Shown: piece by piece, positions 1 through 64,000 of the stretch | How positions within the stretch are numbered: position 1 is the stretch's first letter | Layout: each line of letters opens with the position of its first letter | DNA from: Mycolicibacterium sp. | GTDB taxonomy: Bacteria > Actinomycetota > Actinomycetes > Mycobacteriales > Mycobacteriaceae | Assembly (NCBI RefSeq): GCF_020637165.1 | Contig: NZ_JACJWN010000007.1 | Length of the DNA stretch: 64,000 nt | Strand: one strand, 5' to 3' | Notes under the pieces: model-generated | The model's input: the letters and a program-made list of their open reading frames with translations, nothing else | Told to the model about the DNA's origin: nothing | Database searches by the model: none | Position numbers and translations under genes: made by a program

Positions 1-209
1 GATTAACTTCGAACAGCCACCATAGTACATATGGAACACTCAGATGGTCGTCGGCGATACGGCTTGCACGGAACGCAACGCGGTTATTGTGAACCTTGAG
101 AGAACACCAGCGAAGTGTCGCAGCCCATGGTGCATTGTCTGGGTGGAATCGGTGCGCCGTCATGGGGTGCGCACTATTTACGAATTCTATGATGAGGTTC
201 GCAACATTA

Positions 210-893
210 ATGAGTAAATCAAATGACTACCATGAATATGTTTTCCGGGACGGAAAGCTGGTTGGAGAATTCGAGGAAATGTATCGAAATAGCGCGATAG
301 TTCCATGGCATCAAGATGAGCAAGCCAATTGGATCGACGTCCGCCTAGCCAAGGAGATGCTTCGAGACACAGGCGGCAGCATAGATCAGATTCACGACTT
401 GGGCTGCGGAACGGGACACTATTTGGACTTGATCGCGCAGGAGTTTCTTCGGCCCGGTGGTGACAGCTTCGGCTACGATATCTCGGAAACTGCGTGCAGA
501 ATGGCCGCAAATAATTTTCCAAACAGCAAATTTTCGGTATTAAATTTAGCCGAACAAAATGCGAGCCGTTGTCTATCAATGCAAACCGCAGGAGCTCCGC
601 AGCTCACCCGATTATTTATGATTCGCGGGACGTTGTGGTACGTATGTCCACATTTGGCAGCTGTAGTTAATAACATCAGGAGCATGATGACCAGTAGAGA
701 CAAGTTGCTTGTCGTCCAAAATTTCCCACCGCTTACGTCGCAGTTTGTAGGCAAGGAAATTATTCCTGATCACCTTTCCTTGGTGGAGCATTTCTCTCCA
801 CGCTTTGCTTTGGACCGGCACATCTGGTACGAAAGGGCTGATAGCACATCGAACGACAACTGGTTTATAGGGATATTCTCGCCAAAATGCTGA
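210..893 (+). CDS. Class I SAM-dependent methyltransferase
   Basis: Motif I DLGCGTG; ORF is open from 96, ATG at 210 (MSKSNDY) is the likelier start. Confidence 0.75.
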   Translation: MSKSNDYHEYVFRDGKLVGEFEEMYRNSAIVPWHQDEQANWIDVRLAKEMLRDTGGSIDQIHDLGCGTGHYLDLIAQEFLRPGGDSFGYDISETACRMAANNFPNSKFSVLNLAEQNASRCLSMQTAGAPQLTRLFMIRGTLWYVCPHLAAVVNNIRSMMTSRDKLLVVQNFPPLTSQFVGKEIIPDHLSLVEHFSPRFALDRHIWYERADSTSNDNWFIGIFSPKC

Positions 894-1240
894 GGTTGAC
901 TGAAAGAGCCGGACAATTTCGCGGTCAGTTATCTCTGGAGGTGGAAACGAAATGGAACGGTCCACTATCTGGGACCGGTCAGTCGACATCGTGGAGCGGA
1001 TCAGTGTCTTGCGACCGGGATAGGGCTGAAGGCGCCCTCGCCACTGGCAACCAGGCCCGATTCGTCCTGGGGAATGGTTCTAGCTTCGGCCTTCGTGAAC
1101 AGAGTTGCTGCGAGATCTCGCGAAGTTGCAATCAGCGGCAGCGGGCCCGCTAAGGTTCGGCGGGCCACTTGGCCAACAGTCGCGAGTGCCCGCCGAAATG
1201 GCTGGCGCGTTCTTAGGATTCGCATCGAAAGGATTGAGGG

Positions 1241-1819
1241 TTGAGAACCGTCGAGGAGATCGTCGCAGAGACGATCGCGGTCAAGTCGTCCATCCTCAAC
1301 GATCCAGCCTTGCTGGATACTGTCCGCGCAGTCGGGGACCACTTGATCTCAGGCTTCCGGGGGGGAGCACGTGTCTTCACGTGCGGTAATGGCGGTAGCG
1401 CAGCAGACGCGCAACATTTTGCAGCAGAATTGACAGGTCACTTCATCTTCGATCGCCCACCCTTGGGCGCCGAGGTGCTCCACGGAAATGCGTCACATGT
1501 AACTGCGGTCGCCAACGACTACGAGTACGACGTTGTTTTCGCTAGAGCCCTCCAAGGCTCCGCTCGCCCGGGTGACACGTTGGTGGCAATCAGTACATCA
1601 GGTAATTCTCCGAATGTACTTCGGGCGGCGGCAATCGCAAGGGAATTAGGCGTAACAGTCGTTGCGATGACAGGCGAGTCCGGCGGGAAACTGGCCGGGC
1701 TCGCGGATTTCTTGATCAACGTTCCCTCAAGTGACACTGGACGAATTCAGGAGTCCCACATCGTCTTGATTCATGCAATCTCCGAGCATGTCGAATACGC
1801 ACTCTTCGCACCTGAGTAG
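1241..1819 (+). CDS. gmhA: Phosphoheptose (sedoheptulose-7-P) isomerase, SIS fold
   Basis: [24 protein letters not shown] and IQESH motifs; TTG start. Confidence 0.9.
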
Positions 1820-1859
1820 CAGCGACACGGCCCGCTGCGCTGCTGTTCGCAAGCTTGTC

Positions 1860-2450
1860 ATGGAACGGGCCGGCCGCCAGTGGTGTCTATTCGTTGATCG
1901 TGATGGGGTTATCAACCGCCGGATAGCCGGTGACTACGTACGAAGGTGGAGTGACTTTGAATGGCTTCGTCGGGCGCCGCTCGCTTTAGAAAGGCTTAGG
2001 GAATGGGCCCCGCAACTAGTTGTAGTGACGAACCAGCAGGGAATCGGCAAAGGCCTGGTAACACGCAAAGATCTGGAAGATATTCACCAGAAATTGCAAC
2101 TGGAGCTAGCGGAATACGGTGTAAAAATCGATGCGATTCAGGTGTGCCCGCATCTTCAATCTCTGGGGTGCGCCTGCCGAAAGCCGAAGCCGGGGCTTAT
2201 CCTCGACTGGCTGAAACGATGCCCTAACATCGACCAGTCTCTCAGCGTAATGGTGGGAGACAGCCAGAGTGACATCGAGTTAGCACACCAGGTCGCCGCT
2301 GAGACGGGCGGGTGTGCCAGCATCAGGATTGGGCGGTGCACCAGTCGGGGTGCGGCCGCTGACGCATCATTTCAGAGCCTTTGGGAATTCGCGGCTGCAG
2401 TAGAGTGCGCACGGGATGATCAGGGTCATAATCGGGCAGGACTTGACTGA
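1860..2450 (+). CDS. gmhB: D,D-heptose 1,7-bisphosphate phosphatase (HAD-IIIA)
   Basis: DRDGVIN, VTNQQGIG, CPH, CxCRKPKPG and MVGD motifs; follows gmhA; stop codon coincides with an IS-end stub. Confidence 0.85.
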   Translation: MERAGRQWCLFVDRDGVINRRIAGDYVRRWSDFEWLRRAPLALERLREWAPQLVVVTNQQGIGKGLVTRKDLEDIHQKLQLELAEYGVKIDAIQVCPHLQSLGCACRKPKPGLILDWLKRCPNIDQSLSVMVGDSQSDIELAHQVAAETGGCASIRIGRCTSRGAAADASFQSLWEFAAAVECARDDQGHNRAGLD

Positions 2451-2463
2451 ATCGCCTGTAAGT
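2448..2463 (+). mobile_element. Stub: IS3-type IR start (TGAATCGCC) joined to IS110 left-end start (TGTAAGT)
   Basis: Same 16-mer occurs at 17090-17105 and a variant at 17365-17380. Confidence 0.55.
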
Positions 2464-2465
2464 GT

Positions 2466-2581
2466 CCCGACTTTGCTCAAATTAGTGCGCACTGTGTTGT
2501 GGCGGTGGATTTCGGTGAGGGCGTGGGCGAGGTCGTCGGGGATGGGGTCGGCGGCGGTGAGGGTGTGTTCTCCGGTTTGGA
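2466..2581 (-). mobile_element. IS1634-family right-end remnant
   Basis: CCCGACTT end; minus strand reads ..HTLTAADPIPDDLAHAL.., a transposase C-terminus; similar end at 40231. Confidence 0.65.
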
Positions 2582-4338
2582 CCTGACTTAGGACACTTCC
2601 GCGGAATTCCAGAGGCGAAATCGCTCTGAACTTTGCGTTTGTTTGTCGGGCGGGGCGTTTTGGCTTACTAAGCGGGTAGGGTCCGGTGGGTGTTCGTGCG
2701 CAAAGTGCGCACCGCCTCGGGCGCGGTGGCGGTGCAGGTGATGCGCAAGGTAGGCCGCCGTGACGTGCTGGTCGAGCATGTCGGTTCCGCCCATACCGAT
2801 GCTGAGCTGGGGATTCTGTTGGAGCGTGCCCGCCGGATCGCTACCGGCGACCAAGAGGCGCTGGACTTCGAGGTGCCGGCTCGCGTGCAGCGGGTCGCCG
2901 ACGTGGCGGACTGGCGGACCGGCACGTTGACGTTGGCGGCCGGTGTCCCCAAGGGAGCGGTCGTTGCTCCCGGTCGCACCGCGGCCACCAGCTCGCGGCT
3001 GCTCTATGACGTGCTCGGTGCGATCTATGACTGGGTCGGATTCGACTGCGTCGGTGATGCGGTGTTCCGGGACTTGGTGATCGCCCGGATCGTGGAACCC
3101 ACCAGCAAGGTCGACTCCTTGCGGGTGCTGGCCGATCTGGGTGCAGAAGCCATGTCGTACAGAACAATCCAGCGTCACCTGGGCAAGGTCGTCACCGGCA
3201 AGTACCGCGACGTGATCGCCGCACGCTGCTTTGAACACGCCGCAAACCGGGGCGGGTTGAGCCTTCTGCTCTACGACGTCACCACCTTGTACTTCGAGGC
3301 CGAGAACGAAGACGCCCTGCGCAAGGTCGGCTACTCCAAAGAGCGCAGAGTCGACCCGCAGATCGTGGTCGGCCTGCTGGTCGATCGCACCGGATTCCCC
3401 CTGGAAATCGGCTGCTTTGAGGGCAACACCGCCGAGACCACCACCTTGGTGCCGACCATCACCGCCTTCGCCGATCGCCACGACCTGACCGGCACCCCGA
3501 TCGTCGTCGCTGCCGATGCCGGCATGCTCTCGGCGACCAACCTCACCGCCCTGGATGAGGCCGGTCTGGGGTTCATCGTCGGCTCCCGAGCCGTCAAGGC
3601 GCCGATCGATCTGGAACCGCACTTCCATTGGAACGGTGATGTTTTCACCGACGGGCAGATCATTGACACCGTCACACCCCGGCACGCCCGAAGCAAGGTC
3701 AACGACACCGCCCATCGCGCCGAGCCGGTCTGGAACCCCGAGACCGACACAGCTGCGTGGCGGGCGATCTGGGCCTACTCGGCCAAACGCGCCCGGCGCG
3801 ATCAGAAGACCCTCTACGCCCAGGAGACCCGCGCCCGGGAGGTGATCAACGGCGAGCGCACCGTCAAGTCCACCCGCTTCGTCAAAACCCACGCCGGGGA
3901 CCGCGTCTTCGACGAGGCCAGCCTGGCCCGCGCCCAATCCCTGGTCGGGCTGAAGGGCTATGTCACCAACCTGCCGGCCGCCGTCATGCCCGCCACCGAA
4001 GTCATCGCGAAATACCACGACCTCTGGAACGTCGAGAAGTCGTTTCGCATGCCCAAGACCGACCTCGCGGCCCGACCCATGTTCCACCGCACCCGCGACG
4101 CCATCGAAGCCCACCTGATTATTGTGTTCACCGCCCTGGCCGTGGCGCACTGCATCCAGGAACGCAGCGGCCTGGCCATCGCCAACGTTGTCAAACAGCT
4201 GCGGCCCCTGCGGTCAGCGACCATCACGATCAACGGCGCGACCCAGACCTTCCCACCCGACATCGCAGAACCCCAACGGAAAATCCTGGCCGCCCTCGGC
4301 ATCAACATGGCTTACTAAGCCAAATGTCCTAACTCAGG
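2582..4338 (+). mobile_element. IS1634-family (IS1549-like) element, full length
   Basis: IRs CCTGACTTAGGACA / CCTGAGTTAGGACA; no flanking direct repeat seen. Confidence 0.9.
2690..4318 (+). CDS. IS1634-family transposase
   Basis: 542 aa; LYDVTTLYFE, GYSKERR, VADAGMLS, LWNVEKSFR motifs. Confidence 0.9.
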   Translation: MFVRKVRTASGAVAVQVMRKVGRRDVLVEHVGSAHTDAELGILLERARRIATGDQEALDFEVPARVQRVADVADWRTGTLTLAAGVPKGAVVAPGRTAATSSRLLYDVLGAIYDWVGFDCVGDAVFRDLVIARIVEPTSKVDSLRVLADLGAEAMSYRTIQRHLGKVVTGKYRDVIAARCFEHAANRGGLSLLLYDVTTLYFEAENEDALRKVGYSKERRVDPQIVVGLLVDRTGFPLEIGCFEGNTAETTTLVPTITAFADRHDLTGTPIVVAADAGMLSATNLTALDEAGLGFIVGSRAVKAPIDLEPHFHWNGDVFTDGQIIDTVTPRHARSKVNDTAHRAEPVWNPETDTAAWRAIWAYSAKRARRDQKTLYAQETRAREVINGERTVKSTRFVKTHAGDRVFDEASLARAQSLVGLKGYVTNLPAAVMPATEVIAKYHDLWNVEKSFRMPKTDLAARPMFHRTRDAIEAHLIIVFTALAVAHCIQERSGLAIANVVKQLRPLRSATITINGATQTFPPDIAEPQRKILAALGINMAY

Positions 4339-4435
4339 CCATAGGGGCATCCTCTCCTGCCGGGGCATCGCCCAGCCGGTCAGGATGTCCACCAAACGGG
4401 GGTAACCCCAACCTTGGACCAACAACACGGGTACA
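4339..4435 (-). mobile_element. IS left-end remnant (IS3-like)
   Basis: 21-mer TGGACCAACAACACGGGTACA (4415-4435) is identical to 23780-23800, which precedes an IS3 orfA remnant. Confidence 0.5.
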
Positions 4436-4479
4436 GATCTGGTGGAACGAATATCGGGCCCGGTCACATAGTCCATCGG

Positions 4480-5893
4480 GTTCATGTCCCGGGGTGTGGT
4501 GTAAGTAGTGGCGGCGTGTCGGTCGTGATGTGAGAGGGCCATCGCGGGAGTCTCTGTGGTGAAACGACCAAGAATCACTACCGAGAGGAACACCGCGATG
4601 GCCCTGGATCAGTCTGCCTTGTTGGAGGTGCTCGATGCACTGCGCACCGCCGATGCCGGTGAGCGGATCACCCAAGCCTGCGAGGTCGTCTATCAAGCGC
4701 TGATCGACGCCGAGCTGACCGCCAAGATCGGCGCCGCCGCCCATGAGCGCACCCAGACCCGCACCAATCAGCGCAACGGCTCACGGCCGCGCACCTTGTC
4801 CACCGTCGCCGGGGACCTGGAGTTGCGGATCCCCAAGCTGCGCAGCGGGTCGTTCTTCCCGGCGCTGCTCGAGCGGCGCCGCCGGGTCGATCAGTGCCTG
4901 TTCGCGGTGGTGATGGAGGCCTACCTGCATGGCACCTCGACCCGCAAGGTCGACGATCTGGTCAAGGCCCTCGGCGCCGATAGCGGGATCTCCAAGAGCG
5001 AGGTGTCCCGGATCTGCAAGGACCTCGACACCGAGGTCGCCGCCTTCCGCGACCGGCCGCTGGGTGAGCAGCGCTTCCCCTATGTGTTCCTCGATGCCAC
5101 CTACTGCAAGGCCCGGGTCAACCACCGCGTGGTCTCCCAGGCGGTGGTCATCGCCACCGGAGTCGCCGCCGACGGCCGCCGCGAGGTGCTGGGCTTTGAC
5201 GTCGGCGACAGCGAGGACGGGGCGTTCTGGACGGCGTTTCTGCGGTCGCTGAAGTCCCGCGGCCTAACCGGAGTCCAGCTGGTCATCTCCGACGCCCACG
5301 CCGGGCTACGGGCCGCCATCGAGGCCGTGCTGATCGGATCCTCGTGGCAACGATGCCGGGTCCATTTCCTGCGCAACCTGCTGGCCCAGGTCCCCAAGGG
5401 ATCGGCGGAAATGGTGGCCGCGGCGATCCGCACCATCTTCGCCCAACCCGACGCCGAGCACGTCCGGGAACAACTCGACACCATCGCCGGCATGCTCGGG
5501 CGGCAATTCCCCAAAGTCGAAACCATGCTGCGGGAGGCCGCCACCGACATCACCGCCTTCGCCGACTTCCCCGTGCCGCATTGGAAGAAGATCTGGTCGA
5601 CCAATCCCTTGGAGCGGTTGAACAAGGAAATCAAGCGCCGCACCGACGTCGTCGGGGTCTTTCCCAACCCCGCCGCCCTGCTACGCCTGGCCGGCTCGGT
5701 CCTGGTCGAGGCCCACGACGAATGGCAAGTCGCCGACAAACGCTACCTGTCCGAAACCAGCCTCGCTCTACTCCAGATCAGCGACCCCAGCAGCGAAACC
5801 GTTGCCCCCACAACCGCTCTCACGGCATAGTGACAACCACAGAGCCTCACGCGAACACGCGACCGCTCTTACACCACGCCACGGGACGTGACC
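4480..5893 (+). mobile_element. IS256-family element A, copy 1 (1414 bp)
   Basis: Imperfect IRs GTTCATGTCCCGGGGTGTGGTGTAAG / GGTCACGTCCCGTGGCGTGGTGTAAG; identical inverted copy at 27616-29029. Confidence 0.92.
4598..5830 (+). CDS. IS256-family (mutator) transposase
   Basis: YVFLDATY, VISDAHAGL, WQRCRVHF, STNPLERLNKEIKRRT motifs. Confidence 0.92.
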   Translation: MALDQSALLEVLDALRTADAGERITQACEVVYQALIDAELTAKIGAAAHERTQTRTNQRNGSRPRTLSTVAGDLELRIPKLRSGSFFPALLERRRRVDQCLFAVVMEAYLHGTSTRKVDDLVKALGADSGISKSEVSRICKDLDTEVAAFRDRPLGEQRFPYVFLDATYCKARVNHRVVSQAVVIATGVAADGRREVLGFDVGDSEDGAFWTAFLRSLKSRGLTGVQLVISDAHAGLRAAIEAVLIGSSWQRCRVHFLRNLLAQVPKGSAEMVAAAIRTIFAQPDAEHVREQLDTIAGMLGRQFPKVETMLREAATDITAFADFPVPHWKKIWSTNPLERLNKEIKRRTDVVGVFPNPAALLRLAGSVLVEAHDEWQVADKRYLSETSLALLQISDPSSETVAPTTALTA

Positions 5894-5894
5894 G

Positions 5895-6650
5895 TCATCG
5901 GTGCGTCTGACCACCATCGAGCGTCCAGACCTGCCCCGTGGCAAACTTACTCCGTGGCGACGCTAGGTAGGTGACTAAATTAGCAACATCGTCGGGCGAA
6001 CCCAGGGATCTGAGCGACACATCACGTTGCAACATAGCTTCAACAGATTGCTTGTCTTCCGCAAGTCTCCCTGACCACACTGAGCCATCAAACAGAATAT
6101 TTCCTGGAGCAACAGCATTGATCCGCACCCCATCTTTGCCTAATGGACGCGCGATACCGCGGACATAGGCGTGGAGGGCAGCCTTCGCAGCGGAATAGGT
6201 TACAGGTGCCCCATGGATCACCTCAATCCCGCAAATCGAGGAAATGCAGACGATAACACCCCGGCTCGCAACGAGGCTTTCTCTAGCTGCTTCGATAGTA
6301 TTTGTTGCACTCCAGAGGTTCAGGGCGAAGACGCGCTGCCACTCCTCTGGTGTCTCATTCCCCGGCTGGACCGACCGGCCGCTTCCTACGTTGCATACGA
6401 GGACGTCAAGACCCCTGAAGGCGGCGATGGCTTCCGCGACGACGCTTTGCGCTCCTAGCGGTTGGGTAACGTCGCCAGGAATTCCGATGGCGCCTTGCAG
6501 GCGGGAGGCAGATCGCGCGAGATCGTTGGCATTGCGCCCGTTCAGTGCAACGCGGCAGCCTTCAGCGTGCAACACTTCTGCAATCGTCCGACCGATTCCC
6601 TTCGAAGAACCAGTGACTAGGGCCGACTTTCCAGCTAAGTCAAATTTCAT
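5895..6650 (-). CDS. SDR-family oxidoreductase
   Basis: TGSSKGIG, YSAAK and NAVAPG motifs. Confidence 0.88.
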   Translation of the reverse strand: MKFDLAGKSALVTGSSKGIGRTIAEVLHAEGCRVALNGRNANDLARSASRLQGAIGIPGDVTQPLGAQSVVAEAIAAFRGLDVLVCNVGSGRSVQPGNETPEEWQRVFALNLWSATNTIEAARESLVASRGVIVCISSICGIEVIHGAPVTYSAAKAALHAYVRGIARPLGKDGVRINAVAPGNILFDGSVWSGRLAEDKQSVEAMLQRDVSLRSLGSPDDVANLVTYLASPRSKFATGQVWTLDGGQTHR

Positions 6651-6695
6651 AGCGCTTGGGCCGGAGCGAGTAAGATATCAATGATTGGCCTGCAG

Positions 6696-7544
6696 TCATT
6701 CCGTTACTCCCAAACCGGATTGGCTTATCCAGCCCCTGGTCATCTCGTAGTAGCTGCCCAACACACCCGCATGGTCCGCATCCACTGCCCGAGCCGTTTG
6801 TAATATGAAGTTTCCTCGGTAATTCACGTTGGCCAGTTGTTCGAATACTAATTCGAATTGCGCGGCGCCAGTTTTCAGCGGAACGGTCGTCCCGCCTAAC
6901 ATCCTGTCTTTCACATGCACATTCAGTACCCGGGTTCCGTAGGCCGCGAATTCCGCAACTGGGTCAAACCCAAGCGCAGCGCTGTTACCGATATCGTAAT
7001 TGACCCCAAATTGTTCGATTGGTAGGCGTTCAATTAACCGCCCCAATTCTTCTGGCCCGTAATCTGACTCCAAGATCACCTGGATATTTTGCTCCGCGAA
7101 CAGTTGTTGTTGAGACAAAAGGAACTCCACCAGTTCGTCTTCTTGTGCCGTATTATCTAGGCTTCCGCAGTCAACCAATGGCACTACCACCAACCGCACG
7201 CCCATTAATGAGCAGGCGTTGCAGACAGCCAGAAAATCTGCCTTGCGGTTAGCCGCGACTTCCCAAGTGTCCTTCCAGAATGGCGCCTGCATGAAGCAGT
7301 CTCCGGTGAGCGACGGAATAGCGATCGGATATTCGACCTGGAGGCCATGGATTCGTGCCCTGCCTTCAGCCGTCATGAGAGGATTCTTGAGCAAGCATTC
7401 CTGATCCAGCGTCCATTCCATGGCGTGGATCCCAAGCGCCGTTGCGGCAGGGAATTCTTCTTCCCACGCACGCCACGGAAAGGCTTGGATTTTGCCCCCG
7501 ACCTGGTCGCAAAGACGGCCTTGCATGAATCCGATCTGATGCAT
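6696..7544 (-). CDS. Sugar-phosphate isomerase/epimerase, xylose-isomerase-like TIM barrel
   Basis: IGFMQGRL, NYDIGN, VHVKD; ATG at 7544 overlaps the upstream TGA (ATGA coupling). Confidence 0.8.
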   Translation of the reverse strand: MHQIGFMQGRLCDQVGGKIQAFPWRAWEEEFPAATALGIHAMEWTLDQECLLKNPLMTAEGRARIHGLQVEYPIAIPSLTGDCFMQAPFWKDTWEVAANRKADFLAVCNACSLMGVRLVVVPLVDCGSLDNTAQEDELVEFLLSQQQLFAEQNIQVILESDYGPEELGRLIERLPIEQFGVNYDIGNSAALGFDPVAEFAAYGTRVLNVHVKDRMLGGTTVPLKTGAAQFELVFEQLANVNYRGNFILQTARAVDADHAGVLGSYYEMTRGWISQSGLGVTE

Positions 7545-8521
7545 CACTTGCTCTTGAAGCGATACGGGGTTGGAGCATCGCGAGAGTCGGAACCAACCCG
7601 TTCTCTGTCCCACCGCTTGATCTGGCTGGCGATGTCGACGCCGGTGTTCTCGCTCCACTGACTCAAAAGGCGGTTGAATTCATCGCCCACATTTCCGGTA
7701 CCGATGGCAATTCCGTTGAGTGAGGTCACCGGCAGCATGCAGAACGGCGTGCCCGTCATAAAGGCCTCGTCGGCCGTGTAGACATCGTAGGCGTCGATAT
7801 TCCTCTCCACAACCGGCATGCCCGATTGCGGACCTAGTTCCTTGATTACATACTCGCGAGAGATACCGCGGAGTATGTTGCGCCCCTCGGGCGTGATAAC
7901 AACACCGTCCTTGACGATAAAGAAGTTGTCGCCGCTGCCTTCGGCGATGAAGCCTTCAGGGTCCAAGAGCAGCGCCCAGTTGTTGTCGCCTTTAGCCTGA
8001 CCAGCTTCAATGTTCGCCATCAGGTAGTGAATGCGGCTGCGGTTCTTAATCTTCGGATCAAGCAGATAACTGGGAATGGCACGCTGTGAGGTGATAACTG
8101 CGTTGATACCTTCATCGAACAGTGTGCCCATGGTAGCCACAGTCCAGCGTAGCGGAAAATCCGCGATAATCACATTAGGCCCCTTGTGCAAGCCTTCTAT
8201 TCCCTGATAGATCCCAAGAAGGCCGCGGGATACGTCGATCATCAGGCGGTGCTCGTCATCTTCCCGGAACAGGTGATCGTTAGCCTCTATAGTCTCGTAG
8301 CAGGCCAGTTCCATCTCACCAGGCGTCATTTGCAGTGGAATGCGCAGTATTTTCAACCCGGCATAGAGGCGGTCGATGTGTTCGCGCAGCTTGAACTGGT
8401 TTTTGTTGAAAGACCGGGTCATTTCGAAAACCATGTCCCCGAACATCAGCGCCGAATCGTATACGGAAATTTTTGCTTCCGTCTCCGGAATCAACTCACC
8501 GTTGAAGTAGATCTTGCGCAT
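7544..8521 (-). CDS. PLP-dependent aminotransferase class IV (fold type IV)
   Basis: KISVYDSALMFGDMVFE, FIAEGSGDNFF, ILRGISR, ADEAFMTGT. Confidence 0.88.
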   Translation of the reverse strand: MRKIYFNGELIPETEAKISVYDSALMFGDMVFEMTRSFNKNQFKLREHIDRLYAGLKILRIPLQMTPGEMELACYETIEANDHLFREDDEHRLMIDVSRGLLGIYQGIEGLHKGPNVIIADFPLRWTVATMGTLFDEGINAVITSQRAIPSYLLDPKIKNRSRIHYLMANIEAGQAKGDNNWALLLDPEGFIAEGSGDNFFIVKDGVVITPEGRNILRGISREYVIKELGPQSGMPVVERNIDAYDVYTADEAFMTGTPFCMLPVTSLNGIAIGTGNVGDEFNRLLSQWSENTGVDIASQIKRWDRERVGSDSRDAPTPYRFKSK

Positions 8522-9277
8522 TTAGTACGTCTCTCGGTTTCTAGATTTTTTGTACACATCGTCGTACCACCGGATCGTATCGGTGATATGGAATTCAGGA
8601 TTGCGAGGATAGAGGTATTCGTAGAGCGCGCGCATGAACTCGTACTGCGCAGGTGTATTGACGTCCAAAACCAGGTCCGGCCGGCGGAAGCCCTCTGGGC
8701 ATCTAACCGTACTTACCGGGCACCAGTCCGCATCCACGGGCCGGCCTGCGCTGTAGTCGAAGAAGTTCAAGTGGACGTGTTCCCGCTGACGGGGATCGTT
8801 GTGCCGAACGCGCGCCTCCGCAAGGAGTGAGAAGTCGAACATTTCGGCTCCGATCCCGTCCGGGTATTCGGAGTCGCCTATCTGCGACAAGTTCGATGAA
8901 AACCCACGTCTCCCGAGGGACAGATGGAAGTCAACAATGCGGTCAATTTCGCCAGGTTCGGGTGTCGCATTATCCGCCGGCAGGCGCCCGACTACGTCCG
9001 CGTTTGAAAAGAGTGCGGCCTGATAATAGCGTTCGACTAAGTCGTTTTCCGAGCCGGCAAAGACCTTCACGCCGTAGTTAACGCCTAATTCCACCAACAC
9101 CCGATTCGCCTCAGTGTCGGGCACTGCCAGTACAATGTCGTCCAGATGGGCACATCGCTTCACGCGTTCGAGAATCCGGCCGACCAAGGGGGCGCCAGCA
9201 AGATCCATCATAGATTTGCCCGGTAGCCGGTGCGAATCCATCCGTGCCTGAACAATCAACACAACACGAGGCCTCAC
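8522..9277 (-). CDS. SpsF-like cytidylyltransferase (CTP_transf_3 / CMP-ulosonate synthetase fold)
   Basis: IVQARMDSHRLPGKSM, GSENDLVERY, RLPADN. Confidence 0.8.
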   Translation of the reverse strand: MRPRVVLIVQARMDSHRLPGKSMMDLAGAPLVGRILERVKRCAHLDDIVLAVPDTEANRVLVELGVNYGVKVFAGSENDLVERYYQAALFSNADVVGRLPADNATPEPGEIDRIVDFHLSLGRRGFSSNLSQIGDSEYPDGIGAEMFDFSLLAEARVRHNDPRQREHVHLNFFDYSAGRPVDADWCPVSTVRCPEGFRRPDLVLDVNTPAQYEFMRALYEYLYPRNPEFHITDTIRWYDDVYKKSRNRETY

Positions 9278-9420
9278 TTACTGCCCCTAGGAGAAGCCGC
9301 AAGTGGGTTCATCAGAGCTAGTGCAAACATGATGGAGCGCTCCTCAACCTTTGCGTTTCAATGTAGCTTATGCGCAAACGGTGGGGCTATTGAACCACCC
9401 CGGCTTTCATGCACACTCGG

Positions 9421-10385
9421 TTACTGGTGTGCCTCCGTCTTGGTGGCCGCTTGCTGAGTGTAGTAGCGGGCCTCGAACTCCACTGGGGGTGTGCGGTCGA
9501 GGCGGTGCATGATCCTGCTGGTGTTGTACCAGTGGACCCATTCGGCGGTGAGCAGCTCGACGTCGGCCAGCCTGTTGAGCGGACCCCGTCGAAACGGTGA
9601 GTCCGCGCGGACGGCTTCGGTCTTGTACAGACCGATCGTGGTCTCGGCCAGGGCGTTGTCGTAGGCGTCCCCGAGCGAGCCGATGGAGGGCTTGAGGCCG
9701 GCAATCAGCAGGGCCTCGGCGCACTTCACCGCAGTGTATTGACTGCCCGCATCGCTGTGGTGAATAGTGCTGCCCGTCAACGGTTTTCCCTCGCGAAACC
9801 GGCTTGCGGCGGCGTGGCGGATCGCACGCTCAACGAACCCGACATGCTTGGCTGCCGAGCATTCCCAGCCCACGATCCGCCCGGCGAAGGCGTCGATGAC
9901 GAACGCAGTGTAGACGAAGCTCCCGCACGTCAGCCTGACGTAGGTGAAGTCGGCCACGACCAGCATGTTGGGGGCGGGCACCCGGAACTGGCGGTCCTCC
10001 AGGTCCGGCGGGCGCACCGCATCCGGATCGGCGATCGTGGTGCGGACCCGCTTGGTCCGGGTGACCCCCTGCCGGCCGTTGGCCCGCATCAACCTCTCCA
10101 CGGTGCAGCGGGCCACCTCGATGCCCTGTCGCTGCAGGTAGGCCTACATCTTGGTGGCCCCGTACAGCGACTCGGGCTTGCGGCGGCCGTCCCGTCAGGT
10201 TCGTAGTAGCCGGCCAGGATCTCGGTGATGGCGGTGTCCCACAGTTCCCGTTTCGACGGGGCCCGGTGGCGGCCAGGCGTAATAGGTTCTCGGAGCGATC
10301 GTGCACCCGTGTTCAGACAGGGTGCGGCAGATCGGAGCGACTCCGAAACGAGCGCGGTGCTCATCGATGAACCCGCAGATCAACG
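9421..10385 (-). pseudogene. IS3-A orfB integrase, disrupted
   Basis: VADFTYV, HSDAGSQY, NALAET; in-frame stop (YGATKM*AYLQ) near 10145 plus frameshifts. Confidence 0.75.
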
Positions 10386-10398
10386 CAGTCGCGGGTCG

Positions 10399-12624
10399 GT
10401 GAAAGTCGGCCCGGGACGCGGTGACAACTGTTGGGTTGTTCCGTTTTCCCGGGCCGCTTCCCGAACCCGGCGTGCACCTTTCAATGCACCGGGCTCTCCA
10501 CAAGACCCGGTCAGGCTGCTGTTGTGGTGGCATCCTCATCGGCGAGTGGCCAGGGTGAGGGGATGACCGATCCGCGGTAGCGGTATCGGGTGGTGCCGAT
10601 CTTCGTGAGGTCGATCAGCACGTGGTCCTCGGTGGCTGGCCACCAACCGCCGCCGCAGTAGCGGTGGCGCAACTGTGTCCGGGTCGCCTTGCGGTGTTTA
10701 CGGAGCATCCGTCGCCATACCGTCTGCCACGCGTAGTGACTCAGGTAGGAGAAGGTCGCCGAGGACACCCCGGCCCGGAAATAGCCCGCCCAGCCCCGCA
10801 GCGTCGAATTGATCCGGCGCAACAGGTCATCGAGCGGTTGATTGGGTTCGACTGCTCGGCCCAACGCCTTGATCTTCCGTTTGACCGCCAGCACGGCCTT
10901 GGTACTCGGATAGACGTAGACGTAGTGGCGGCTGGTGCCTTTCTTGCGGTGACGCTGGATGCGCCACCCGAGGAAGTCCAGCCCCTCGTCGATGTGGGTG
11001 ATCAGGGTCTTCTCCGGTGACAGAGCAAGACCCATCGTCGCCAGCACGGCGGCGATGCCCTCTCGTAGTGCTTCGGCGTGGGCGTGAGTGCCCCGCACCA
11101 TCAGACACCAGTCATCGGCGTAACGGACAAGCCGAAAATTCGGCTGCCCACGACGAAGTCGTCTGGCGCGCTCGTAGATGCCGGTCTCCGGGCCACCCGG
11201 CAAACCAGCGATGTACTCATCGAGCGCCGACAACGCCACATTGGCCAACAACGGCGAGAGGATTCCACCCTGCGGAGTTCCCGCGGTACTGTCCTCCAGC
11301 AGGCCCGCCTCGGTGAGGATGCCCGCCTTCAGGAACGCCTTGACCAGACCCAGCACGCGGTTGTCCCCGACGCGACGACGCACCCGGCCCATCAGGGCGG
11401 TGTGGTCGATCTCGTCGAAGCAGGCCTTGATGTCGCCCTCGACGACCCAGTCATAACACCTGGGACGCGTCGCGAGGTAACGCACCTCGGCCACCGCATC
11501 ATGAGCCCGGCGATTCGGGCGGAAACCGTAGGAACACGGCAGGAAATCCGCCTCGAAGATCGGCTCCAGCACCAACTTCAGCGATGCCTGGACCACCCGG
11601 TCGGCCACGGTTGGAATCCCCAAACGGCGCAGCTTGCCGCCGCTTTTGGGGATCATCCGCTCGCGGACCGGCAACGGCCGGAAACTGCGGCCCTTCAGCT
11701 GCGACCGCAGCTCGTCGAGGAACGCCTCGACGCCCTGCCCGGCAACGATGGACGACGCGGTGCGCCGATCCACCCCCGCCGTGGCGGCACCGCTGTTCCC
11801 GCTCACCCGATCCCACGCCACCAGAAGGAAGGCGGGATCGGCGACGAGGTTGAACAGATCGTCGAACCTGCGATGAGGATCATCGACAGCCCAACGGTGC
11901 AGCTTGGTCTGGATCTTCAGTACCCGTTGGCGCGCCATCATCAGCGCGACCTCGAGTTCGTCGGTATTCACCGGCGACATCACACTCCTCCTGACCTTCC
12001 AGTTCTTCTGCTGCATGTCTTGCTGACCCCCTTGGCCCTGTGACCGCCTTTCTCGGTCTCCGCGGCGGGCACGTCACCGCCCGCGACTACTACGGGGTCT
12101 CCGCCCCACCCGATAGCGGTCCCTATCAACTCCGAACGCTTGAGTCTTCTCATCCCTCCCGGCTGGATACCGGGCCGGACGAACGGTCTCGCCAAGGTGG
12201 TTCCCACGTTCACCAGGTCATCGGTCGGTCAGGGAGGCACCCAGCTCTACTCCGGCAGCGTCGCCACGGCTACGCCGCAGGCCTTCACCGCGGCCTCCTC
12301 ACCGCTGGAGAAAGACGGCTTCGGAGTCGACACCCCATCCGGGGTGCCGTGCACTGCACACCGGCCCATATCCACCAGGTTGGAGCCGGCTTCGCGGTTA
12401 CGGAGCTTCTACCACTGGTTCGCTTGCGCTGTACCTTTTGACCTCGCTCGACGAGCTCGCACCGTCTGGCAGTCCCAGCACGACTCGCCTTCTCGGGGCC
12501 GCTTGCCACCAATCGCCGTCGTTCCCGACAATCGGCTGCCCCGACGCTTCATCAGGCCGCTGCGACGGCCCAACGGAGATGGTCTCTCACCACCTCCCGA
12601 TACACCCAGCGCCTCGTGGCGCAC
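10399..12624 (-). mobile_element. Group II intron, copy 1 (2226 nt)
   Basis: 5' GTGCG, 3' ..CCGACTTTCAC, domain V GAGCCCGGTGC..GAAA..GCACGCCGGGTTC; removing it restores FFARESDPRLR. Confidence 0.92.
10511..12016 (-). CDS. ltrA: Group II intron reverse transcriptase/maturase, no HNH domain seen
   Basis: RRLGIPT, SYGFRP, GTPQGG, YADD, DFLG; alternative start at 11980. Confidence 0.92.
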   Translation of the reverse strand: MQQKNWKVRRSVMSPVNTDELEVALMMARQRVLKIQTKLHRWAVDDPHRRFDDLFNLVADPAFLLVAWDRVSGNSGAATAGVDRRTASSIVAGQGVEAFLDELRSQLKGRSFRPLPVRERMIPKSGGKLRRLGIPTVADRVVQASLKLVLEPIFEADFLPCSYGFRPNRRAHDAVAEVRYLATRPRCYDWVVEGDIKACFDEIDHTALMGRVRRRVGDNRVLGLVKAFLKAGILTEAGLLEDSTAGTPQGGILSPLLANVALSALDEYIAGLPGGPETGIYERARRLRRGQPNFRLVRYADDWCLMVRGTHAHAEALREGIAAVLATMGLALSPEKTLITHIDEGLDFLGWRIQRHRKKGTSRHYVYVYPSTKAVLAVKRKIKALGRAVEPNQPLDDLLRRINSTLRGWAGYFRAGVSSATFSYLSHYAWQTVWRRMLRKHRKATRTQLRHRYCGGGWWPATEDHVLIDLTKIGTTRYRYRGSVIPSPWPLADEDATTTAA

Positions 12625-12968
12625 CTCTCCCGCGCGAAGAAACTTGTTGCCGCCTTGAGGATTTCGATGGTCTGCTCAAGCTTGCGGTTCTTCTTTCGAA
12701 GCTCCCGCAACTCCTTGCTTTCCCCGGTCGACAGCCCGGGGGCCTGGCCGCTGTCGACCTCGTCCTGACGGACCCATTTGCGCAGGGTCTCCACGTTCAT
12801 CCCCAACCGCGCGGAGATGACCTTCATCGCCGCCCACTCGGTGTCGTACTCATCGCGATGCTCCCGAACCAACCGGACCGCCTTGGCCCTGATCTCCAGG
12901 GTGTATTCGCTTGGCATCGTGCCATCCTTCCCGCAAAAGAAGGTGTGCATGAAGGCCGCGGTGGTTCA

Positions 12969-13120
12969 AGTTCTGGTACGACTCGTCGTTGTCAGGGCCG
13001 CTGTCCACCCTCACCCCCATCCCGGGGATCGGGCTGCCCTCAGCTTCAACCCGCTGCTGCGACAACGGGAACGTGGTGGTCTCTCACCCCCACTCGGTCA
13101 AACAGCGCCTCGCGGCGCAC
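12969..13120 (-). mobile_element. 5' fragment of a second, different group II intron
   Basis: Begins GTGCGCCGCGAGGCGCTG; shares colinear blocks with the 5' end of intron 1; interrupts an IS3 orfB after WVADL. Confidence 0.75.
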
Positions 13121-13899
13121 CAGATCGGCAACCCAGAGCAGGTTGGGCGCGGGTGCGTGGAACTGGCGGTTGACCAGATCGGCCGGCCGCTGATCGGCCG
13201 GGTCGGTCACGGTGGTGAACACCGGCTTTCCCCGATGAACGCCCCGTAGCCCGGCTTTGCGCATCAACCTGCGGGTTTGTTCGCGACCCAGCTGCCAGCC
13301 CCGCCGGGGCATCGCCACGTGCATCTTCTTGACCCCGTAGACCGAGAAGTTCTTCTCGTGGACGGTGCGCAGCTCGGCGATCAGCTGTTCATCGCGGATC
13401 TCCCGGTCACTGGCCGGACGGGTCCGGGCGGCGCGGTAGCCCCGGGAGGTGAGAAAGCCAGGGATTGCTGCCCGCAAAATCCGGCAGATGAGCTCGACCC
13501 CGAACTGATCGCGATGCATGTCGATGAACGCGATCATTTCGTCGCGGGGCGGTCGAGCTCCGCTGCGAAAAACGCAGACGCAGACTTCAAAATCTCATTC
13601 GCTCTGCGTAGTTCGGCGACCTCCCGCTTCAGGCGCCGAATCTCGGCGTGCTCCACGCTGGTCATTCCGGGCCGCTCGCCGGCATCGACTTGAGCTTTAC
13701 GCCGCCACCGGCGCACCGATTCCTCCGAGACACCCAGTTTGCTGGCCACGGACTTGATGGCCTCGAACTCCGAAGTTTCCGAGGACTCCATCATCGTGTC
13801 CAACAACCGCAACGCACGCTGCCGGAACTCCGGCGAATACTGACGGGGCATAGTTCCTGATCCTCCTATACGGATCGGAACGAAACCTGGGGTAGTTCA
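13121..13899 (-). mobile_element. IS3-family element B, left part
   Basis: IR TGAACTACCCCAGG; orfA 13534-13851 (MPRQYSPEF); orfB truncated. Confidence 0.88.
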
Positions 13900-13998
13900 C
13901 AAAGAGCCCGGATGGTGGAGAGCCCGAATGATACTGTCGCGTCCACTGGCGACCCCTGAACCAACGGTCGGCCAGGGCTCTTTAGGGAGGACCAGGAC

Positions 13999-14898
13999 AT
14001 GGCAGTCTCAAAACCTTATTTGGAGACCAATTCACTGAAAATCGGGGAAGGAGTCGAATTCGGAACCAACGTTTCCATCACTGCCGATTCAGTAGAAATC
14101 GGAGATCGAGTGCTTCTTCGGAACGACATTCGTATCAACTGCCGTGGAAAACTGAGAATTGGTCATCACAGCATTCTTGGATCAGACGCGCGACTTCAGT
14201 GCAATAACTTAATCATTGGTAGTTGGCTTTACTCCTGCGATGGACTGGAGATCGGTTCCGGTGGATGCAACAGCAAAGAGTCGGACGTTACGATTGGCGA
14301 TCGCGTTGGAATCTTCGAGAGGGTTTTGATAAATCCGAATCATAAGGTCTCAATTGGTGACAATTGCGGGATTGGACGAGAAGTGCAGATTTGGACTCAC
14401 GGCGCTTGGCTTGACCCGCTTGCGGGGTTCCCCTCAGACTTCGGTCCGGTCTCAATCGGAAGCAACGTATGGCTTCCAGCGCGTTGTGTAGTGCTACCGA
14501 ATGTTCTCATCGGTGATAATTGTGTCATTGGGATTAACTCCATCGTCAACAAGTCAATTCCGTCGGGATCGTTCGCCGCGGGATGTCCGGCAAAAATACT
14601 CAAGTCGGACGCCTACCCTCTCGAAAGATCGGCTGATGAAGCAAATATGATAATACGAGGAATCGTCCGCGACTGGGAGACACAAATACGTTTCAAAAGA
14701 CCCAGTCTTAACTACTCGATTCGCGTGATTAATGACAAGGTAATCGTTCTACTTGCAGCAGGTGCTGAAACCATCTTTAACTGCGACCTTAAGACTGTTT
14801 CCGGAGAGACCACCGATGTCTCAGAGGATTTTCGGGACTATCTGCGGCGCAGAGGCATCAAAATATATACGGATAACTTTTTCGAGTCTATTAAATAG
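13999..14898 (+). CDS. Hexapeptide-repeat (LbetaH) acyltransferase
   Basis: Repeated IG.. hexapeptides, VSIGSNVWL, IGINSIVNKSIP; GGAGG upstream. Confidence 0.85.
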   Translation: MAVSKPYLETNSLKIGEGVEFGTNVSITADSVEIGDRVLLRNDIRINCRGKLRIGHHSILGSDARLQCNNLIIGSWLYSCDGLEIGSGGCNSKESDVTIGDRVGIFERVLINPNHKVSIGDNCGIGREVQIWTHGAWLDPLAGFPSDFGPVSIGSNVWLPARCVVLPNVLIGDNCVIGINSIVNKSIPSGSFAAGCPAKILKSDAYPLERSADEANMIIRGIVRDWETQIRFKRPSLNYSIRVINDKVIVLLAAGAETIFNCDLKTVSGETTDVSEDFRDYLRRRGIKIYTDNFFESIK

Positions 14899-14941
14899 TC
14901 ATTTTCGAGTCTATTAAATAGTCATAGTAGTAAATAGTCAT
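14880..14941. repeat. AT-rich tandem repeat, 2 x 23 bp plus a partial third copy
   Basis: TTTCGAGTCTATTAAATAGTCAT at 14880 and 14903; TAAATAGTCAT at 14931. Confidence 0.85.
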
Positions 14942-14981
14942 AGAAGCGTATCGCAATTAAAACAGTTAGGGTCGTATAGCC

Positions 14982-15617
14982 GTGGAAAAGTTCCTCAATC
15001 TCAGTAGGGCTCTATGCCTCTCTCCTCATCCAGATGATGTCGAATACAGCATGGGCGGGACCGCTCGGAAATATGGCGGAACATTCTTCGATGTTGTTTG
15101 TCTGTCCCGTGGTGGCGACCGCGATCGAACGGCCGGGGAAGAACGCATAGAGGAGGTAAAGGCGTTCTGGACCGCGAATAGTTGCGACAACGTCGCCGTG
15201 CATTTTCCGGAGATTGGGCACGTCAAAGATTTGAGTGATGATTTGTGGGTAAACCTACTCGAAACGCGGTATTTGCAGAACCAGAACTACGATGTAATTT
15301 TCACGCCATCGGCGTCGGACAGCCATTTCGAGCACCGAATAGCGAACAGGCTAGGGCCACCGCTCTCTCGACTGGAGAAGATTGCGATTGTGGAGTATTG
15401 CTCCCCGTCCACTCTAGATGATTGGATTCCAAACCTATTCGTCGACATCCACGACGAGTTCGAGCACAAACTCCAAGCGCTGGGTGAATTCAAGTCGCAA
15501 ATTTGCCGAAAGTACTTCAGCGAAACCACTATCCGTAACTTCAACACCAATTTCAGGTGTTCGAAGCGTGGAGTGCACTATGTCGAACAATTTAAAATAA
15601 AACAAATCTATGAGTAA
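14982..15617 (+). CDS. PIG-L/LmbE-family deacetylase
   Basis: SPHPDDVE and DSHFEH metal-binding motifs. Confidence 0.82.
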   Translation: MEKFLNLSRALCLSPHPDDVEYSMGGTARKYGGTFFDVVCLSRGGDRDRTAGEERIEEVKAFWTANSCDNVAVHFPEIGHVKDLSDDLWVNLLETRYLQNQNYDVIFTPSASDSHFEHRIANRLGPPLSRLEKIAIVEYCSPSTLDDWIPNLFVDIHDEFEHKLQALGEFKSQICRKYFSETTIRNFNTNFRCSKRGVHYVEQFKIKQIYE

Positions 15618-15644
15618 TGCGGATCGGTGTTCAGTGCACTCTCG

Positions 15645-17012
15645 CTATAAGCCTGACGCGTTTGGCGCGCCCAGCCTGAAGACTTTCGGTGAGGGGACCT
15701 GGATAGCTCTACGTGTGTCGACAACCATCTGCGCAGAATCAAGAACGGCTTCGTAATCCACAGTCGAGTGGTTGGCTAGTATAACCACACAATCCGCTCC
15801 CGCTAGCTCTTCGGGAGTGCATCTAACGGAGTCCATGTCTGCGTTCCCACCCAAATCCGCAGCTGCTATCTTAGGTACAAAAGGGTCATGGTAGGTAACT
15901 TTGCCACCCAATCTCAGAAGTTTACCGATGACGTCCAACGCGGGCGACTCGCGTATGTCGTTCACGTCGGCTTTGTAGGCGACGCCGAGCACAAGGACTT
16001 TTGAACCCCTAACAGCTTTCTGCTGGGAATTGAGGGCTTCCGTGACCTTGCCGACGACGTGGCTCGGCATGGAACTATTGAGCTGGCCAGCAAGCTCGAT
16101 CAAACGAGCTTCTAATCCGAATTCCCGCACTTTCCAGGAAAGATAGAACGGATCAACAGGTATGCAATGCCCACCGAGCCCCGGCCCCGGATAGAACGCC
16201 ATGAATCCAGCTGGCTTGGTTGCGGCGGCGTCAATCACCTCCCAAACGTCGATGTCCAAATGTTCGCACATCAGCGCCATTTCATTTGCAAGTCCGATGT
16301 TGACTGCGCGGAACGTATTTTCGAGCAGTTTCGCCATTTCTGCGGCACGAGTTGAGCTTACGGGAACCACTCGGTCGATTGATGTGGCTTTGTAGAGTTC
16401 AGCTGCCAGTGCGGAGCACTCCTCGGTTAACCCTCCGACCACCCTCGGTCTCCGCACTGAATCGGGGAGACCGGGATCGATGCGTTCAGGGGAGTAGGAC
16501 AAGAAAAAATCGACGCCGGCCTCCATGCCCGTTTCCTCAAGGATTCCGCGTAGCACCTCGTCCGTTGTACCGGGATATGTGGTTGATTCGAGAACTACGA
16601 GCATACCCGGACGCAGTATGGACTTTGCCGTACGGCCAGCAGCGATCACATAGGACAAATCAGGTTCTTTCGCGCTGCGAAGCGGCGTCGGCACACATAT
16701 GCTCACGGCATCGAGGTCATTGATTTGATCAAGGCCAGAGGCTGGGACAGCCCTGAAACGCCCCTTTGTCACCAGTTCTTTCAGTACGTCAGCTGGCACG
16801 TAGTCGATGTGCGATTCGCCACGGTTGATTCCGTCGCATTTTGTCCGATCGACGTCGATCCCAGTAACATTGAATCCCGCACAGCCGAGTTCAACTGCTA
16901 GTGGGAGGCCGACGTAGCCCAAGCCAATGACGCCGACGCGAGCAGTGCGGTTACAAAATTTTCGGTAGAGATTGGTTGCGAGTTGACTCGATAACCGCGG
17001 AATGTCTGACAT
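15645..17012 (-). CDS. Nucleotide-sugar (UDP-HexNAc) 6-dehydrogenase, WbpA/WecC-like
   Basis: GLGYVGLP, CVPTP, ESTTYPGTT, PGPGLGGHCIPVDP; ORF is open from 17063. Confidence 0.9.
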   Translation of the reverse strand: MSDIPRLSSQLATNLYRKFCNRTARVGVIGLGYVGLPLAVELGCAGFNVTGIDVDRTKCDGINRGESHIDYVPADVLKELVTKGRFRAVPASGLDQINDLDAVSICVPTPLRSAKEPDLSYVIAAGRTAKSILRPGMLVVLESTTYPGTTDEVLRGILEETGMEAGVDFFLSYSPERIDPGLPDSVRRPRVVGGLTEECSALAAELYKATSIDRVVPVSSTRAAEMAKLLENTFRAVNIGLANEMALMCEHLDIDVWEVIDAAATKPAGFMAFYPGPGLGGHCIPVDPFYLSWKVREFGLEARLIELAGQLNSSMPSHVVGKVTEALNSQQKAVRGSKVLVLGVAYKADVNDIRESPALDVIGKLLRLGGKVTYHDPFVPKIAAADLGGNADMDSVRCTPEELAGADCVVILANHSTVDYEAVLDSAQMVVDTRRAIQVPSPKVFRLGAPNASGL

Positions 17013-17098
17013 CGTTGCGCCCCAGTTGACAAATTTGATTATTCGACGTTGGTTTCGGATCAATCATAGCGCCAACATTTTTTCCTGACTGAATCGCC

Positions 17099-17224
17099 TG
17101 TAAGTCTTTACGCGGCTGGCCCGGTGCTGGCTGACAGGATCGGTGTCGCCGTCCTGGCTGAGTGTGACTCATGGATCGCCTGGCCCCCGCGAGGGTGCTG
17201 TTCCCCGGATCTGTCCACTTGGCG
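17099..17224 (+). mobile_element. IS110 left-end non-coding remnant, diverged copy
   Basis: Colinear with 17374-17500 (TGTAAGTCTTTA..GCTGGCTGACAGGATCGGTGTCGCCGTC..GATCTGTCCAC). Confidence 0.75.
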
Positions 17225-17364
17225 TAGCTGTCGTGACCTGACAGGTTGTTGACGGCGTGCCTGCTTGAAATGGGGAGGACCTCCTGACGGAGTGGATGTG
17301 TCTGGCATTCACACCGAAGGAGGTCCTCGTGTCTCACGCTAACGCCCGTACCTACCTGTTCGCT
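17225..17364 (+). mobile_element. IS481-family left-end fragment
   Basis: GTCGTGACCTGACAGG end, GGAGG RBS, then VSHANAR, a typical IS481 N-terminus. Confidence 0.65.
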
Positions 17365-17403
17365 TGAACCGCCTGTAAGTCTTTAGGTTGCTGGCTCGGT
17401 GCT

Positions 17404-17600
17404 GGCTGACAGGATCGGTGTCGCCGTCTTTGTTGGGTGTGACTCGTGAATCGCCCGGCGCCCGCGAGGGGTGCTCTTCCCGGGATCTGTCCACCTGGCG
17501 GGGGCGGCGGCGCCGGCCCGGTCTTGCTTCGGTGGCTTGATGAGAAGCCTGCCCGACTCGTTGCCGCGAGTCGTGGCCCGTTACAGGCCTGCCCCGTAGT
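17404..17600 (+). ncRNA. Predicted IS110 bridge RNA (5' stem, target-binding loop, donor-binding loop)
   Basis: Stems 17436-43/17489-95 and 17554-60/17567-73; guide-like TGAATCGCC (17447), TGAGAAGCC (17541), TTACAGG (17581); boundaries approximate. Confidence 0.65.
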
Positions 17601-17659
17601 GCTTTCCTCCGGGCTGACGCCGCCGACGACGTCGTCTACAGGAAGGAACTCACGTCGCC

Positions 17660-18510
17660 ATGGCTATCGTCGCAGAGCAGTACGCGTTTGTCATCGGGGT
17701 GGATACCCATGCCGCCACCCATTCATTAGCCCTGGTCAGCGCCGCGACTGGCGGTGTTGTTGATCAGGCGGTGTTTCCGAACTCTCCGGCGGGGTGTGAT
17801 CGTGCGGTGGGCTGGATTCACCGCAAAGTCCTCGACCAGCCGGCGCTGGTGGTCATCGAGGGGGTCGGTTCCTACGGGGCTGGGATCGCCCGCTGCGCGA
17901 GCAAGGACGGGCTCATGGTGGCCGAGCCAGCAGCTATGCTGCCCGGGCAGCGGCGCGGTATCGGCAAGACCGATGCGTTGGACGCCGTTCGGATTGCCCG
18001 CTCGGTGTTGGGCGTCGATTCTTCGCGGCTGCGGCGGCCGCGCGCTGAGGGCCAGCGGGTGGCACTGCGCGTGCTAGTCGTGGCTCGCGAGCAGATGACT
18101 GCCGAGCGTACCCGCGTGATCAATGCGCTTACCGCTTTGCTGCGCACGGTCGACCTGGGGGTCGATGTCCGTAAAGCTCTGGCGCACAGCCAGTTCAAGG
18201 CCATCGCTTCCTGGCGCGGCCGACAGGAAGATCCGGTCGCGGCGACCTGCCGACAGGAAGCGGTCCGGATGGCCAAACGCATTGTCGCCCTGGACGGCGA
18301 ACTGGCCGACAACCGCAAGGCCCTCGACGTCCTCGTCGAGCAGACCGCGCCCGAGCTGTGCAAGCTGCCCGGTGTCGGATCGGTCATCGCCGCAACGGTG
18401 TTGACCGCCTGGTCGCACCCAGGGCGAGTCCGTTCAGAAGCGGCGTTCGCCACCCTGGCCGGCACCTGCCCGATACCGGCCTCATCAGGCAACACGGTGC
18501 GCTACCGGCT
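17660..18510 (+). pseudogene. IS110 recombinase, C-terminally truncated
   Basis: GVDTH, VIEG, KTDALDA (DEDD) and LPGVG..PASSG. Confidence 0.85.
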
Positions 18511-18728
18511 TGAACTACCCCAGGTTTCGTTCCTAGTTGGTTGCGAGGGCCGGGGTTGGCTGGCTCGCGGGGTGTGAGGCGCCGGTGAGGGTGATGGCGC
18601 TCACTGAAAATCCCCACTGACGCTCGCTGAAATTCCCCACCCGTGTGGCTCCGCCGAGAAGGGCGGGCCTCCTTCGATGCTTCTGGTGTCTGACGCCAGT
18701 TGCTTCGTTGAAGGAGGCCCGCTTTCTC

Positions 18729-21359
18729 ATGCTCACATCGGAGGACGATGTGGAACTACATGCCCTACGCAAGCGGGGTTGGACGATCACGGCGATCGCC
18801 AACCACGCCAAGCTCGACCGTAAGACGGTCCGCAAATACCTGGCCGGTGACGGCACGCCCGGGGTCCGGGCGCGGTCCGGACCGGATCCGTTTGAGCCGT
18901 TCGCCGACTACGTCACCGCCCGGTTGGTCGAGGACCCGCACCCTGTTTGACGAGTTGGAGGACCTGGGGTTCGGACTGTCGTATCAGAGCCTGACCCGCA
19001 TCATCCGGGAGCGGGGCCTGCGCCCGGTGTGCCACGCATGCCGGACCGCGACCGACCGGCCCAACGCGGTGATCGAACACACCCCTGGTGATGAAACCCA
19101 ATGGGACTGGCTGGAATTGCCGAATCCACCCACATCATGGGGGTGGGGCAAATCGGCCGATCTGTTGGTCGGCTCGCTGGCGAACTCGGGCAAGTGGCGG
19201 GCGGTGCTGTCGGCCTCCCAGGACCAGCCGCACCTGATCGCCGGGCTGGACCGCATCACCCGCGCCCTGGGCGGGGTGAGCCGGGGGTGGCGGTTCGACC
19301 GGATGGCCACGGTGTGTGATCCGGCCTCCGGGAGGGTCAGCGCCTCGTTCGCCGGGGTGGCCAAGTGGCATGTTCCCCGTGAGTGAGGCCACCCTGTTTT
19401 AGAGTCCTGTGGCCCGGAGAGGGCCGGAAGGGACGATGAATCACATGGCTGGCCGTAAGAAGCATTCGGCGGAGGACGTGGTGCGCAAGTTGCGCCGGGC
19501 CGACGAGCTCGCCGCGACGGGCAAGACCAACGAGGAGATCGCCGCGGAGCTGGAGGTCTCGGCGGCGACGCTGTACAACTGGCGGCGGGCCTATGGCGGG
19601 ATGGACCTCAACGCCGCCAAGGAGCTCAAGGAGCTGCGGGAGCAGAACAGCCGCCTCAAGCGGCTGCTGGCCGAGGCCGAGCTGGAGAAGGACGCTCTGC
19701 GGGAGGTGGCCAAGGGAAAATTCTGAGCCCGGCCGCCAAGCGCCGCGCCGTGGACATGCTCAAGGACGTCAAGGGCATCTCAGAACGGTTGGCGTGCAAA
19801 GCAGTCGGGCTCGCCCGCTCCACCTACCAACGCGTCCCGCTGGCGGCGAGCCCGGCCGATCCGGACGCCGATCTGCGGGCCTGGCTGCGCGCTTACGCCA
19901 AGGCCCATCCCTGTCATGGGTTTCGTCGGGCCTGGGCGGCGCTGCGCCACGACGAGCACCGCAGGATCAACAAGAAGAAGGTGCAGCGGCTGTGGGCCGA
20001 GGAGGGCCTGCAGCGCCGCGTGCACAGCCGGCGCAAACGCGCCGGGGCGTCCTCGCACCCGCAGGTCTGCGCGGATGCTCCCAAGGTGGTCTGGGCGCTG
20101 GACTTCCAGTTCGACTCCACCATCGACGGCAGGGCCATCAAGATCGCCTCGATGGTCGATGAGCACACCCGCGAGTCGCTGCTGAACATCGTCGAGCGCT
20201 CGATCACCGCCGAGCGCCTCATCGAAGAGCTGGAACGCAGCTTCGCCGCCGCGGGCGGACCGCCGATGGTGCTGCGCATGGACAACGGTCCGGAGATGAT
20301 TTCCCAAGCGCTGCAACAGTTCTGCGAAGGAAAGGTCGGGCTGTCCTACATCCCTCCGGGCACACCCTGGAATAACGGGTTCATCGAGTCATTCAACAAC
20401 CGCCTGCGCAAGGAGTGCCTCAACCGCAATTACTGGACCAACCTGCTCGAAGCCCGCGTCGGCATCGCCGACTTCAAGCACGAACACAACACCGCCCACC
20501 GCCACTCGGCCCTGGGCTACCTGACCCCGGCCGAGTACGCTGCCCAATGCAGCCACACCCATCACCCCGTGGCCTGCGAGATCAACTGAAATCGGTACAA
20601 CAACCTGGCCTCTAAAACCAGGTGGACCGACTATCGGGGACCGGTCACAAGCACTACGGGGTGTCGGTCGCGATCTGCCCGCCCCGGCGCGGCAACCGCA
20701 AGGGCGTGGTGGAGAAGGTCAACCACACCGCCGCCCAGCGGTGGTGGCGCACCCTGGCCGATGAGCTGACCGTCGAGGAAACACAGGCCAGCCTGGACCG
20801 GTTCGCCGCGCTGCGGGGGGACACCCGGTTACGGGCCACCGCCGACGGACGCTCCTCGGTCGCGGTGGTTGCCGCGGCCGAACCGCTGGCCACGGTACCG
20901 CCGCCATACCCGGTGGTGATCCGCGAGGCCCGCACCGCCTCCCGGCAGGCGTTGGTGTCCTACCGCGGCAACCGCTACTCGGTGCCCCCGGAATTGGCCG
21001 GCGCGGCGGTGGTCGTCTCCCACCCGATCGGCGGGCAGGTCGTCGATATCGCCACCGCCGCGGGCATCGTGATCGCCCGCCACCGGCTGGCCGCCGACGG
21101 CCTGGGCGTCGCGGTGCGCGACAAAGGCCACGTCCTGGCGCTCAACGCCGCAGCCATGGCCACCGCCACCAGCGGGCACCCGCATCGGCGCAAGGAACGC
21201 ATCCCACCGGGCCCGGCAGCCAAGGCCGCAGCCACCAAAATCCTCGCCGCCCAGGCCGGCGAGACCGACAACATCCAACCCTCAACCAGCACAAACGATT
21301 CCACCGTCATCGACCTGGCCGCCTACGAGCGGGCAGCCCAGAAAAGGACCCTGAAATGA
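18729..21359 (+). pseudogene. istA: IS21 transposase IstA, frameshifted near 18945 and split by IS3-C
   Basis: MLTSEDDVEL..; QWDW, FDRM, RKGVVE in successive segments. Confidence 0.8.
19366..20647 (+). mobile_element. IS3-family element C, copy 1 (1282 bp)
   Basis: TG..CA ends; TSD CAAG; orfA ends 19726 with GGGAAAA slippery site; orfB 19750-20589. Confidence 0.9.
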
Positions 21360-22210
21360 CCAGCACACCCCGCACGGCCAAGACCAGCCCCGCACCCATC
21401 GACGACTCGCCCGCCACCGCGGCCAGCGTCTATCAACAGCTGCGCTCGCACCTGGCCGAGCTCAAACTCCACGACGCCGCCCAAGCGCTGCCCGCGGTCC
21501 TGGACCAGGCCAACGCCGAGGGCCTGTCGGTGACCGCCGCCCTGCAACGACTGCTGGCAGTCGAGGTCGACGCCTCCACCGCCCGCCGGCTCGCCGGGCG
21601 GCTGCGCTTCGCCTGCCTGCCCACCCCGGCCACCCTCGCCGACTTCGACGTCGACGCCGCCGTGGGCATCGACCGATCCCTGATCAACGACCTGGGCAGC
21701 TGCCGCTACCTCGAGACCGCCACCAACATCCTGCTCATCGGCCCACCCGGAACCGGCAAAACCCACCTCTCGGTCGGACTGGCCCGCGCCGCCGCCCACG
21801 CCGGCTACCGCACCTACTTCACCACCGCCGCCGACCTGGCAGCCCGCTGCCACCGCGCCGCGATCGAGGGCCGCTGGGCCACCACCATGCGCTTCTTCGC
21901 CGGGCCGACCCTGCTCGTGATCGACGAACTGGGCTACCTGCCACTGCCCGCAGAAGCCGCCTCAGCGCTGTTTCAGGTTGTCTCCCAACGATATTTGAAA
22001 ACCAGCATCGTCATCACCACCAACCGCGGCGTGGGGTCCTGGGGAGAAATCCTCGGCGACACCACCGTCGCCGCCGCCATGCTCGACCGCCTGCTACACC
22101 GCTCCATCGTGGTCAACCTCGACGGTGAGTCCTACCGCCTCCGCGACCACCACGCCGCCGCGGAAACCCTGCACCGAACCACCACCGGCAACCGCCAACC
22201 GCTACGCTGA
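21356..22210 (+). CDS. istB: IS21 helper ATPase IstB
   Basis: GPPGTGKT Walker A; LVIDELG Walker B. Confidence 0.92.
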   Translation: MTSTPRTAKTSPAPIDDSPATAASVYQQLRSHLAELKLHDAAQALPAVLDQANAEGLSVTAALQRLLAVEVDASTARRLAGRLRFACLPTPATLADFDVDAAVGIDRSLINDLGSCRYLETATNILLIGPPGTGKTHLSVGLARAAAHAGYRTYFTTAADLAARCHRAAIEGRWATTMRFFAGPTLLVIDELGYLPLPAEAASALFQVVSQRYLKTSIVITTNRGVGSWGEILGDTTVAAAMLDRLLHRSIVVNLDGESYRLRDHHAAAETLHRTTTGNRQPLR

Positions 22211-23506
22211 CAGAGCCCCGCAGGTGAGGAATTTCGATGAGCACACCTGGGGACTTTCAACGAGCCTCATCAAGGGCGGCCTCGTACTCGGCCGGTGGGA
22301 CGTAGCCGAGGGCTTCATGCAGGCGTTCCTGGTTGTACCAGGCCACCCATTGCGCGGTTGCCAGTTCGACATCGGCGACGCTGCGCCAGGGCTTACCGCG
22401 GTGGATCACCTCGCTCTTGTAAGCGGCGTTGACCGTCTCGGCGAGGGCGTTGTCATAGCTATCGCCGCGGGAACCCACCGAGGGGGCGATCCTGAGCTCG
22501 GCGAGCCTGTCGGTGTAGGCCAAAGAGACATATTGCGACCCGCGGTCGCTGTGATGCACCAACTCAGACAGGTCCGAATTGGCCTGCCAGACAGCATGTT
22601 CGAATGCCTGCAAGGGCGGATCTTCGGTGCGCATCGACGCGGCCACTGCCCAGCCGACGATCTTGCGAGTGCAGACGTCGGTGACGAAAGCGGTGTAGCA
22701 GAACCCCTGCCAGGTCCGCGCGTAGGTGATGCCGGCAACCCACAGCCGGTTCGGTGCCGGGGCGCTGAACTGGCGGTTGACCAGATCGGCCGGCCGCTGA
22801 TCGGCCGGGTCGGTCACGGTGGTGAACACCGGCTTTCCCCGATGAACGCCCCGTAGCCCGGCTTTGCGCATCAACCTGCGGGTTTGTTCGCGACCCAGCT
22901 GCCAGCCCCGCCGGGGCATCGCCACGTGCATCTTCTTGACCCCGTAGACCGAGAAGTTCTTCTCGTGGACGGTGCGCAGCTCGGCGATCAGCTGTTCATC
23001 GCGGATCTCCCGGTCACTGGCCGGACGGGTCCGGGCGGCGCGGTAGCCCCGGGAGGTGAGAAAGCCAGGGATTGCTGCCCGCAAAATCCGGCAGATGAGC
23101 TCGACCCCGAACTGATCGCGATGCATGTCGATGAACGCGATCATTTCGTCGCGGGGCGGTCGAGCTCCGCTGCGAAAAACGCAGACGCAGACTTCAAAAT
23201 CTCATTCGCTCTGCGTAGTTCGGCGACCTCCCGCTTCAGGCGCCGAATCTCGGCGTGCTCCACGCTGGTCATTCCGGGCCGCTCGCCGGCATCGACTTGA
23301 GCTTTACGCCGCCACCGGCGCACCGACTCCTCCGAGACACCCAGTTTGCTGGCCACGGACTTGATGGCCTCGAACTCCGAAGTTTCCGAGGACTCCATCA
23401 TCGTGTCCAACAACCGCAACGCACGCTGCCGGAACTCCGGCGAATACTGACGGGGCATAGTTCCTGATCCTCCTATACGGATCGGAACGAAACCTGGGGT
23501 AGTTCA

Positions 23507-23800
23507 AGGCCCGTTGGGCCTCCAGGGCGGCGATGCACTTGTGGACGGCCGGCAGTTCGCCAGCCTCAACACTCAGGGTGCCCTCAATGACTCCGGCGCC
23601 GATGAGGGCCCGACGTTTCCAACGGGACAGGGTCGCTTGGCAGATACCGGTCTCGGCAGCCACGACGGCCACGGGTTCGCCTGATCGCAGTCGGGCGACG
23701 ATTTGTCGGCGGACCGACGATGAGTACTGACGGGGCATGTGACCTCCCAGGATCACTCTGCCCTCGACTCGCATAGCCCTGGACCAACAACACGGGTACA
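23507..23800 (-). mobile_element. IS3-like left-end/orfA remnant
   Basis: MPRQYSSSVRRQIVARLRSGE.. HTH fragment; end TGTACCCGTGTTGTTGGTCCA. Confidence 0.6.
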
Positions 23801-23833
23801 ACTCTGACGGACTTAGCTAAGGGGAACACGTCG

Positions 23834-24865
23834 CTACCATGATCTGGACAATGAACGCTTCAATTTAGAGGCACGCTCTGCTCCGAGCATCTTTCGGGCG
23901 GCATCCTTGGCCAGACGTCGGCCGTTGTAAAAGTGGCGGGTGGCTTCAGCTCGCGCGAGTGCCCGAACAGCTCGCTCGTAACCACCTTGATCCATTGGGA
24001 TGGCTGTCTCGTCCGGAGTGAAAACCGAACGAACGAACTCGTTCCCCTTCACTTGGCGGTAGCCACAGCCTGCCATTACTGCGGTGAGGCTCCCAAGATC
24101 GAAACTCCACAGGTGGGCGTTCTGGAAATATCGCATCGGATCACAATGGGAAGCTTGGATTGTTTGGAGACCCGGTACCTCGATGTAGACGAGTGCGCCG
24201 GGAGCCAGCATCGGCTTGATATCTTCCATGAGTTTTTTTGGATCGGTAATGTGCTCAAAGACGTGGCTCAGGATTACGAGATCAAACGGTGCCATATCCG
24301 CCAATGTGGTGTGGTCGCCGTGGCGCAGATCGAGTCCACGCTCGCGTCCGGCTTCGAGGTAGGTGTCTCCAAGGTCACATCCTGCGACGCGATGACCGGC
24401 TTCATGGAAGGGGAGTAGAGTCCAACCAGCACCGCAGCCGAAGTCCACGACGCGACTGCCGGCGGGGATCAAGCCCTCAACGAAGTGACTGATGTCCATC
24501 CCACGGTTACCTTGGACCTGAAGATAACTACCGCTCGCTTCGAGGCATCCCGTATAGAGGGGTTGGTACTCGTTACTGTAGAAGGCGGCCAGGCTGTCAT
24601 CGCTCAGTCGGGGCGACGTGCGAACCACCCCACACGCGCGACAAACCACACTCGGCGAGGGCAGCCCGAACCGGTCGAGTTCAGCAACAATCAAGCCGCC
24701 CGCAGCGCCGCAAAGGCAGGGCACCTCAACGGTGGTGTAAGAACCGTCCGCGTATTTTTGGATCATTCGGTCACGGGTCGCAATTTGCAGCGAATTCATT
24801 GGAAACGCGGGCTTCGCGCGTGTCTGCCGAGATCGGAGCAAGAGGCGGTCAAGCGTGTTTGGCAC
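23834..24865 (-). CDS. Class I SAM methyltransferase with N-terminal Cys cluster
   Basis: CLC..CRAC, VDFGCGAG, ILSHVFEH, IEVP; start uncertain (ORF open from 24973). Confidence 0.82.
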   Translation of the reverse strand: MPNTLDRLLLRSRQTRAKPAFPMNSLQIATRDRMIQKYADGSYTTVEVPCLCGAAGGLIVAELDRFGLPSPSVVCRACGVVRTSPRLSDDSLAAFYSNEYQPLYTGCLEASGSYLQVQGNRGMDISHFVEGLIPAGSRVVDFGCGAGWTLLPFHEAGHRVAGCDLGDTYLEAGRERGLDLRHGDHTTLADMAPFDLVILSHVFEHITDPKKLMEDIKPMLAPGALVYIEVPGLQTIQASHCDPMRYFQNAHLWSFDLGSLTAVMAGCGYRQVKGNEFVRSVFTPDETAIPMDQGGYERAVRALARAEATRHFYNGRRLAKDAARKMLGAERASKLKRSLSRSW

Positions 24866-25346
24866 CGAAACTCCCTCAGTCGCTTTCGGCGATTGACTAA
24901 ACTCGACTCTATAGCGCCGAATCCGCGGCGTCCAAATCCTCACCTCTTCATGGGGCCGACCGGTCAGGTGCACAGTTCACGCGCTGGCCCGATCCCTCAC
25001 TGTGAACCACCGTGGCTTTCATGCACACCTTCTTTTGCGGGAAGGATGGCACGATGCCAAGCGAATACACCCTGGAGATCAGGGCCAAGGCGGTCCGGTT
25101 GGTTCGGGAGCATCGCGATGAGTACGACACCGAGTGGGCGGCGATGAAGGTCATCTCCGCGCGGTTGGGGATGAACGTGGAGACCCTGCGCAAATGGGTC
25201 CGTCAGGACGAGGTCGACAGCGGCCAGGCCCCCGGGCTGTCGACCGGGGAAAGCAAGGAGTTGCGGGAGCTTCGAAAGAAGAACCGCAAGCTTGAGCAGA
25301 CCATCGAAATCCTCAAGGCGGCAACAAGTTTCTTCGCGCGGGAGAG

Positions 25347-27572
25347 GTGCGCCACGAGGCGCTGGGTGTATCGGGAGGTGGTGAGAGACCATCTCCGTTG
25401 GGCCGTCGCAGCGGCCTGATGAAGCGTCGGGGCAGCCGATTGTCGGGAACGACGGCGATTGGTGGCAAGCGGCCCCGAGAAGGCGAGTCGTGCTGGGACT
25501 GCCAGACGGTGCGAGCTCGTCGAGCGAGGTCAAAAGGTACAGCGCAAGCGAACCAGTGGTAGAAGCTCCGTAACCGCGAAGCCGGCTCCAACCTGGTGGA
25601 TATGGGCCGGTGTGCAGTGCACGGCACCCCGGATGGGGTGTCGACTCCGAAGCCGTCTTTCTCCAGCGGTGAGGAGGCCGCGGTGAAGGCCTGCGGCGTA
25701 GCCGTGGCGACGCTGCCGGAGTAGAGCTGGGTGCCTCCCTGACCGACCGATGACCTGGTGAACGTGGGAACCACCTTGGCGAGACCGTTCGTCCGGCCCG
25801 GTATCCAGCCGGGAGGGATGAGAAGACTCAAGCGTTCGGAGTTGATAGGGACCGCTATCGGGTGGGGCGGAGACCCCGTAGTAGTCGCGGGCGGTGACGT
25901 GCCCGCCGCGGAGACCGAGAAAGGCGGTCACAGGGCCAAGGGGGTCAGCAAGACATGCAGCAGAAGAACTGGAAGGTCAGGAGGAGTGTGATGTCGCCGG
26001 TGAATACCGACGAACTCGAGGTCGCGCTGATGATGGCGCGCCAACGGGTACTGAAGATCCAGACCAAGCTGCACCGTTGGGCTGTCGATGATCCTCATCG
26101 CAGGTTCGACGATCTGTTCAACCTCGTCGCCGATCCCGCCTTCCTTCTGGTGGCGTGGGATCGGGTGAGCGGGAACAGCGGTGCCGCCACGGCGGGGGTG
26201 GATCGGCGCACCGCGTCGTCCATCGTTGCCGGGCAGGGCGTCGAGGCGTTCCTCGACGAGCTGCGGTCGCAGCTGAAGGGCCGCAGTTTCCGGCCGTTGC
26301 CGGTCCGCGAGCGGATGATCCCCAAAAGCGGCGGCAAGCTGCGCCGTTTGGGGATTCCAACCGTGGCCGACCGGGTGGTCCAGGCATCGCTGAAGTTGGT
26401 GCTGGAGCCGATCTTCGAGGCGGATTTCCTGCCGTGTTCCTACGGTTTCCGCCCGAATCGCCGGGCTCATGATGCGGTGGCCGAGGTGCGTTACCTCGCG
26501 ACGCGTCCCAGGTGTTATGACTGGGTCGTCGAGGGCGACATCAAGGCCTGCTTCGACGAGATCGACCACACCGCCCTGATGGGCCGGGTGCGTCGTCGCG
26601 TCGGGGACAACCGCGTGCTGGGTCTGGTCAAGGCGTTCCTGAAGGCGGGCATCCTCACCGAGGCGGGCCTGCTGGAGGACAGTACCGCGGGAACTCCGCA
26701 GGGTGGAATCCTCTCGCCGTTGTTGGCCAATGTGGCGTTGTCGGCGCTCGATGAGTACATCGCTGGTTTGCCGGGTGGCCCGGAGACCGGCATCTACGAG
26801 CGCGCCAGACGACTTCGTCGTGGGCAGCCGAATTTTCGGCTTGTCCGTTACGCCGATGACTGGTGTCTGATGGTGCGGGGCACTCACGCCCACGCCGAAG
26901 CACTACGAGAGGGCATCGCCGCCGTGCTGGCGACGATGGGTCTTGCTCTGTCACCGGAGAAGACCCTGATCACCCACATCGACGAGGGGCTGGACTTCCT
27001 CGGGTGGCGCATCCAGCGTCACCGCAAGAAAGGCACCAGCCGCCACTACGTCTACGTCTATCCGAGTACCAAGGCCGTGCTGGCGGTCAAACGGAAGATC
27101 AAGGCGTTGGGCCGAGCAGTCGAACCCAATCAACCGCTCGATGACCTGTTGCGCCGGATCAATTCGACGCTGCGGGGCTGGGCGGGCTATTTCCGGGCCG
27201 GGGTGTCCTCGGCGACCTTCTCCTACCTGAGTCACTACGCGTGGCAGACGGTATGGCGACGGATGCTCCGTAAACACCGCAAGGCGACCCGGACACAGTT
27301 GCGCCACCGCTACTGCGGCGGCGGTTGGTGGCCAGCCACCGAGGACCACGTGCTGATCGACCTCACGAAGATCGGCACCACCCGATACCGCTACCGCGGA
27401 TCGGTCATCCCCTCACCCTGGCCACTCGCCGATGAGGATGCCACCACAACAGCAGCCTGACCGGGTCTTGTGGAGAGCCCGGTGCATTGAAAGGTGCACG
27501 CCGGGTTCGGGAAGCGGCCCGGGAAAACGGAACAACCCAACAGTTGTCACCGCGTCCCGGGCCGACTTTCAC
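25347..27572 (+). mobile_element. Group II intron, copy 2, inverted relative to copy 1
   Basis: GGAGAG|GTGCG...TTTCAC|CGACCC; same ORF translations as copy 1. Confidence 0.92.
25955..27460 (+). CDS. ltrA: Group II intron RT/maturase
   Basis: Same 501-aa protein as 10511-12016. Confidence 0.92.
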   Translation: MQQKNWKVRRSVMSPVNTDELEVALMMARQRVLKIQTKLHRWAVDDPHRRFDDLFNLVADPAFLLVAWDRVSGNSGAATAGVDRRTASSIVAGQGVEAFLDELRSQLKGRSFRPLPVRERMIPKSGGKLRRLGIPTVADRVVQASLKLVLEPIFEADFLPCSYGFRPNRRAHDAVAEVRYLATRPRCYDWVVEGDIKACFDEIDHTALMGRVRRRVGDNRVLGLVKAFLKAGILTEAGLLEDSTAGTPQGGILSPLLANVALSALDEYIAGLPGGPETGIYERARRLRRGQPNFRLVRYADDWCLMVRGTHAHAEALREGIAAVLATMGLALSPEKTLITHIDEGLDFLGWRIQRHRKKGTSRHYVYVYPSTKAVLAVKRKIKALGRAVEPNQPLDDLLRRINSTLRGWAGYFRAGVSSATFSYLSHYAWQTVWRRMLRKHRKATRTQLRHRYCGGGWWPATEDHVLIDLTKIGTTRYRYRGSVIPSPWPLADEDATTTAA

Positions 27573-27615
27573 CGACCCGCGACTGCGTTGATCTGCGGGT
27601 TCATCGATGAGCACC

Positions 27616-29029
27616 GGTCACGTCCCGTGGCGTGGTGTAAGAGCGGTCGCGTGTTCGCGTGAGGCTCTGTGGTTGTCACTATGCCGTGAGAGCGGTTGTG
27701 GGGGCAACGGTTTCGCTGCTGGGGTCGCTGATCTGGAGTAGAGCGAGGCTGGTTTCGGACAGGTAGCGTTTGTCGGCGACTTGCCATTCGTCGTGGGCCT
27801 CGACCAGGACCGAGCCGGCCAGGCGTAGCAGGGCGGCGGGGTTGGGAAAGACCCCGACGACGTCGGTGCGGCGCTTGATTTCCTTGTTCAACCGCTCCAA
27901 GGGATTGGTCGACCAGATCTTCTTCCAATGCGGCACGGGGAAGTCGGCGAAGGCGGTGATGTCGGTGGCGGCCTCCCGCAGCATGGTTTCGACTTTGGGG
28001 AATTGCCGCCCGAGCATGCCGGCGATGGTGTCGAGTTGTTCCCGGACGTGCTCGGCGTCGGGTTGGGCGAAGATGGTGCGGATCGCCGCGGCCACCATTT
28101 CCGCCGATCCCTTGGGGACCTGGGCCAGCAGGTTGCGCAGGAAATGGACCCGGCATCGTTGCCACGAGGATCCGATCAGCACGGCCTCGATGGCGGCCCG
28201 TAGCCCGGCGTGGGCGTCGGAGATGACCAGCTGGACTCCGGTTAGGCCGCGGGACTTCAGCGACCGCAGAAACGCCGTCCAGAACGCCCCGTCCTCGCTG
28301 TCGCCGACGTCAAAGCCCAGCACCTCGCGGCGGCCGTCGGCGGCGACTCCGGTGGCGATGACCACCGCCTGGGAGACCACGCGGTGGTTGACCCGGGCCT
28401 TGCAGTAGGTGGCATCGAGGAACACATAGGGGAAGCGCTGCTCACCCAGCGGCCGGTCGCGGAAGGCGGCGACCTCGGTGTCGAGGTCCTTGCAGATCCG
28501 GGACACCTCGCTCTTGGAGATCCCGCTATCGGCGCCGAGGGCCTTGACCAGATCGTCGACCTTGCGGGTCGAGGTGCCATGCAGGTAGGCCTCCATCACC
28601 ACCGCGAACAGGCACTGATCGACCCGGCGGCGCCGCTCGAGCAGCGCCGGGAAGAACGACCCGCTGCGCAGCTTGGGGATCCGCAACTCCAGGTCCCCGG
28701 CGACGGTGGACAAGGTGCGCGGCCGTGAGCCGTTGCGCTGATTGGTGCGGGTCTGGGTGCGCTCATGGGCGGCGGCGCCGATCTTGGCGGTCAGCTCGGC
28801 GTCGATCAGCGCTTGATAGACGACCTCGCAGGCTTGGGTGATCCGCTCACCGGCATCGGCGGTGCGCAGTGCATCGAGCACCTCCAACAAGGCAGACTGA
28901 TCCAGGGCCATCGCGGTGTTCCTCTCGGTAGTGATTCTTGGTCGTTTCACCACAGAGACTCCCGCGATGGCCCTCTCACATCACGACCGACACGCCGCCA
29001 CTACTTACACCACACCCCGGGACATGAAC
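27616..29029 (-). mobile_element. IS256-A copy 2 (transposase 27679-28911)
   Basis: 8-bp TSD TGAGCACC (27608-15 / 29030-37). Confidence 0.92.
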
Positions 29030-29137
29030 TGAGCACCGCGCTCGTTTCGGAGTCGCTCCGATCTGCCGCACCCTGTCTGAACACGGGTGCACGATCGCTC
29101 CGAGAACCTATTACGCCTGGCCGCCACCGGGCCCCGT

Positions 29138-31858
29138 GGGACTGTCGCAATAACGGTGTAAGTGGCCTGACGGGCCCCGGTGTGTCGGGGCCGGAAAGGT
29201 CACGCGATGACCGAAACTCTCGTGGCTGTGATGCCGTCGAAGGATGCAGTTGAAGCCACCGCCGATGCGGTGATTGAAGTCCCCGACGCCCGGGAGGTCG
29301 ATGAGCTCGAGGTCGCCCGGGAGTTGGTGCGCCAGGCCCGTGAGGCCGGGGTTGCCTTGACCGGCCCGGGCGGGTTGCTCAAAGCGATGACCAAGACGGT
29401 CATCGAGACCGCCCTGGATGAGGAGATGTCCGAGCATCTGGGCTATGACCGCCACTCCGTGGAGGGCCGCGGTAGTGGTAACTCCCGCAACGGGACCCGG
29501 TCCAAGACGGTGCTCACCGATGCCTGCGGGGCGATCGAGATCGAGGTCCCGCGGGACCGGGCGGGCACCTTCGAGCCGCAGATCGTAAAGAAACGTCAGC
29601 GACGCCTGACCGACGTCGACGAGGTGGTGCTGTCCCTGTACGCACGCGGGCTGACCACCGGGGAGATCAGCGCCCATTTCGCCGACATCTACGGCGCGGC
29701 GGTGTCCAAGGACACCATCAGCCGCATCACCGACAAGGTGATCGAGGAGATGGCCGCCTGGCACACCCGCCCGTTGGAGCGGGTCTACGCAGCGGTGTTC
29801 ATCGACGCCCTGCACGTGAAGATCCGCGACGGCCAGGTCGGGCCACGGCCCGTCTATGCCGCGATCGGGGTCGATTTGGGCGGGCATCGTGACGTGCTGG
29901 GCATGTGGGCCGGCGAAGGTGACGGGGAGTCGGCCAAGTACTGGCTGGCGGTACTGACCGAGCTGCGCAACCGCGGCGTGGCCGACATCTTCTTCCTGAT
30001 CTGCGACGGCCTCAAAGGGTTGCCCGCCTCGGTGGGGGCGGCATTTCCCGACACGGTCGTGCAGACCTGCATCATCCATTTGATCCGCGGCACGTTCCGC
30101 TATGCCGGGCGCCAGCACCGCGATGCGATCGCCCGCGCGATCAGACCGATCTACACCGCGGTCAACGCCACCGCCGCTGACCGGTCCCCGATAGTCGGTC
30201 CACCTGGTTTTAGAGGCCAGGTTGTTGTACCGATTTCAGTTGATCTCGCAGGCCACGGGGTGATGGGTGTGGCTGCATTGGGCAGCGTACTCGGCCGGGG
30301 TCAGGTAGCCCAGGGCCGAGTGGCGGTGGGCGGTGTTGTGTTCGTGCTTGAAGTCGGCGATGCCGACGCGGGCTTCGAGCAGGTTGGTCCAGTAATTGCG
30401 GTTGAGGCACTCCTTGCGCAGGCGGTTGTTGAATGACTCGATGAACCCGTTATTCCAGGGTGTGCCCGGAGGGATGTAGGACAGCCCGACCTTTCCTTCG
30501 CAGAACTGTTGCAGCGCTTGGGAAATCATCTCCGGACCGTTGTCCATGCGCAGCACCATCGGCGGTCCGCCCGCGGCGGCGAAGCTGCGTTCCAGCTCTT
30601 CGATGAGGCGCTCGGCGGTGATCGAGCGCTCGACGATGTTCAGCAGCGACTCGCGGGTGTGCTCATCGACCATCGAGGCGATCTTGATGGCCCTGCCGTC
30701 GATGGTGGAGTCGAACTGGAAGTCCAGCGCCCAGACCACCTTGGGAGCATCCGCGCAGACCTGCGGGTGCGAGGACGCCCCGGCGCGTTTGCGCCGGCTG
30801 TGCACGCGGCGCTGCAGGCCCTCCTCGGCCCACAGCCGCTGCACCTTCTTCTTGTTGATCCTGCGGTGCTCGTCGTGGCGCAGCGCCGCCCAGGCCCGAC
30901 GAAACCCATGACAGGGATGGGCCTTGGCGTAAGCGCGCAGCCAGGCCCGCAGATCGGCGTCCGGATCGGCCGGGCTCGCCGCCAGCGGGACGCGTTGGTA
31001 GGTGGAGCGGGCGAGCCCGACTGCTTTGCACGCCAACCGTTCTGAGATGCCCTTGACGTCCTTGAGCATGTCCACGGCGCGGCGCTTGGCGGCCGGGCTC
31101 AGAATTTTCCCTTGGCCACCTCCCGCAGAGCGTCCTTCTCCAGCTCGGCCTCGGCCAGCAGCCGCTTGAGGCGGCTGTTCTGCTCCCGCAGCTCCTTGAG
31201 CTCCTTGGCGGCGTTGAGGTCCATCCCGCCATAGGCCCGCCGCCAGTTGTACAGCGTCGCCGCCGAGACCTCCAGCTCCGCGGCGATCTCCTCGTTGGTC
31301 TTGCCCGTCGCGGCGAGCTCGTCGGCCCGGCGCAACTTGCGCACCACGTCCTCCGCCGAATGCTTCTTACGGCCAGCCATGTGATTCATCGTCCCTTCCG
31401 GCCCTCTCCGGGCCACAGGACTCTAAAACAGGGTGGCCTCACTCACGGGGAACATGCCACCGCCGCCGAGGCCCTCCACGCCTTCGACGCGGAGTGGGGG
31501 CAGCGGTATCCGGCCGCAGTTCGGTTGTGGCGCAACGCCTGGCAGGAATTCATCCCGTTCCTCGACTACGACACCGAGATCAGGAAGGTGATCTGTTCGA
31601 CCAACGCCATCGAGTCGCTCAACGCCCGTTACCGCCGCGCGATCAGGGTCCGCGGTCATTTCCCCACCGAGCAGGCAGCCCTGAAATGCCTATACTTGGT
31701 CACCCGGTCACTGGACCCGACCGGGACCGGCCAGAAGCGATGGACCATGCGCTGGAAACCAGCGTTGAATGCCTTCGCGATCACCTTCGCCGACCGAATC
31801 CCGGCCAGCGAAACCAACTAACCGAAGATGCCACTTACACCGTTAATCTGACGGACCC
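29138..31858 (+). mobile_element. IS256-family element B, interrupted by IS3-C
   Basis: IRs GGGACTGTCGCAATAACGGTGTAAGTGGC / GGGTCCGTCAGATTAACGGTGTAAGTGGC; 8-bp TSD GGCCCCGT; transposase in two parts (from 29208; 31460-31821). Confidence 0.88.
30178..31459 (-). mobile_element. IS3-C copy 2
   Basis: Same ORFs as 19366-20647; TSD CCGC. Confidence 0.9.
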
Positions 31859-31885
31859 GGCCCCGTCGAAACGGGAACTGTGGGA

Positions 31886-31911
31886 CCTGACTTTTGTCAC
31901 TCGGGCGGCCC
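31886..31911 (+). mobile_element. IS1634-type end stub
   Basis: CCTGACTT terminus truncating IS3-A. Confidence 0.45.
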
Positions 31912-33222
31912 TGAACTACCCCAGGTTTCGTTCCTAGTTGGTTGCGAGGGCCGGGGTTGGCTGGCTCGCGGGGTGTGAGGCGCCGGTGAGGGCGGCCTCG
32001 TACTCGGCTGGTGGGACGTAGCCGAGGGCTTCATGCAGGCGTTCCTGGTTGTACCAGGCCACCCATTGCGCGGTTGCCAGTTCGACATCGGCGACGCTGC
32101 GCCAGGGCTTACAGCGGTGGATCACCTCGCTCTTGTAAGCGGCGTTGACCGTCTCGGCGAGGGCGTTGTCATAGCTGTCGCCGCGGGAACCAACCGAGGG
32201 GGCGATCCTGAGCTCGGCGAGCCTGTCGGTGTAGGCCAAAGAGACATATTGCGACCCGCGGTCGCTGTGATGCACCAACTCAGACAGGTCCGAATTGGCC
32301 TGCCAGACAGCATGTTCGAATGCCTGCAAGGGCGGATCTTCGGTGCGCATCGACGCGGCCACTGCCCAGCCGACGATCTTGCGAGTGCAGACGTCGGTGA
32401 CGAAAGCGGTGTAGCAGAACCCCTGCCAGGTCCGCGCGTAGGTGATGCCGGCAACCCACAGCCGGTTCGGTGCCGGGGCGCTGAACTGGCGGTTGACCAG
32501 ATCGGCCGGCCGCTGATCGGCCGGGTCGGTCACGGTGGTGAACACCGGCTTTCCCCGATGAACGCCCCGTAGCCCGGCTTTGCGCATCAACCTGCGGGTT
32601 TGTTCGCGACCCAGCTGCCAGCCCCGCCGGGGCATCGCCACGTGCATCTTCTTGACCCCGTAGACCGAGAAGTTCTTCTCGTGGACGGTGCGCAGCTCGG
32701 CGATCAGCTGTTCATCGCGGATCTCCCGGTCACTGGCCGGACGGGTCCGGGCGGCGCGGTAGCCCCGGGAGGTGAGAAAGCCAGGGATTGCTGCCCGCAA
32801 AATCCGGCAGATGAGCTCGACCCCGAACTGATCGCGATGCATGTCGATGAACGCGATCATTTCGTCGCGGGGCGGTCGAGCTCCGCTGCGAAAAACGCAG
32901 ACGCAGACTTCAAAATCTCATTCGCTCTGCGTAGTTCGGCGACCTCCCGCTTCAGGCGCCGAATCTCGGCGTGCTCCACGCTGGTCATTCCGGGCCGCTC
33001 GCCGGCATCGACTTGAGCTTTACGCCGCCACCGGCGCACCGACTCCTCCGAGACACCCAGTTTGCTGGCCACGGACTTGATGGCCTCGAACTCCGAAGTT
33101 TCCGAGGACTCCATCATCGTGTCCAACAACCGCAACGCACGCTGCCGGAACTCCGGCGAATACTGACGGGGCATAGTTCCTGATCCTCCTATACGGATCG
33201 GAACGAAACCTGGGGTAGTTCA
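31912..33222 (-). mobile_element. IS3-B, full copy (1311 bp)
   Basis: Both IRs; orfA 32857-33174; orfB 31934-32860; no TSD. Confidence 0.92.
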
Positions 33223-33336
33223 GAACACCCACCGGACCCTACCCGCTTAGTAAGCCAAAACGCCCCGCCCGACAAACAAACGCAAAGGTCAGAGCGATTT
33301 CGCCTCTGGAATTCCGCGGAAGTGTCCTAAGTCAGG
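33223..33336 (-). mobile_element. IS1634 left-end remnant
   Basis: Reverse complement of 2582-~2695. Confidence 0.85.
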
Positions 33337-33433
33337 CCAGAGTTCGAGGCGGAGTTCTACGATGCCCAACGGAGCGACCAGACCCTGGTCGAAATCCAAT
33401 AGCCCGAGCCTCCACCGGAACCAGTGCGATTCA
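33337..33433 (+). mobile_element. IS3-family element E right-end remnant
   Basis: ..EFEAEFYDAQRSDQTLVEIQ* and end ..CCAGTGCGATTCA; near-identical inverted copy at 44755. Confidence 0.75.
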
Positions 33434-33453
33434 GCCCAGATCCAGACTGGGTA

Positions 33454-34197
33454 TCAGTGTGGAGGATTTCTATTGTTACGCGCGAAGAGGAAATCGCCCT
33501 GCACCGATGCGCCAGCACTATAAGCGACGTGATGTACACCTACCAATGAGAAACCACGCTGGCGCAACCAGTCAATGATTTCGTCCGCTAAGGCTTGGCC
33601 TTCGTACAATTCCACAAAAGAACACTCGACGTATACCCAAGCAAACCGATCAAGCAAGTCCTCGCAACCGATCAGCGCCTGTAACTCGAAACCCTGGACA
33701 TCTATCTTGAGTAGCGCAGGCGCTTCGATCTGTGTGACCGGAAGTTGCTCAACTAGCCGTGTCATCTTGACGGTTTCCGTGCCGACTCGACCTGTCCCCG
33801 GGAACAGCTTGCTTTGCGCCGCAGTGATTGGCAACAGCGATGAAGAATCGTCCTGACCAGCGACATTGATTGTCATCTCTCCGGCTCGCGGTCCGAGAGC
33901 CGCTTCAAAGAGCAGGGTGCGGGTGTCGCTGGCAAATACAGACCGCCAAATTTCCGCTGGCCGTGCGAGCGGCTCGAAGGCAATTATCCGTGACTCGGGA
34001 AAACAGTGACGAGCCGCAAGCCCAAATTGTCCTCGATTTGCACCGACATCGACTATTGTGGAGAGCTCTGGTATGGACCGCAAGACCCGCACGTGTTCGG
34101 TAGCCGCAGCGACGCGCTGCCCGAAGAGGGCTTGGCGCCAACCTCGGACAAGAAGGATGTGCATAATCTTTTCGGCCCTGAAGAAAGTTTGATTCAC
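33454..34197 (-). CDS. FkbM-family methyltransferase
   Basis: IVDVGANRG, IAFEP, LLKIDVQGFE. Confidence 0.88.
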   Translation of the reverse strand: MNQTFFRAEKIMHILLVRGWRQALFGQRVAAATEHVRVLRSIPELSTIVDVGANRGQFGLAARHCFPESRIIAFEPLARPAEIWRSVFASDTRTLLFEAALGPRAGEMTINVAGQDDSSSLLPITAAQSKLFPGTGRVGTETVKMTRLVEQLPVTQIEAPALLKIDVQGFELQALIGCEDLLDRFAWVYVECSFVELYEGQALADEIIDWLRQRGFSLVGVHHVAYSAGASVQGDFLFARNNRNPPH

Positions 34198-34521
34198 CAG
34201 AGCATCTCTCGAGCTGCAACGTTGTCAGTTTTGAAGCAAAATTTGTCGTCACCCGCGACTTGCGCGTGCTTGACTCGGCCACCGACCCAGACAAGAGTCG
34301 CAGACTCAGTAATCCCATTTTCTCGGGCCGTCTGTGCTGGATTCTGCCGCACCCGGGCGAACTCTGTCGAACCGCGTTTGAGCTTGCCCTGAGGGGTAGC
34401 GTGCACAAACTCTCGAAATCCTCCGGTTGGGGCCATCACGCGCCAGACTCGGGGTGTCGGGGAGCGAGAGATAGAGGTTCCCTTTCGCGAGGCGTGTATT
34501 GCCCTTGACTTAGCAAGCATC

Positions 34522-35757
34522 TCATCCTCCTCCAAGCTCTCGGGGAGTAACCGGCAGACGCGGTTCCCTTCCTTCCGTGGCACTGCTGCCGCCGTTGTCT
34601 GAAATGTTTGAACTATCAATTACACCGATGGCGCCGGCGGCAATTCCAGAGGATGACCCAACTGCGAGCCAGAGTGCTAGGGATGCGACGGATGGAGCAG
34701 CTAATTGCGAAGCGACTAGGTTCGCAAGCAATCCGATCGACAACAGTGGCAAGAACGGGCTCAATGATACGGTTAGCCTGATGCCCGCCCGTAGAAGTAG
34801 GGCGATCAACGCAAGCGCTGGCGGCACGCCCCATTTGAGGGCAAAATCCAAAAATCCTCCCTGACCCGAACCCCACTTGAGCCCGATCCAGACCCCGGAT
34901 CCGTGGCCGAAGAGTAGCGACTCACCTAGCCTACTTTGGCCGTACGCCCAGATCTCCGTTCTACCAGTAAGGTCTTCACTACGACCCATAGATTCGCTGA
35001 AGCTGGCAAGCGTCAGTGAACCCCAGAAATTAATCGTAACCAGCAATACAACTAATCCAAGAAGGGTGATGACGATTGGCCTGGTTCGTGGGCGGATGCG
35101 CCGCAACCATGCGATTCCAACAATCGCGCCCGCGGCACCGATGGAACAAGCGTAGGCAGTTGCGGAGTCTGCCCGCACAAGCATAAGCACGGCCGCGGCG
35201 CCGGCGACCAGGTGCCACCGCCTAAAATTAGCGTTGAAAAATAGCGTGACTATGGAGGCTAGAGCGCCTACAGCGCACGTACCAGCAAGGCTATTCCACG
35301 GGAAGTAGCCGGCGTATCCTCCGGCACTGCCCACGTTCAGCATGCCTGCGACTCCGCCGACAGGCGTTACGAGTCCGACGACTGAGGGAACGAGTGAGAC
35401 TGAAGTCGCAAGCGCAAATGTTTGAAGCTTATTTTCGGTCGTGCTTCGCAGCGCGAATACATAAATGACCATCAGAAGCATCACGGCCGCCGACAATACA
35501 GTTTCTGCTGGCCGCGGAGCCACCACGGAAGCGGCTACCATCCATCCGGCGATAAAAAGCAGAAGAGGGCGCGAGAACAGTGCAATAAAGGACTGGTTCA
35601 ACTCCCGTACGACCATGACGGCCAAAACCACGAGTGAGACGGTCATGTGTTGGCGACCCGGATAGTTAGGGAAGAAACCGGAGAACCCCTGAGCGCCGAT
35701 GACTACGACTAGAAATAATCCCCAGTCAATCCGCGTGCTTCCTTTTCGCTCGGCCAT
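34522..35757 (-). CDS. O-antigen ligase/polymerase (Wzy/WaaL-like) membrane protein
   Basis: Multiple hydrophobic helices; SATA, LTGRTEIW and LLFGHG motifs. Confidence 0.75.
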   Translation of the reverse strand: MAERKGSTRIDWGLFLVVVIGAQGFSGFFPNYPGRQHMTVSLVVLAVMVVRELNQSFIALFSRPLLLFIAGWMVAASVVAPRPAETVLSAAVMLLMVIYVFALRSTTENKLQTFALATSVSLVPSVVGLVTPVGGVAGMLNVGSAGGYAGYFPWNSLAGTCAVGALASIVTLFFNANFRRWHLVAGAAAVLMLVRADSATAYACSIGAAGAIVGIAWLRRIRPRTRPIVITLLGLVVLLVTINFWGSLTLASFSESMGRSEDLTGRTEIWAYGQSRLGESLLFGHGSGVWIGLKWGSGQGGFLDFALKWGVPPALALIALLLRAGIRLTVSLSPFLPLLSIGLLANLVASQLAAPSVASLALWLAVGSSSGIAAGAIGVIDSSNISDNGGSSATEGREPRLPVTPRELGGG

Positions 35758-35896
35758 GCTCCCAATCCCTGCTCCGCCCGGCCGAACCGGCCAATTGCTA
35801 GCTCGAGGAGCCCGGATTCTTGGCGAGTCTGGCGACATCGAAAGGTTGATTTTACAGCTAGGGGGCGAGTATCGCTTGCCAGGGTGGGGTCGGGGT

Positions 35897-35949
35897 TGTC
35901 AATGGACATCTGGATCTGCCCGTGGGCGGCCAGGGGGAACTGCCCAGTG
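35897..35949 (+). mobile_element. IS21-type end remnant
   Basis: TGTCAATGGAC.. with repeated CTGCCC boxes. Confidence 0.4.
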
Positions 35950-36598
35950 TGAACTACCCCAGGTTTCGTTCCTAGTTGGTTGCGAGGGCCGGGGTTGGCT
36001 GGCTCGCGGGGTGTGAGGCGCCGGTGAGGGCGGCCTCGTACTCGGCCGGTGGGACGTAGCCGAGGGCTTCATGCAGGCGTTCCTGGTTGTACCAGGCCAC
36101 CCATTGCGCGGTTGCCAGTTCGACATCGGCGACGCTGCGCCAGGGCTTACAGCGGTGGATCACCTCGCTCTTGTAAGCGGCGTTGACCGTCTCGGCGAGG
36201 GCGTTGTCATAGCTATCGCCGCGGGAACCCACCGAGGGGGCGATCCCGAGCTCGGCGAGCCTGTCGGTGTAGGCCAAAGAGACATATTGCGACCCGCGGT
36301 CGCTGTGATGCACCAACTCAGACAGGTCCGAATTGGCCTGCCAGACAGCATGTTCGAATGCCTGCAAGGGCAGATCTTCGGTGCGCATCGACGCGGCCAC
36401 TGCCCAGCCGACGATCTTGCGAGTGCAGACATCGGTGACGAAAGCGGTGTAGCAGAACCCCTGCCAGGTCCGTACGTAGGTGATGCCGGCAACCCACAGC
36501 CGGTTCGGTGCCGGGGCGCTGAACTGGCGGTTGACCAGATCGGCCGGCCGCTGATCGGCCGGGTCGGTCACGGTGGTGAACACCGGCTTTCCCCGATG
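35950..36598 (-). mobile_element. IS3-B right part
   Basis: Right IR and 3' orfB, with a few SNPs relative to the other copies. Confidence 0.85.
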
Positions 36599-37682
36599 CC
36601 TGTCGAAGTGGATGCGCCAGGCTGATGTCGATGACGGCGCCAAACCGGGCACCAGCCGGGCCGAGTCGGTCGAGCTGCGGGAACTGCGCCGCCGTAACCG
36701 GCTGCTGGAGCAGGAAAACGAAGTCCTGCGCCGAGCCGCCGCCTACCTGTCGCAGGCCAATCTGCCGGGAAAAGGATCTACCCGCTCGTGAAGGAGCTCG
36801 CCGCCGACGGGATCCCCGTGGCGGTGACGTGCCGGGTACTCAAGCTCGCCCGCCAGCCCTACTACCGCTGGCTGGCCGATCCCGTGACCGACGCCGAGAT
36901 CACCGAGGCGTACCGGGCCAACGCCCTGTTCGACGCCCACAAAGATGACCCCGAGTTCGGCTACCGCTACCTGCTCGAGGAAGCCCGCGACGCCGGCCAG
37001 CCGATGGCCGAGCGCACCGCCTGGCGGATCTGCTCGCAGAACCAGTGGTGGAGCGCCTTCGGCAAGCGCAAGCGCGGCAAGAACGGCAAGGTCGGCCCGC
37101 CGGTCCACGACGATCTAGTCGGCCGGATCTTCACCGTCCCAACGCCAAATACGTTGTGGCTAGCCGATATCACCGAACACTGCACCGACGAAGGCAAGCT
37201 TTACATCTGCGCGATCAAGGACCAGTTCTCCAACCGCATCGTCGGCTACAGCATCGACTCCCGCATGAAGTCACGGTTGGCTACCCAGGCTCTGGCCAAT
37301 GCGGTAGCCCGCCGTGGCGATGTCGCCGGCTGCATCGTCCACAGCGACAGGGGCAGTCAATTTCGAAGCCGAAAATTCGTTCTCGCCCTGGGCCGCCACG
37401 ACATGGTCGGCTCCATGGGCCGCGTCGGGGCCGCCGGGGACAACGCCGCCATGGAGAGCTTCTTCTCGCTGCTGCAGAAGAACGTCCTCGACCGCCGGCG
37501 CTGGAACACCCGAGAGGAACTGCGTGTCGCGATCGTCACCTGGATCGAACGCACCTACCACCGCCGGCGCCGTCAGGTTGGCCTCGGCCGGTTGACCCCG
37601 ATCGAATTCGAAGCAATCATGACCGCACCGGCCGATCAGGCCGCGTGACTGGAACTGTCACCTGCTCGTGCAGCAGACCCCA
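36599..37682 (+). mobile_element. IS3-family element F, left end missing
   Basis: orfA tail with GGGAAAA; orfB 36788-37648 (WLADITEH, HSDRGSQF, NAAMES). Confidence 0.85.
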
Positions 37683-37747
37683 ATCATGACCACACGGCCG
37701 ATCAGGCCGCGCGACTGAATCTGTCACCTTTCCGTGCAGCAGACCCC
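37683..37747 (+). repeat. Diverged tandem second copy of the IS3-F right end
   Basis: ATCATGACC..GGCCGATCAGGCCGCG..CTGTCACC..GTGCAGCAGACCCC occurs twice. Confidence 0.75.
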
Positions 37748-37796
37748 CTCTTCCTGCAGCAGCCCGTAATCGACCGAGTGCAGTAGCGTCGAACCT

Positions 37797-38876
37797 GTGA
37801 ATCTAGTTGCATTCATTGACTCGCCTCTGCAAGCGCTAAACCTCCTTGAATACAGTAAGAGGTTTTCCCGTGAAGTCGATGTAGTCGTGGTGGGCGACGT
37901 CGCTGAGCCTGAAAGCTGCAGCCAGATCGAGGCAGTACTTTCCTTGTTGGGGCCGAAGCAAATCATTCAACGCGAGTGGATGCTCCGGCCCGCCGGGCCA
38001 CACAGGGCTCAGCGATCCGTTGCATCAGGGGTGGCAGCGCTGCGGTCGCACTTGCCGCCCGGGCCGCACGAGTTCATCGTTGGTGAATACCGGTCGGCGT
38101 TCTCTTGGGCTGTTTTACACCGCCTCAAAGACCTAGCCCGGAATGTGGTGGTGGTCGACGACGGGACCGCAATGCTCCGCATTGACCGTCAAAAATCAAT
38201 ACCACGATCACGCGAACAATGGCGTCTGCAGTTGAAGCGCCTCATATTTCTCGCACTCGGCATCCGTGGCATCGTTCCGAGAAGTGACCTGACATTCTTC
38301 ACGAGCTTCGCAATTAATGATCGTGTGGCGCCTGGCGATACGGTAATTCGCAACGACTACCGAACGCTTAGCTCCGAATTAAGAGAATTGCCACCAGACG
38401 AAGACTCGGTTTATGTAATTGGTGGCCCGTATCTAGAGGGGGGCGATGTCGATCAGGGTGACGTGGAACTCGCACTTGAGTTGATTGGTTTCGCCGCCGA
38501 CTACACGGGAAAGGAGGTCATTTACATGGCGCATAGACGTGAAAGAGCCGAGAAACTTAACGTCCTACGGAGGGAGGTTACGGTCGTGACTCCAGATGTC
38601 CCATTCGAGATCTACCCTCGGGTTATCGGAAGGCGGCCCAGGTTTATTGTTGGATACTACTCATCAGTCTTCGTTACGGCGGCCGAACTCTTGGGGAATG
38701 CGGTAGATATCATTGCATTAGAAATGCCCCGTCATCAAATCAACAGTTCATGGCTGCCATTCATTGATGCGGTATATGAGTACTATCGGACTGAACTCCC
38801 AACGGCAATACGTATAGTCGATCGGCCTAATTCGTTCCGCGACGAGAAAGGCCGAAGTGGCCAGGATTCCAGTTAG
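37797..38876 (+). CDS. Putative sialyl/ulosonyl-transferase (polysialyltransferase-like GT-B)
   Basis: SPLQALN N-terminus, VVDDG (D/E-D/E-G), YMAHRRE (H-P-like), PFE and YSSV motifs; family assignment from motif recall. Confidence 0.55.
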   Translation: MNLVAFIDSPLQALNLLEYSKRFSREVDVVVVGDVAEPESCSQIEAVLSLLGPKQIIQREWMLRPAGPHRAQRSVASGVAALRSHLPPGPHEFIVGEYRSAFSWAVLHRLKDLARNVVVVDDGTAMLRIDRQKSIPRSREQWRLQLKRLIFLALGIRGIVPRSDLTFFTSFAINDRVAPGDTVIRNDYRTLSSELRELPPDEDSVYVIGGPYLEGGDVDQGDVELALELIGFAADYTGKEVIYMAHRRERAEKLNVLRREVTVVTPDVPFEIYPRVIGRRPRFIVGYYSSVFVTAAELLGNAVDIIALEMPRHQINSSWLPFIDAVYEYYRTELPTAIRIVDRPNSFRDEKGRSGQDSS

Positions 38877-40146
38877 TTTGCTAAAGGGTCGCATTTCGCG
38901 ACTAGTGAGCAACCGGAAGTTATTTGGGGCGGCGGCGTTGACCGCTTCCGACGTTGCCGGAAAAGCGGTCGCGCTAATAATTATGCCTTACCTGGCTAAT
39001 CGGATGGGCTCGGCCGATTTCGGAGTGCTCAACCTCTACATGTCAGTCATCCAGATCCTGACGTTCGGCATCGAACTCGGCGGGCCGGCCCTAATCACCG
39101 CTGAATACGTTCGAAATGGTTATGCGTCAGCGCGGCGACTGCGGGCGACGAACCTCCGATTAGCGATGTGGATCTCAATCGCTATGATCCTAGTGAGCCT
39201 TAGTCTATCTTGGTTTGTCCCATCAGTAGTGCCAACGGCATCGGGTGTGCTGATAGTAGTCGTAAGTTGCGTTCAGGCAATTAATGTGGTCGAGCTCTCA
39301 TACTATCGTGGTGCACAGACTTATGCGGTGGCCATTGCAGGGCAATTTGTATTCGCTTTCCTAAATGTATTGCTGACTGTCATGGCGTTCGAGTTTGATT
39401 CGCCTACAGTAGCAAATCGCTTAATCTGCATTGCGCTGGCTGGCGCGGTAGTGCAGACTGTCTACGCGCTCGAGTTGCGACGGAAGCGTTACACGCCCGC
39501 CGACAAAGCCACGAGACGGGCTAATACCTCCCTAATTGTCGGCTTTGGATTATCGATTTCTATCCACGTGGTGAGTGGTTGGATTCGTGTGAGCATTGAC
39601 CGATTCTTTGTCGCAGCTAATCTTGGACTCCCTGCGACCGGCGTTTATGGTGTTGCAGTTTCGCTGACGGTAGGGGTAACAATCCTTTTCGGGGCGGTCA
39701 GTCAACAGCTTCAGCCCTTTCTTTATCGAAGGGTGAAGTGCCGTGATTTCGCCGGCTTTAGGCGAGTGCAGTTTTTGTTTGTCGTAGTTGTATTATGCTT
39801 CACCACCGCCTATTACCTTTTGCTGCAGATGCTCTTCGGATTGCTGTTCGCGAACGAATACGATGGTGCGAAAGCGCTCCTGCCTGCTCTGTTGGGCGGG
39901 GCGGCTGCCCAATCAATTTTCACTAACTTTTCACATGCGGCGTTCTATGAGCGACGCGCAAGCGAAATCTCGTGGATATCAGCGATTGCACTGCTGGTCC
40001 ATATTGCGGCGCTCGGCGGACTCGCCCTCTCTGACCTCGTCACCTCAACCAACGTCGCTTTGGTCTACTTCGTGTCAAGTACGGTCGCAACGCTAGCTAT
40101 GGCATGGTTGTCTAGGAGTGTCATCCGTCAGCTTCGTCGCACTTAG
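38857..40146 (+). CDS. wzx: Wzx-type oligosaccharide flippase
   Basis: About 12 TM segments; YLANRMGSADFG, IDRFFV..GVYG. Confidence 0.82.
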   Translation: MARIPVSLLKGRISRLVSNRKLFGAAALTASDVAGKAVALIIMPYLANRMGSADFGVLNLYMSVIQILTFGIELGGPALITAEYVRNGYASARRLRATNLRLAMWISIAMILVSLSLSWFVPSVVPTASGVLIVVVSCVQAINVVELSYYRGAQTYAVAIAGQFVFAFLNVLLTVMAFEFDSPTVANRLICIALAGAVVQTVYALELRRKRYTPADKATRRANTSLIVGFGLSISIHVVSGWIRVSIDRFFVAANLGLPATGVYGVAVSLTVGVTILFGAVSQQLQPFLYRRVKCRDFAGFRRVQFLFVVVVLCFTTAYYLLLQMLFGLLFANEYDGAKALLPALLGGAAAQSIFTNFSHAAFYERRASEISWISAIALLVHIAALGGLALSDLVTSTNVALVYFVSSTVATLAMAWLSRSVIRQLRRT

Positions 40147-40230
40147 TTTCGATCCACGTGTGTCACGAACGCTGAAGGGGGCGTGATTTTGGCCGTCGCT
40201 GCGGGTGCGGTTGATGGAGTCATCATGGAT

Positions 40231-40520
40231 CCCGACTTGGCTCAAATTAGTGCGCATCATCGGCGCGGATTTTTGCCAGAGCGGCGCGTAGGTCCCGAGT
40301 TGGGTCATTTGGCTTAGTGCCTGAGCTGTCGACTCTGAGCGCGTCCAGAATTGCTTGGCCCTCGGGGTTCAGGGCGGGCGGGAATGTGGCGATGACGCCG
40401 TTGAGGTCGATGGTGGCTGATCGCAGGGGCTTGAGGTGCGCAGGAACCGGCGCAGTGACAGGCCGGCGCGGTTCTGGACTTTGCGGCTGAGGGCCAGTGC
40501 GGTGAACACGATGCTCAGGT
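40231..40520 (-). mobile_element. Two nested IS1634-family right-end remnants
   Basis: Ends CCCGACTT (40231) and CCCGAGTT (40294); LKPLRSATIDLNG..FPP C-terminus. Confidence 0.7.
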
Positions 40521-41785
40521 TGACCTGTTCCCGCTTTCCCGGACGGCTGGTGTTGGGTGTTCACGCGGCCGTGTTGGTGGTCGTGTGAGGTCTTTCGTAG
40601 TCGATGGGGCTGCGGTAGTCCAGGGCGCTGTGGCGGCGCACTGGGTTGTAGAAGGCCTCGATGTACTCGAAGATCGCTGATGCCAGCTCGGCTCGGGTGG
40701 TCCAGATTCGGCGGTCGAGCAGTTCGATCTGCATCGAGCCGAAGAACGATTCGATCATCGCGTTATCAAACGCCGAAGCCACTTTGCCCATAGACCCGAG
40801 CAGGCCGGCTTCGCGCAGCCGGTGACCGAAGAGCCAGGAGGTGTATTGCGTGCCGCGGTCCGAATGAACTACTGTCCCAACGGGTTTGCGGCGCAGCCGG
40901 GCCATATCGAGGGCGTCGGCGACCAGGTCGGTACGCAGATGATCGGCGATCGACCAGCCCACCACTCGGCGGGAGAACACATCGAGGACGACCGCGGCGT
41001 ACACCCAGCCCTCACCGGTGCGGTGTTGGGTGATGTCGGTGACCCATAAGCGGTCCGGGCCCTCGGCGCGGAACTTGCGTTGGACCAGGTCCGGCCACGA
41101 GGCGGCCGCAGGCCTGGGCCGGCGCCACCGGCGTCGGTGCACCCCTTTCAGGCCGATGAGCTTCATGCAGCGCCAGACCCGCTTGCGGCTGACCCGGCGG
41201 CACTGGCCGTGGCGCAGCTCGGCATGGATACGGCGCACTCCGTAGGTCTGCCGGGATGCGGTGTGGATCGCGGCGATAGTGTTGGCCAACTCCGCATCAT
41301 CGCGGTCACGGGCGCTGGCCGGCCGGCTGCGCCATTCGTAGAAGCCCGAGGTCGACACCTTCAGGATCCGGCAGGCCACCGCGACGGGGAACCCGTCAGC
41401 GGCAAGCTCGTGGACCAGCCGGAACGCTATTTTGGGAGGATATTCTCCCGGGCGAAATAGGCGCTGGCCCGTTTGAGAATCTCCACTTCCATCTCCAGGA
41501 CCCGTTTCTCCCGGCGCAGCCGAACCAGCTCGGCACGCTCGTCTTTGGTCAGGCCCTCCTTGTGGCCTTCCTCGACGTCGGCCTGGCCCATCCAGCGGCG
41601 AAGGCAGGACTCGCTGATCCCGATGTCCTTGGCGATCTGGGCGATCGGCTTCTCCCGCAGCCGGGCCAACTCCACCGCACGGCGGCAGAACTCCTCGGGG
41701 TGAGCAGCGGGCATACTTCTCAGACTCCTTCCGTTGAGACGATCATCGCCTCAACCTCGGTGTCCGGGAAAGCGGGAACAGGTCA
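40521..41785 (-). mobile_element. IS3-family element G, full length (1265 bp)
   Basis: Perfect IR TGACCTGTTCCCGCTTTCCCGGAC; orfA 41427-41714; orfB ends 40561. Confidence 0.92.
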
Positions 41786-41898
41786 CATCGGGATACTGCA
41801 CCATTGCCCGGACGGCCGTTTTCGTGAGAACATGCTGAGCGAAGGCTGAGAGGTTACAGGCATGCGATGCAGGAGTCGGGCGTGAGAAGGCGAGCGCG

Positions 41899-43452
41899 AT
41901 GAGCCACAGAAAAAACGCGGCTGTCCGAATGCCAACCAAGATGAAAAGTCTTGAAACCGAAATGGCCGCCGCGGAAAACCCACAGGCGAATAGTACTAAC
42001 GCCACGACATCGGCTAGTTGGCAGGTCACTTACGGTAGGTGGCTAACACTAACTGACTCAGTGGCCGTGGTAATCGCAGTCACCTTCGCCCAGCTGGTCC
42101 GTTTCGGTTCTTCCTCACCCGCGGGCGCGCCCTTGGCAGTTCTACGCGGCGTCACCTACCTCGAGGTTTCGATCGCGATTGCAGTCTGCTGGCTAGGGGC
42201 ACTGGTAATCAGTCACTCGCGATCTCATCGGATCATCGGTGCGGGCGCCGAAGAGTATCGGCGCGTATGGCTTGCCACTATTTCGGTGTTCGGGGGTGTG
42301 GCCATCGTATCAATGCTCTTCAAGCTTGAAGTCGCGCGCGGATATTTGATGATTGCGCTTCCGACGGGATTGTTTCTGCTGTTCAGTTCACGACGGACCG
42401 CCCGGATGTTTGTCGTGAGGGCACGTAGGAACTTAGGGAAATGCACCACTCGGTTGCTCGTCGTCGGCAGCCCACAGGCGGTCCGCGATCTGACGGCCGC
42501 ACTGTGGCGCGAGCCGTGGTCTGGTTTCGTAGTGGTCGGAGCCTGTGTTCCGGGTCCGCGCCCGCGCAGTGATATCAGTGTCCCAGGTCTCGGGACCATC
42601 CCGGTCTTGGGAGATGAATCGAGTGTTCTAGGCGCCATCGATGCCAGCAACAGCCACGCAGTAGCCGTCACGGCAACTGAGCAGTTCCACGGGAGCGGGC
42701 TTAGGAACTTGTCCTGGGATCTTGAAGGACGTGGAATCGACCTACTCGTCGCGCCCGGTGTCATCGATGTCGCCGGTCCGCGACTGCATATGCGCCCAGT
42801 GGCGGGGCTTCCGCTGATTCACGTAGAGAAGCCTCAGTATCACGGTGCCAAACAGTTCCAGAAGCGGTCGTTCGATCTCGTGTTCTCCTGCGCAGCTCTC
42901 CTGTGTGGCCTCCCGATTCTGCTGGTCATCGCGCTCGCGATCAAGTTGAGCAGCAAGGGGCCGGTCTTCTATCGGCAAGAGCGGATTGGTTTGGACTGCA
43001 AACCGTTCGAACTGATTAAATTTCGAACTATGGTGGTTGGCGCGGACACCATGTTGGCAAACCGAGACGCTTTTGACGGAGTCGCGTCACCAAGGGATCC
43101 GTTCAAGTCCGTCAACGACCCCCGAATCACTCCGCTAGGTAGATTTCTTCGAAAATTTAGTCTCGATGAACTGCCCCAGTTCCTTAATGTTTTGAAGGGG
43201 GATATGAGCGTCGTGGGGCCACGTCCGCAAGTGAAGCGCGAAGTCGATTTGTACGACAGCCACACCATGCGACGACTTCTAGTGCGGCCTGGGATCACCG
43301 GTCTTTGGCAGGTTAGTGGCAGGTCGGACTTGTCTTGGGAAGATTCCGTTCGACTTGACCTGTTCTACGTCGAGAATTGGTCGATGATGGCCGACCTCCT
43401 AATTGCACTCAAGACGCTTAGAGTCGTGGTCAATCACTCCGGCGCATACTGA
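41899..43452 (+). CDS. Priming polyprenyl glycosylphosphotransferase (WcaJ/CpsE-like)
   Basis: KFRTM, SLDELPQF, RPGITGLWQVSGR, D..YVENWS; start uncertain. Confidence 0.9.
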   Translation: MSHRKNAAVRMPTKMKSLETEMAAAENPQANSTNATTSASWQVTYGRWLTLTDSVAVVIAVTFAQLVRFGSSSPAGAPLAVLRGVTYLEVSIAIAVCWLGALVISHSRSHRIIGAGAEEYRRVWLATISVFGGVAIVSMLFKLEVARGYLMIALPTGLFLLFSSRRTARMFVVRARRNLGKCTTRLLVVGSPQAVRDLTAALWREPWSGFVVVGACVPGPRPRSDISVPGLGTIPVLGDESSVLGAIDASNSHAVAVTATEQFHGSGLRNLSWDLEGRGIDLLVAPGVIDVAGPRLHMRPVAGLPLIHVEKPQYHGAKQFQKRSFDLVFSCAALLCGLPILLVIALAIKLSSKGPVFYRQERIGLDCKPFELIKFRTMVVGADTMLANRDAFDGVASPRDPFKSVNDPRITPLGRFLRKFSLDELPQFLNVLKGDMSVVGPRPQVKREVDLYDSHTMRRLLVRPGITGLWQVSGRSDLSWEDSVRLDLFYVENWSMMADLLIALKTLRVVVNHSGAY

Positions 43453-43574
43453 CCATTCGGGTTCCGGCCGCATCCGCAACCGTCAACGCCCGAACCCATA
43501 AACGACAGGGGCAACGGGTATTCGCGGCCCATCGCGCGGTTTATCGGCTGTATTTACCTCCGGAAGGTTTCGCT

Positions 43575-44753
43575 GTGAAGATCTTGCACGTACAAGAAAC
43601 ATTGTCCCGTGGATACGGCGGACCTTCTACAGTGCTACCACAATTAGCAAACGCACAAGCGGTGGCGGGCCACCAAGTAGTGGTGGCGACAACGAATGCG
43701 GATTATTCCGAAAGTCCCTACCACAAGCCAGGCTGGGATTCCATCGGAGGTGGGCCGGCTAAGGCGTTCTATGCACCCGTGCAGTTCAACTCCATGAAGA
43801 TATCGCTAGACCTCGCCGCCTACCTGCGAGGTGCGATTCCCGCCTTCGACATAGTCCACATACACGGTCTGTATCGTTTCCCGCCCACCCTCGCTGCCTA
43901 TCTGAGCAGGCGGTACGACGTCCCTTACATCGTGCGGCCGCACGGCGCACTCGATCCCTACCTGCACAACAAAAGCGCGGCTGGGAAAATCCGCTTGAAA
44001 CGGCTTTACGGGCGTTGGTTTGATTTGCCGAATCTGAATGCAGCTGCAGCAATCCACTATACCGCCGAGCGGGAGCAGGCCCGTGCGGCGTTCCTCAAAC
44101 TTCGGTCACCGTCATTCGTGATCCCCAACGGACTCAAGTCGGATTGGAACGAGTCGCGATTCAAACGAGGACGCTTACGTGATCGCTGGGGGGTCGGTGA
44201 CGCGCCAGTGGTCTTGTTCTTAGGCCGCATAACTGTTGGTAAAGGGCTCGATCTACTGATTCCCGCATTCGATGCTGTGCGACAGATGGAACCCAACGCT
44301 TGCCTCGTCATAGCAGGACCCGACGACGACGGGTATGGAGAGGAGGTGAGCCGGTGGGTTTCCGAGCTTGGGCTCGGTGGGAATGTGCGGATTGTTGGCC
44401 CACTAAACGGTATCGACGTGCCGCAAGCGTATCGAGATGCCGACGTGTTGGCTCAAACCTCGCACACTGAGAACTTTGGCATGACTATCGTCGAAGCGAT
44501 GGCATGCGGTTTACCCGTCGTTATCTCAGATCAAGTCGGTATTCATCCTGAGGTTTCGCGCAGCGGTGCTGGTCTAGTAACTTCCCGCAACGCGTCCGAG
44601 ATATCACAGGCGCTGCTGATGTTGCTAGGCGATAAGGGCCGCCGATTTGCAATGGGTCGGGCTGGACGCAAATTGGTGCAGCAGTGTTACTCGTGGCCTT
44701 CGATCGTGGCCGCGCTTGACAGCCAGTACGAAGACATAATCAGAAGGCGCTAA
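43575..44753 (+). CDS. Glycosyltransferase family 4
   Basis: GGP N-terminal motif, FLGRITVGKG, ENFGMTIVEAMACGLPV. Confidence 0.9.
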   Translation: MKILHVQETLSRGYGGPSTVLPQLANAQAVAGHQVVVATTNADYSESPYHKPGWDSIGGGPAKAFYAPVQFNSMKISLDLAAYLRGAIPAFDIVHIHGLYRFPPTLAAYLSRRYDVPYIVRPHGALDPYLHNKSAAGKIRLKRLYGRWFDLPNLNAAAAIHYTAEREQARAAFLKLRSPSFVIPNGLKSDWNESRFKRGRLRDRWGVGDAPVVLFLGRITVGKGLDLLIPAFDAVRQMEPNACLVIAGPDDDGYGEEVSRWVSELGLGGNVRIVGPLNGIDVPQAYRDADVLAQTSHTENFGMTIVEAMACGLPVVISDQVGIHPEVSRSGAGLVTSRNASEISQALLMLLGDKGRRFAMGRAGRKLVQQCYSWPSIVAALDSQYEDIIRRR

Positions 44754-44754
44754 C

Positions 44755-47410
44755 TGAATCGCACTGGTTCCTGTGGAGGCTCGGGCTATTGGATTTCGAC
44801 CAGGGTCTGGTCGCTCCGTTGGGGATCGTAGAACGCCGCCTCGAACTCTGCCGGGGGTAGGTTGATGAGGCTCGTTGAAAGTCCCCAGGTGTGCTCATCG
44901 AAATTCCTCACCTGCGGGGCTCTGTCAGCGTAGCGGTTGGCGGTTGCCGGTGGTGGTTCGGTGCAGGGTTTCCGCGGCGGCGTGGTGGTCGCGGAGGCGG
45001 TAGGACTCACCGTCGAGGTTGACCACGATGGAGCGGTGTAGCAGGCGGTCGAGCATGGCGGCGGCGACGGTGGTGTCGCCGAGGATTTCTCCCCAGGACC
45101 CCACGCCGCGGTTGGTGGTGATGACGATGCTGGTTTTCAAATATCGTTGGGAGACAACCTGAAACAGCGCTGAGGCGGCTTCTGCGGGCAGTGGCAGGTA
45201 GCCCAGTTCGTCGATCACGAGCAGGGTCGGCCCGGCGAAGAAGCGCATGGTGGTGGCCCAGCGGCCCTCGATCGCGGCGCGGTGGCAGCGGGCTGCCAGG
45301 TCGGCGGCGGTGGTGAAGTAGGTGCGGTAGCCGGCGTGGGCGGCGGCGCGGGCCAGTCCGACCGAGAGGTGGGTTTTGCCGGTTCCGGGTGGGCCGATGA
45401 GCAGGATGTTGGTGGCGGTCTCGAGGTAGCGGCAGCTGCCCAGGTCGTTGATCAGGGATCGGTCGATGCCCACGGCGGCGTCGACGTCGAAGTCGGCGAG
45501 GGTGGCCGGGGTGGGCAGGCAGGCGAAGCGCAGCCGCCCGGCGAGCCGGCGGGCGGTGGAGGCGTCGACCTCGACTGCCAGCAGTCGTTGCAGGGCGGCG
45601 GTCACCGACAGGCCCTCGGCGTTGGCCTGGTCCAGGACCGCGGGCAGCGCTTGGGCGGCGTCGTGGAGTTTGAGCTCGGCCAGGTGCGAGCGCAGCTGTT
45701 GATAGACGCTGGCCGCGGTGGCGGGCGAGTCGTCGATGGGTGCGGGGCTGGTCTTGGCCGTGCGGGGTGTGCTGGTCATTTCAGGGTCCTTTTCTGGGCT
45801 GCCCGCTCGTAGGCGGCCAGGTCGATGACGGTGGAATCGTTTGTGCTGGTTGAGGGTTGGATGTTGTCGGTCTCGCCGGCCTGGGCGGCGAGGATTTTGG
45901 TGGCTGCGGCCTTGGCTGCCGGGCCCGGTGGGATGCGTTCCTTGCGCCGATGCGGGTGCCCGCTGGTGGCGGTGGCCATGGCTGCGGCGTTGAGCGCCAG
46001 GACGTGGCCTTTGTCGCGCACCGCGACGCCCAGGCCGTCGGCGGCCAGCCGGTGGCGGGCGATCACGATGCCCGCGGCGGTGGCGATATCGACGACCTGC
46101 CCGCCGATCGGGTGGGAGACGACCACCGCCGCGCCGGCCAATTCCGGGGGCACCGAGTAGCGGTTGCCGCGGTAGGACACCAACGCCTGCCGGGAGGCGG
46201 TGCGGGCCTCGCGGATCACCACCGGGTATGGCGGCGGTACCGTGGCCAGCGGTTCGGCCGCGGCAACCACCGCGACCGAGGAGCGTCCGTCGGCGGTGGC
46301 CCGTAACCGGGTGTCCCCCCGCAGCGCGGCGAACCGGTCCAGGCTGGCCTGTGTTTCCTCGACGGTCAGCTCATCGGCCAGGGTGCGCCACCACCGCTGG
46401 GCGGCGGTGTGGTTGACCTTCTCCACCACGCCCTTGCGGTTGCCGCGCCGGGGCGGGCAGATCGCGACCGACACCCCGTAGTGCTTGGCCACCCCGGCGA
46501 ACGAGGCGCTGACCCTCCCGGAGGCCGGATCACACACCGTGGCCATCCGGTCGAACCGCCACCCCCGGCTCACCCCGCCCAGGGCGCGGGTGATGCGGTC
46601 CAGCCCGGCGATCAGGTGCGGCTGGTCCTGGGAGGCCGACAGCACCGCCCGCCACTTGCCCGAGTTCGCCAGCGAGCCGACCAACAGATCGGCCGATTTG
46701 CCCCACCCCCATGATGTGGGTGGATTCGGCAATTCCAGCCAGTCCCATTGGGTTTCATCACCAGGGGTGTGTTCGATCACCGCGTTGGGCCGGTCGGTCG
46801 CGGTCCGGCATGCGTGGCACACCGGGCGCAGGCCCCGCTCCCGGATGATGCGGGTCAGGCTCTGATACGACAGTCCGAACCCCAGGTCCTCCAACTCGTC
46901 AAACAGGGTGCGGGTCCTCGACCAACCGGGCGGTGACGTAGTCGGCGAACGGCTCAAACGGATCCGGTCCGGACCGCGCCCGGACCCCGGGCGTGCCGTC
47001 ACCGGCCAGGTATTTGCGGACCGTCTTACGGTCGAGCTTGGCGTGGTTGGCGATCGCCGTGATCGTCCAACCCCGCTTGCGTAGGGCATGTAGTTCCACA
47101 TCGTCCTCCGATGTGAGCATGAGAAAGCGGGCCTCCTTCAACGAAGCAACTGGCGTCAGACACCAGAAGCATCGAAGGAGGCCCGCCCTTCTCGGCGGAG
47201 CCACACGGGTGGGGATTTTCAGCGAGCGTCAGTGGGGATTTTCAGTGAGCGCCATCAAGGTCGCCGAGGTAGCCGTGCAGCCTGGTGTTGTTGTGCCAGT
47301 GACCCAGCCCAGGGTGGCCAACTCGAGGTCGTCGTGGGTCTTCCAGGGCCCGCCGCGGGCCGGCCCGTAGACCAACTCGGCCTCATACAGGCCGCTCACC
47401 GTCTCGGCCA
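44755..47410 (-). mobile_element. IS3-E 3' part, interrupted by IS21
   Basis: End TGAATCGCACTGG; orfB tail AETVSGLYEAEL..HGYLGDL|PPAEFEAAF. Confidence 0.8.
44863..47257 (-). mobile_element. IS21 copy 2 (2395 bp): frameshifted istA; istB 44925-45779
   Basis: Same ends as copy 1; 4-bp TSD AGGT. Confidence 0.9.
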
Positions 47411-47618
47411 TCGGAAGAAGCATTCGGCGGAGGACGTGGTGGGCAAGTTGCGCCGTGCCGATGAACTGGCCGCGGCGGGCAGGACCAACGAGGAAATCGC
47501 CGGCGAGCTGGAGGTCTCGGCGGCCACGCTGTACAGCTGGCGACGCGCCTACGGCGGCATGGACGTCAACGCGGCCAAGGAGCTCAAGGAGCTGCGTGAG
47601 CAGAACTCCCGCCTCAAG
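47411..47618 (+). mobile_element. IS3-C-like orfA fragment, diverged
   Basis: RKKHSAEDVVGKLRRADEL.. Confidence 0.7.
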
Positions 47619-48082
47619 CCTGAGTTTGGACATTTTGCTTAGTACCCCGGGTTCAAGCTGAGGTCGGCGAGGATCTTGCGCTCGGTTGGAGGGATGGCTG
47701 GCGGGAAGGTTTGGGTGGCGCCGTTGATGGTGATGGTTGCCGAGCGCAGCGGACGCAGTTGCTTGACGACCTTGGCGATGGACAGTCCGGTTCGCGACTG
47801 GATGGCTTGGGAGACGGCCAGGGCGGCGAACACGATGGTCAGGTGTGCCTCGATGGCGTCGCGCATGCGGTGCAACATGGGGCGGGCTGCGAGGTCGGAT
47901 TTGGACATCCGGAAGGACTTCTCGACGTGCCAGAGGTCGTGGTATTTCGCGATGGCCTCGGCGGCGGGCATCACCGAAGCCGGGACGTTGGTCACGTAGC
48001 CCTTGAGTCCGACGAGGGATTGAGCCCGTGACAGGCTGGCCTCGTCCAGGGTGCGGTCATCGCCCCGGGTCGTGACGAATCG
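47619..48082 (-). mobile_element. IS1634-family 3' remnant
   Basis: CCTGAGTT end; YHDLWHVEKSFRMSKSDL. Confidence 0.82.
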
Positions 48083-49395
48083 TCTGTTTCGTCCTCCGGA
48101 TTACTGCTGCTTCCAGGCGGAGATTTCGAGGTTGAGACTCGGAATGAGCGGATATAGCCGCGGAACCGCAGCACGATTCCCACGCAGCCAAGTCCCGCAA
48201 GGATGAAGATGAACGGCTCAATTTGCATGCGGTAACGAGCATGCACCGAAGTCGTCGCGTAGGCGAAGGTGAGGAGTGTAAGCGTAGTGGCGTAGATGAG
48301 TGTTGGTCCGCGCCCGATCCATCTACGCCAGCGCCAGGTTGCAACAAGTCCGATCAAAGCAAGCAGATTCGTGACCAGCCAGGGGATGAGGTAGTCTGGG
48401 CGCACTACGACACCTCGGTCGGTCCAGTCGAAAGTCCAGAGCAGCGCAATTTTATTTAGAACAAGCTTGGCTATTCGTCCATTTGAAGAATCCTGAATGT
48501 CTTTATGGAATGCCCTCAGGTAGGCGTCCTGAAGTCTGGTTTCATAGCCCGGCCCGTAGGGAATTGATTTGCGGATCCCGGATGATGCTGCCGCGGCGGA
48601 TCTATTGTTTGTCTCCGTGAGATTTCCGGACCCATTAGTATACGGGTTGTAGCCTTTCCACAAGTTATAACCCTGACTTTGTGCCACCGGAATTACGCGT
48701 CCGAAGGTTGCGTAATTCCGAACAATCCACGGCGATATAATCAAACCCAATGCCAAGCTGCCAGTAACGCCGACGATCAAGATGCGCTTCCAGTCGCGGC
48801 GCCATAGCCCGCCGAGTGCGACCAATGTGGGGCCAATGATTATCATTTCGGACCGATTCAGGGCTGCTACGCCACTAAGCAAGCCGCCGAGTGCACCGAA
48901 TAGCCAGGGATTAGAACCGTCCGCCAACTTTACGGCAACTGCGACGACAGCCAGCAACAGGAGTACTGCCCAATTGGTCTGATGATAGGTCGCGGAAACG
49001 AATACAAATGTTGGATAGATGGCGATTAGAAAGGCGGCGACAAAGGCCACCCAACGCGACGGAATCAGCTTCAGGGCTAAGTAAAAAGTCAGGGCAACGG
49101 ATCCAAGTGCGGCCGCCACGCTGCCCGAAAGCCAGGCGATCCGGGCAGTTATACCGTCACCAAACAAACCGAAAAGTGCTAGCCAGAAGTAGCTGAGAAG
49201 CGGAGGCATGTAGGCAGACGGGTATGGGGCACTGTCCGGTGCGTAGTAAAGGCAGAGGTCGCTCGCGTTCTGCTGAGCGCAACGCGCTTGCTCGCCGTAC
49301 TCCCAAAGGTTGGCACCAGACGACAAGTCTCCGAAAGCAACGATTGTGCCGACTCGAAGGGCCAGCGCAATCGCGAGCACCGTTGACAACAACAT
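47992..49395 (-). CDS. ArnT/PMT-like (GT-C) multi-pass membrane glycosyltransferase; last ~30 codons lie in IS1634 DNA
   Basis: YMPPLLSY, AIYPTF, LNRSE, SPWIVRNY..GYNLWKG, HARYR. Confidence 0.7.
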   Translation of the reverse strand: MLLSTVLAIALALRVGTIVAFGDLSSGANLWEYGEQARCAQQNASDLCLYYAPDSAPYPSAYMPPLLSYFWLALFGLFGDGITARIAWLSGSVAAALGSVALTFYLALKLIPSRWVAFVAAFLIAIYPTFVFVSATYHQTNWAVLLLLAVVAVAVKLADGSNPWLFGALGGLLSGVAALNRSEMIIIGPTLVALGGLWRRDWKRILIVGVTGSLALGLIISPWIVRNYATFGRVIPVAQSQGYNLWKGYNPYTNGSGNLTETNNRSAAAASSGIRKSIPYGPGYETRLQDAYLRAFHKDIQDSSNGRIAKLVLNKIALLWTFDWTDRGVVVRPDYLIPWLVTNLLALIGLVATWRWRRWIGRGPTLIYATTLTLLTFAYATTSVHARYRMQIEPFIFILAGLGCVGIVLRFRGYIRSFRVSTSKSPPGSSSNPEDETDDSSRPGAMTAPWTRPACHGLNPSSDSRAT

Positions 49396-49666
49396 CCGTG
49401 TGCTCGGTTGTCGATTCGTTGGGGAGGAATCGATTTGCTTACCCTCCTTCTCACATTCTCGGAATTTGCAGTGGAATATTGATCGCTCTATGACGCGCTC
49501 CTACCGGGTCGTGTGGGCCCAATGAACAATTTTGGGCAATGCAATTTCTCCTCGGGGAGTTGTTCTAGGCGATTGGACGATCGGCGTTATGGCCACGCGC
49601 TTGCCTGGTTTCAGGATTCGCGCTTCACCCCAACGAGTTTGTGCGCTGCTCGGCAGTCGAGTTCAG

Positions 49667-50473
49667 TCAGTGTCGGAGCGGTACGTGCAGTCCAAGGACG
49701 GGACTGAAATATTCGGAAAACTGCGGGCCAATCGCCTTGCCAGGGAGGTAGTAATTAGTAAGCGCGAAACGTTGCCCGCGTTTGAGTGGCATGCCGCGGT
49801 GTATCCCCGTGGTGTCAGCGAGAATAAGTGTTCCCATAGGTGCGGTAAGAATGCGATGCCGATCAGGCTCTGCTGCTATCACATTTCTGACGGCGCTATC
49901 GTCGAGGCGGGTGTGCAGCGGGATGCCGTACCTCCTGCTGTCCGAGAGTTTCTGTCGCAAAAGATGCGAGCGAATGATGTACTCGAACGGTCCGTTCTCT
50001 TCCGTTACATCCGTCAAGTAGACGATCGCCTTGAACTGGTTGAAGAAGCTGTCGCGGTGCCAGCCCTCTCCTGATCCGAGATTACCGTCCATGTAGGAGA
50101 TGGTCGCGGCAAGCGTGAGTGCGTTTGCGGCATCGGCCCCAAGAACGACCCTGGCAGTGTTCAGAAGGCGAGGCTCCTCAGCGAATGCGTTGATCCCTGC
50201 CGTCGCACGCTCAGCGCCAAAGATACGGCGGTCTGCGCCATTGGATGCGGCATGGACTGCATCGGGATAACGCTCTGCGGTGTCGAGAACCGCTCGGCGA
50301 AGTTCCTCGCAGATCGAAGGGCTATAGAAATTGGGGACAACGCAAATGCCATTGTCGCGAATTGTGTCGATCCAGGTTTTGACCTCGTCGAATTCCGGAT
50401 CTGCCCTAGCCGTTCTTTGGCGAAGAGCTGTGAAGCCCCTCTTCGCCACTCGTGCCGCGTCAATGACTAACAC
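49667..50473 (-). CDS. PhyH-family 2OG-Fe(II) dioxygenase
   Basis: GWHRD, YLTDV..GPF and IHRG facial-triad motifs. Confidence 0.8.
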   Translation of the reverse strand: MLVIDAARVAKRGFTALRQRTARADPEFDEVKTWIDTIRDNGICVVPNFYSPSICEELRRAVLDTAERYPDAVHAASNGADRRIFGAERATAGINAFAEEPRLLNTARVVLGADAANALTLAATISYMDGNLGSGEGWHRDSFFNQFKAIVYLTDVTEENGPFEYIIRSHLLRQKLSDSRRYGIPLHTRLDDSAVRNVIAAEPDRHRILTAPMGTLILADTTGIHRGMPLKRGQRFALTNYYLPGKAIGPQFSEYFSPVLGLHVPLRH

Positions 50474-50546
50474 TCATACTCCTAGCCGAGAGATCATCGC
50501 CGGCCTGACTGGCAGGCGTGAATATTGCGATGCCTAGTCCGTGGTA

Positions 50547-52025
50547 CTACGGTTCGTTTATCATTTCTCCGGTCTTAATGTTAACTCCGGCCTCAGATTC
50601 CGCACAGTCAGTGGCCGCTCGATCGCGGACGCTGCCACCGCCCGCGCCTCCTGCTTCGGGCTGATCGTCTCTGTAGTTTCCGGAATAGTAGTAGCCGTAA
50701 TTGTATGCACTGGTTCCGCGCGTCGGCGTCATGGTGAGCACCGCGCCGAGCAGTGTTGCGCCGACGTCATTGAGCATTCCGATGGCGTGTGAGAGTTGGT
50801 CGCGCTTTGTCTTTCCTGACCGCACGACGACCAGAGCGCCATCGGACTTCGCGGCAAGGATCGCGCCGTCGGTTACCGCGAGAAGCGGGGCCGAGTCGAT
50901 GACGACGTAGTCGAACTGGGAACGAAGTTCGCTGAGCATCCTTTCGGCGTTCAATGACCCGAGCAGTTCGCTCGGATTCGGTGGGGTTAGCCCGGCAGCT
51001 AGGGCCGTCACTCGGGTAAACTTTGTCCTTTGTAATGAATCGGCTAGGGGCGATCCGCCGCTGAGTACGGTGCTAACCCCCACCGAACCGATGAGGTCGA
51101 GGTAACTGGCCAATCGCGGGCGCCGTAAATCTCCATCGACCAAAACCACATTGTGATCGGCTTCTGCCAACGCGAGGGCGATGTTGATCGCTGTGGTGGA
51201 CTTGCCTTCACTCGGCGACGAACTGGTCACCACGATCACGCGTGGCGGATGATCAACTTCAAGGAACTGTAAGTTAGTCCGGAGCTTGCGGAATGCCTCA
51301 GCCGTTGATGAGTGGTCGGAATCGAACGACAGCGATGGAACAGAAGCGAATTTCTTATCAAAGGGGATGTAGCCAACGGTACCGGCGCCGGTGATCCCTT
51401 CCAGAACCTCTTGGCTCTTGACGGTGTTGTCGAGCAGGTCACGAAGAGCGGCAACGCCAATGCCCAACATTCCACCGAGGATGATGGCAAGGGCAAGGTT
51501 TCGACCCTTACGCGGCACCATTGGTTCTTCCGGAATGGTTGCCCGTTGCTCGACTATGACACGTGCATCCGGCCTTGTGCCTCCAGGCGGCGTTTCCAAT
51601 TCCGTTGCCATCATGACGAATTCGTCGGACAAGGCGTTGGCGATGTCTCGCGCTCGGACGGGCGACTCGTCAAGAACTGATACGTCGATCAGCACCGTTC
51701 CGGCTTTCGACTTGGCCGTTACTCGCTCTGTCAGCTTTTCTGCGTCCATGTCCAAGTCCAAGCGGTCGATGGTTCTCTGCGCAACCGTCTCGCCCTTCAC
51801 CAACTCGGCATAGGACACGACACGCTCTTGCGAAAAACGACTGCTCTGGTATAAATCGCTTGCCGATGTGTTGGACGTTGTGGCGACGAAGAGTCTTGTG
51901 GACGCCTCATAGAGTGGGGTCTGAAGCAGTGTGTAAGTCACCGCCGCCAGGATCGTGATCAGCGTAGTCACGACGATAGTGATCCAGCGGCTACGTAGCA
52001 GCTTCAGGAATTCCTGTATCGACAC
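50547..52025 (-). CDS. Polysaccharide co-polymerase / tyrosine autokinase (Wzc, CpsC-D fusion)
   Basis: Two TM segments, SSPSEGKST Walker A, VIDSAP, Tyr-rich tail YNYGYYY; GTG start. Confidence 0.9.
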   Translation of the reverse strand: MSIQEFLKLLRSRWITIVVTTLITILAAVTYTLLQTPLYEASTRLFVATTSNTSASDLYQSSRFSQERVVSYAELVKGETVAQRTIDRLDLDMDAEKLTERVTAKSKAGTVLIDVSVLDESPVRARDIANALSDEFVMMATELETPPGGTRPDARVIVEQRATIPEEPMVPRKGRNLALAIILGGMLGIGVAALRDLLDNTVKSQEVLEGITGAGTVGYIPFDKKFASVPSLSFDSDHSSTAEAFRKLRTNLQFLEVDHPPRVIVVTSSSPSEGKSTTAINIALALAEADHNVVLVDGDLRRPRLASYLDLIGSVGVSTVLSGGSPLADSLQRTKFTRVTALAAGLTPPNPSELLGSLNAERMLSELRSQFDYVVIDSAPLLAVTDGAILAAKSDGALVVVRSGKTKRDQLSHAIGMLNDVGATLLGAVLTMTPTRGTSAYNYGYYYSGNYRDDQPEAGGAGGGSVRDRAATDCAESEAGVNIKTGEMINEP

Positions 52026-52038
52026 CGCGATCGTCTCC

Positions 52039-53910
52039 CTACCCGCAAACCGGGACTGAAACCCGAGGCGCAACACTGTCGACCAATGGCTGGACCGGAA
52101 CTCGCGGTGCGCCTGGGTTCGTGGGTTCGGAAAGCCTGAATACCAATTCTCCGCTCTTGCCGGGGGGTATCGCGACTTGGACTTCAAAACTCGGTCGCCC
52201 GCGTTCAAGGTGCCTGATGGCCGTTGTCCGCTCACCGTTGGACGTGACGCTCATCAGTCTGGCGCCCTTGGTGGCCAAAAGGCGGACGGAACTCACCATT
52301 GTACCGTTCGGCACCTTCAGTGGAAGTCCGGGAGCGAGGCCCGGAGTTGCCGCCACGTAGTCGGGCAGCTGCATGTCGCCTACGGTGTTGGTCAACCGCA
52401 CCGTGATGGTCGAGTTTCGCATATCACTGTCACAGCCGTCTGCCACGTATTCGATTTCCCGCTTGAGGTAGTAGTCCATCTTGTTACCCGCGAGATTGTT
52501 GATGACAACCTGCGCATATGGTGCGTCATCATCAGGAACCGCATGCGCAAGTGGGGTTTCCTCAAGTAGTTGCTGCTCAGCTGGCGAGGAACTCCACACC
52601 GCGATGCGACCTTCGGCGGCCGCCCTTCCGAGAGCGTCGAGCAACTTCCGTGGATGCTTGACCGGCCCTGTCATTTTCTCTACTACGGCGCCGGCAATGT
52701 TCTGAAGGTACGCCTTCCGATCACGTTGTGTGATGTATGTGTTGTCCAAGCCTCCTGGGAAGCGTACGTAAGCTGTCGACAGAGTTAGCTCGACGACGTT
52801 GTCTTGATTGATCACCTCGCCGTCTGGGAGAGTCACCGGGCCAATTGCGCCGAGGATGTAGCTCAGGGCAATTGGGTCAGTGGCGATGACGCCGTCGATC
52901 GACAGCCCAGTCGGGGGTGGCGCACTTTCGGTGTACGCACGCGTCAACCCGTTTTCCACCATTGACTTCCAAATCTGGGCCGCGTACGGGAAGTGTGGAC
53001 TCATATTGCTGTTACGGAAGTCGGTGGTCGGATTCATCCACCCGTAAACCTTGTTGAATTCCGGTCCCAGGTCGATAGAGGCGGACGCCTCTCTAAGTTC
53101 GGTGTTCTGGCCAAGCGCGTCCACGATCGGCTTGCCGTCGTCGAAATCCACGACGGCGAAGCCGCCGAGGAGTCCGCCGGTGCCGCGTGCTTCAGCAGGG
53201 CTTTCAAAGCCCACCAGATAAGAGCGGGGACCGTCGGCACCCAACATCGACGGTGCAAGCTGGGCAGCAAGAGCGGTGTTGTGCAGGAGCTGCGCGAGTC
53301 TTGCAGTCTGCGTCTGTAGCTGCGAGCGCGCATCTCGAATCAGTGACAGGTAGGCCGGATCGGCGATTGACCGGGCCTCGGCATCGAGCTTCGCGGCGGC
53401 GACCGATAACTCGCTCAGCCGTGGTTCCTCGTCGCGAAGGAGCTTTAGGTTGATGCGGGTTCCGTCAATCAATTTGTCCGGCGATAAACCTGCGCCCATT
53501 GTGGCCCCGGGAAGTAGAACGCCATCGGCCAAGCCGACGACGACGTCGGATATCTGCTGGGTGGTTCTTAGCGGACTGCCCAGAAATGGCACCGCTGCGG
53601 CTACGTTCCACGGCAGGGAGTGGGTGGCTGCCCGAGCTCGGTGTGCGTGGAACTGGGCGCTCTCCGCGAACCGCGTGGCGTCCTCGGACTTGCCGCTCAG
53701 CAGAGCGTCTTTGGCCTGTTGGGCGCTGTCCTGTGCTTGCTCCAGATTCGACTTCGCTGATAGTCCCTGAAATCCCAGCCATCCGACGAAGATCGCGACC
53801 AGTAGCGCTGCGGCCAGGGCGCCCCATCTCATCCCCGCCGGCAGATCGGCCAGTCGGTGTTTCAGGCCGTCAGGCTCGTCGATGAACGGGTCGCTTGAGA
53901 AAGGTTTCAC
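52039..53910 (-). CDS. DUF4012-domain protein
   Basis: N-terminal TM; PAEARGTGG, NMSPHFP, NLAGNKMDYY. Confidence 0.8.
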   Translation of the reverse strand: MKPFSSDPFIDEPDGLKHRLADLPAGMRWGALAAALLVAIFVGWLGFQGLSAKSNLEQAQDSAQQAKDALLSGKSEDATRFAESAQFHAHRARAATHSLPWNVAAAVPFLGSPLRTTQQISDVVVGLADGVLLPGATMGAGLSPDKLIDGTRINLKLLRDEEPRLSELSVAAAKLDAEARSIADPAYLSLIRDARSQLQTQTARLAQLLHNTALAAQLAPSMLGADGPRSYLVGFESPAEARGTGGLLGGFAVVDFDDGKPIVDALGQNTELREASASIDLGPEFNKVYGWMNPTTDFRNSNMSPHFPYAAQIWKSMVENGLTRAYTESAPPPTGLSIDGVIATDPIALSYILGAIGPVTLPDGEVINQDNVVELTLSTAYVRFPGGLDNTYITQRDRKAYLQNIAGAVVEKMTGPVKHPRKLLDALGRAAAEGRIAVWSSSPAEQQLLEETPLAHAVPDDDAPYAQVVINNLAGNKMDYYLKREIEYVADGCDSDMRNSTITVRLTNTVGDMQLPDYVAATPGLAPGLPLKVPNGTMVSSVRLLATKGARLMSVTSNGERTTAIRHLERGRPSFEVQVAIPPGKSGELVFRLSEPTNPGAPRVPVQPLVDSVAPRVSVPVCG

Positions 53911-53961
53911 GTTGAACTAGATCCTCGTACCGGCAAGGTTGCGCATCTGGACATAGACATA

Positions 53962-53996
53962 ACAGTAGGGGCGGCTACAGGAGCCGCCCCTACTGT
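53962..53996. terminator. Perfect 15-bp hairpin, likely intrinsic terminator
   Basis: ACAGTAGGGGCGGCT-ACAGG-AGCCGCCCCTACTGT, just downstream of the 54014-54637 gene. Confidence 0.7.
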
Positions 53997-54013
53997 ATAA
54001 GAAGTGGGATTAG

Positions 54014-54637
54014 CTAGGCGCACCCGAGGCTGACGCCGGAGGTTGAGGTTCCGTACGGACCCACCACGGTCTGCCCCTGAGTCACCGTCCCGACGCCACC
54101 AACACAAGCCTCGAAGTCAAAGCCTTCGAGCCAGCCGTACATCGGCTGGGACCACCCCGGCAGGTCTGCCAGCGGTTCGAACTCAAAGGTCACGACCTGT
54201 TCTGGGGGGTTCGGATTAGGCGACCCGAACCACCAGAGCGGATTCTGGAAGAGCGGGTTTCCGTCGAAAGGGGTGGCGTCGGCAGTGGCATCAGCCGCGG
54301 ACGCATCAGCCGTGGGCACGTCAAGCGCCGCGTCGGGAATATCGGTGCTCACATCCGGATCTCCGGCACCCGGGGTGCTGGCGGGGGAGTCGTTGTTGTC
54401 CGATCCGGTGGCAGCGTTGTTGCGCGCATCTTCAGCGGCCTTGCGGGCATTGGCGCCGCGGGACTCCCGCTTGGGGGTCCGGCCGGCAGAGCTGCCGACA
54501 GAGGCGTCGCTGCTTCCGGCGGTGCTGTTGCCGGAGTCGGTCTCGTCGGCTTGGGCGAGGACCGGCGGGATGACGGCCACGGCGGCGACTGCGAAAACCG
54601 CAGTACCGAGCCGCAATTTACTGGCAACGGTGGTCAT
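54014..54637 (-). CDS. Secreted hypothetical protein with low-complexity linker
   Basis: Signal-like MTTVASKLRLGTAVFAVAAVAVIPPVLAQA; C-terminal NPLWWFG and two Cys. Confidence 0.6.
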   Translation of the reverse strand: MTTVASKLRLGTAVFAVAAVAVIPPVLAQADETDSGNSTAGSSDASVGSSAGRTPKRESRGANARKAAEDARNNAATGSDNNDSPASTPGAGDPDVSTDIPDAALDVPTADASAADATADATPFDGNPLFQNPLWWFGSPNPNPPEQVVTFEFEPLADLPGWSQPMYGWLEGFDFEACVGGVGTVTQGQTVVGPYGTSTSGVSLGCA

Positions 54638-54815
54638 GGTCTTTCCCCATCCCCTATCGGAAACTTCTGTCTTCAATGTGTTGCGGATCAAACCTTGCCA
54701 CCGCCGGTGGTGGTTGTCAACTCAACTGGCAAACTTGTCGGCGATTCGCGCTCAGGTTCTTGTAAGGCACGTCCTAGAGGGACTTTAGGCCCTATGGGAG
54801 CGTCCGCTCAGCCCC

Positions 54816-55712
54816 TCAGGCCGCCGCGGCGCCCGGCTTGAGATAGGTCACCAGGCTCACATCGATGCTGTCGTCGATGAAGTAGAACTGGCATCCCTTG
54901 AGGTAGCGCATGTAGTTCTCGTAGTTCTGCTCGCCGGCGACCTCGATGGCCGTCGCTTTATTACGCTCCAGGGCGTCGGCCCACAGGCCCAGGGTCTTGA
55001 TGTAGTGGTTCCGCAGCGACATCGTCTCAGGTACTGCAAACCCGGCTTTCTCGCCGTGCTCGACCATCATCTCGGTGCTGGGCAGCCGCCCGCCGGGGAA
55101 GATCTCGGTATACATGAACTTGATGAACCTGGCCAGGGCAAACGTCAGCTTTTTGCCGCGCGCGGCCAGGTCGTACGGGTGATACGCCACGCTGCTCTGG
55201 ATGGTCATCCGGCCGTCCTCGGGCAGGATCTCGAAGCAGGTCTTGAAGAAGTCGTCATAGCGCTCGAAGCCGAAGTGCTCGAAGGCCTCGATCGAGACGA
55301 TCCGGTCGACGGGGGAGTGGAACTGCTCCCAGCCCTCCAAGCGCACGTCGAAGGTCCGCTCGCTGTCGATCCCTGAGAGCAGCTGCTTGCAGTAGGCCTG
55401 CTGGTTCTTCGACAAGGTCAGGCCGATGACGTTGACGTCGTACTTCTCCATCGCGCGCTGCATGGTCAGGCCCCAGCCGCAGCCGACCTCCAGCAACGTC
55501 ATGCCGGGCTTGAGGTCCAACTTGTCCAGGTGGAGGTCGACATCGGCGATCTGCGCTTCCGACAACGTGGCGTCCGGGCCGGTGAAGTAAGCGCAGCTGT
55601 ACTTGCGCGTCGGATCCTGGAAAAGTCCGAAAAAGTCGTCGGACAGATCGTAATGCGCTTGAATATGCTCGAAGTTCGGCCGCAGATCCTTGGATTCGGT
55701 TGCCTCAGGCAT
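54816..55712 (-). CDS. Mycolic acid cyclopropane synthase / methyltransferase (CmaA/MmaA/UmaA family)
   Basis: [35 protein letters not shown]. Confidence 0.92.
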
Positions 55713-55864
55713 GAATGTGCTCGCCCTTCCCGTGCCGGTGGTCACCTCAGTCGCCACGACTCCACCTTGTGGTGGGCCCATCGCTGTGACGATACCTGTC
55801 GCCGGCGTGCTATCAGACTCAGCGCAAGGCTACCCGTGTCGGGCCGAAATTCTGTTATCGGGCC

Positions 55865-56782
55865 TCAGGGTGTGGCGCGAGCGTACTGCGCGAACGTCGT
55901 CGCCAGTTCGACGATGATGTCGTCGAACAGCGGCTCGGGCAGGTCGTGGCCCATCCCGTCGAACAGCACCAACCGTGCCCCCGGGATGGCCTTGGCGATC
56001 GCGCGTCCGCCGGCGGGGCGCATCAGCGTGTCGGCCCGGCCGTGGATGACGACGGTGGGGGCGGTGATCTGTTTGTCGTAGCGGCCCAGGCTGCCGCTGC
56101 CCAGGATCGCCGCGAAGTGCCGGCCGATGCCCTGCGGGTAGTAGGCCCGTTCGTAGGCCTCGATGGCGTCGGCGCGCAACCGCTCGTCGGATTTCGGGTA
56201 GCCGGGGCTGCCGATGATCCGCGATACCCGTATCGAGTTCTCCACGATGACCTCGCGCGGGGAGTTCGGCGGGGGTCCCTTGATCAGAGACATCAGGGCC
56301 TTGGGCGCCGGTGGGGGCAACAGCGGCGTGTTGTTCGAGGAGAAGATGATCCCCAGCCCGCCGGTGCGCTGTGGATACCGTGCGGCGAAGATCTGGGCGA
56401 TCATCCCGCCCATCGACGCACCCACGATGTGGGCGCGCTCGACACCGAGGTGGTCCAGCAGGGCGGCGGCGTCGTCGGCCATGTCCTCCAACCGGTACAC
56501 CGACGGGCTGGACAGGCCCAGGAACGAGCGCAGCAGGCGCGGCACCAGCGCGCCGTCGTGACGCTGCCCGTGCAGCTTGGAGGACAGCCCGACGTCGCGG
56601 TTGTCGAACCGGATCACCCGGTAGCCGCGGTCGAGCAGTTCCTGGCAGAACTCCTCATGCCAGAGCACCAGCTGCGCGCCGAGGCCCATGATGAGCAGCA
56701 CCGCCGGGTCGTCGGCGTTGCCGAGGTCCTCGTAGTGCAGTTCGATGTCGCCGTGATGGGCGTATCCGGACCGGATGTCCAT
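55865..56782 (-). CDS. lipG: Alpha/beta hydrolase, LipG-like
   Basis: IMGLGAQ, DNRDVGLS, GASMGG, GMGHD; synteny with mmaA and the ABC1 kinase. Confidence 0.8.
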   Translation of the reverse strand: MDIRSGYAHHGDIELHYEDLGNADDPAVLLIMGLGAQLVLWHEEFCQELLDRGYRVIRFDNRDVGLSSKLHGQRHDGALVPRLLRSFLGLSSPSVYRLEDMADDAAALLDHLGVERAHIVGASMGGMIAQIFAARYPQRTGGLGIIFSSNNTPLLPPPAPKALMSLIKGPPPNSPREVIVENSIRVSRIIGSPGYPKSDERLRADAIEAYERAYYPQGIGRHFAAILGSGSLGRYDKQITAPTVVIHGRADTLMRPAGGRAIAKAIPGARLVLFDGMGHDLPEPLFDDIIVELATTFAQYARATP

Positions 56783-58128
56783 CAGGCCTCGACGTCGCTC
56801 TGGTGCTCCCGGCTGACCTCGACCATGAAGTTGGCGAAGTAGCCGGAGAACTGCGGGTCGTTCATCATCTGCCAGCGCGGCGCCAGCAGTTTCATATAGC
56901 GCTCGACGTAGAGGAACTGCTTACCGATCAACACCAGTTCGCGGGGCAGCTTGACGTCGTAGGCGTCGGCCAGGGTGGACAGCTGCTTGCCGATCTCGGC
57001 ATAGGACATATCGCCGAGGGTTTTCAGCGTCAGCGGTGCGGCGAAGGCCTCCAGATCCTTGGCGGCCTGGGCTTCGGGCTTGACGGTGCCGACCGCGCCG
57101 AGCAGCACGACGATCTTGCCGGCGGCGGCGTGGTCCTTCTTGACCAGCAGCGCGTAGATCAGTTCGCGCAGCAGCCATCGGGTGCGCGGGTCGATGCGGC
57201 CCATGATCCCGAAGTCGAGGAACACGATGCGGCCCTCGTCGTCGACGAGCAGGTTCCCGGCGTGCAGGTCGCCGTGGAACAGGCCGTGGCGCAGTCCGCC
57301 CTCGAAGGTGGAGAACAGCAGCGCCTTGACCAGTTCGGTGCCGTCGAAACCCTTCTTGCGGATCTCCTTGACGTCGTCGATGCGCACGCCGTGCACCCGT
57401 TCCATGGTGAGCACCCGCTCGCTGGTGAACTCCCAGTGCACGTGCGGCACCTTGATGTTGCGGCCCAGCGGCGAACCGTGCAGGCCCGAGACCCAGGCCT
57501 CCATGGACTGCGCCTCGATGCGGAAGTCCAGTTCCTCGGCGAGGTTGTCGGCGAAGTCGGCCACCACGTCCTGGGCGGACAGGCGCCGGCCCAGCTTGGC
57601 CAGTTCCACCACCTGGGCGAAGCGTTTGAGGATCTGCAGGTCCGCGGCGACGCGGCGGCGGATGCCCGGGCGCTGGATCTTGACGACGACGTCCTCGCCG
57701 GTGTGCAGGGTGGCGAAGTGCACCTGGGCGATGGAGGCCGAGGCGAACGGCTGCTCGTCGAAGTGCTGGAACAGCTGCGCCGGATCGGCGCCGAGTTCCT
57801 CTTTGAGTAGCGTGTGCACTTCGTCTTCGTCGGCGGGGGGGACCGCGTCGAGCAGGCTGCGGAATTCTCTGGACAGCTGCTCGCCGAAGGCGCCGGGGCT
57901 GGAGGCGATAATCTGGCCGAACTTGACGTAGGTGGGGCCGAGGTCGGCGAAGGTCTGTGGGATCTCCCGGATGACCTTGTCCTGCAGCGCCCCCTTGCCG
58001 GGCAGTTTGGTGAGCACGCGCATCCCGGTCCGGGTGAGCTGCCAGCCGGTCATGCCGATCCTGGCCGCCTCGACCGGCAACGGCACCCGGTCCAGCTTCG
58101 CCATCTCGCGGTGATCGGTGGAACTCAT
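56782..58128 (-). CDS. AarF/ABC1/UbiB-family kinase (Rv0647c-like)
   Basis: GPTYVKFGQ, ASASIAQVH, VKIQRP, FHGDLHAGN, FLDFG. Confidence 0.9.
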   Translation of the reverse strand: MSSTDHREMAKLDRVPLPVEAARIGMTGWQLTRTGMRVLTKLPGKGALQDKVIREIPQTFADLGPTYVKFGQIIASSPGAFGEQLSREFRSLLDAVPPADEDEVHTLLKEELGADPAQLFQHFDEQPFASASIAQVHFATLHTGEDVVVKIQRPGIRRRVAADLQILKRFAQVVELAKLGRRLSAQDVVADFADNLAEELDFRIEAQSMEAWVSGLHGSPLGRNIKVPHVHWEFTSERVLTMERVHGVRIDDVKEIRKKGFDGTELVKALLFSTFEGGLRHGLFHGDLHAGNLLVDDEGRIVFLDFGIMGRIDPRTRWLLRELIYALLVKKDHAAAGKIVVLLGAVGTVKPEAQAAKDLEAFAAPLTLKTLGDMSYAEIGKQLSTLADAYDVKLPRELVLIGKQFLYVERYMKLLAPRWQMMNDPQFSGYFANFMVEVSREHQSDVEA

Positions 58129-58160
58129 TCGCATCAGTCTGCCAAACCCGCTACTTCCTG

Positions 58161-58222
58161 CGCGAGCAGACGTGAACTCGCACGAATCGGGGCCGACCAG
58201 TGCGAGTTTGCGTCTGCTGGCG
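58161..58222. repeat. Mycobacterial intergenic palindromic (REP-like) repeat
   Basis: GCAGACGTGAACTCGCAC..GTGCGAGTTTGCGTCTGC. Confidence 0.65.
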
Positions 58223-58288
58223 AGGGTGGCGCGGGTGTTGTTAACAGCGGTGTCAACGAGATTGTTGATGCCGCCGTATCCTTGGGCC

Positions 58289-58516
58289 ATGCTTCGGGTC
58301 AGTGACGAGGTGCGCGAACAGGTGCTGCGGATCGGACGCGAGGAGTTCGGGGGAGCCTCGGCGGACGAGACGATCCGGCGCCTCATCGACGAGCACTGGA
58401 AGACTCAAGCCGTTGCCGTGGTGCGCGCCTACCGGCACAGCGATCCCGAAGGCTGGGCGGACTATCTGGCCGAGGCCGACGACCGTGCTGGTGCCGACGC
58501 TCCGATTGCCGAGTAG
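58289..58516 (+). CDS. Putative antitoxin of the MazF-like toxin
   Basis: Basic N-terminus LRVSDEVREQV, acidic tail; stop abuts toxin GTG; start uncertain. Confidence 0.65.
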   Translation: MLRVSDEVREQVLRIGREEFGGASADETIRRLIDEHWKTQAVAVVRAYRHSDPEGWADYLAEADDRAGADAPIAE

Positions 58517-58857
58517 TGCGGTCGCCGGCGATCGAGCCGGGGCAGGTGTGGTTCGTCGACTTCGACCTGGTCCGTGGCCGTGAGCAGGACAAAGATCGTC
58601 CTGCGCTGGTGGTGTCGTCGCGATTTCATCTTGATCTGACTGGCGGGCGGCTGATCACGGTCCTGCCCTTGACCAGTGTGGAGCGGCCAGGATGGCTTCA
58701 CCGCATCCGCATCGACGCCGGTGGTGGGTGGGTGATCACCGAACAGATCCGCACCGTTTCGGCCGACCGGTTCCGTCGGTACGCCCCGGAGATCGCATTG
58801 ACCGCCGATGAACTCCGCGAGGTGCGACACGTGCTGGGACACACGCTCTTTATGTAG
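58516..58857 (+). CDS. mazF: MazF/PemK-family endoribonuclease toxin
   Basis: [34 protein letters not shown]. Confidence 0.88.
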
Positions 58858-59269
58858 GCGTGAACCAGGTCGCAGGCTGTCCGGTCACGGCGGCAATGAT
58901 GTCGAAGTCCTTATCGACGTGCAACACGGTAAGACCCGCTAGTTCCGCGGTCGCTGCGATGAGCAGATCGGGAATTGAAGGACCCCGATGGTGGCCGCGA
59001 TCGGCAAGCAGGGTCTGTACTTCCAGGGCGCGATCCTCGATCTTCGGGGTCAGATATTCGACTGGCATGGCCGCGAGCGGTGACTCTGCTAGCTGCCGGC
59101 GGGCCGCGGCGCCCGAACGTGCCGAATAACCGATCTCCAGCAGTGTCAGGTTGCTGATCTGCACGAGTCCGCGTTCGATGCGGTTGCTCCAAAGTTCCAA
59201 GTCGTCGCACCGCCCCAGTCGGGCGAGGGCCGACTTGTCGATCAGCCACGCCTTCTCGGTCATCGCCAA
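58850..59269 (-). CDS. vapC: VapC-family PIN toxin
   Basis: [30 protein letters not shown]. Confidence 0.9.
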
Positions 59270-59481
59270 GCTTCGCGCATCAACTCTTCGTCGGCGAGAT
59301 TGGTGAGCGCCTGCCCGAGACGTTCGAGGTGGTCTCTCGTGACGTTAAGTCGGGCGGCGCGCGCATCCTGCGCTAGCCGGCGGCGGATGTACTCGACGCG
59401 CGATAAGCCCATGTCGGCCGCTCTTGCGTCAATCCCGGAGAGGACGTCCTCAGGCACGTCGCGGATCAGCACGTCCGTCAT
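59260..59481 (-). CDS. vapB: VapB/FitA-like RHH antitoxin
   Basis: [24 protein letters not shown]; overlaps vapC start. Confidence 0.85.
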
Positions 59482-59519
59482 GCAGTAATGATATCAACCA
59501 CTATCGTGCGGCGCTGCGA

Positions 59520-59554
59520 AGATTCGTTGGGGTGCAGATAAGCGCCGCCGAGGC
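59520..59554 (+). repeat. 35-bp imperfect direct repeat, copy 1
   Basis: 32/35 identical to 60321-60355. Confidence 0.85.
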
Positions 59555-59653
59555 CACCGACGGCATCTTCCCCGACCTCAACCTGCCGTGCGTGTCACCG
59601 ACGGGCCCTCCTAGCGCTGACGCCTTGATCGGTTAACGCTGTGGGTGAGCGGT

Positions 59654-60040
59654 TCAGGCGTTGGTGAGCTGACTGATTCGCTGCGGCGATACCTGGAGGA
59701 GTGTCGCGGCGTCACGAACGGGTATCCCTGCCGAGGTCAGCTTTAGTGCATAAGCGCGGGCGGCATCGGTCGCCGTCGCCTCCAACCGGTGGGCCTGGCG
59801 TCGACGTTCCTGGATCTCCTCTGCCGGGCCCAGGATGTCATCTCCGTTGGGAAGCTTGATGCTGGTCACGTGTACTGCAATGTCGGAAATTGAGGCATCG
59901 GTGCTGATCGCGATAAGGCTTCTTGCCATGTCTTCAATCTCGGAGATTCGCCGCGTCTGAGTGACTTGGTCGATCTCGGGAACGACGATCATCCACCAGC
60001 GGCCGTCGCGGTGTACCTCGATCTTGTAGTCGCGCATCAC
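59654..60040 (-). CDS. HicB-like antitoxin with C-terminal HTH
   Basis: WWMIVVPEI..TQ N-terminus; RDAATLLQVSPQRISQL. Confidence 0.75.
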   Translation of the reverse strand: MMRDYKIEVHRDGRWWMIVVPEIDQVTQTRRISEIEDMARSLIAISTDASISDIAVHVTSIKLPNGDDILGPAEEIQERRRQAHRLEATATDAARAYALKLTSAGIPVRDAATLLQVSPQRISQLTNA

Positions 60041-60237
60041 GCCTCACTCGCCTGTTCGATGGCCTGATTGACCTTGCGAACCACTCCGGGGCTGATCGTC
60101 CGGTGGCTGTCGGGGACGGCCACCCAGGCGCCGTTGGGGTGCGCCCATCTGCTGTGGCTTCCATCGGTGCTGATACGCGCGAAGCCGGCCGCCTTGAGTC
60201 GCTTGACGACTGTCCGGGTTGGTTCCTCTTTGACCAC
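60037..60237 (-). CDS. hicA: HicA-family toxin
   Basis: LKAAGF..GSHSRW..VPDSHRTISPG; ATGA coupling with the antitoxin. Confidence 0.82.
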   Translation of the reverse strand: MVKEEPTRTVVKRLKAAGFARISTDGSHSRWAHPNGAWVAVPDSHRTISPGVVRKVNQAIEQASEA

Positions 60238-60320
60238 CAAGATAGTCCATCCTGCTAGACGGTTTCTAGTCAAGTCAGCTAGATGAAGCATCCGAAGCGT
60301 CGCACCCTCCCGGGCCGCGT

Positions 60321-60355
60321 AGATTTGCTGGGGTGCAGATCAGCGCCGCCGAGGC
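60321..60355 (+). repeat. 35-bp direct repeat, copy 2, containing the GH38 start codon
   Basis: AGATTTGCTGGGGTGCAGATCAGCGCCGCCGAGGC. Confidence 0.85.
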
Positions 60356-63300
60356 ATGCGAACTGTTCGTCGGGGATCCACAGTCCCCCCTGCAGATCGT
60401 GCGGGTCAGCTACATCGACGCGACGGCCCCTACGTCCGTGCGGGTCGAAGGCGACGGCCTGAGCACACCCGAGCCGGCGACCGCCGCGACGGGTGAGGGC
60501 AGCGTCGAGGTGGCGGTGCGCGTCGAGAGGCCGGTGCCGGGGCAGCGGCGGGCCGCGCGGGTGGTCGCCGACGGAACCTCGACTCCGTTCGAGTTCATCG
60601 TCGCCGAGCCCGGCTGGACGATGTACATGATCAGCCACTTCCACTACGACCCGGTGTGGTGGAACACCCAGGGCGCCTACACCAGCGTGTGGACCGAGGA
60701 CCCGCCCGGGGCGGCCAAGCAGAACAATGCCTTCGCGCTGGTGGCCGCCCACTTGGAGATGGCCCGCCGCGACCCGGACTACAAGTTCGTCCTCGCCGAG
60801 GTCGACTACCTCAAGCCCTACTTCGACACCCACCCGCAGGACCGCGCCGACCTGCTGCGATTCATCGCCGACCGGCGGGTGGAGGTGATGGGCGGCACCT
60901 ACAACGAGCCCAACACCAACCTCACCGGGCCGGAGACCTCCATCCGCAACTTCGTCCACGGGATCGGTTTTCAGCGTGACGTGCTCGGCGCGTCGCCGGC
61001 CACGGCCTGGCAGCTCGACGTGTTCGGCCACGACCCGCAGTTCCCCGGCATGGCGGCCGACGCCGGACTGACGTCCTCGTCGTGGGCGCGCGGGCCGCAC
61101 CATCAGTGGGGGCCCATGGCGGGCGCGGGGGATCCGCGGCGCATGCAGTTCCGCAGCGAGTTCGAGTGGATCGCCCCCTCGGGCCTGGGCCTGCTGACCC
61201 ACTACATGCCGGCGCACTATTCGGCCGGTTGGTGGATGGACTCCGCCACGTTGCTGGCCGAGGCCGAGGAGGCCACCTACAAGTTGTTCAGCGGGCTGAA
61301 GTCCGTCGCGCTGACTCGCAACGTGCTGCTGCCGGTGGGCACCGACTACACCCCGCCGAACACCTGGGTGACAGAGATCCACCGCGACTGGAACGCCCGC
61401 TACTGCTGGCCGCGGTTCGTCTGCGCGGTGCCCAGTGAGTTCTTCGACGCGGTCCGCGCCGAAGGTGTGCATCCTTCGCCGCAGACCCGCGACATGAATC
61501 CGATCTACACCGGCAAGGACGTGTCCTACATCGACACCAAACAGGCCAACCGGGCCGCCGAGGACGCGGTGCTGGGCGCCGAACGGTTCTGTGTGTTCGC
61601 CGCTCTGCTGTCCGGGGCCCGCTACCCCGAAGCCGCGCAGGCCAAGGCCTGGGTGCAGCTGGCCTGGGGGGCGCATCACGACGCCATCACCGGCAGCGAA
61701 TCCGATCAGGTGTACCTCGACCTGCTCACCGGCTGGCGCGACGCCTGGGAGTTGGGGCGCACCGCACGGCACCGTGCGCTGGAGGTACTGTCGGCCGCGG
61801 TGTGCGCGGATTTGCCCTCGGTGGTGGTCTGGAACCCGTTGGCGCACAACCGAACCGATATCGTCACCGTGCGGATGGACTCTCCGGTGGGGGGCCCGTT
61901 CCGGGTGCTCGACGCCGACGGCGTCTCGGTTCCCGCGTTAGTCGAGGACGACGGGCACTCGGTGAGCTGGCGCGCCTCGGGGGTCGGGTCGCTGGGCTGG
62001 CGCACCTACCGGCTTCTATCGGGCAGTGACCCGTCGGGATGGGAGCCCGTCGACGGGGTGGAGATCGCCAACGAGTTCCACCGGTTGCGCGTCGATCCGG
62101 CCCGCGGTGGCGGGGTGGTCTCGCTGGTCGAGGCGGCCTCGGGCCGCGAACTGATCGGCCCCGGTTCGGTGGGCAACGAACTGGCCGTCTACGAGGAATA
62201 CCCGGCCCACCCCGACGCCGGGGAGGGCCCCTGGCACCTGCTGCCCAAAGGCCCGGTGGAGTGTTCCTCGGCCTCCGCGGCGACAGTGCGCGCCTACCGC
62301 AGTCCACTCGGGCAGCGACTGGTGATCAGCGGTGCGATCGGCTCGGTGCTCCGCTACACCCAGACCCTGACCTTGTGGGACGGGATCGACCGGGTGGACT
62401 GCCGCACCACCATCGACGAGTTCACCGGCGCCGACCGGCTGGTGCGGCTGCGCTGGCCCTGCCCGGTGCCCGGTGCTTTGCCGGTCAGCGAGGTGGGCGA
62501 CGCGGTGGTGGGCCGCGGCTTCGGGCTGTTCCACGACCACTCCGGCGACCATGCCGTCGACTCCGCGCACCACCCCTGGACGCTGGACAACCCGGCCCAC
62601 GGCTGGTTCGGGCTGTCCTCCTGTTTGCGGATCCGGGTCGGCGAGCAGACCCGGGCGGTGTCGGTCGCCGAGGTCGTCGCTTCCTCCGAGGAGTCCGCGC
62701 CCGACGCCCGCGACCTCATGGTGGCACTGGTGCGCGCCGGGGTGACCGCCACCTGCAGCACCGCCACCCACACCCGCTACGGACACCTCGACGTGGACTC
62801 CAACCTCCCCGACACCCGCATCGCCCTCGGCGGCCCGGACGAGAACCCGTTCACCGCCGCGGTGCTGGCCGCCGCCGACCCGTCGTACGCCGCCGAGGTG
62901 ACACGCCAACTCGCCGACGGCACCGCCCGGGTGTTCGTCCCCGCCTCCGCTCCGTTGGACGCGGTGTGGCGGCCGGACGCCGACCTGCGCGGTGTGTTGG
63001 CGCTGCCGGTCCTCATCGTCGCCGGCGAGGGCGCCATGGAGACGCTGGTGGCGGATCTGGCCGACGCGCAGATCCTCGTCGCCCAGGACGTTCCCGCCGG
63101 GTGCGGAGGCTTCGAGGAGCGCACCGTCGCACTGATCAACCGCGGCGTCCCGGGCTTCGCTGTTGAGTCCGACGGCACCCTGCACACCTCGCTCATGCGG
63201 TCCTGCACGGGCTGGCCGTCGGGAACCTGGATCGACCCGCCGGCCCGCAAGACCCCCGACGGCTCCAACTTCCAGCTCCAGCACTGGAGCCACACCTTCG

Positions 63301-64000
63301 ACTTCGCGCTGGTGTCCGGGCCGGGGGACTGGCGTGATGTCGACGTGGCCTCGCGCAGCGCCGAATTCAACCACCCCATGGTGTGCGTGGCGGTCGATCA
63401 GGGCAGCGCGGGGCTGCCGGTGGACGGCTCGCTGCTCACCGTGCATCCGGCGGGGTTGGTCGGCCTCGGTGCGCTCAAACCCCGCGGCAACCCGACGGCG
63501 ACCGGCAGCGCCGCGCAGGTCGACCCCGCCTCGGTCACCCTGCGGTTGGTCGAAACCTGCGGGGCTTCGACGGACGTGGAGATCACCACCCCGGTCGGCA
63601 CGGTGTCCGACGTTGCCGCGGCCGACCTGCTGGAGGCCGGCCGGCCCACCGCGGACCCGCTGCGGCTGCACGGTTACCAGATAGCGACCGTCGCGGCCCG
63701 GCTGGACCTGCCCCCGGTCATCGACGCCACCGGCATGGCCCTCGGCCCCGATGCCGAACCCGCCCAACCCCTCTACGCCCGCTACTGGCTGCACAACCGC
63801 GGCCCGGCACCGCTGGGCGGGCTGCCCGCCGTCGCCCACCTGCACCCCGGGGCCGTTGCCGCCCACCCCGGCGAGCCGGTGCGGCTGCGGCTGACGTTGG
63901 CCAGCGACTGCAGCGACGCCACCCTCACCGGTTCGGTGACCCTGCGTCACCCTGTCGGCTGGGATCAGGATTCCGCCACCCGCATGTGGGCGCCGGGCCG
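60333..64000 (+). CDS. GH38 alpha-mannosidase (Rv0648-like), runs off the window end
   Basis: Missing from the ORF track, presumably because no stop falls in the window; SHFHYDPVWW, WQLDVFGH, VGTDY, HHDAITGS. Confidence 0.9.
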   Translation, partial: MQISAAEACELFVGDPQSPLQIVRVSYIDATAPTSVRVEGDGLSTPEPATAATGEGSVEVAVRVERPVPGQRRAARVVADGTSTPFEFIVAEPGWTMYMISHFHYDPVWWNTQGAYTSVWTEDPPGAAKQNNAFALVAAHLEMARRDPDYKFVLAEVDYLKPYFDTHPQDRADLLRFIADRRVEVMGGTYNEPNTNLTGPETSIRNFVHGIGFQRDVLGASPATAWQLDVFGHDPQFPGMAADAGLTSSSWARGPHHQWGPMAGAGDPRRMQFRSEFEWIAPSGLGLLTHYMPAHYSAGWWMDSATLLAEAEEATYKLFSGLKSVALTRNVLLPVGTDYTPPNTWVTEIHRDWNARYCWPRFVCAVPSEFFDAVRAEGVHPSPQTRDMNPIYTGKDVSYIDTKQANRAAEDAVLGAERFCVFAALLSGARYPEAAQAKAWVQLAWGAHHDAITGSESDQVYLDLLTGWRDAWELGRTARHRALEVLSAAVCADLPSVVVWNPLAHNRTDIVTVRMDSPVGGPFRVLDADGVSVPALVEDDGHSVSWRASGVGSLGWRTYRLLSGSDPSGWEPVDGVEIANEFHRLRVDPARGGGVVSLVEAASGRELIGPGSVGNELAVYEEYPAHPDAGEGPWHLLPKGPVECSSASAATVRAYRSPLGQRLVISGAIGSVLRYTQTLTLWDGIDRVDCRTTIDEFTGADRLVRLRWPCPVPGALPVSEVGDAVVGRGFGLFHDHSGDHAVDSAHHPWTLDNPAHGWFGLSSCLRIRVGEQTRAVSVAEVVASSEESAPDARDLMVALVRAGVTATCSTATHTRYGHLDVDSNLPDTRIALGGPDENPFTAAVLAAADPSYAAEVTRQLADGTARVFVPASAPLDAVWRPDADLRGVLALPVLIVAGEGAMETLVADLADAQILVAQDVPAGCGGFEERTVALINRGVPGFAVESDGTLHTSLMRSCTGWPSGTWIDPPARKTPDGSNFQLQHWSHTFDFALVSGPGDWRDVDVASRSAEFNHPMVCVAVDQGSAGLPVDGSLLTVHPAGLVGLGALKPRGNPTATGSAAQVDPASVTLRLVETCGASTDVEITTPVGTVSDVAAADLLEAGRPTADPLRLHGYQIATVAARLDLPPVIDATGMALGPDAEPAQPLYARYWLHNRGPAPLGGLPAVAHLHPGAVAAHPGEPVRLRLTLASDCSDATLTGSVTLRHPVGWDQDSATRMWAPG

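Follow-up and report, generated by a model that had tools for sequence, protein, structure and literature searches.

IS110-group relics abutting presumed IS3 repeat tips in a mycobacterial contig, with a predicted bridge RNA for that target

IS110-family elements that integrate into the inverted repeats of other mobile elements have been described before. IS1383 of Pseudomonas putida H is summarised in PMC11208160 (reference 13 there: Muller, Lauf & Herrmann 2001) as integrating specifically into the inverted repeats of IS1384, and PMC11187229 cites Partridge & Hall 2003 (reference 1 there) for the targeting of the 38-bp terminal repeats of Tn21-family transposons by IS4321 and IS5075. According to the account in PMC11187229, members of the IS1111 group carry sub-terminal inverted repeats of 11–13 bp and a non-coding RNA region downstream of the transposase, and ISEc21, also of the IS110 family, has its non-coding region upstream. 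Because targeting of inverted repeats is already known from IS1383/IS1384 and IS4321/IS5075, the element described here adds an example, not a new behaviour, and it reveals no new mechanism; literature searches returned no specific description of this mycobacterial IS110 clade. In the window, by which is meant the whole 64,000-nucleotide stretch of Mycolicibacterium sp. DNA that was analysed, the element is present as relics. These are read, with a probability of roughly 0.85, as remains of an IS110-group insertion sequence with a bridge RNA that directs it to the tips of IS3-family terminal repeats.

Judged by its sequence, the element is an actinobacterial insertion sequence of the IS110 family, IS110 group. 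The full-length protein from locus L001 matches NF033542 (‘IS110 family RNA-guided transposase’) at 176.7 bits against a cut-off of 140, and aligns with the IS621 transposase structure 8wt6 (E = 9e-12) with ASSG opposite the IS621 YESG; the truncated transposase in the window retains this catalytic Ser motif. The non-coding sequence amounts to 286 nt upstream of the transposase and about 20 nt downstream, and the element starts with TGTAAGT... and finishes with ...GAAGCAT, which do not form inverted repeats. Membership of the IS1111 group is ruled out by the upstream position of the 286-nt non-coding region and by the lack of sub-terminal repeats.

The 16-mer TGAAYCGCCTGTAAGT (TGAAYCGCC, then TGTAAGT) occurs exactly three times in the window, at 2448, 17090 and 17365, each time on the plus strand, against a chance expectation of 0.02; a count of three is reached in 0 of 100 shuffles, and the sequences 3’ of TGTAAGT are not alike. 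The left junctions at base 9 of an IS3-type inverted repeat that the earlier note had claimed are thus real, and the IS3-type ends it had listed elsewhere in the window prove to be ends of IS3-family elements: TGAACCACC at 9391 and, on the minus strand, 12968; TGAACTACC at 18511, 31912 and 35950; and TGAATCGCA at 44755 and, on the minus strand, 33433. The last of these is a second, likewise unoccupied copy of the AC-type repeat (Table 1). The body of the IS3 that shares its first 81 nt at 18511, 31912 and 35950 comprises IS3 OrfB (NF033516, 276.6 bits) and an ALIL frameshift pseudoknot. Published IS6110 repeats begin TGAACCGCCCCGG (PMC5896891), in agreement with the sequence given in that note. 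At the three junctions the presumed IS3 repeats are reduced to 9 nt each; the assignment to IS3 is therefore made by analogy with relatives, and the 9-mers at 2448, 17090 and 17365 are presumed to be IS3 repeat tips.

Table 1. Positions of the IS110 relics, adjoining insertion sequences and intact IS3 repeats in the window
Feature	Position	Strand	Remark
Presumed outer 9 nt of IS3-type terminal inverted repeat, TGAATCGCC	2448..2456	+	Identical to the left flank in 9/20 independent insertions of the clade
IS110 left end, first 7 nt only (TGTAAGT)	2457..2463	+	Remainder lost
IS1634-family terminus, last 27 nt	2465..2491	-	Cuts off the IS110 remnant; same 27 nt at 40230-40256
Intact unoccupied IS3 repeat TGAACCACCCCGGCTTTCATGCACAC	9391..9416	+	Same IS3 end occupied by IS110 in L001
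Presumed outer 9 nt of IS3-type repeat, TGAATCGCC	17090..17098	+	Occurrence of the 16-mer
IS110 copy A, left-end nt 1-126 only	17099..17224	+	5’ stem-loop and predicted target-binding loop
Copy A predicted left target guide TGGATCGCCT	17172-17181
Copy A predicted right target guide and handshake TTCCCCGGAT	17201-17210
IS481-family left end	17225..17364	+	Truncates copy A, itself truncated; 93-96% to annotated plasmid copies
Presumed outer 9 nt of another IS3-type repeat, TGAACCGCC	17365..17373	+	Identical to first 9 nt of IS6110 repeats
IS110 copy B, complete left end, 286 nt	17374..17659	+	Predicted bridge RNA gene
Copy B predicted left target guide	17447-17456
Copy B predicted right target guide and handshake	17477-17486
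Copy B predicted left donor guide	17541-17550
Copy B predicted donor-loop stem	17552-17576
Copy B predicted right donor guide and handshake	17580-17588
Copy B transposase, codons 1-283 of 353, truncated	17660..18510	+	Matches PF01548 and PF02371; 97% identical to L001
IS3-family first 81 nt, TGAACTACCCCAGG...	18511..18591	+	Inside the IS110 transposase gene; same 81 nt at 31912, 35950
Intact unoccupied IS3 repeat TGAATCGCACTGGTTCC...	44755..44780	+	AC, not CC, at nt 9-10

All three IS110 copies are dead relics within a stack of nested insertion sequences. At 2448, the TGA of the 9-mer doubles as the stop codon of an upstream HAD-phosphatase (gmhB-like) ORF (1773–2450), and the IS110 match breaks off at position 2464, which is G instead of the C of the IS110 left end; the 27-nt IS1634-family terminus that follows recurs immediately behind the C-terminal codons and stop codon of an IS1634-like transposase encoded on the minus strand. 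The 17090 9-mer lies 26 nt upstream of the start of a UDP-glucose dehydrogenase gene (15645–17063, minus strand). Copy A is 87.5% identical to copy B and 87–92% identical to the left ends in the L001, L002, L003, L092 and M. hassiacum loci. The piece between the two copies might be taken for more of copy A, either diverged sequence or the beginning of a transposase gene, but a plasmid search identifies it as an IS481-family left end: its repeat begins at about 17229, a Shine–Dalgarno sequence and GTG start at 17330 lead into 12 codons, and homology to plasmids of M. chubuense NBB4 and Mycobacterium sp. SMC-4 ends exactly at 17364. As intact IS481 has CGTCGC at the 17365 position, the 9-mer there is not IS481 sequence. 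From 18592 an IS21-like element in turn cuts the IS3 fragment that interrupts the copy B transposase. The nesting is not an assembly artefact, as 17085/86, 17224/25 and 17364/65 are crossed by Logan contigs from three independent wastewater/activated-sludge runs. Those communities also contain untruncated IS110 copies, in which the sequence beyond 18510 runs on as CAATCGCGGTGGTGATCGG, like L001. No IS110 right junction is found in the window for any of the three copies, the right end ATATAGAAGCAT being absent from it, and neither regular-expression searches nor tblastn find the missing C-terminal third of the transposase there. The test of targeting therefore relied on copies in other genomes and metagenomes.

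The number of insertion events recorded in the window is two, possibly three. The 2448 and 17090 junctions also share the 4 nt TGAC upstream of the 9-mer, as first remarked in the earlier note, and a 20-nt sequence, TGACTGAATCGCCTGTAAGT, is identical at 2444 and 17086. No two of 20 other independent insertion contexts are alike at the position of this 4-mer, which favours a single origin of both junctions. The three junctions thus probably represent two events: one ancestral junction would underlie 2448 and 17090, the 20-nt direct repeat arising from a later rearrangement, and this account is moderately favoured. The repeat at 2444–2463 adjoins an IS1634-family terminus, and IS1634 and IS1549 make duplications of 8–514 bp (PMC2266710), so the rearrangement was perhaps a long target duplication of IS1634 type. 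However, the copy at 17086 is undisturbed on both sides and no IS1634 terminal repeat is present at 17085, with which a simple duplication of this kind does not fit; moreover, any two separate insertions into identical IS3 repeats would have 16 of the 20 nt in common anyway.

Comparison of 70+ copies of the IS110 clade from other genomes and metagenomes reveals what is targeted. First, the left flanks end in TGAANCNYC in 20/20 independent contexts, with T1, G2, A3, A4, C6 and C9 invariant and the DNA further out unrelated. Second, the right flanks supply the missing remainder of an IS3-family inverted repeat and then enter the IS3 itself, at orfA or at the end of orfB. Among 29 right-flank classes, 22 have at least 250 nt of flank, and 13 of these have an IS3-family transposase homologue within tens of nucleotides; further classes share IS3 repeat sequence, including CCCGGTGAGTCCGGAGACT, the IS6110 repeat, and several flanks match published IS6110 repeats. 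Third, for two different IS3s the intact repeat equals left flank plus right flank minus one C. The reconstructed site TGAACCACCCCGGCTTTCATGCACAC is the sequence at 9391–9416 of the window; the other, TGAATCGCCCTTGGTTTG, recurs in L085 at the unoccupied end of the IS3 in question. The split falls between repeat nt 9 and 10 in every reconstructable case, position and orientation are fixed, and left and right repeats are both used; one IS3 of M. hassiacum carries the element at both ends. M. hassiacum and metagenome contigs have IS3 orfA or orfB right next to IS110, the arrangement IS110->IS3<-IS110 being among those observed, and related loci have HTH_Tnp_1, HTH_21 or rve genes directly inside the split repeat. 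The collection of copies and reconstruction of empty sites proposed in the earlier note thus yield TGAANCNYC in all 20 left contexts and intact IS3 repeats at both rebuilt sites, and support its central claim of insertion into IS3 ends: the clade inserts at one fixed point in IS3-family terminal repeats, including IS6110-like ones. About 7 of the 29 right-flank classes (e.g. L002, L081/L088/L136, L127 and L133) run into ordinary genes with no recognisable IS3; no partner inverted repeat is found downstream of the IS3-less flanks of L002 and L081. All such classes may reflect repeats that are solitary or have decayed, or similar sequences hit off target. A megablast search with the element against PLSDB plasmids gives no match.

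The same flanks bear on two other ways of explaining why IS110 and IS3 sequences meet. TGAAYCGCC could be the IS110 element's own left terminus, moving with it so that nothing is targeted: the 9-mer is present at every copy, and a near-copy lies inside the left end at 17447. Against this, the 9-mer varies (TGAACCACC, TGAACCGCC, TGAATCTCC, TGAATCGCC) among near-identical copies while the adjacent IS110 sequence is constant, in L001 it is the repeat of the very IS3 whose remainder stands at the right junction, and intact IS3 repeats have it with no IS110 nearby, which leaves this explanation hardly credible. Causality could also be reversed, with IS3-family elements preferring to insert beside IS110 ends, as the many loci in which the two adjoin and the IS3 that entered the IS110 transposase gene at 18511 might suggest. 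An inserting IS3 would, however, keep its repeat whole, whereas here IS110 stands between the outer 9 nt and the rest, and the split position is constant over unrelated IS3 subfamilies; such a preference is very improbable. Insertion of IS110 into IS3 repeats is retained.

The complete left end of copy B is predicted to encode a canonical bridge RNA for the IS3 repeat tip. RNAalifold analysis of left ends gives 41 pairs, 15 of them with compensatory changes, the donor-loop stem among them; the right donor guide pairs and covaries with the start of the left end (columns 4/235; G-C 18, A-U 7). Both loops appear in a single-sequence fold (z = -2.2). For the left donor guide, the ungapped alignment of TAGAAGCCT with TAGAAGCAT is better than one with a 2-nt gap. 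Rfam contains no matching bridge-RNA family, whether searched with the left end in E-value mode or with the whole window in gathering mode, so that the RNA is identified by architecture and covariation.

The guides follow the flanks. Across 26 lineages, the left target guide, at a fixed place after GTGACYCN, matches its own flank at 8.8/10 positions and those of other lineages at 4.2/10; this set includes other targets, namely AAAAACAA-CT in Arthrobacter and ..CTGA-CT in Geodermatophilaceae and Micromonospora. Within the IS3-targeting clade, left guide variants track the flanks (TGAAACGT with TGAAACGT, TGAACCGY with TGAACCGY); the right guide CCAGG accompanies the flank CCTGG in 8 of the 10 cases listed (7 of the 9 read to 8 nt), and CCGGG accompanies CCCG in 7/7. 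The TGAATCGCC at 17447 is the left target guide, and TTCCCGG, suspected in the earlier note to be the right guide, is the right target guide at 17477/8; both covary with flanks across lineages. Alternatively, the recombinase protein itself might recognise the repeat tip, the similarity between left end and target being incidental. Within the clade the guide–target match is indeed imperfect, at 6–8 of 8 for the left guide and 4–7 of 8 for the right, and is poorest in M. hassiacum (CCCGGGTA vs CCTTGGTT and CCCATGGT). But the guides covary with flanks over 26 lineages and at least four unrelated target classes, also within the clade, and in architecture the RNA corresponds to the bridge RNA of IS621, which has been proven by experiment (PMC11208160, PMC11208158). 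Recognition by protein alone is therefore unlikely, and an RNA-guided recombinase is the preferred reading.

On the RNA-guided reading, the element, of about 1.37 kb, would consist of the 286-nt left end, a gene for a 353-aa DEDD/Ser recombinase and a short right end finishing ...TTGACANNATATAGAAGCAT, and its left end would give rise to a bridge RNA with a target-binding and a donor-binding loop. The target would be the IS3 repeat tip TGAAYCGCCCCGG..., with the left target guide (copy B: TGAATCGC+CC) in the same sense as repeat nt 1–10 and the right target guide TTCCCGGG (with an AT handshake) complementary to repeat nt 9–16 (CC+CGGGAA). In the putative donor-binding loop, TGAGAAGCCT in copy B (TAGAAGCCT in most lineages) would match the right-end tip TAGAAGCAT, and GTTACAG+GC would be complementary to the left junction GC-CT-GTAAC/G. 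Recombination of an excised circle (core CT) with the repeat (core CC at nt 9–10) would then open the repeat between nt 9 and nt 10 and insert the element there, in an invariable orientation such that the transposase gene is read into IS3; either repeat or both could be hit. The core dinucleotides, C-T at the left junction and C-C at the right, with CC at nt 9–10 of intact repeats, fit recombination between CT as donor core and CC as target core. At the predicted circle junction, a possible junction promoter is suggested by a right-end TTGACA that lies 17 nt from a left-end TAAGTC, which matches a -10 element weakly; contig-level run data contain no circle-junction reads. RNA guidance in vivo and a circular intermediate would be the route taken. 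The IS110 would gain a multicopy, gene-free landing site. With the cleaved TG tip some 1.4 kb from the rest of the repeat, the IS3 end should be inactivated, and insertion would disable it.

It is an evenly balanced question whether these relics belong to a widespread bridge-RNA IS110 clade of Mycobacterium and other Actinomycetota that is specialised on IS3 tips, including those of IS6110 type, with guides diversifying along with IS3 subfamilies. If so, it would be a naturally RNA-guided system of transposon against transposon, capping IS3 ends and possibly selecting for escape variants, for instance the unoccupied AC-core repeats in the window. With dozens of independent insertions, the element described here adds a well-documented case from nature in which a bridge-RNA element aims at the functional end of another transposon, and the covariation of guide and target is visible inside a single clade. 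IS6110 is the main mobile element and typing marker of the M. tuberculosis complex. As the target includes the IS6110-type repeat TGAACCGCCCCGG..., the element would be a ready-made natural recombinase–guide pair for IS6110 sequence. Such capping may also help to explain the control of IS3 copy number and the IS-rich ‘graveyards’ of environmental mycobacteria, and the apparent tolerance, in nature, of mismatched guides and of unequal cores (CC in the target, CT in the donor) bears on off-target rules for bridge recombinases.

Similar to IS1383, this is an IS110-family element with the inverted repeat of another IS as its specific target; unlike IS1383, it occurs in another host phylum and targets another IS, and the IS1383 work, as summarised in PMC11208160, predates bridge RNAs and carries no guide–target analysis. 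With IS4321 and IS5075, as far as PMC11187229 describes them, it shares insertion at a set point and in a set direction within another mobile element's terminal repeat, the end in question being presumed inactivated. Those two, however, belong to the IS1111 group, with sub-terminal repeats and a downstream RNA region, and target a Tn3-family transposon instead of IS3, whereas here the long non-coding end lies upstream and sub-terminal repeats are lacking. IS621 differs in its natural target, REP sequences, in a left target segment of 7 nt vs 8 here, in its uniform CT core (here, target core CC and junctions CT and CC) and in sequence, identity being low and an Rfam model lacking. Like IS621 (PMC11208160, PMC11208158), the element has a homologous recombinase, a predicted left-end RNA with target and donor loops, a presumed CT donor core, a same-sense left guide, an antisense right guide and handshake dinucleotides beside the right guides. 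And like ISEc21, as portrayed in PMC11187229, it is of the IS110 group, with a natural target inside IS3-family elements and a putative upstream guide RNA, the segment targeted here being nt 1–16 of the terminal repeat.

The three IS110 left junctions described in the earlier note, each following an IS3-type 9-mer, are confirmed: the 16-mer TGAAYCGCCTGTAAGT occurs on the plus strand at exactly 2448, 17090 and 17365 (chance expectation in the whole window, 0.02), and the sequence downstream of it is unlike at each site. At 2448 the IS110 remnant consists of TGTAAGT only. The 27-nt block from 2465 is an IS1634-family terminus, since the same 27 nt at 40230–40256 come right after the C-terminal codons and stop codon of an IS1634-like transposase gene. 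The other two junctions belong to a nested stack that reads UDP-glucose dehydrogenase gene, 9-nt IS3 tip, left-end relic IS110-A (126 nt), IS481 fragment (140 nt), 9-nt IS3 tip, IS110-B with left end and transposase gene (1137 nt), IS3 fragment (81 nt) and IS21-like element. IS481 homology ends exactly at 17364, where intact IS481 reads on CGTCGC and the window reads TGAACCGCC followed by TGTAAGT. The IS110-B ORF ends at codon 283, where an IS3-family end has inserted; thus, disruption between IS110 and IS3 goes both ways in the window. Logan contigs from three independent runs, on wastewater or activated sludge, cross the stack junctions, and untruncated IS110 copies are present in those runs too. 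Metagenomes of activated sludge and wastewater contain sequence from 16900–18700, and one metatranscriptome contig, possibly DNA carry-over, spans the IS110 transposase gene without IS3 interruption.

Features of the nested stack and of other loci in the window
Feature	Coordinates	Strand	Details
IS110-A left end	17099–17224		from 17090 junction; 87.5% identical to IS110-B; aligns over only about 126 nt
IS481-family left-end fragment	17225–17364		93–96% identical to annotated copies on two mycobacterial plasmids
IS110-B left end	17374–17659	+	complete, non-coding, 286 nt; directly after 17365 junction
Left target guide (B)	17447–17456		TGAATCGCCC; matches repeat nt 1–10, same sense
Right target guide + handshake (B)	17477–17486		TTCCCGGGAT; reverse complement ATCCCGGGAA
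Left donor guide (B)	17541–17550		TGAGAAGCCT; matches right-end tip TAGAAGCAT
Right donor guide + handshake (B)	17580–17588		GTTACAGGC; reverse complement GCCTGTAAC = left junction
IS110-B transposase ORF	17660–18510	+	IS110-family domains PF01548, PF02371
IS3-family end in IS110-B ORF	18511–18591		TGAACTACCCCAGG; itself cut by IS21-like element
IS3-family element	9391–12968		intact 26–27-nt repeats
RT/maturase ORF	10511–12016	−	
Rfam Intron_gpII match	10399–10498		
Repeat of inner part of 9391–12968	24999–27616		inverted; 99.9% identical
IS256-family element	4480–5894; 27615–29029		Transposase_mut, 455.8 bits; 24-nt terminal repeats; inverted, 100% identical
ALIL frameshifting pseudoknot (RF01497)	13459–13576; 23066–23183; 32782–32899 (−)		
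Intact IS3 ends	44755–44780; 33408–33433 (−)		TGAATCGC-AC-TGGTTCC
Glycan cluster pieces	1241–2450; 5895–9277; 13999–17063		split by IS nest
Pair of 53-nt repeats	37629–37747		adjacent, 66 nt apart; 89% identical

Elsewhere in the window, the reverse transcriptase ORF and Rfam match indicate that the IS3-family element at 9391 carries a group II intron, and the three ALIL copies mark three copies of an IS3 element ending TGAACTACC. The interrupted genes resemble parts of a single biosynthesis cluster for a sugar or heptose-type glycan, with SIS/GmhA-like, HAD/GmhB-like, SDR, xylose-isomerase-like TIM barrel, class IV aminotransferase, cytidylyltransferase, hexapeptide transferase, PIG-L deacetylase and UDP-glucose dehydrogenase members.

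Because the window keeps no IS110 right junction, copies were gathered from other genomes. A genome scan with the transposase yielded the near-identical full copies L001 (97%), L002 (90%) and L003, a protein search many relatives at 64–95%, whose contigs were retrieved, and a search of metagenomes for the conserved right end 34 further loci; 72 right ends were read in total. The left flank before TGTAAGT is TGAANCNYC (T1, G2, A3, A4, C6 and C9 invariant) in 20 contexts whose DNA further upstream is unrelated. Right flanks, after ATATAGAAGCAT, start CC(C/T)GG and run on as IS3-type repeats. An IS3-family transposase homologue lies within tens of nt in 13 of the 22 right-flank classes with at least 250 nt, and its occurrence in either orientation indicates that both left and right IS3 repeats are targeted; in Mycolicibacterium hassiacum, a single IS3 has inward-facing IS110 copies at both ends. 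In several more classes, repeat sequence matches that of these 13 or of IS3 ends in the window. About seven classes run into ordinary genes and show no recognisable IS3; possible readings are solo repeats, decayed elements and look-alike sites.

Empty sites reconstructed from these copies are IS3 repeats in both checkable cases, and the occupied state equals the intact repeat plus exactly one C. First, L001 has left flank TGAACCACC and right flank CCCGGCTTTCATGCACAC, the intact repeat at 9391–9416 is TGAACCACCCCGGCTTTCATGCACAC, and 110 nt past the repeat also match. Second, the M. hassiacum-type IS3 reads TGAATCGCC and CCTTGGTTTG on either side of IS110, and in locus L085 the unoccupied end of this IS3 is TGAATCGCCCTTGGTTTG. 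Several metagenomic right flanks (CCCGGTGAGTCCGGAGACT, CCCGGCATTTCCGGAGACTC), joined to left flank TGAACCGCC, recreate the published IS6110 repeats TGAACCGCCCCGGTGAGTCCGGAGACTC and TGAACCGCCCCGGCATGTCCGGAGACTC (PMC5896891). The earlier interpretation, insertion into IS3 terminal repeats, is thus supported. In M. hassiacum and related contigs (L081, L082, L088), one left flank occurs with differing right flanks and vice versa, indicating rearrangement by recombination between IS110 copies.

The transposase is identifiable by homology as an IS110-family recombinase: it scores above the cut-off of NCBIfam 'IS110 family RNA-guided transposase' and shows homology to the IS621 structure, in an alignment that matches up the catalytic Ser motifs. 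The left end is laid out like the bridge RNA, the guide RNA defined for IS621 (PMC11208160, PMC11208158). Alignment of 25 left ends, from the mycobacterial clade and 40–53% relatives (Arthrobacter, Nocardioides, Geodermatophilaceae, Micromonospora, Pseudonocardia), gives a consensus structure of 41 pairs, of which 15 show compensatory changes. It consists of a 5' hairpin, then a target-binding loop that GTGAC/GTCC closes, and a donor-binding loop whose inner stem covaries well; the single-sequence fold agrees.

The left target guide, the 10 nt that follow GTGACYCN, matches the element's own left flank plus T at a mean of 8.8/10 positions; with the flanks of other lineages the mean is 4.2/10. 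In copy B, ATCCCGGGAA equals the right end's last two bases, core CC and CGGGAA. On sequence comparison, guides track flanks within the IS3-targeting clade: left guides TGAAACGT and TGAACCGY are each paired with the identical flank, lineages with right guide CCAGG occupy CCTGG repeats in 8 of 10 rows (7 of the 9 read to 8 nt), and those with CCGGG occupy CCCG repeats in all seven. Relatives with other guides occupy other targets, with left target AAAAACAA-CT in the Arthrobacter group, GAAGAAGGA-CT in one Geodermatophilus element and ..CTGA-CT in the others, which argues for a CT donor core with a programmable guide. A lineage at L091, L092 and L094 has right guide TTGCCGGG and a site reading TGAATCGCC and CCCGCCATGGTTGGGG around IS110; its flank, in which a remnant resembling IS3 orfB (tblastn E = 9e-14) precedes an IS30-like gene, probably represents a further nested stack.

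Insertions into IS3 copies with an identical repeat have 16 nt in common anyway; the 2448 and 17090 junctions have 20, including TGAC beyond the repeat. These extra bases, previously taken as a possible sign of one event, are real, and a single ancestral junction is favoured since no 4-mer at that position is common to any two of 20 other contexts. The 20-nt repeat flanks 2464–17085, with the left copy lying directly against the IS1634-family terminus; this family makes target duplications of 8–514 bp (PMC2266710). No matching IS1634 terminus is present at 17085, so the repeat is not explained by a simple duplication of this type.

The left junction reads CT and the right junction CC, with one extra C overall, as would arise if a CT donor core recombines with CC at repeat nt 9–10. 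Insertion puts ~1.4 kb between the first 9 nt of the repeat, including its TG tip, the cleavage site of IS3 transposases, and the remainder; an IS3 end so split should therefore be inactivated. In the predicted circle junction, right-end TTGACA would lie 17 nt from left-end TAAGTC, a weak −10 match, in an arrangement reminiscent of the junction promoters reported for other family members (PMC11187229); no circle junction was seen in contig-level data. The intact IS3 ends at 44755 and 33408 have AC at the crossover position, and their occupied relatives (L119, L141) read CC-TGGTTC; AC might be an escape variant or just natural variation.

It was established in 2024 that RNA guides IS110 elements to their targets. 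Literature searches found no account of this actinobacterial clade, nor of IS3/IS6110 repeat tips as an IS110 target; what chiefly stands out is the clade's breadth, the visible guide–target co-variation and the IS6110-type target. For ISEc21 the target is a conserved segment within IS3-family transposase genes, and IS4321 and IS5075 insert into Tn21-family repeats (PMC11187229). IS1383 targets inverted repeats of IS1384, such IS110-family targeting having been known since 2001 as cited in PMC11208160 (its ref. 13). The element adds to the already known IS110-family members aimed at other elements' repeats and, like IS1383, IS4321 and IS5075, has another element's inverted repeat as its specific target.

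Follow-up and report, generated by a model that had tools for sequence, protein, structure and literature searches.

The window, by which we mean the whole 64,000-nucleotide stretch of Mycolicibacterium DNA analysed here, holds sequence related to IS110-group insertion sequences (ISs) at three places, designated copies A, B and C.

2448-2464, plus strand: copy C, the target tip TGAATCGC and only 9 nt of left end (CTGTAAGTG)
17090-17228, plus strand: copy A, the target tip TGAATCGC (17090-97), then the left end through the target loop only
17373-17659, plus strand: left end and leader of copy B, starting (C)TGTAAGT and housing the putative bridge RNA gene
17660-18510, plus strand: recombinase gene of copy B, truncated after residue ~284, with a DEDD RuvC-like domain and part of the Tnp domain
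18511-18591, plus strand: IS3-family right-end fragment of 81 nt that truncates copy B, 100% identical to 31912-31992 and 35950-36030

The open reading frame 17660-18577 contains the Pfam domains DEDD_Tnp_IS110 (PF01548) and Transposase_20 (PF02371), matches the NCBIfam model NF033542 'IS110 family RNA-guided transposase' with 151.5 bits, above its cutoff, and in an alignment with IS621 (PDB 8WT6) keeps the IEG motif (E), the KTDxxDA motif (D, D) and the catalytic SG serine. Homology to full-length relatives ends at 18510 (residue ~284), beyond which metagenome contigs with intact copies continue CAATCGCGG; the last ~65 residues are missing, and neither the recombinase C-terminus, searched for by tblastn, nor the right end was found anywhere in the window. 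Direct truncation of copy B by an IS21-like element was considered and rejected, as the 81-nt IS3 right-end fragment sits between the two. This fragment is itself cut by the IS21-like element from 18592 onwards, and 18592-18760 is 99.4% identical to 47257-47089. Over 1137 nt, copy B shares 96% identity with an intact homologue in a Mycobacterium sp. MAG (locus L009), whose recombinase is full length, and near-identical sequence is present in wastewater and activated-sludge metagenomes. The left end of ~287 nt (17373-17659) encodes the non-coding RNA ahead of the recombinase, and the homologues have a short right end, reaching about 25-30 nt past the stop codon, which is the layout of the IS110 group. 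The C at 17373 can be assigned to the element or to the target alike.

Copy C is cut by an IS4-type (DDE_Tnp_1) element from 2465, and copy A is cut at 17228/9 by an IS481 left end. The latter piece (17229-17364) comprises the IS481 left end and the first 13 codons and is 96% identical to an IS481 on a plasmid of Mycobacterium sp. SMC-4; within copy A it is itself interrupted after ..CTGTTCGCT, and copy B sits there, after TGAACCGC. An intact IS481 continues CGTCGG.. after the position corresponding to 17364.

The host DNA is a polysaccharide-biosynthesis locus (15645-17063 and 34522-35838, both on the minus strand; 38857-40146, 41899-43452 and 43575-44753) with genes for a UDP-glucose/GDP-mannose dehydrogenase, a Wzy-like protein, a flippase, an initiating sugar transferase and a GT4 glycosyltransferase, and it has been heavily colonised by at least seven IS families. 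The segment 18511-22210 consists of nested ISs, in which the 81-nt IS3 right-end fragment is followed by the IS21-like element (istA split, istB 21356-22210), whose istA is interrupted by a further IS3-family element (orfA 19409-19726, orfB 19750-20589); another IS21-like copy occupies about 44925-47257 on the minus strand. One end of the IS4-type element (2465-4330), TCCCGACTTTGCTCAAATTAGTGCGCA, recurs as a solo end at 40230-40256, and a piece of the element's interior is found again at 33223-33336 on the minus strand. A group II intron is present in two copies, 10399-12016 (minus strand) and 25955-27572 (plus strand), each with a reverse transcriptase/maturase open reading frame and with Rfam domain V-VI matches of identical score; at least one of them lies inside or beside IS3-family sequence. 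Three identical matches to the ALIL pseudoknot, an IS3 frameshift signal (13459-13576, 23066-23183 and 32782-32899, all on the minus strand), mark three copies of one IS3-family element.

For comparison, homologues were taken from Rhodococcus plasmids (L001-L003, with intact copies, L001 and L002, on plasmids of Rhodococcus erythropolis CERE8 and R. qingshengii), from 28 loci in genomes or MAGs and, in the case of L124, from a metagenome contig. The hosts of the clade are high-GC Mycobacteriales (Rhodococcus, Mycobacterium), with three partial matches on contigs labelled Streptomyces or Nocardioides. A covariance model built from an alignment of 23 distinct homologous leaders (A3) and run on the window gave two matches only, copy B (236.6 bits, E = 3.6e-69, 17374-17605) and copy A (102.9 bits, from 17099). 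No family in Rfam 15 matched the region, at the gathering threshold or at E <= 10; Rfam 15 either has no model for this leader RNA or has one that does not reach it.

A sequence-only reading of the leader had proposed a bridge RNA with a 5′ stem and two guide-bearing loops, and all of its motifs are present where it placed them: GGCTGACA (17404-11) and TGTCGCC (17419-25) as the 5′ stem; GGTGTGAC (17436-43) and GTCCACC (17489-95) closing loop 1, with TGAATCGCC (17447-55) and TTCCCGGG (17477-84) inside it; and TGAGAAGCC (17541-49), TTACAGG (17581-87) and the stem CGACTCG/CGAGTCG (17554-60/17567-73) in loop 2. Alignment of the 23 leaders leads to the following, partly different, structure.

17390-17406, plus strand: candidate 5′ hairpin, GCUGGC, loop UCGGU, GCUGGC (17390-95/17401-06)
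17417-17514, plus strand: target-binding module, stem 17417-17443/17489-17514 around an internal loop and a distal hairpin 17457-62/17469-75
17531-17593, plus strand: donor-binding module, candidate closing stem GGUGG 17531-35/CUGCC 17589-93 around an internal loop and a distal stem-loop
17551-60/17567-77, plus strand: distal stem-loop of the donor loop, with covariation (helix 3)

Within A3, the loop-1 closing stem, the inner hairpin and the loop-2 inner stem are paired in 95.6% of cells, and compensatory changes occur in 19 pairs of the three helices, a level matched by 0 of 500 shuffles. Such changes affect 13 of the 25 pairs of helix 1, the long target-loop stem, and 3 of the 6 pairs of the target-loop distal hairpin. 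The inner hairpin and the loop-2 inner stem of the earlier proposal are thereby borne out. Its loop-1 closing stem also receives support from covariation, but it was drawn too short and is the top of the long stem 17417-17443/17489-17514. The 5′ stem (17404-11/17419-25), by contrast, did not stand: it has one compensatory cell and scores no better than shuffles, and its 3′ arm is taken up by the base of the long stem, to which the divergent sequences conform more closely. The candidate hairpin at 17390-17406 is paired in 97% of cells, with one-sided changes that preserve pairing and one compensatory cell, which weakly suggests that it is real. Two stem-enclosed internal loops with covariation are present, the closing stem of the donor loop (17531-35/17589-93) being conserved without covariation. 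The leaders moreover conserve many G:U pairs, which on the other strand would be A:C, an indication that the constrained molecule is the plus-strand RNA.

Other folds were tried and set aside. The single-sequence fold is mildly better than shuffles (z = -2.2 only), and its minimum-energy form, dominated by a GC-rich alternative, was rejected as the structure. RNAalifold drew long-range helices (17389-99/17578-93, 17401-05/17529-33 and 17408-13/17518-23) and a hairpin sequestering the left donor guide, all conserved and essentially without covariation; none of these was adopted, as the right donor guide would be buried.

Four guide segments can be placed in the internal loops.

17447-17454, plus strand: left target guide UGAAUCGC, reading as the left-flank top strand does and hence expected to pair with the bottom strand
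17477-17484, then AU to 17486, plus strand: right target guide (UU)CCCGGG, antisense to the top-strand CCCGGG(AA) that follows the crossover
17542-17550, plus strand: left donor guide GAGAAGCCU, of which AGAAGC (17543-48) alone pairs with the right end TAGAAGC-AT
17581-17586, then GC to 17588, plus strand: right donor guide UUACAG, complementary to the left-end top strand CTGTAA

Each right guide is followed, 3′, by two bases that agree with the incoming partner: AU after the right target guide (donor AT) and GC after the right donor guide (target GC). The target guides had been recognized from the sequence as TGAATCGC(C) on the left and TTCCCGGG on the right, and both assignments are upheld by the homologues. 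Across 23 independent insertions, the left target guide and the 8 bases that precede the crossover (consensus TGAAYCGC) agree at 164 positions and differ at 20; 16 of these mismatches are wobble-compatible (guide-U against flank-C or guide-G against flank-A), 0 are non-wobble transitions and 4 are transversions. If the RNA pairs with the bottom strand, the 16 would be rU:dG or rG:dT wobbles, and with wobble counted the guide pairs at 7-8 of 8 positions in all 23 sites. Divergent relatives change guide and flank together. The left target guide of L013 is GGUCUG(U) and its left flank GGTCTG(C); L124 combines UGAAGCGC (UGAAGCG) with the flank TGAAGCGT; guide and flank of L012 both read ..CGG; and in L006, L007, L026 and L029 a guide ending ..CGU stands beside a flank ending ..CGT (target position t9). 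On the right, guide and flank agree at 66 of 78 positions over the first 6 bases of 13 right junctions. Here L012 has the guide CCUGGG, whose reverse complement CCTGGG equals its right flank CCTGGG, L013 has the reverse complement CCCCAG and the flank CCCCGG (one wobble), and the Rhodococcus clade has CCCGGCCAG and the flank CCCGGCAAG or CCCGGCGAG. The right junction of the window copy itself is absent, and the right flank of L004 mismatches its own guide. Covariation of guide and flank is thus found on both sides; its independent events (L013, L124, L012 and the t9 variants) are few because most targets are near-identical.

The nature of these targets can be read from occupied and empty sites. 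Three junctions in the window, at 2448, 17090 and 17365, read TGAAYCGCC^TGTAAG (here and below, a caret marks a junction or crossover), and a further site is unoccupied.

9391-9404, plus strand: natural target without an insertion, TGAACCAC^CCCGGC, forming the tip of the right inverted repeat of an IS3-family element
17365-17372, plus strand: left target remnant TGAACCGC, t2-t9, an inverted-repeat tip of IS3-family type inside the disrupted IS481 transposase gene

The remnant TGAACCGC agrees with the left target guide in 7 of 8 matches plus one U:G wobble. At 9391 the window reads, uninterrupted, TGAACCAC-CCCGGCTTTC, and L009 reads TGAACCAC^CTGTAAG ... ATAGAAGCAT^CCCGGCTTTC; the 128 nt that follow the L009 insertion on the right share 98.4% identity with window 9399-9525, and the OrfB of the IS3-family element that bears the empty site lies at 9469-10380 on the minus strand. 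The window thus contains, alongside three dead copies, a natural target identical to the site occupied in L009. TGAAYCGC had been taken for flanking target DNA and not for an invariant part of the element end, and the empty site, its occupied counterpart and the guide-flank covariation confirm this; the sequence upstream of TGAAYCGC differs at every locus. Similar surroundings were found among the homologues. In L006 the intact IS3 right inverted repeat TGAACCATCCCGAG matches the reconstructed left repeat TGAACCGT+CCCGCG with no change in length, IS3 OrfA/OrfB lie just beyond the right junction in L004, L006 and L021, and the right flank of L001, L002 and L008 reads CCCGG(C/T)(A/G)AGTC(C/A)GGAGAC, which we take to resemble an IS6110-type inverted repeat. 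The right flanks of L005, L012, L013 and L018 gave no IS assignment. Where it can be identified (seven sites), the natural target TGAAYCGC^CCCGG is the outer tip of an IS3-family terminal inverted repeat.

At the ends of the element, the expectations fared unequally. TTACAG(G) keeps its role as right donor guide, as it can pair with the left-end CTGTAA and covaries in L013, where the left end is TGTGAT and the reverse complement of the guide CCTGTGAT. The predicted right end ..TGAGAAG(CC), in contrast, is not what intact copies have: 12 of the 14 readable right ends are ..TTGACA-nn(n)-ATATAGAAGCAT, L002 has one substitution and L013 reads ..AAATAGAAGCAT. The left donor guide matches the right end at 6-8 of 9 positions only, the window copy through AGAAGC (6 nt) and most homologues through TAGAAGC plus U (8/9). 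Its first base varies (U/G/C) with the right end unchanged, AGAAGC alone being constant, and G17542 is a polymorphism, replaced by T in L009 and many metagenome contigs. A metagenome scan for right end–left end junctions returned 120 loci, 119 of them chance matches. The one real case is L124 (reverse strand, positions about 5149-6560 of the metagenome contig), in which the right end of a full copy abuts a second, partial left end head-to-tail, ..TTGACATGACATAGAAGCAT^CTGTAAGTC.. (GCAT^CTGTAAG); this is either the remnant of a tandem dimer or an integrated circle junction.

Copy B itself is a non-functional relic, with a truncated recombinase, no right end and, at 17460, a G private to the window copy that breaks the conserved pair 17460-17471 of the target-loop hairpin. 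The leader contigs of 4/4 DNA runs carry C at this position, which is also the main allele in four RNA-labelled runs. The suggestion that the copy needed just a 'repaired recombinase' does not hold, the right end being absent too. Among the alternatives to our reading, the one that survives best, improbable as we consider it, is that the copy is not inert and that transcription of its bridge RNA continues and supplies, in trans, the recombinase of intact copies elsewhere in the same genome or community. The means would be at hand, given intact copies of 96-100% similarity in the same wastewater and sludge metagenomes, the unoccupied matching target at window 9391 and the ability of the IS621 bridge RNA to work in trans (PMC11208160). 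Yet loss of the right end leaves copy B no right end–left end junction promoter, and none was called upstream: a scan for sigma-70-type promoters gave no call in the leader, nor at the tandem junction of the two ends, which in L124 is spanned by an outward TTGACA, 17 nt and TAAGTC, with a poor −10. G17460 and its broken pair also speak against use in trans, as does G17542, which weakens the pairing with the right end. The only 'metatranscriptome' runs with the sequence show contigs of 100-200 kb at flat depth and look DNA-contaminated, which makes them uninformative on the RNA. We keep to the reading of copy B as a relic.

Comparison of the empty site, the right ends and the tandem junction indicates that the crossover lies at TGAAYCGC^CCCGG in the target and TAGAAGCAT^CTGTAAG in the donor, with a single C common to both, and the net inserted DNA would accordingly be CTGTAAG...ATAGAAGCAT. 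The sequence-only reading had instead adopted a shared CC core (TGAAYCG-CC-.. and TGAGAAG-CC-TGTAA), with CC on both sides and TGAGAAG as the right end, a register that the left junctions, mostly ..CG-CC-TGTAAG, and the two left guides of the window copy, both ending CC, do invite. We regard it as very unlikely. The right ends are ATAGAAGCAT, then CCCGG; the empty site TGAACCAC-CCCGGC permits, against L009, at most one duplicated C; and position 9 of the left target guide as then drawn varies freely (C/G/U/A) beside a constant flank C. Circle junctions would have to read ..AGAAGCCTGTAAG, but the tandem junction of L124 is GCAT-CTGTAAG, as predicted from the empty site, and not AAG-CC-TGTAAG. 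The CC core is thus contradicted, and one common C is left. Neither placement of a core of 2 nt common to both partners, with CC at target positions 8-9 or shifted rightward by one base, withstood comparison with the empty site. The two junctions have no identical core dinucleotide, positions 8-9 being GC (variable) in the target and AT in the donor.

Two loci show unusual junctions. L001 (1491-1507) has two extra bases, AT, at its left junction, ..ACGC-AT-CTGTAAG, and the right junction of L011, TAGAA^TCGC^CCTGG, is joined five bases further left, which could also stem from GAA microhomology. Both are compatible with a staggered overlap and prove nothing.

Finally, an explanation without any RNA guide, one that makes the leader either a structured 5′ UTR or an array of DNA repeats bound by protein, and TGAAYCGC an element terminal repeat resembling internal sequence, can draw on the near-invariance of TGAAYCGC beside the left end, the missing Rfam match and the failure to detect the RNA (in runs that look DNA-contaminated), but is hardly credible in view of TGAACCAC being contiguous with CCCGGC in an IS3 inverted repeat that lacks the element, of upstream sequences that differ from locus to locus, of directional mismatches (16 wobble, 0 anti-wobble) as expected for RNA:DNA pairing and not for DNA repeats, of stems that retain G:U pairs, and of a protein from the RNA-guided IS110 family.

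Taken together, we propose, with a probability of roughly 85%, that 17373-18510 is the 5′ four-fifths of an IS110-group IS and that its leader (about 17388-17600) encodes an IS621-type bridge RNA. The arrangement of this RNA into a 5′ target loop and a 3′ donor loop, as claimed from the sequence at the outset, agrees with both the covariation and the guide-flank matches.

How such an RNA would act can be modelled on IS621, in which positions 1-7 form the left arm and positions 8-9 the core, the top strand is cut between positions 9 and 10, the bottom strand, as read from the starred numbering, between positions 5 and 6, and the right guides pair after exchange with the incoming core and handshake bases (PMC11208158). 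By analogy, a recombinase tetramer would hold target and donor through the two RNA loops, the donor being the joined right and left ends of a circle or tandem; the predicted circle junction is ..ATAGAAGCAT-CTGTAAGT.., compared with ..AGAAGCC-TGTAAGT in the earlier model. Top strands would be exchanged at TGAAYCGC^C and GCAT^C, whereupon the AU after the right target guide would pair with AT of the incoming donor, and the GC after the right donor guide with GC of the incoming target. Wobble pairing by the U at guide position 6 and the G at position 8 would let a single RNA recognise inverted-repeat tips with C or T and with G or A, respectively. With few exceptions, natural junctions retain target bases on their left side and the donor AT on their right side, the outcome one would expect of top-strand exchange. 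More tentatively, and with the odds against it, these elements may form an actinobacterial clade without a shared core (..GC^C versus ..AT^C), in which the right guides are pre-set for the core of the partner and a four-base handshake favours top-strand exchange, the element living as a specialised parasite of IS3-family inverted-repeat tips whose variants it covers by U:G and G:T wobble.

The reference for this comparison is IS621 of E. coli (Durrant et al. 2024, PMC11208160; Hiraizumi et al. 2024, PMC11208158; PDB 8WT6-9), and bridge RNAs have been predicted in 85.7% of IS110-group elements (Durrant et al. 2024, PMC11208160). The elements described here have in common with IS621 the IS110 group, a long left end whose non-coding RNA precedes a DEDD/Tnp-serine recombinase, target and donor loops on the 5′ and 3′ sides of that RNA, left guides that are sense and right guides that are antisense to the top strand, bases 3′ of the right guides that match the partner DNA (the handshake principle), and a perfect outward-facing TTGACA in the right end. 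Systems of this family express a discrete RNA of ~150-250 nt, which in IS621 is driven by a promoter reassembled where the right and left ends meet. A right target guide of more than 4 nt is shared with many IS621 orthologues. They differ from IS621 in low protein similarity (phmmer E = 1.5e-6), in a GC-rich RNA with a basal stem of roughly 25 bp, in a target that is an IS3-family inverted-repeat tip and not a REP sequence, in having no shared CT-type core (target GC, donor AT, one common C), and in the imperfect match of the left donor guide to the right end. IS1111-group elements in the terminal inverted repeats of Tn3/Tn21 exemplify the same IS110-family targeting of another transposable element's ends, but they carry the RNA in the right end, possess long subterminal inverted repeats and have Tn3/Tn21 and not IS3 as host element. 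CazIS110-1 is reported to integrate mainly by top-strand insertion (Sun et al. 2025, bioRxiv 10.1101/2025.10.25.684509), which resembles the 'top-strand type' of nearly all natural junctions here, as judged from junction sequences only, although organism and clade are different. Of the defining features of the family, those that sequence can show are present except for an identical core dinucleotide, and the kind itself was described in 2024.

Bridge recombinases are under development as programmable genome-rearrangement tools, for which natural variants are informative. The window copy is a dead relic and of annotation value only. Its clade offers a long right target guide, an apparent tolerance of rU:dG and rG:dT wobbles in the left target guide, and junctions that seem to have no shared core; if the last is true, the design constraint of identical donor and target cores would be relaxed. 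An IS that homes into the inverted-repeat tips of other ISs would inactivate them, and such homing helps to explain the nested IS pile-ups at this locus.
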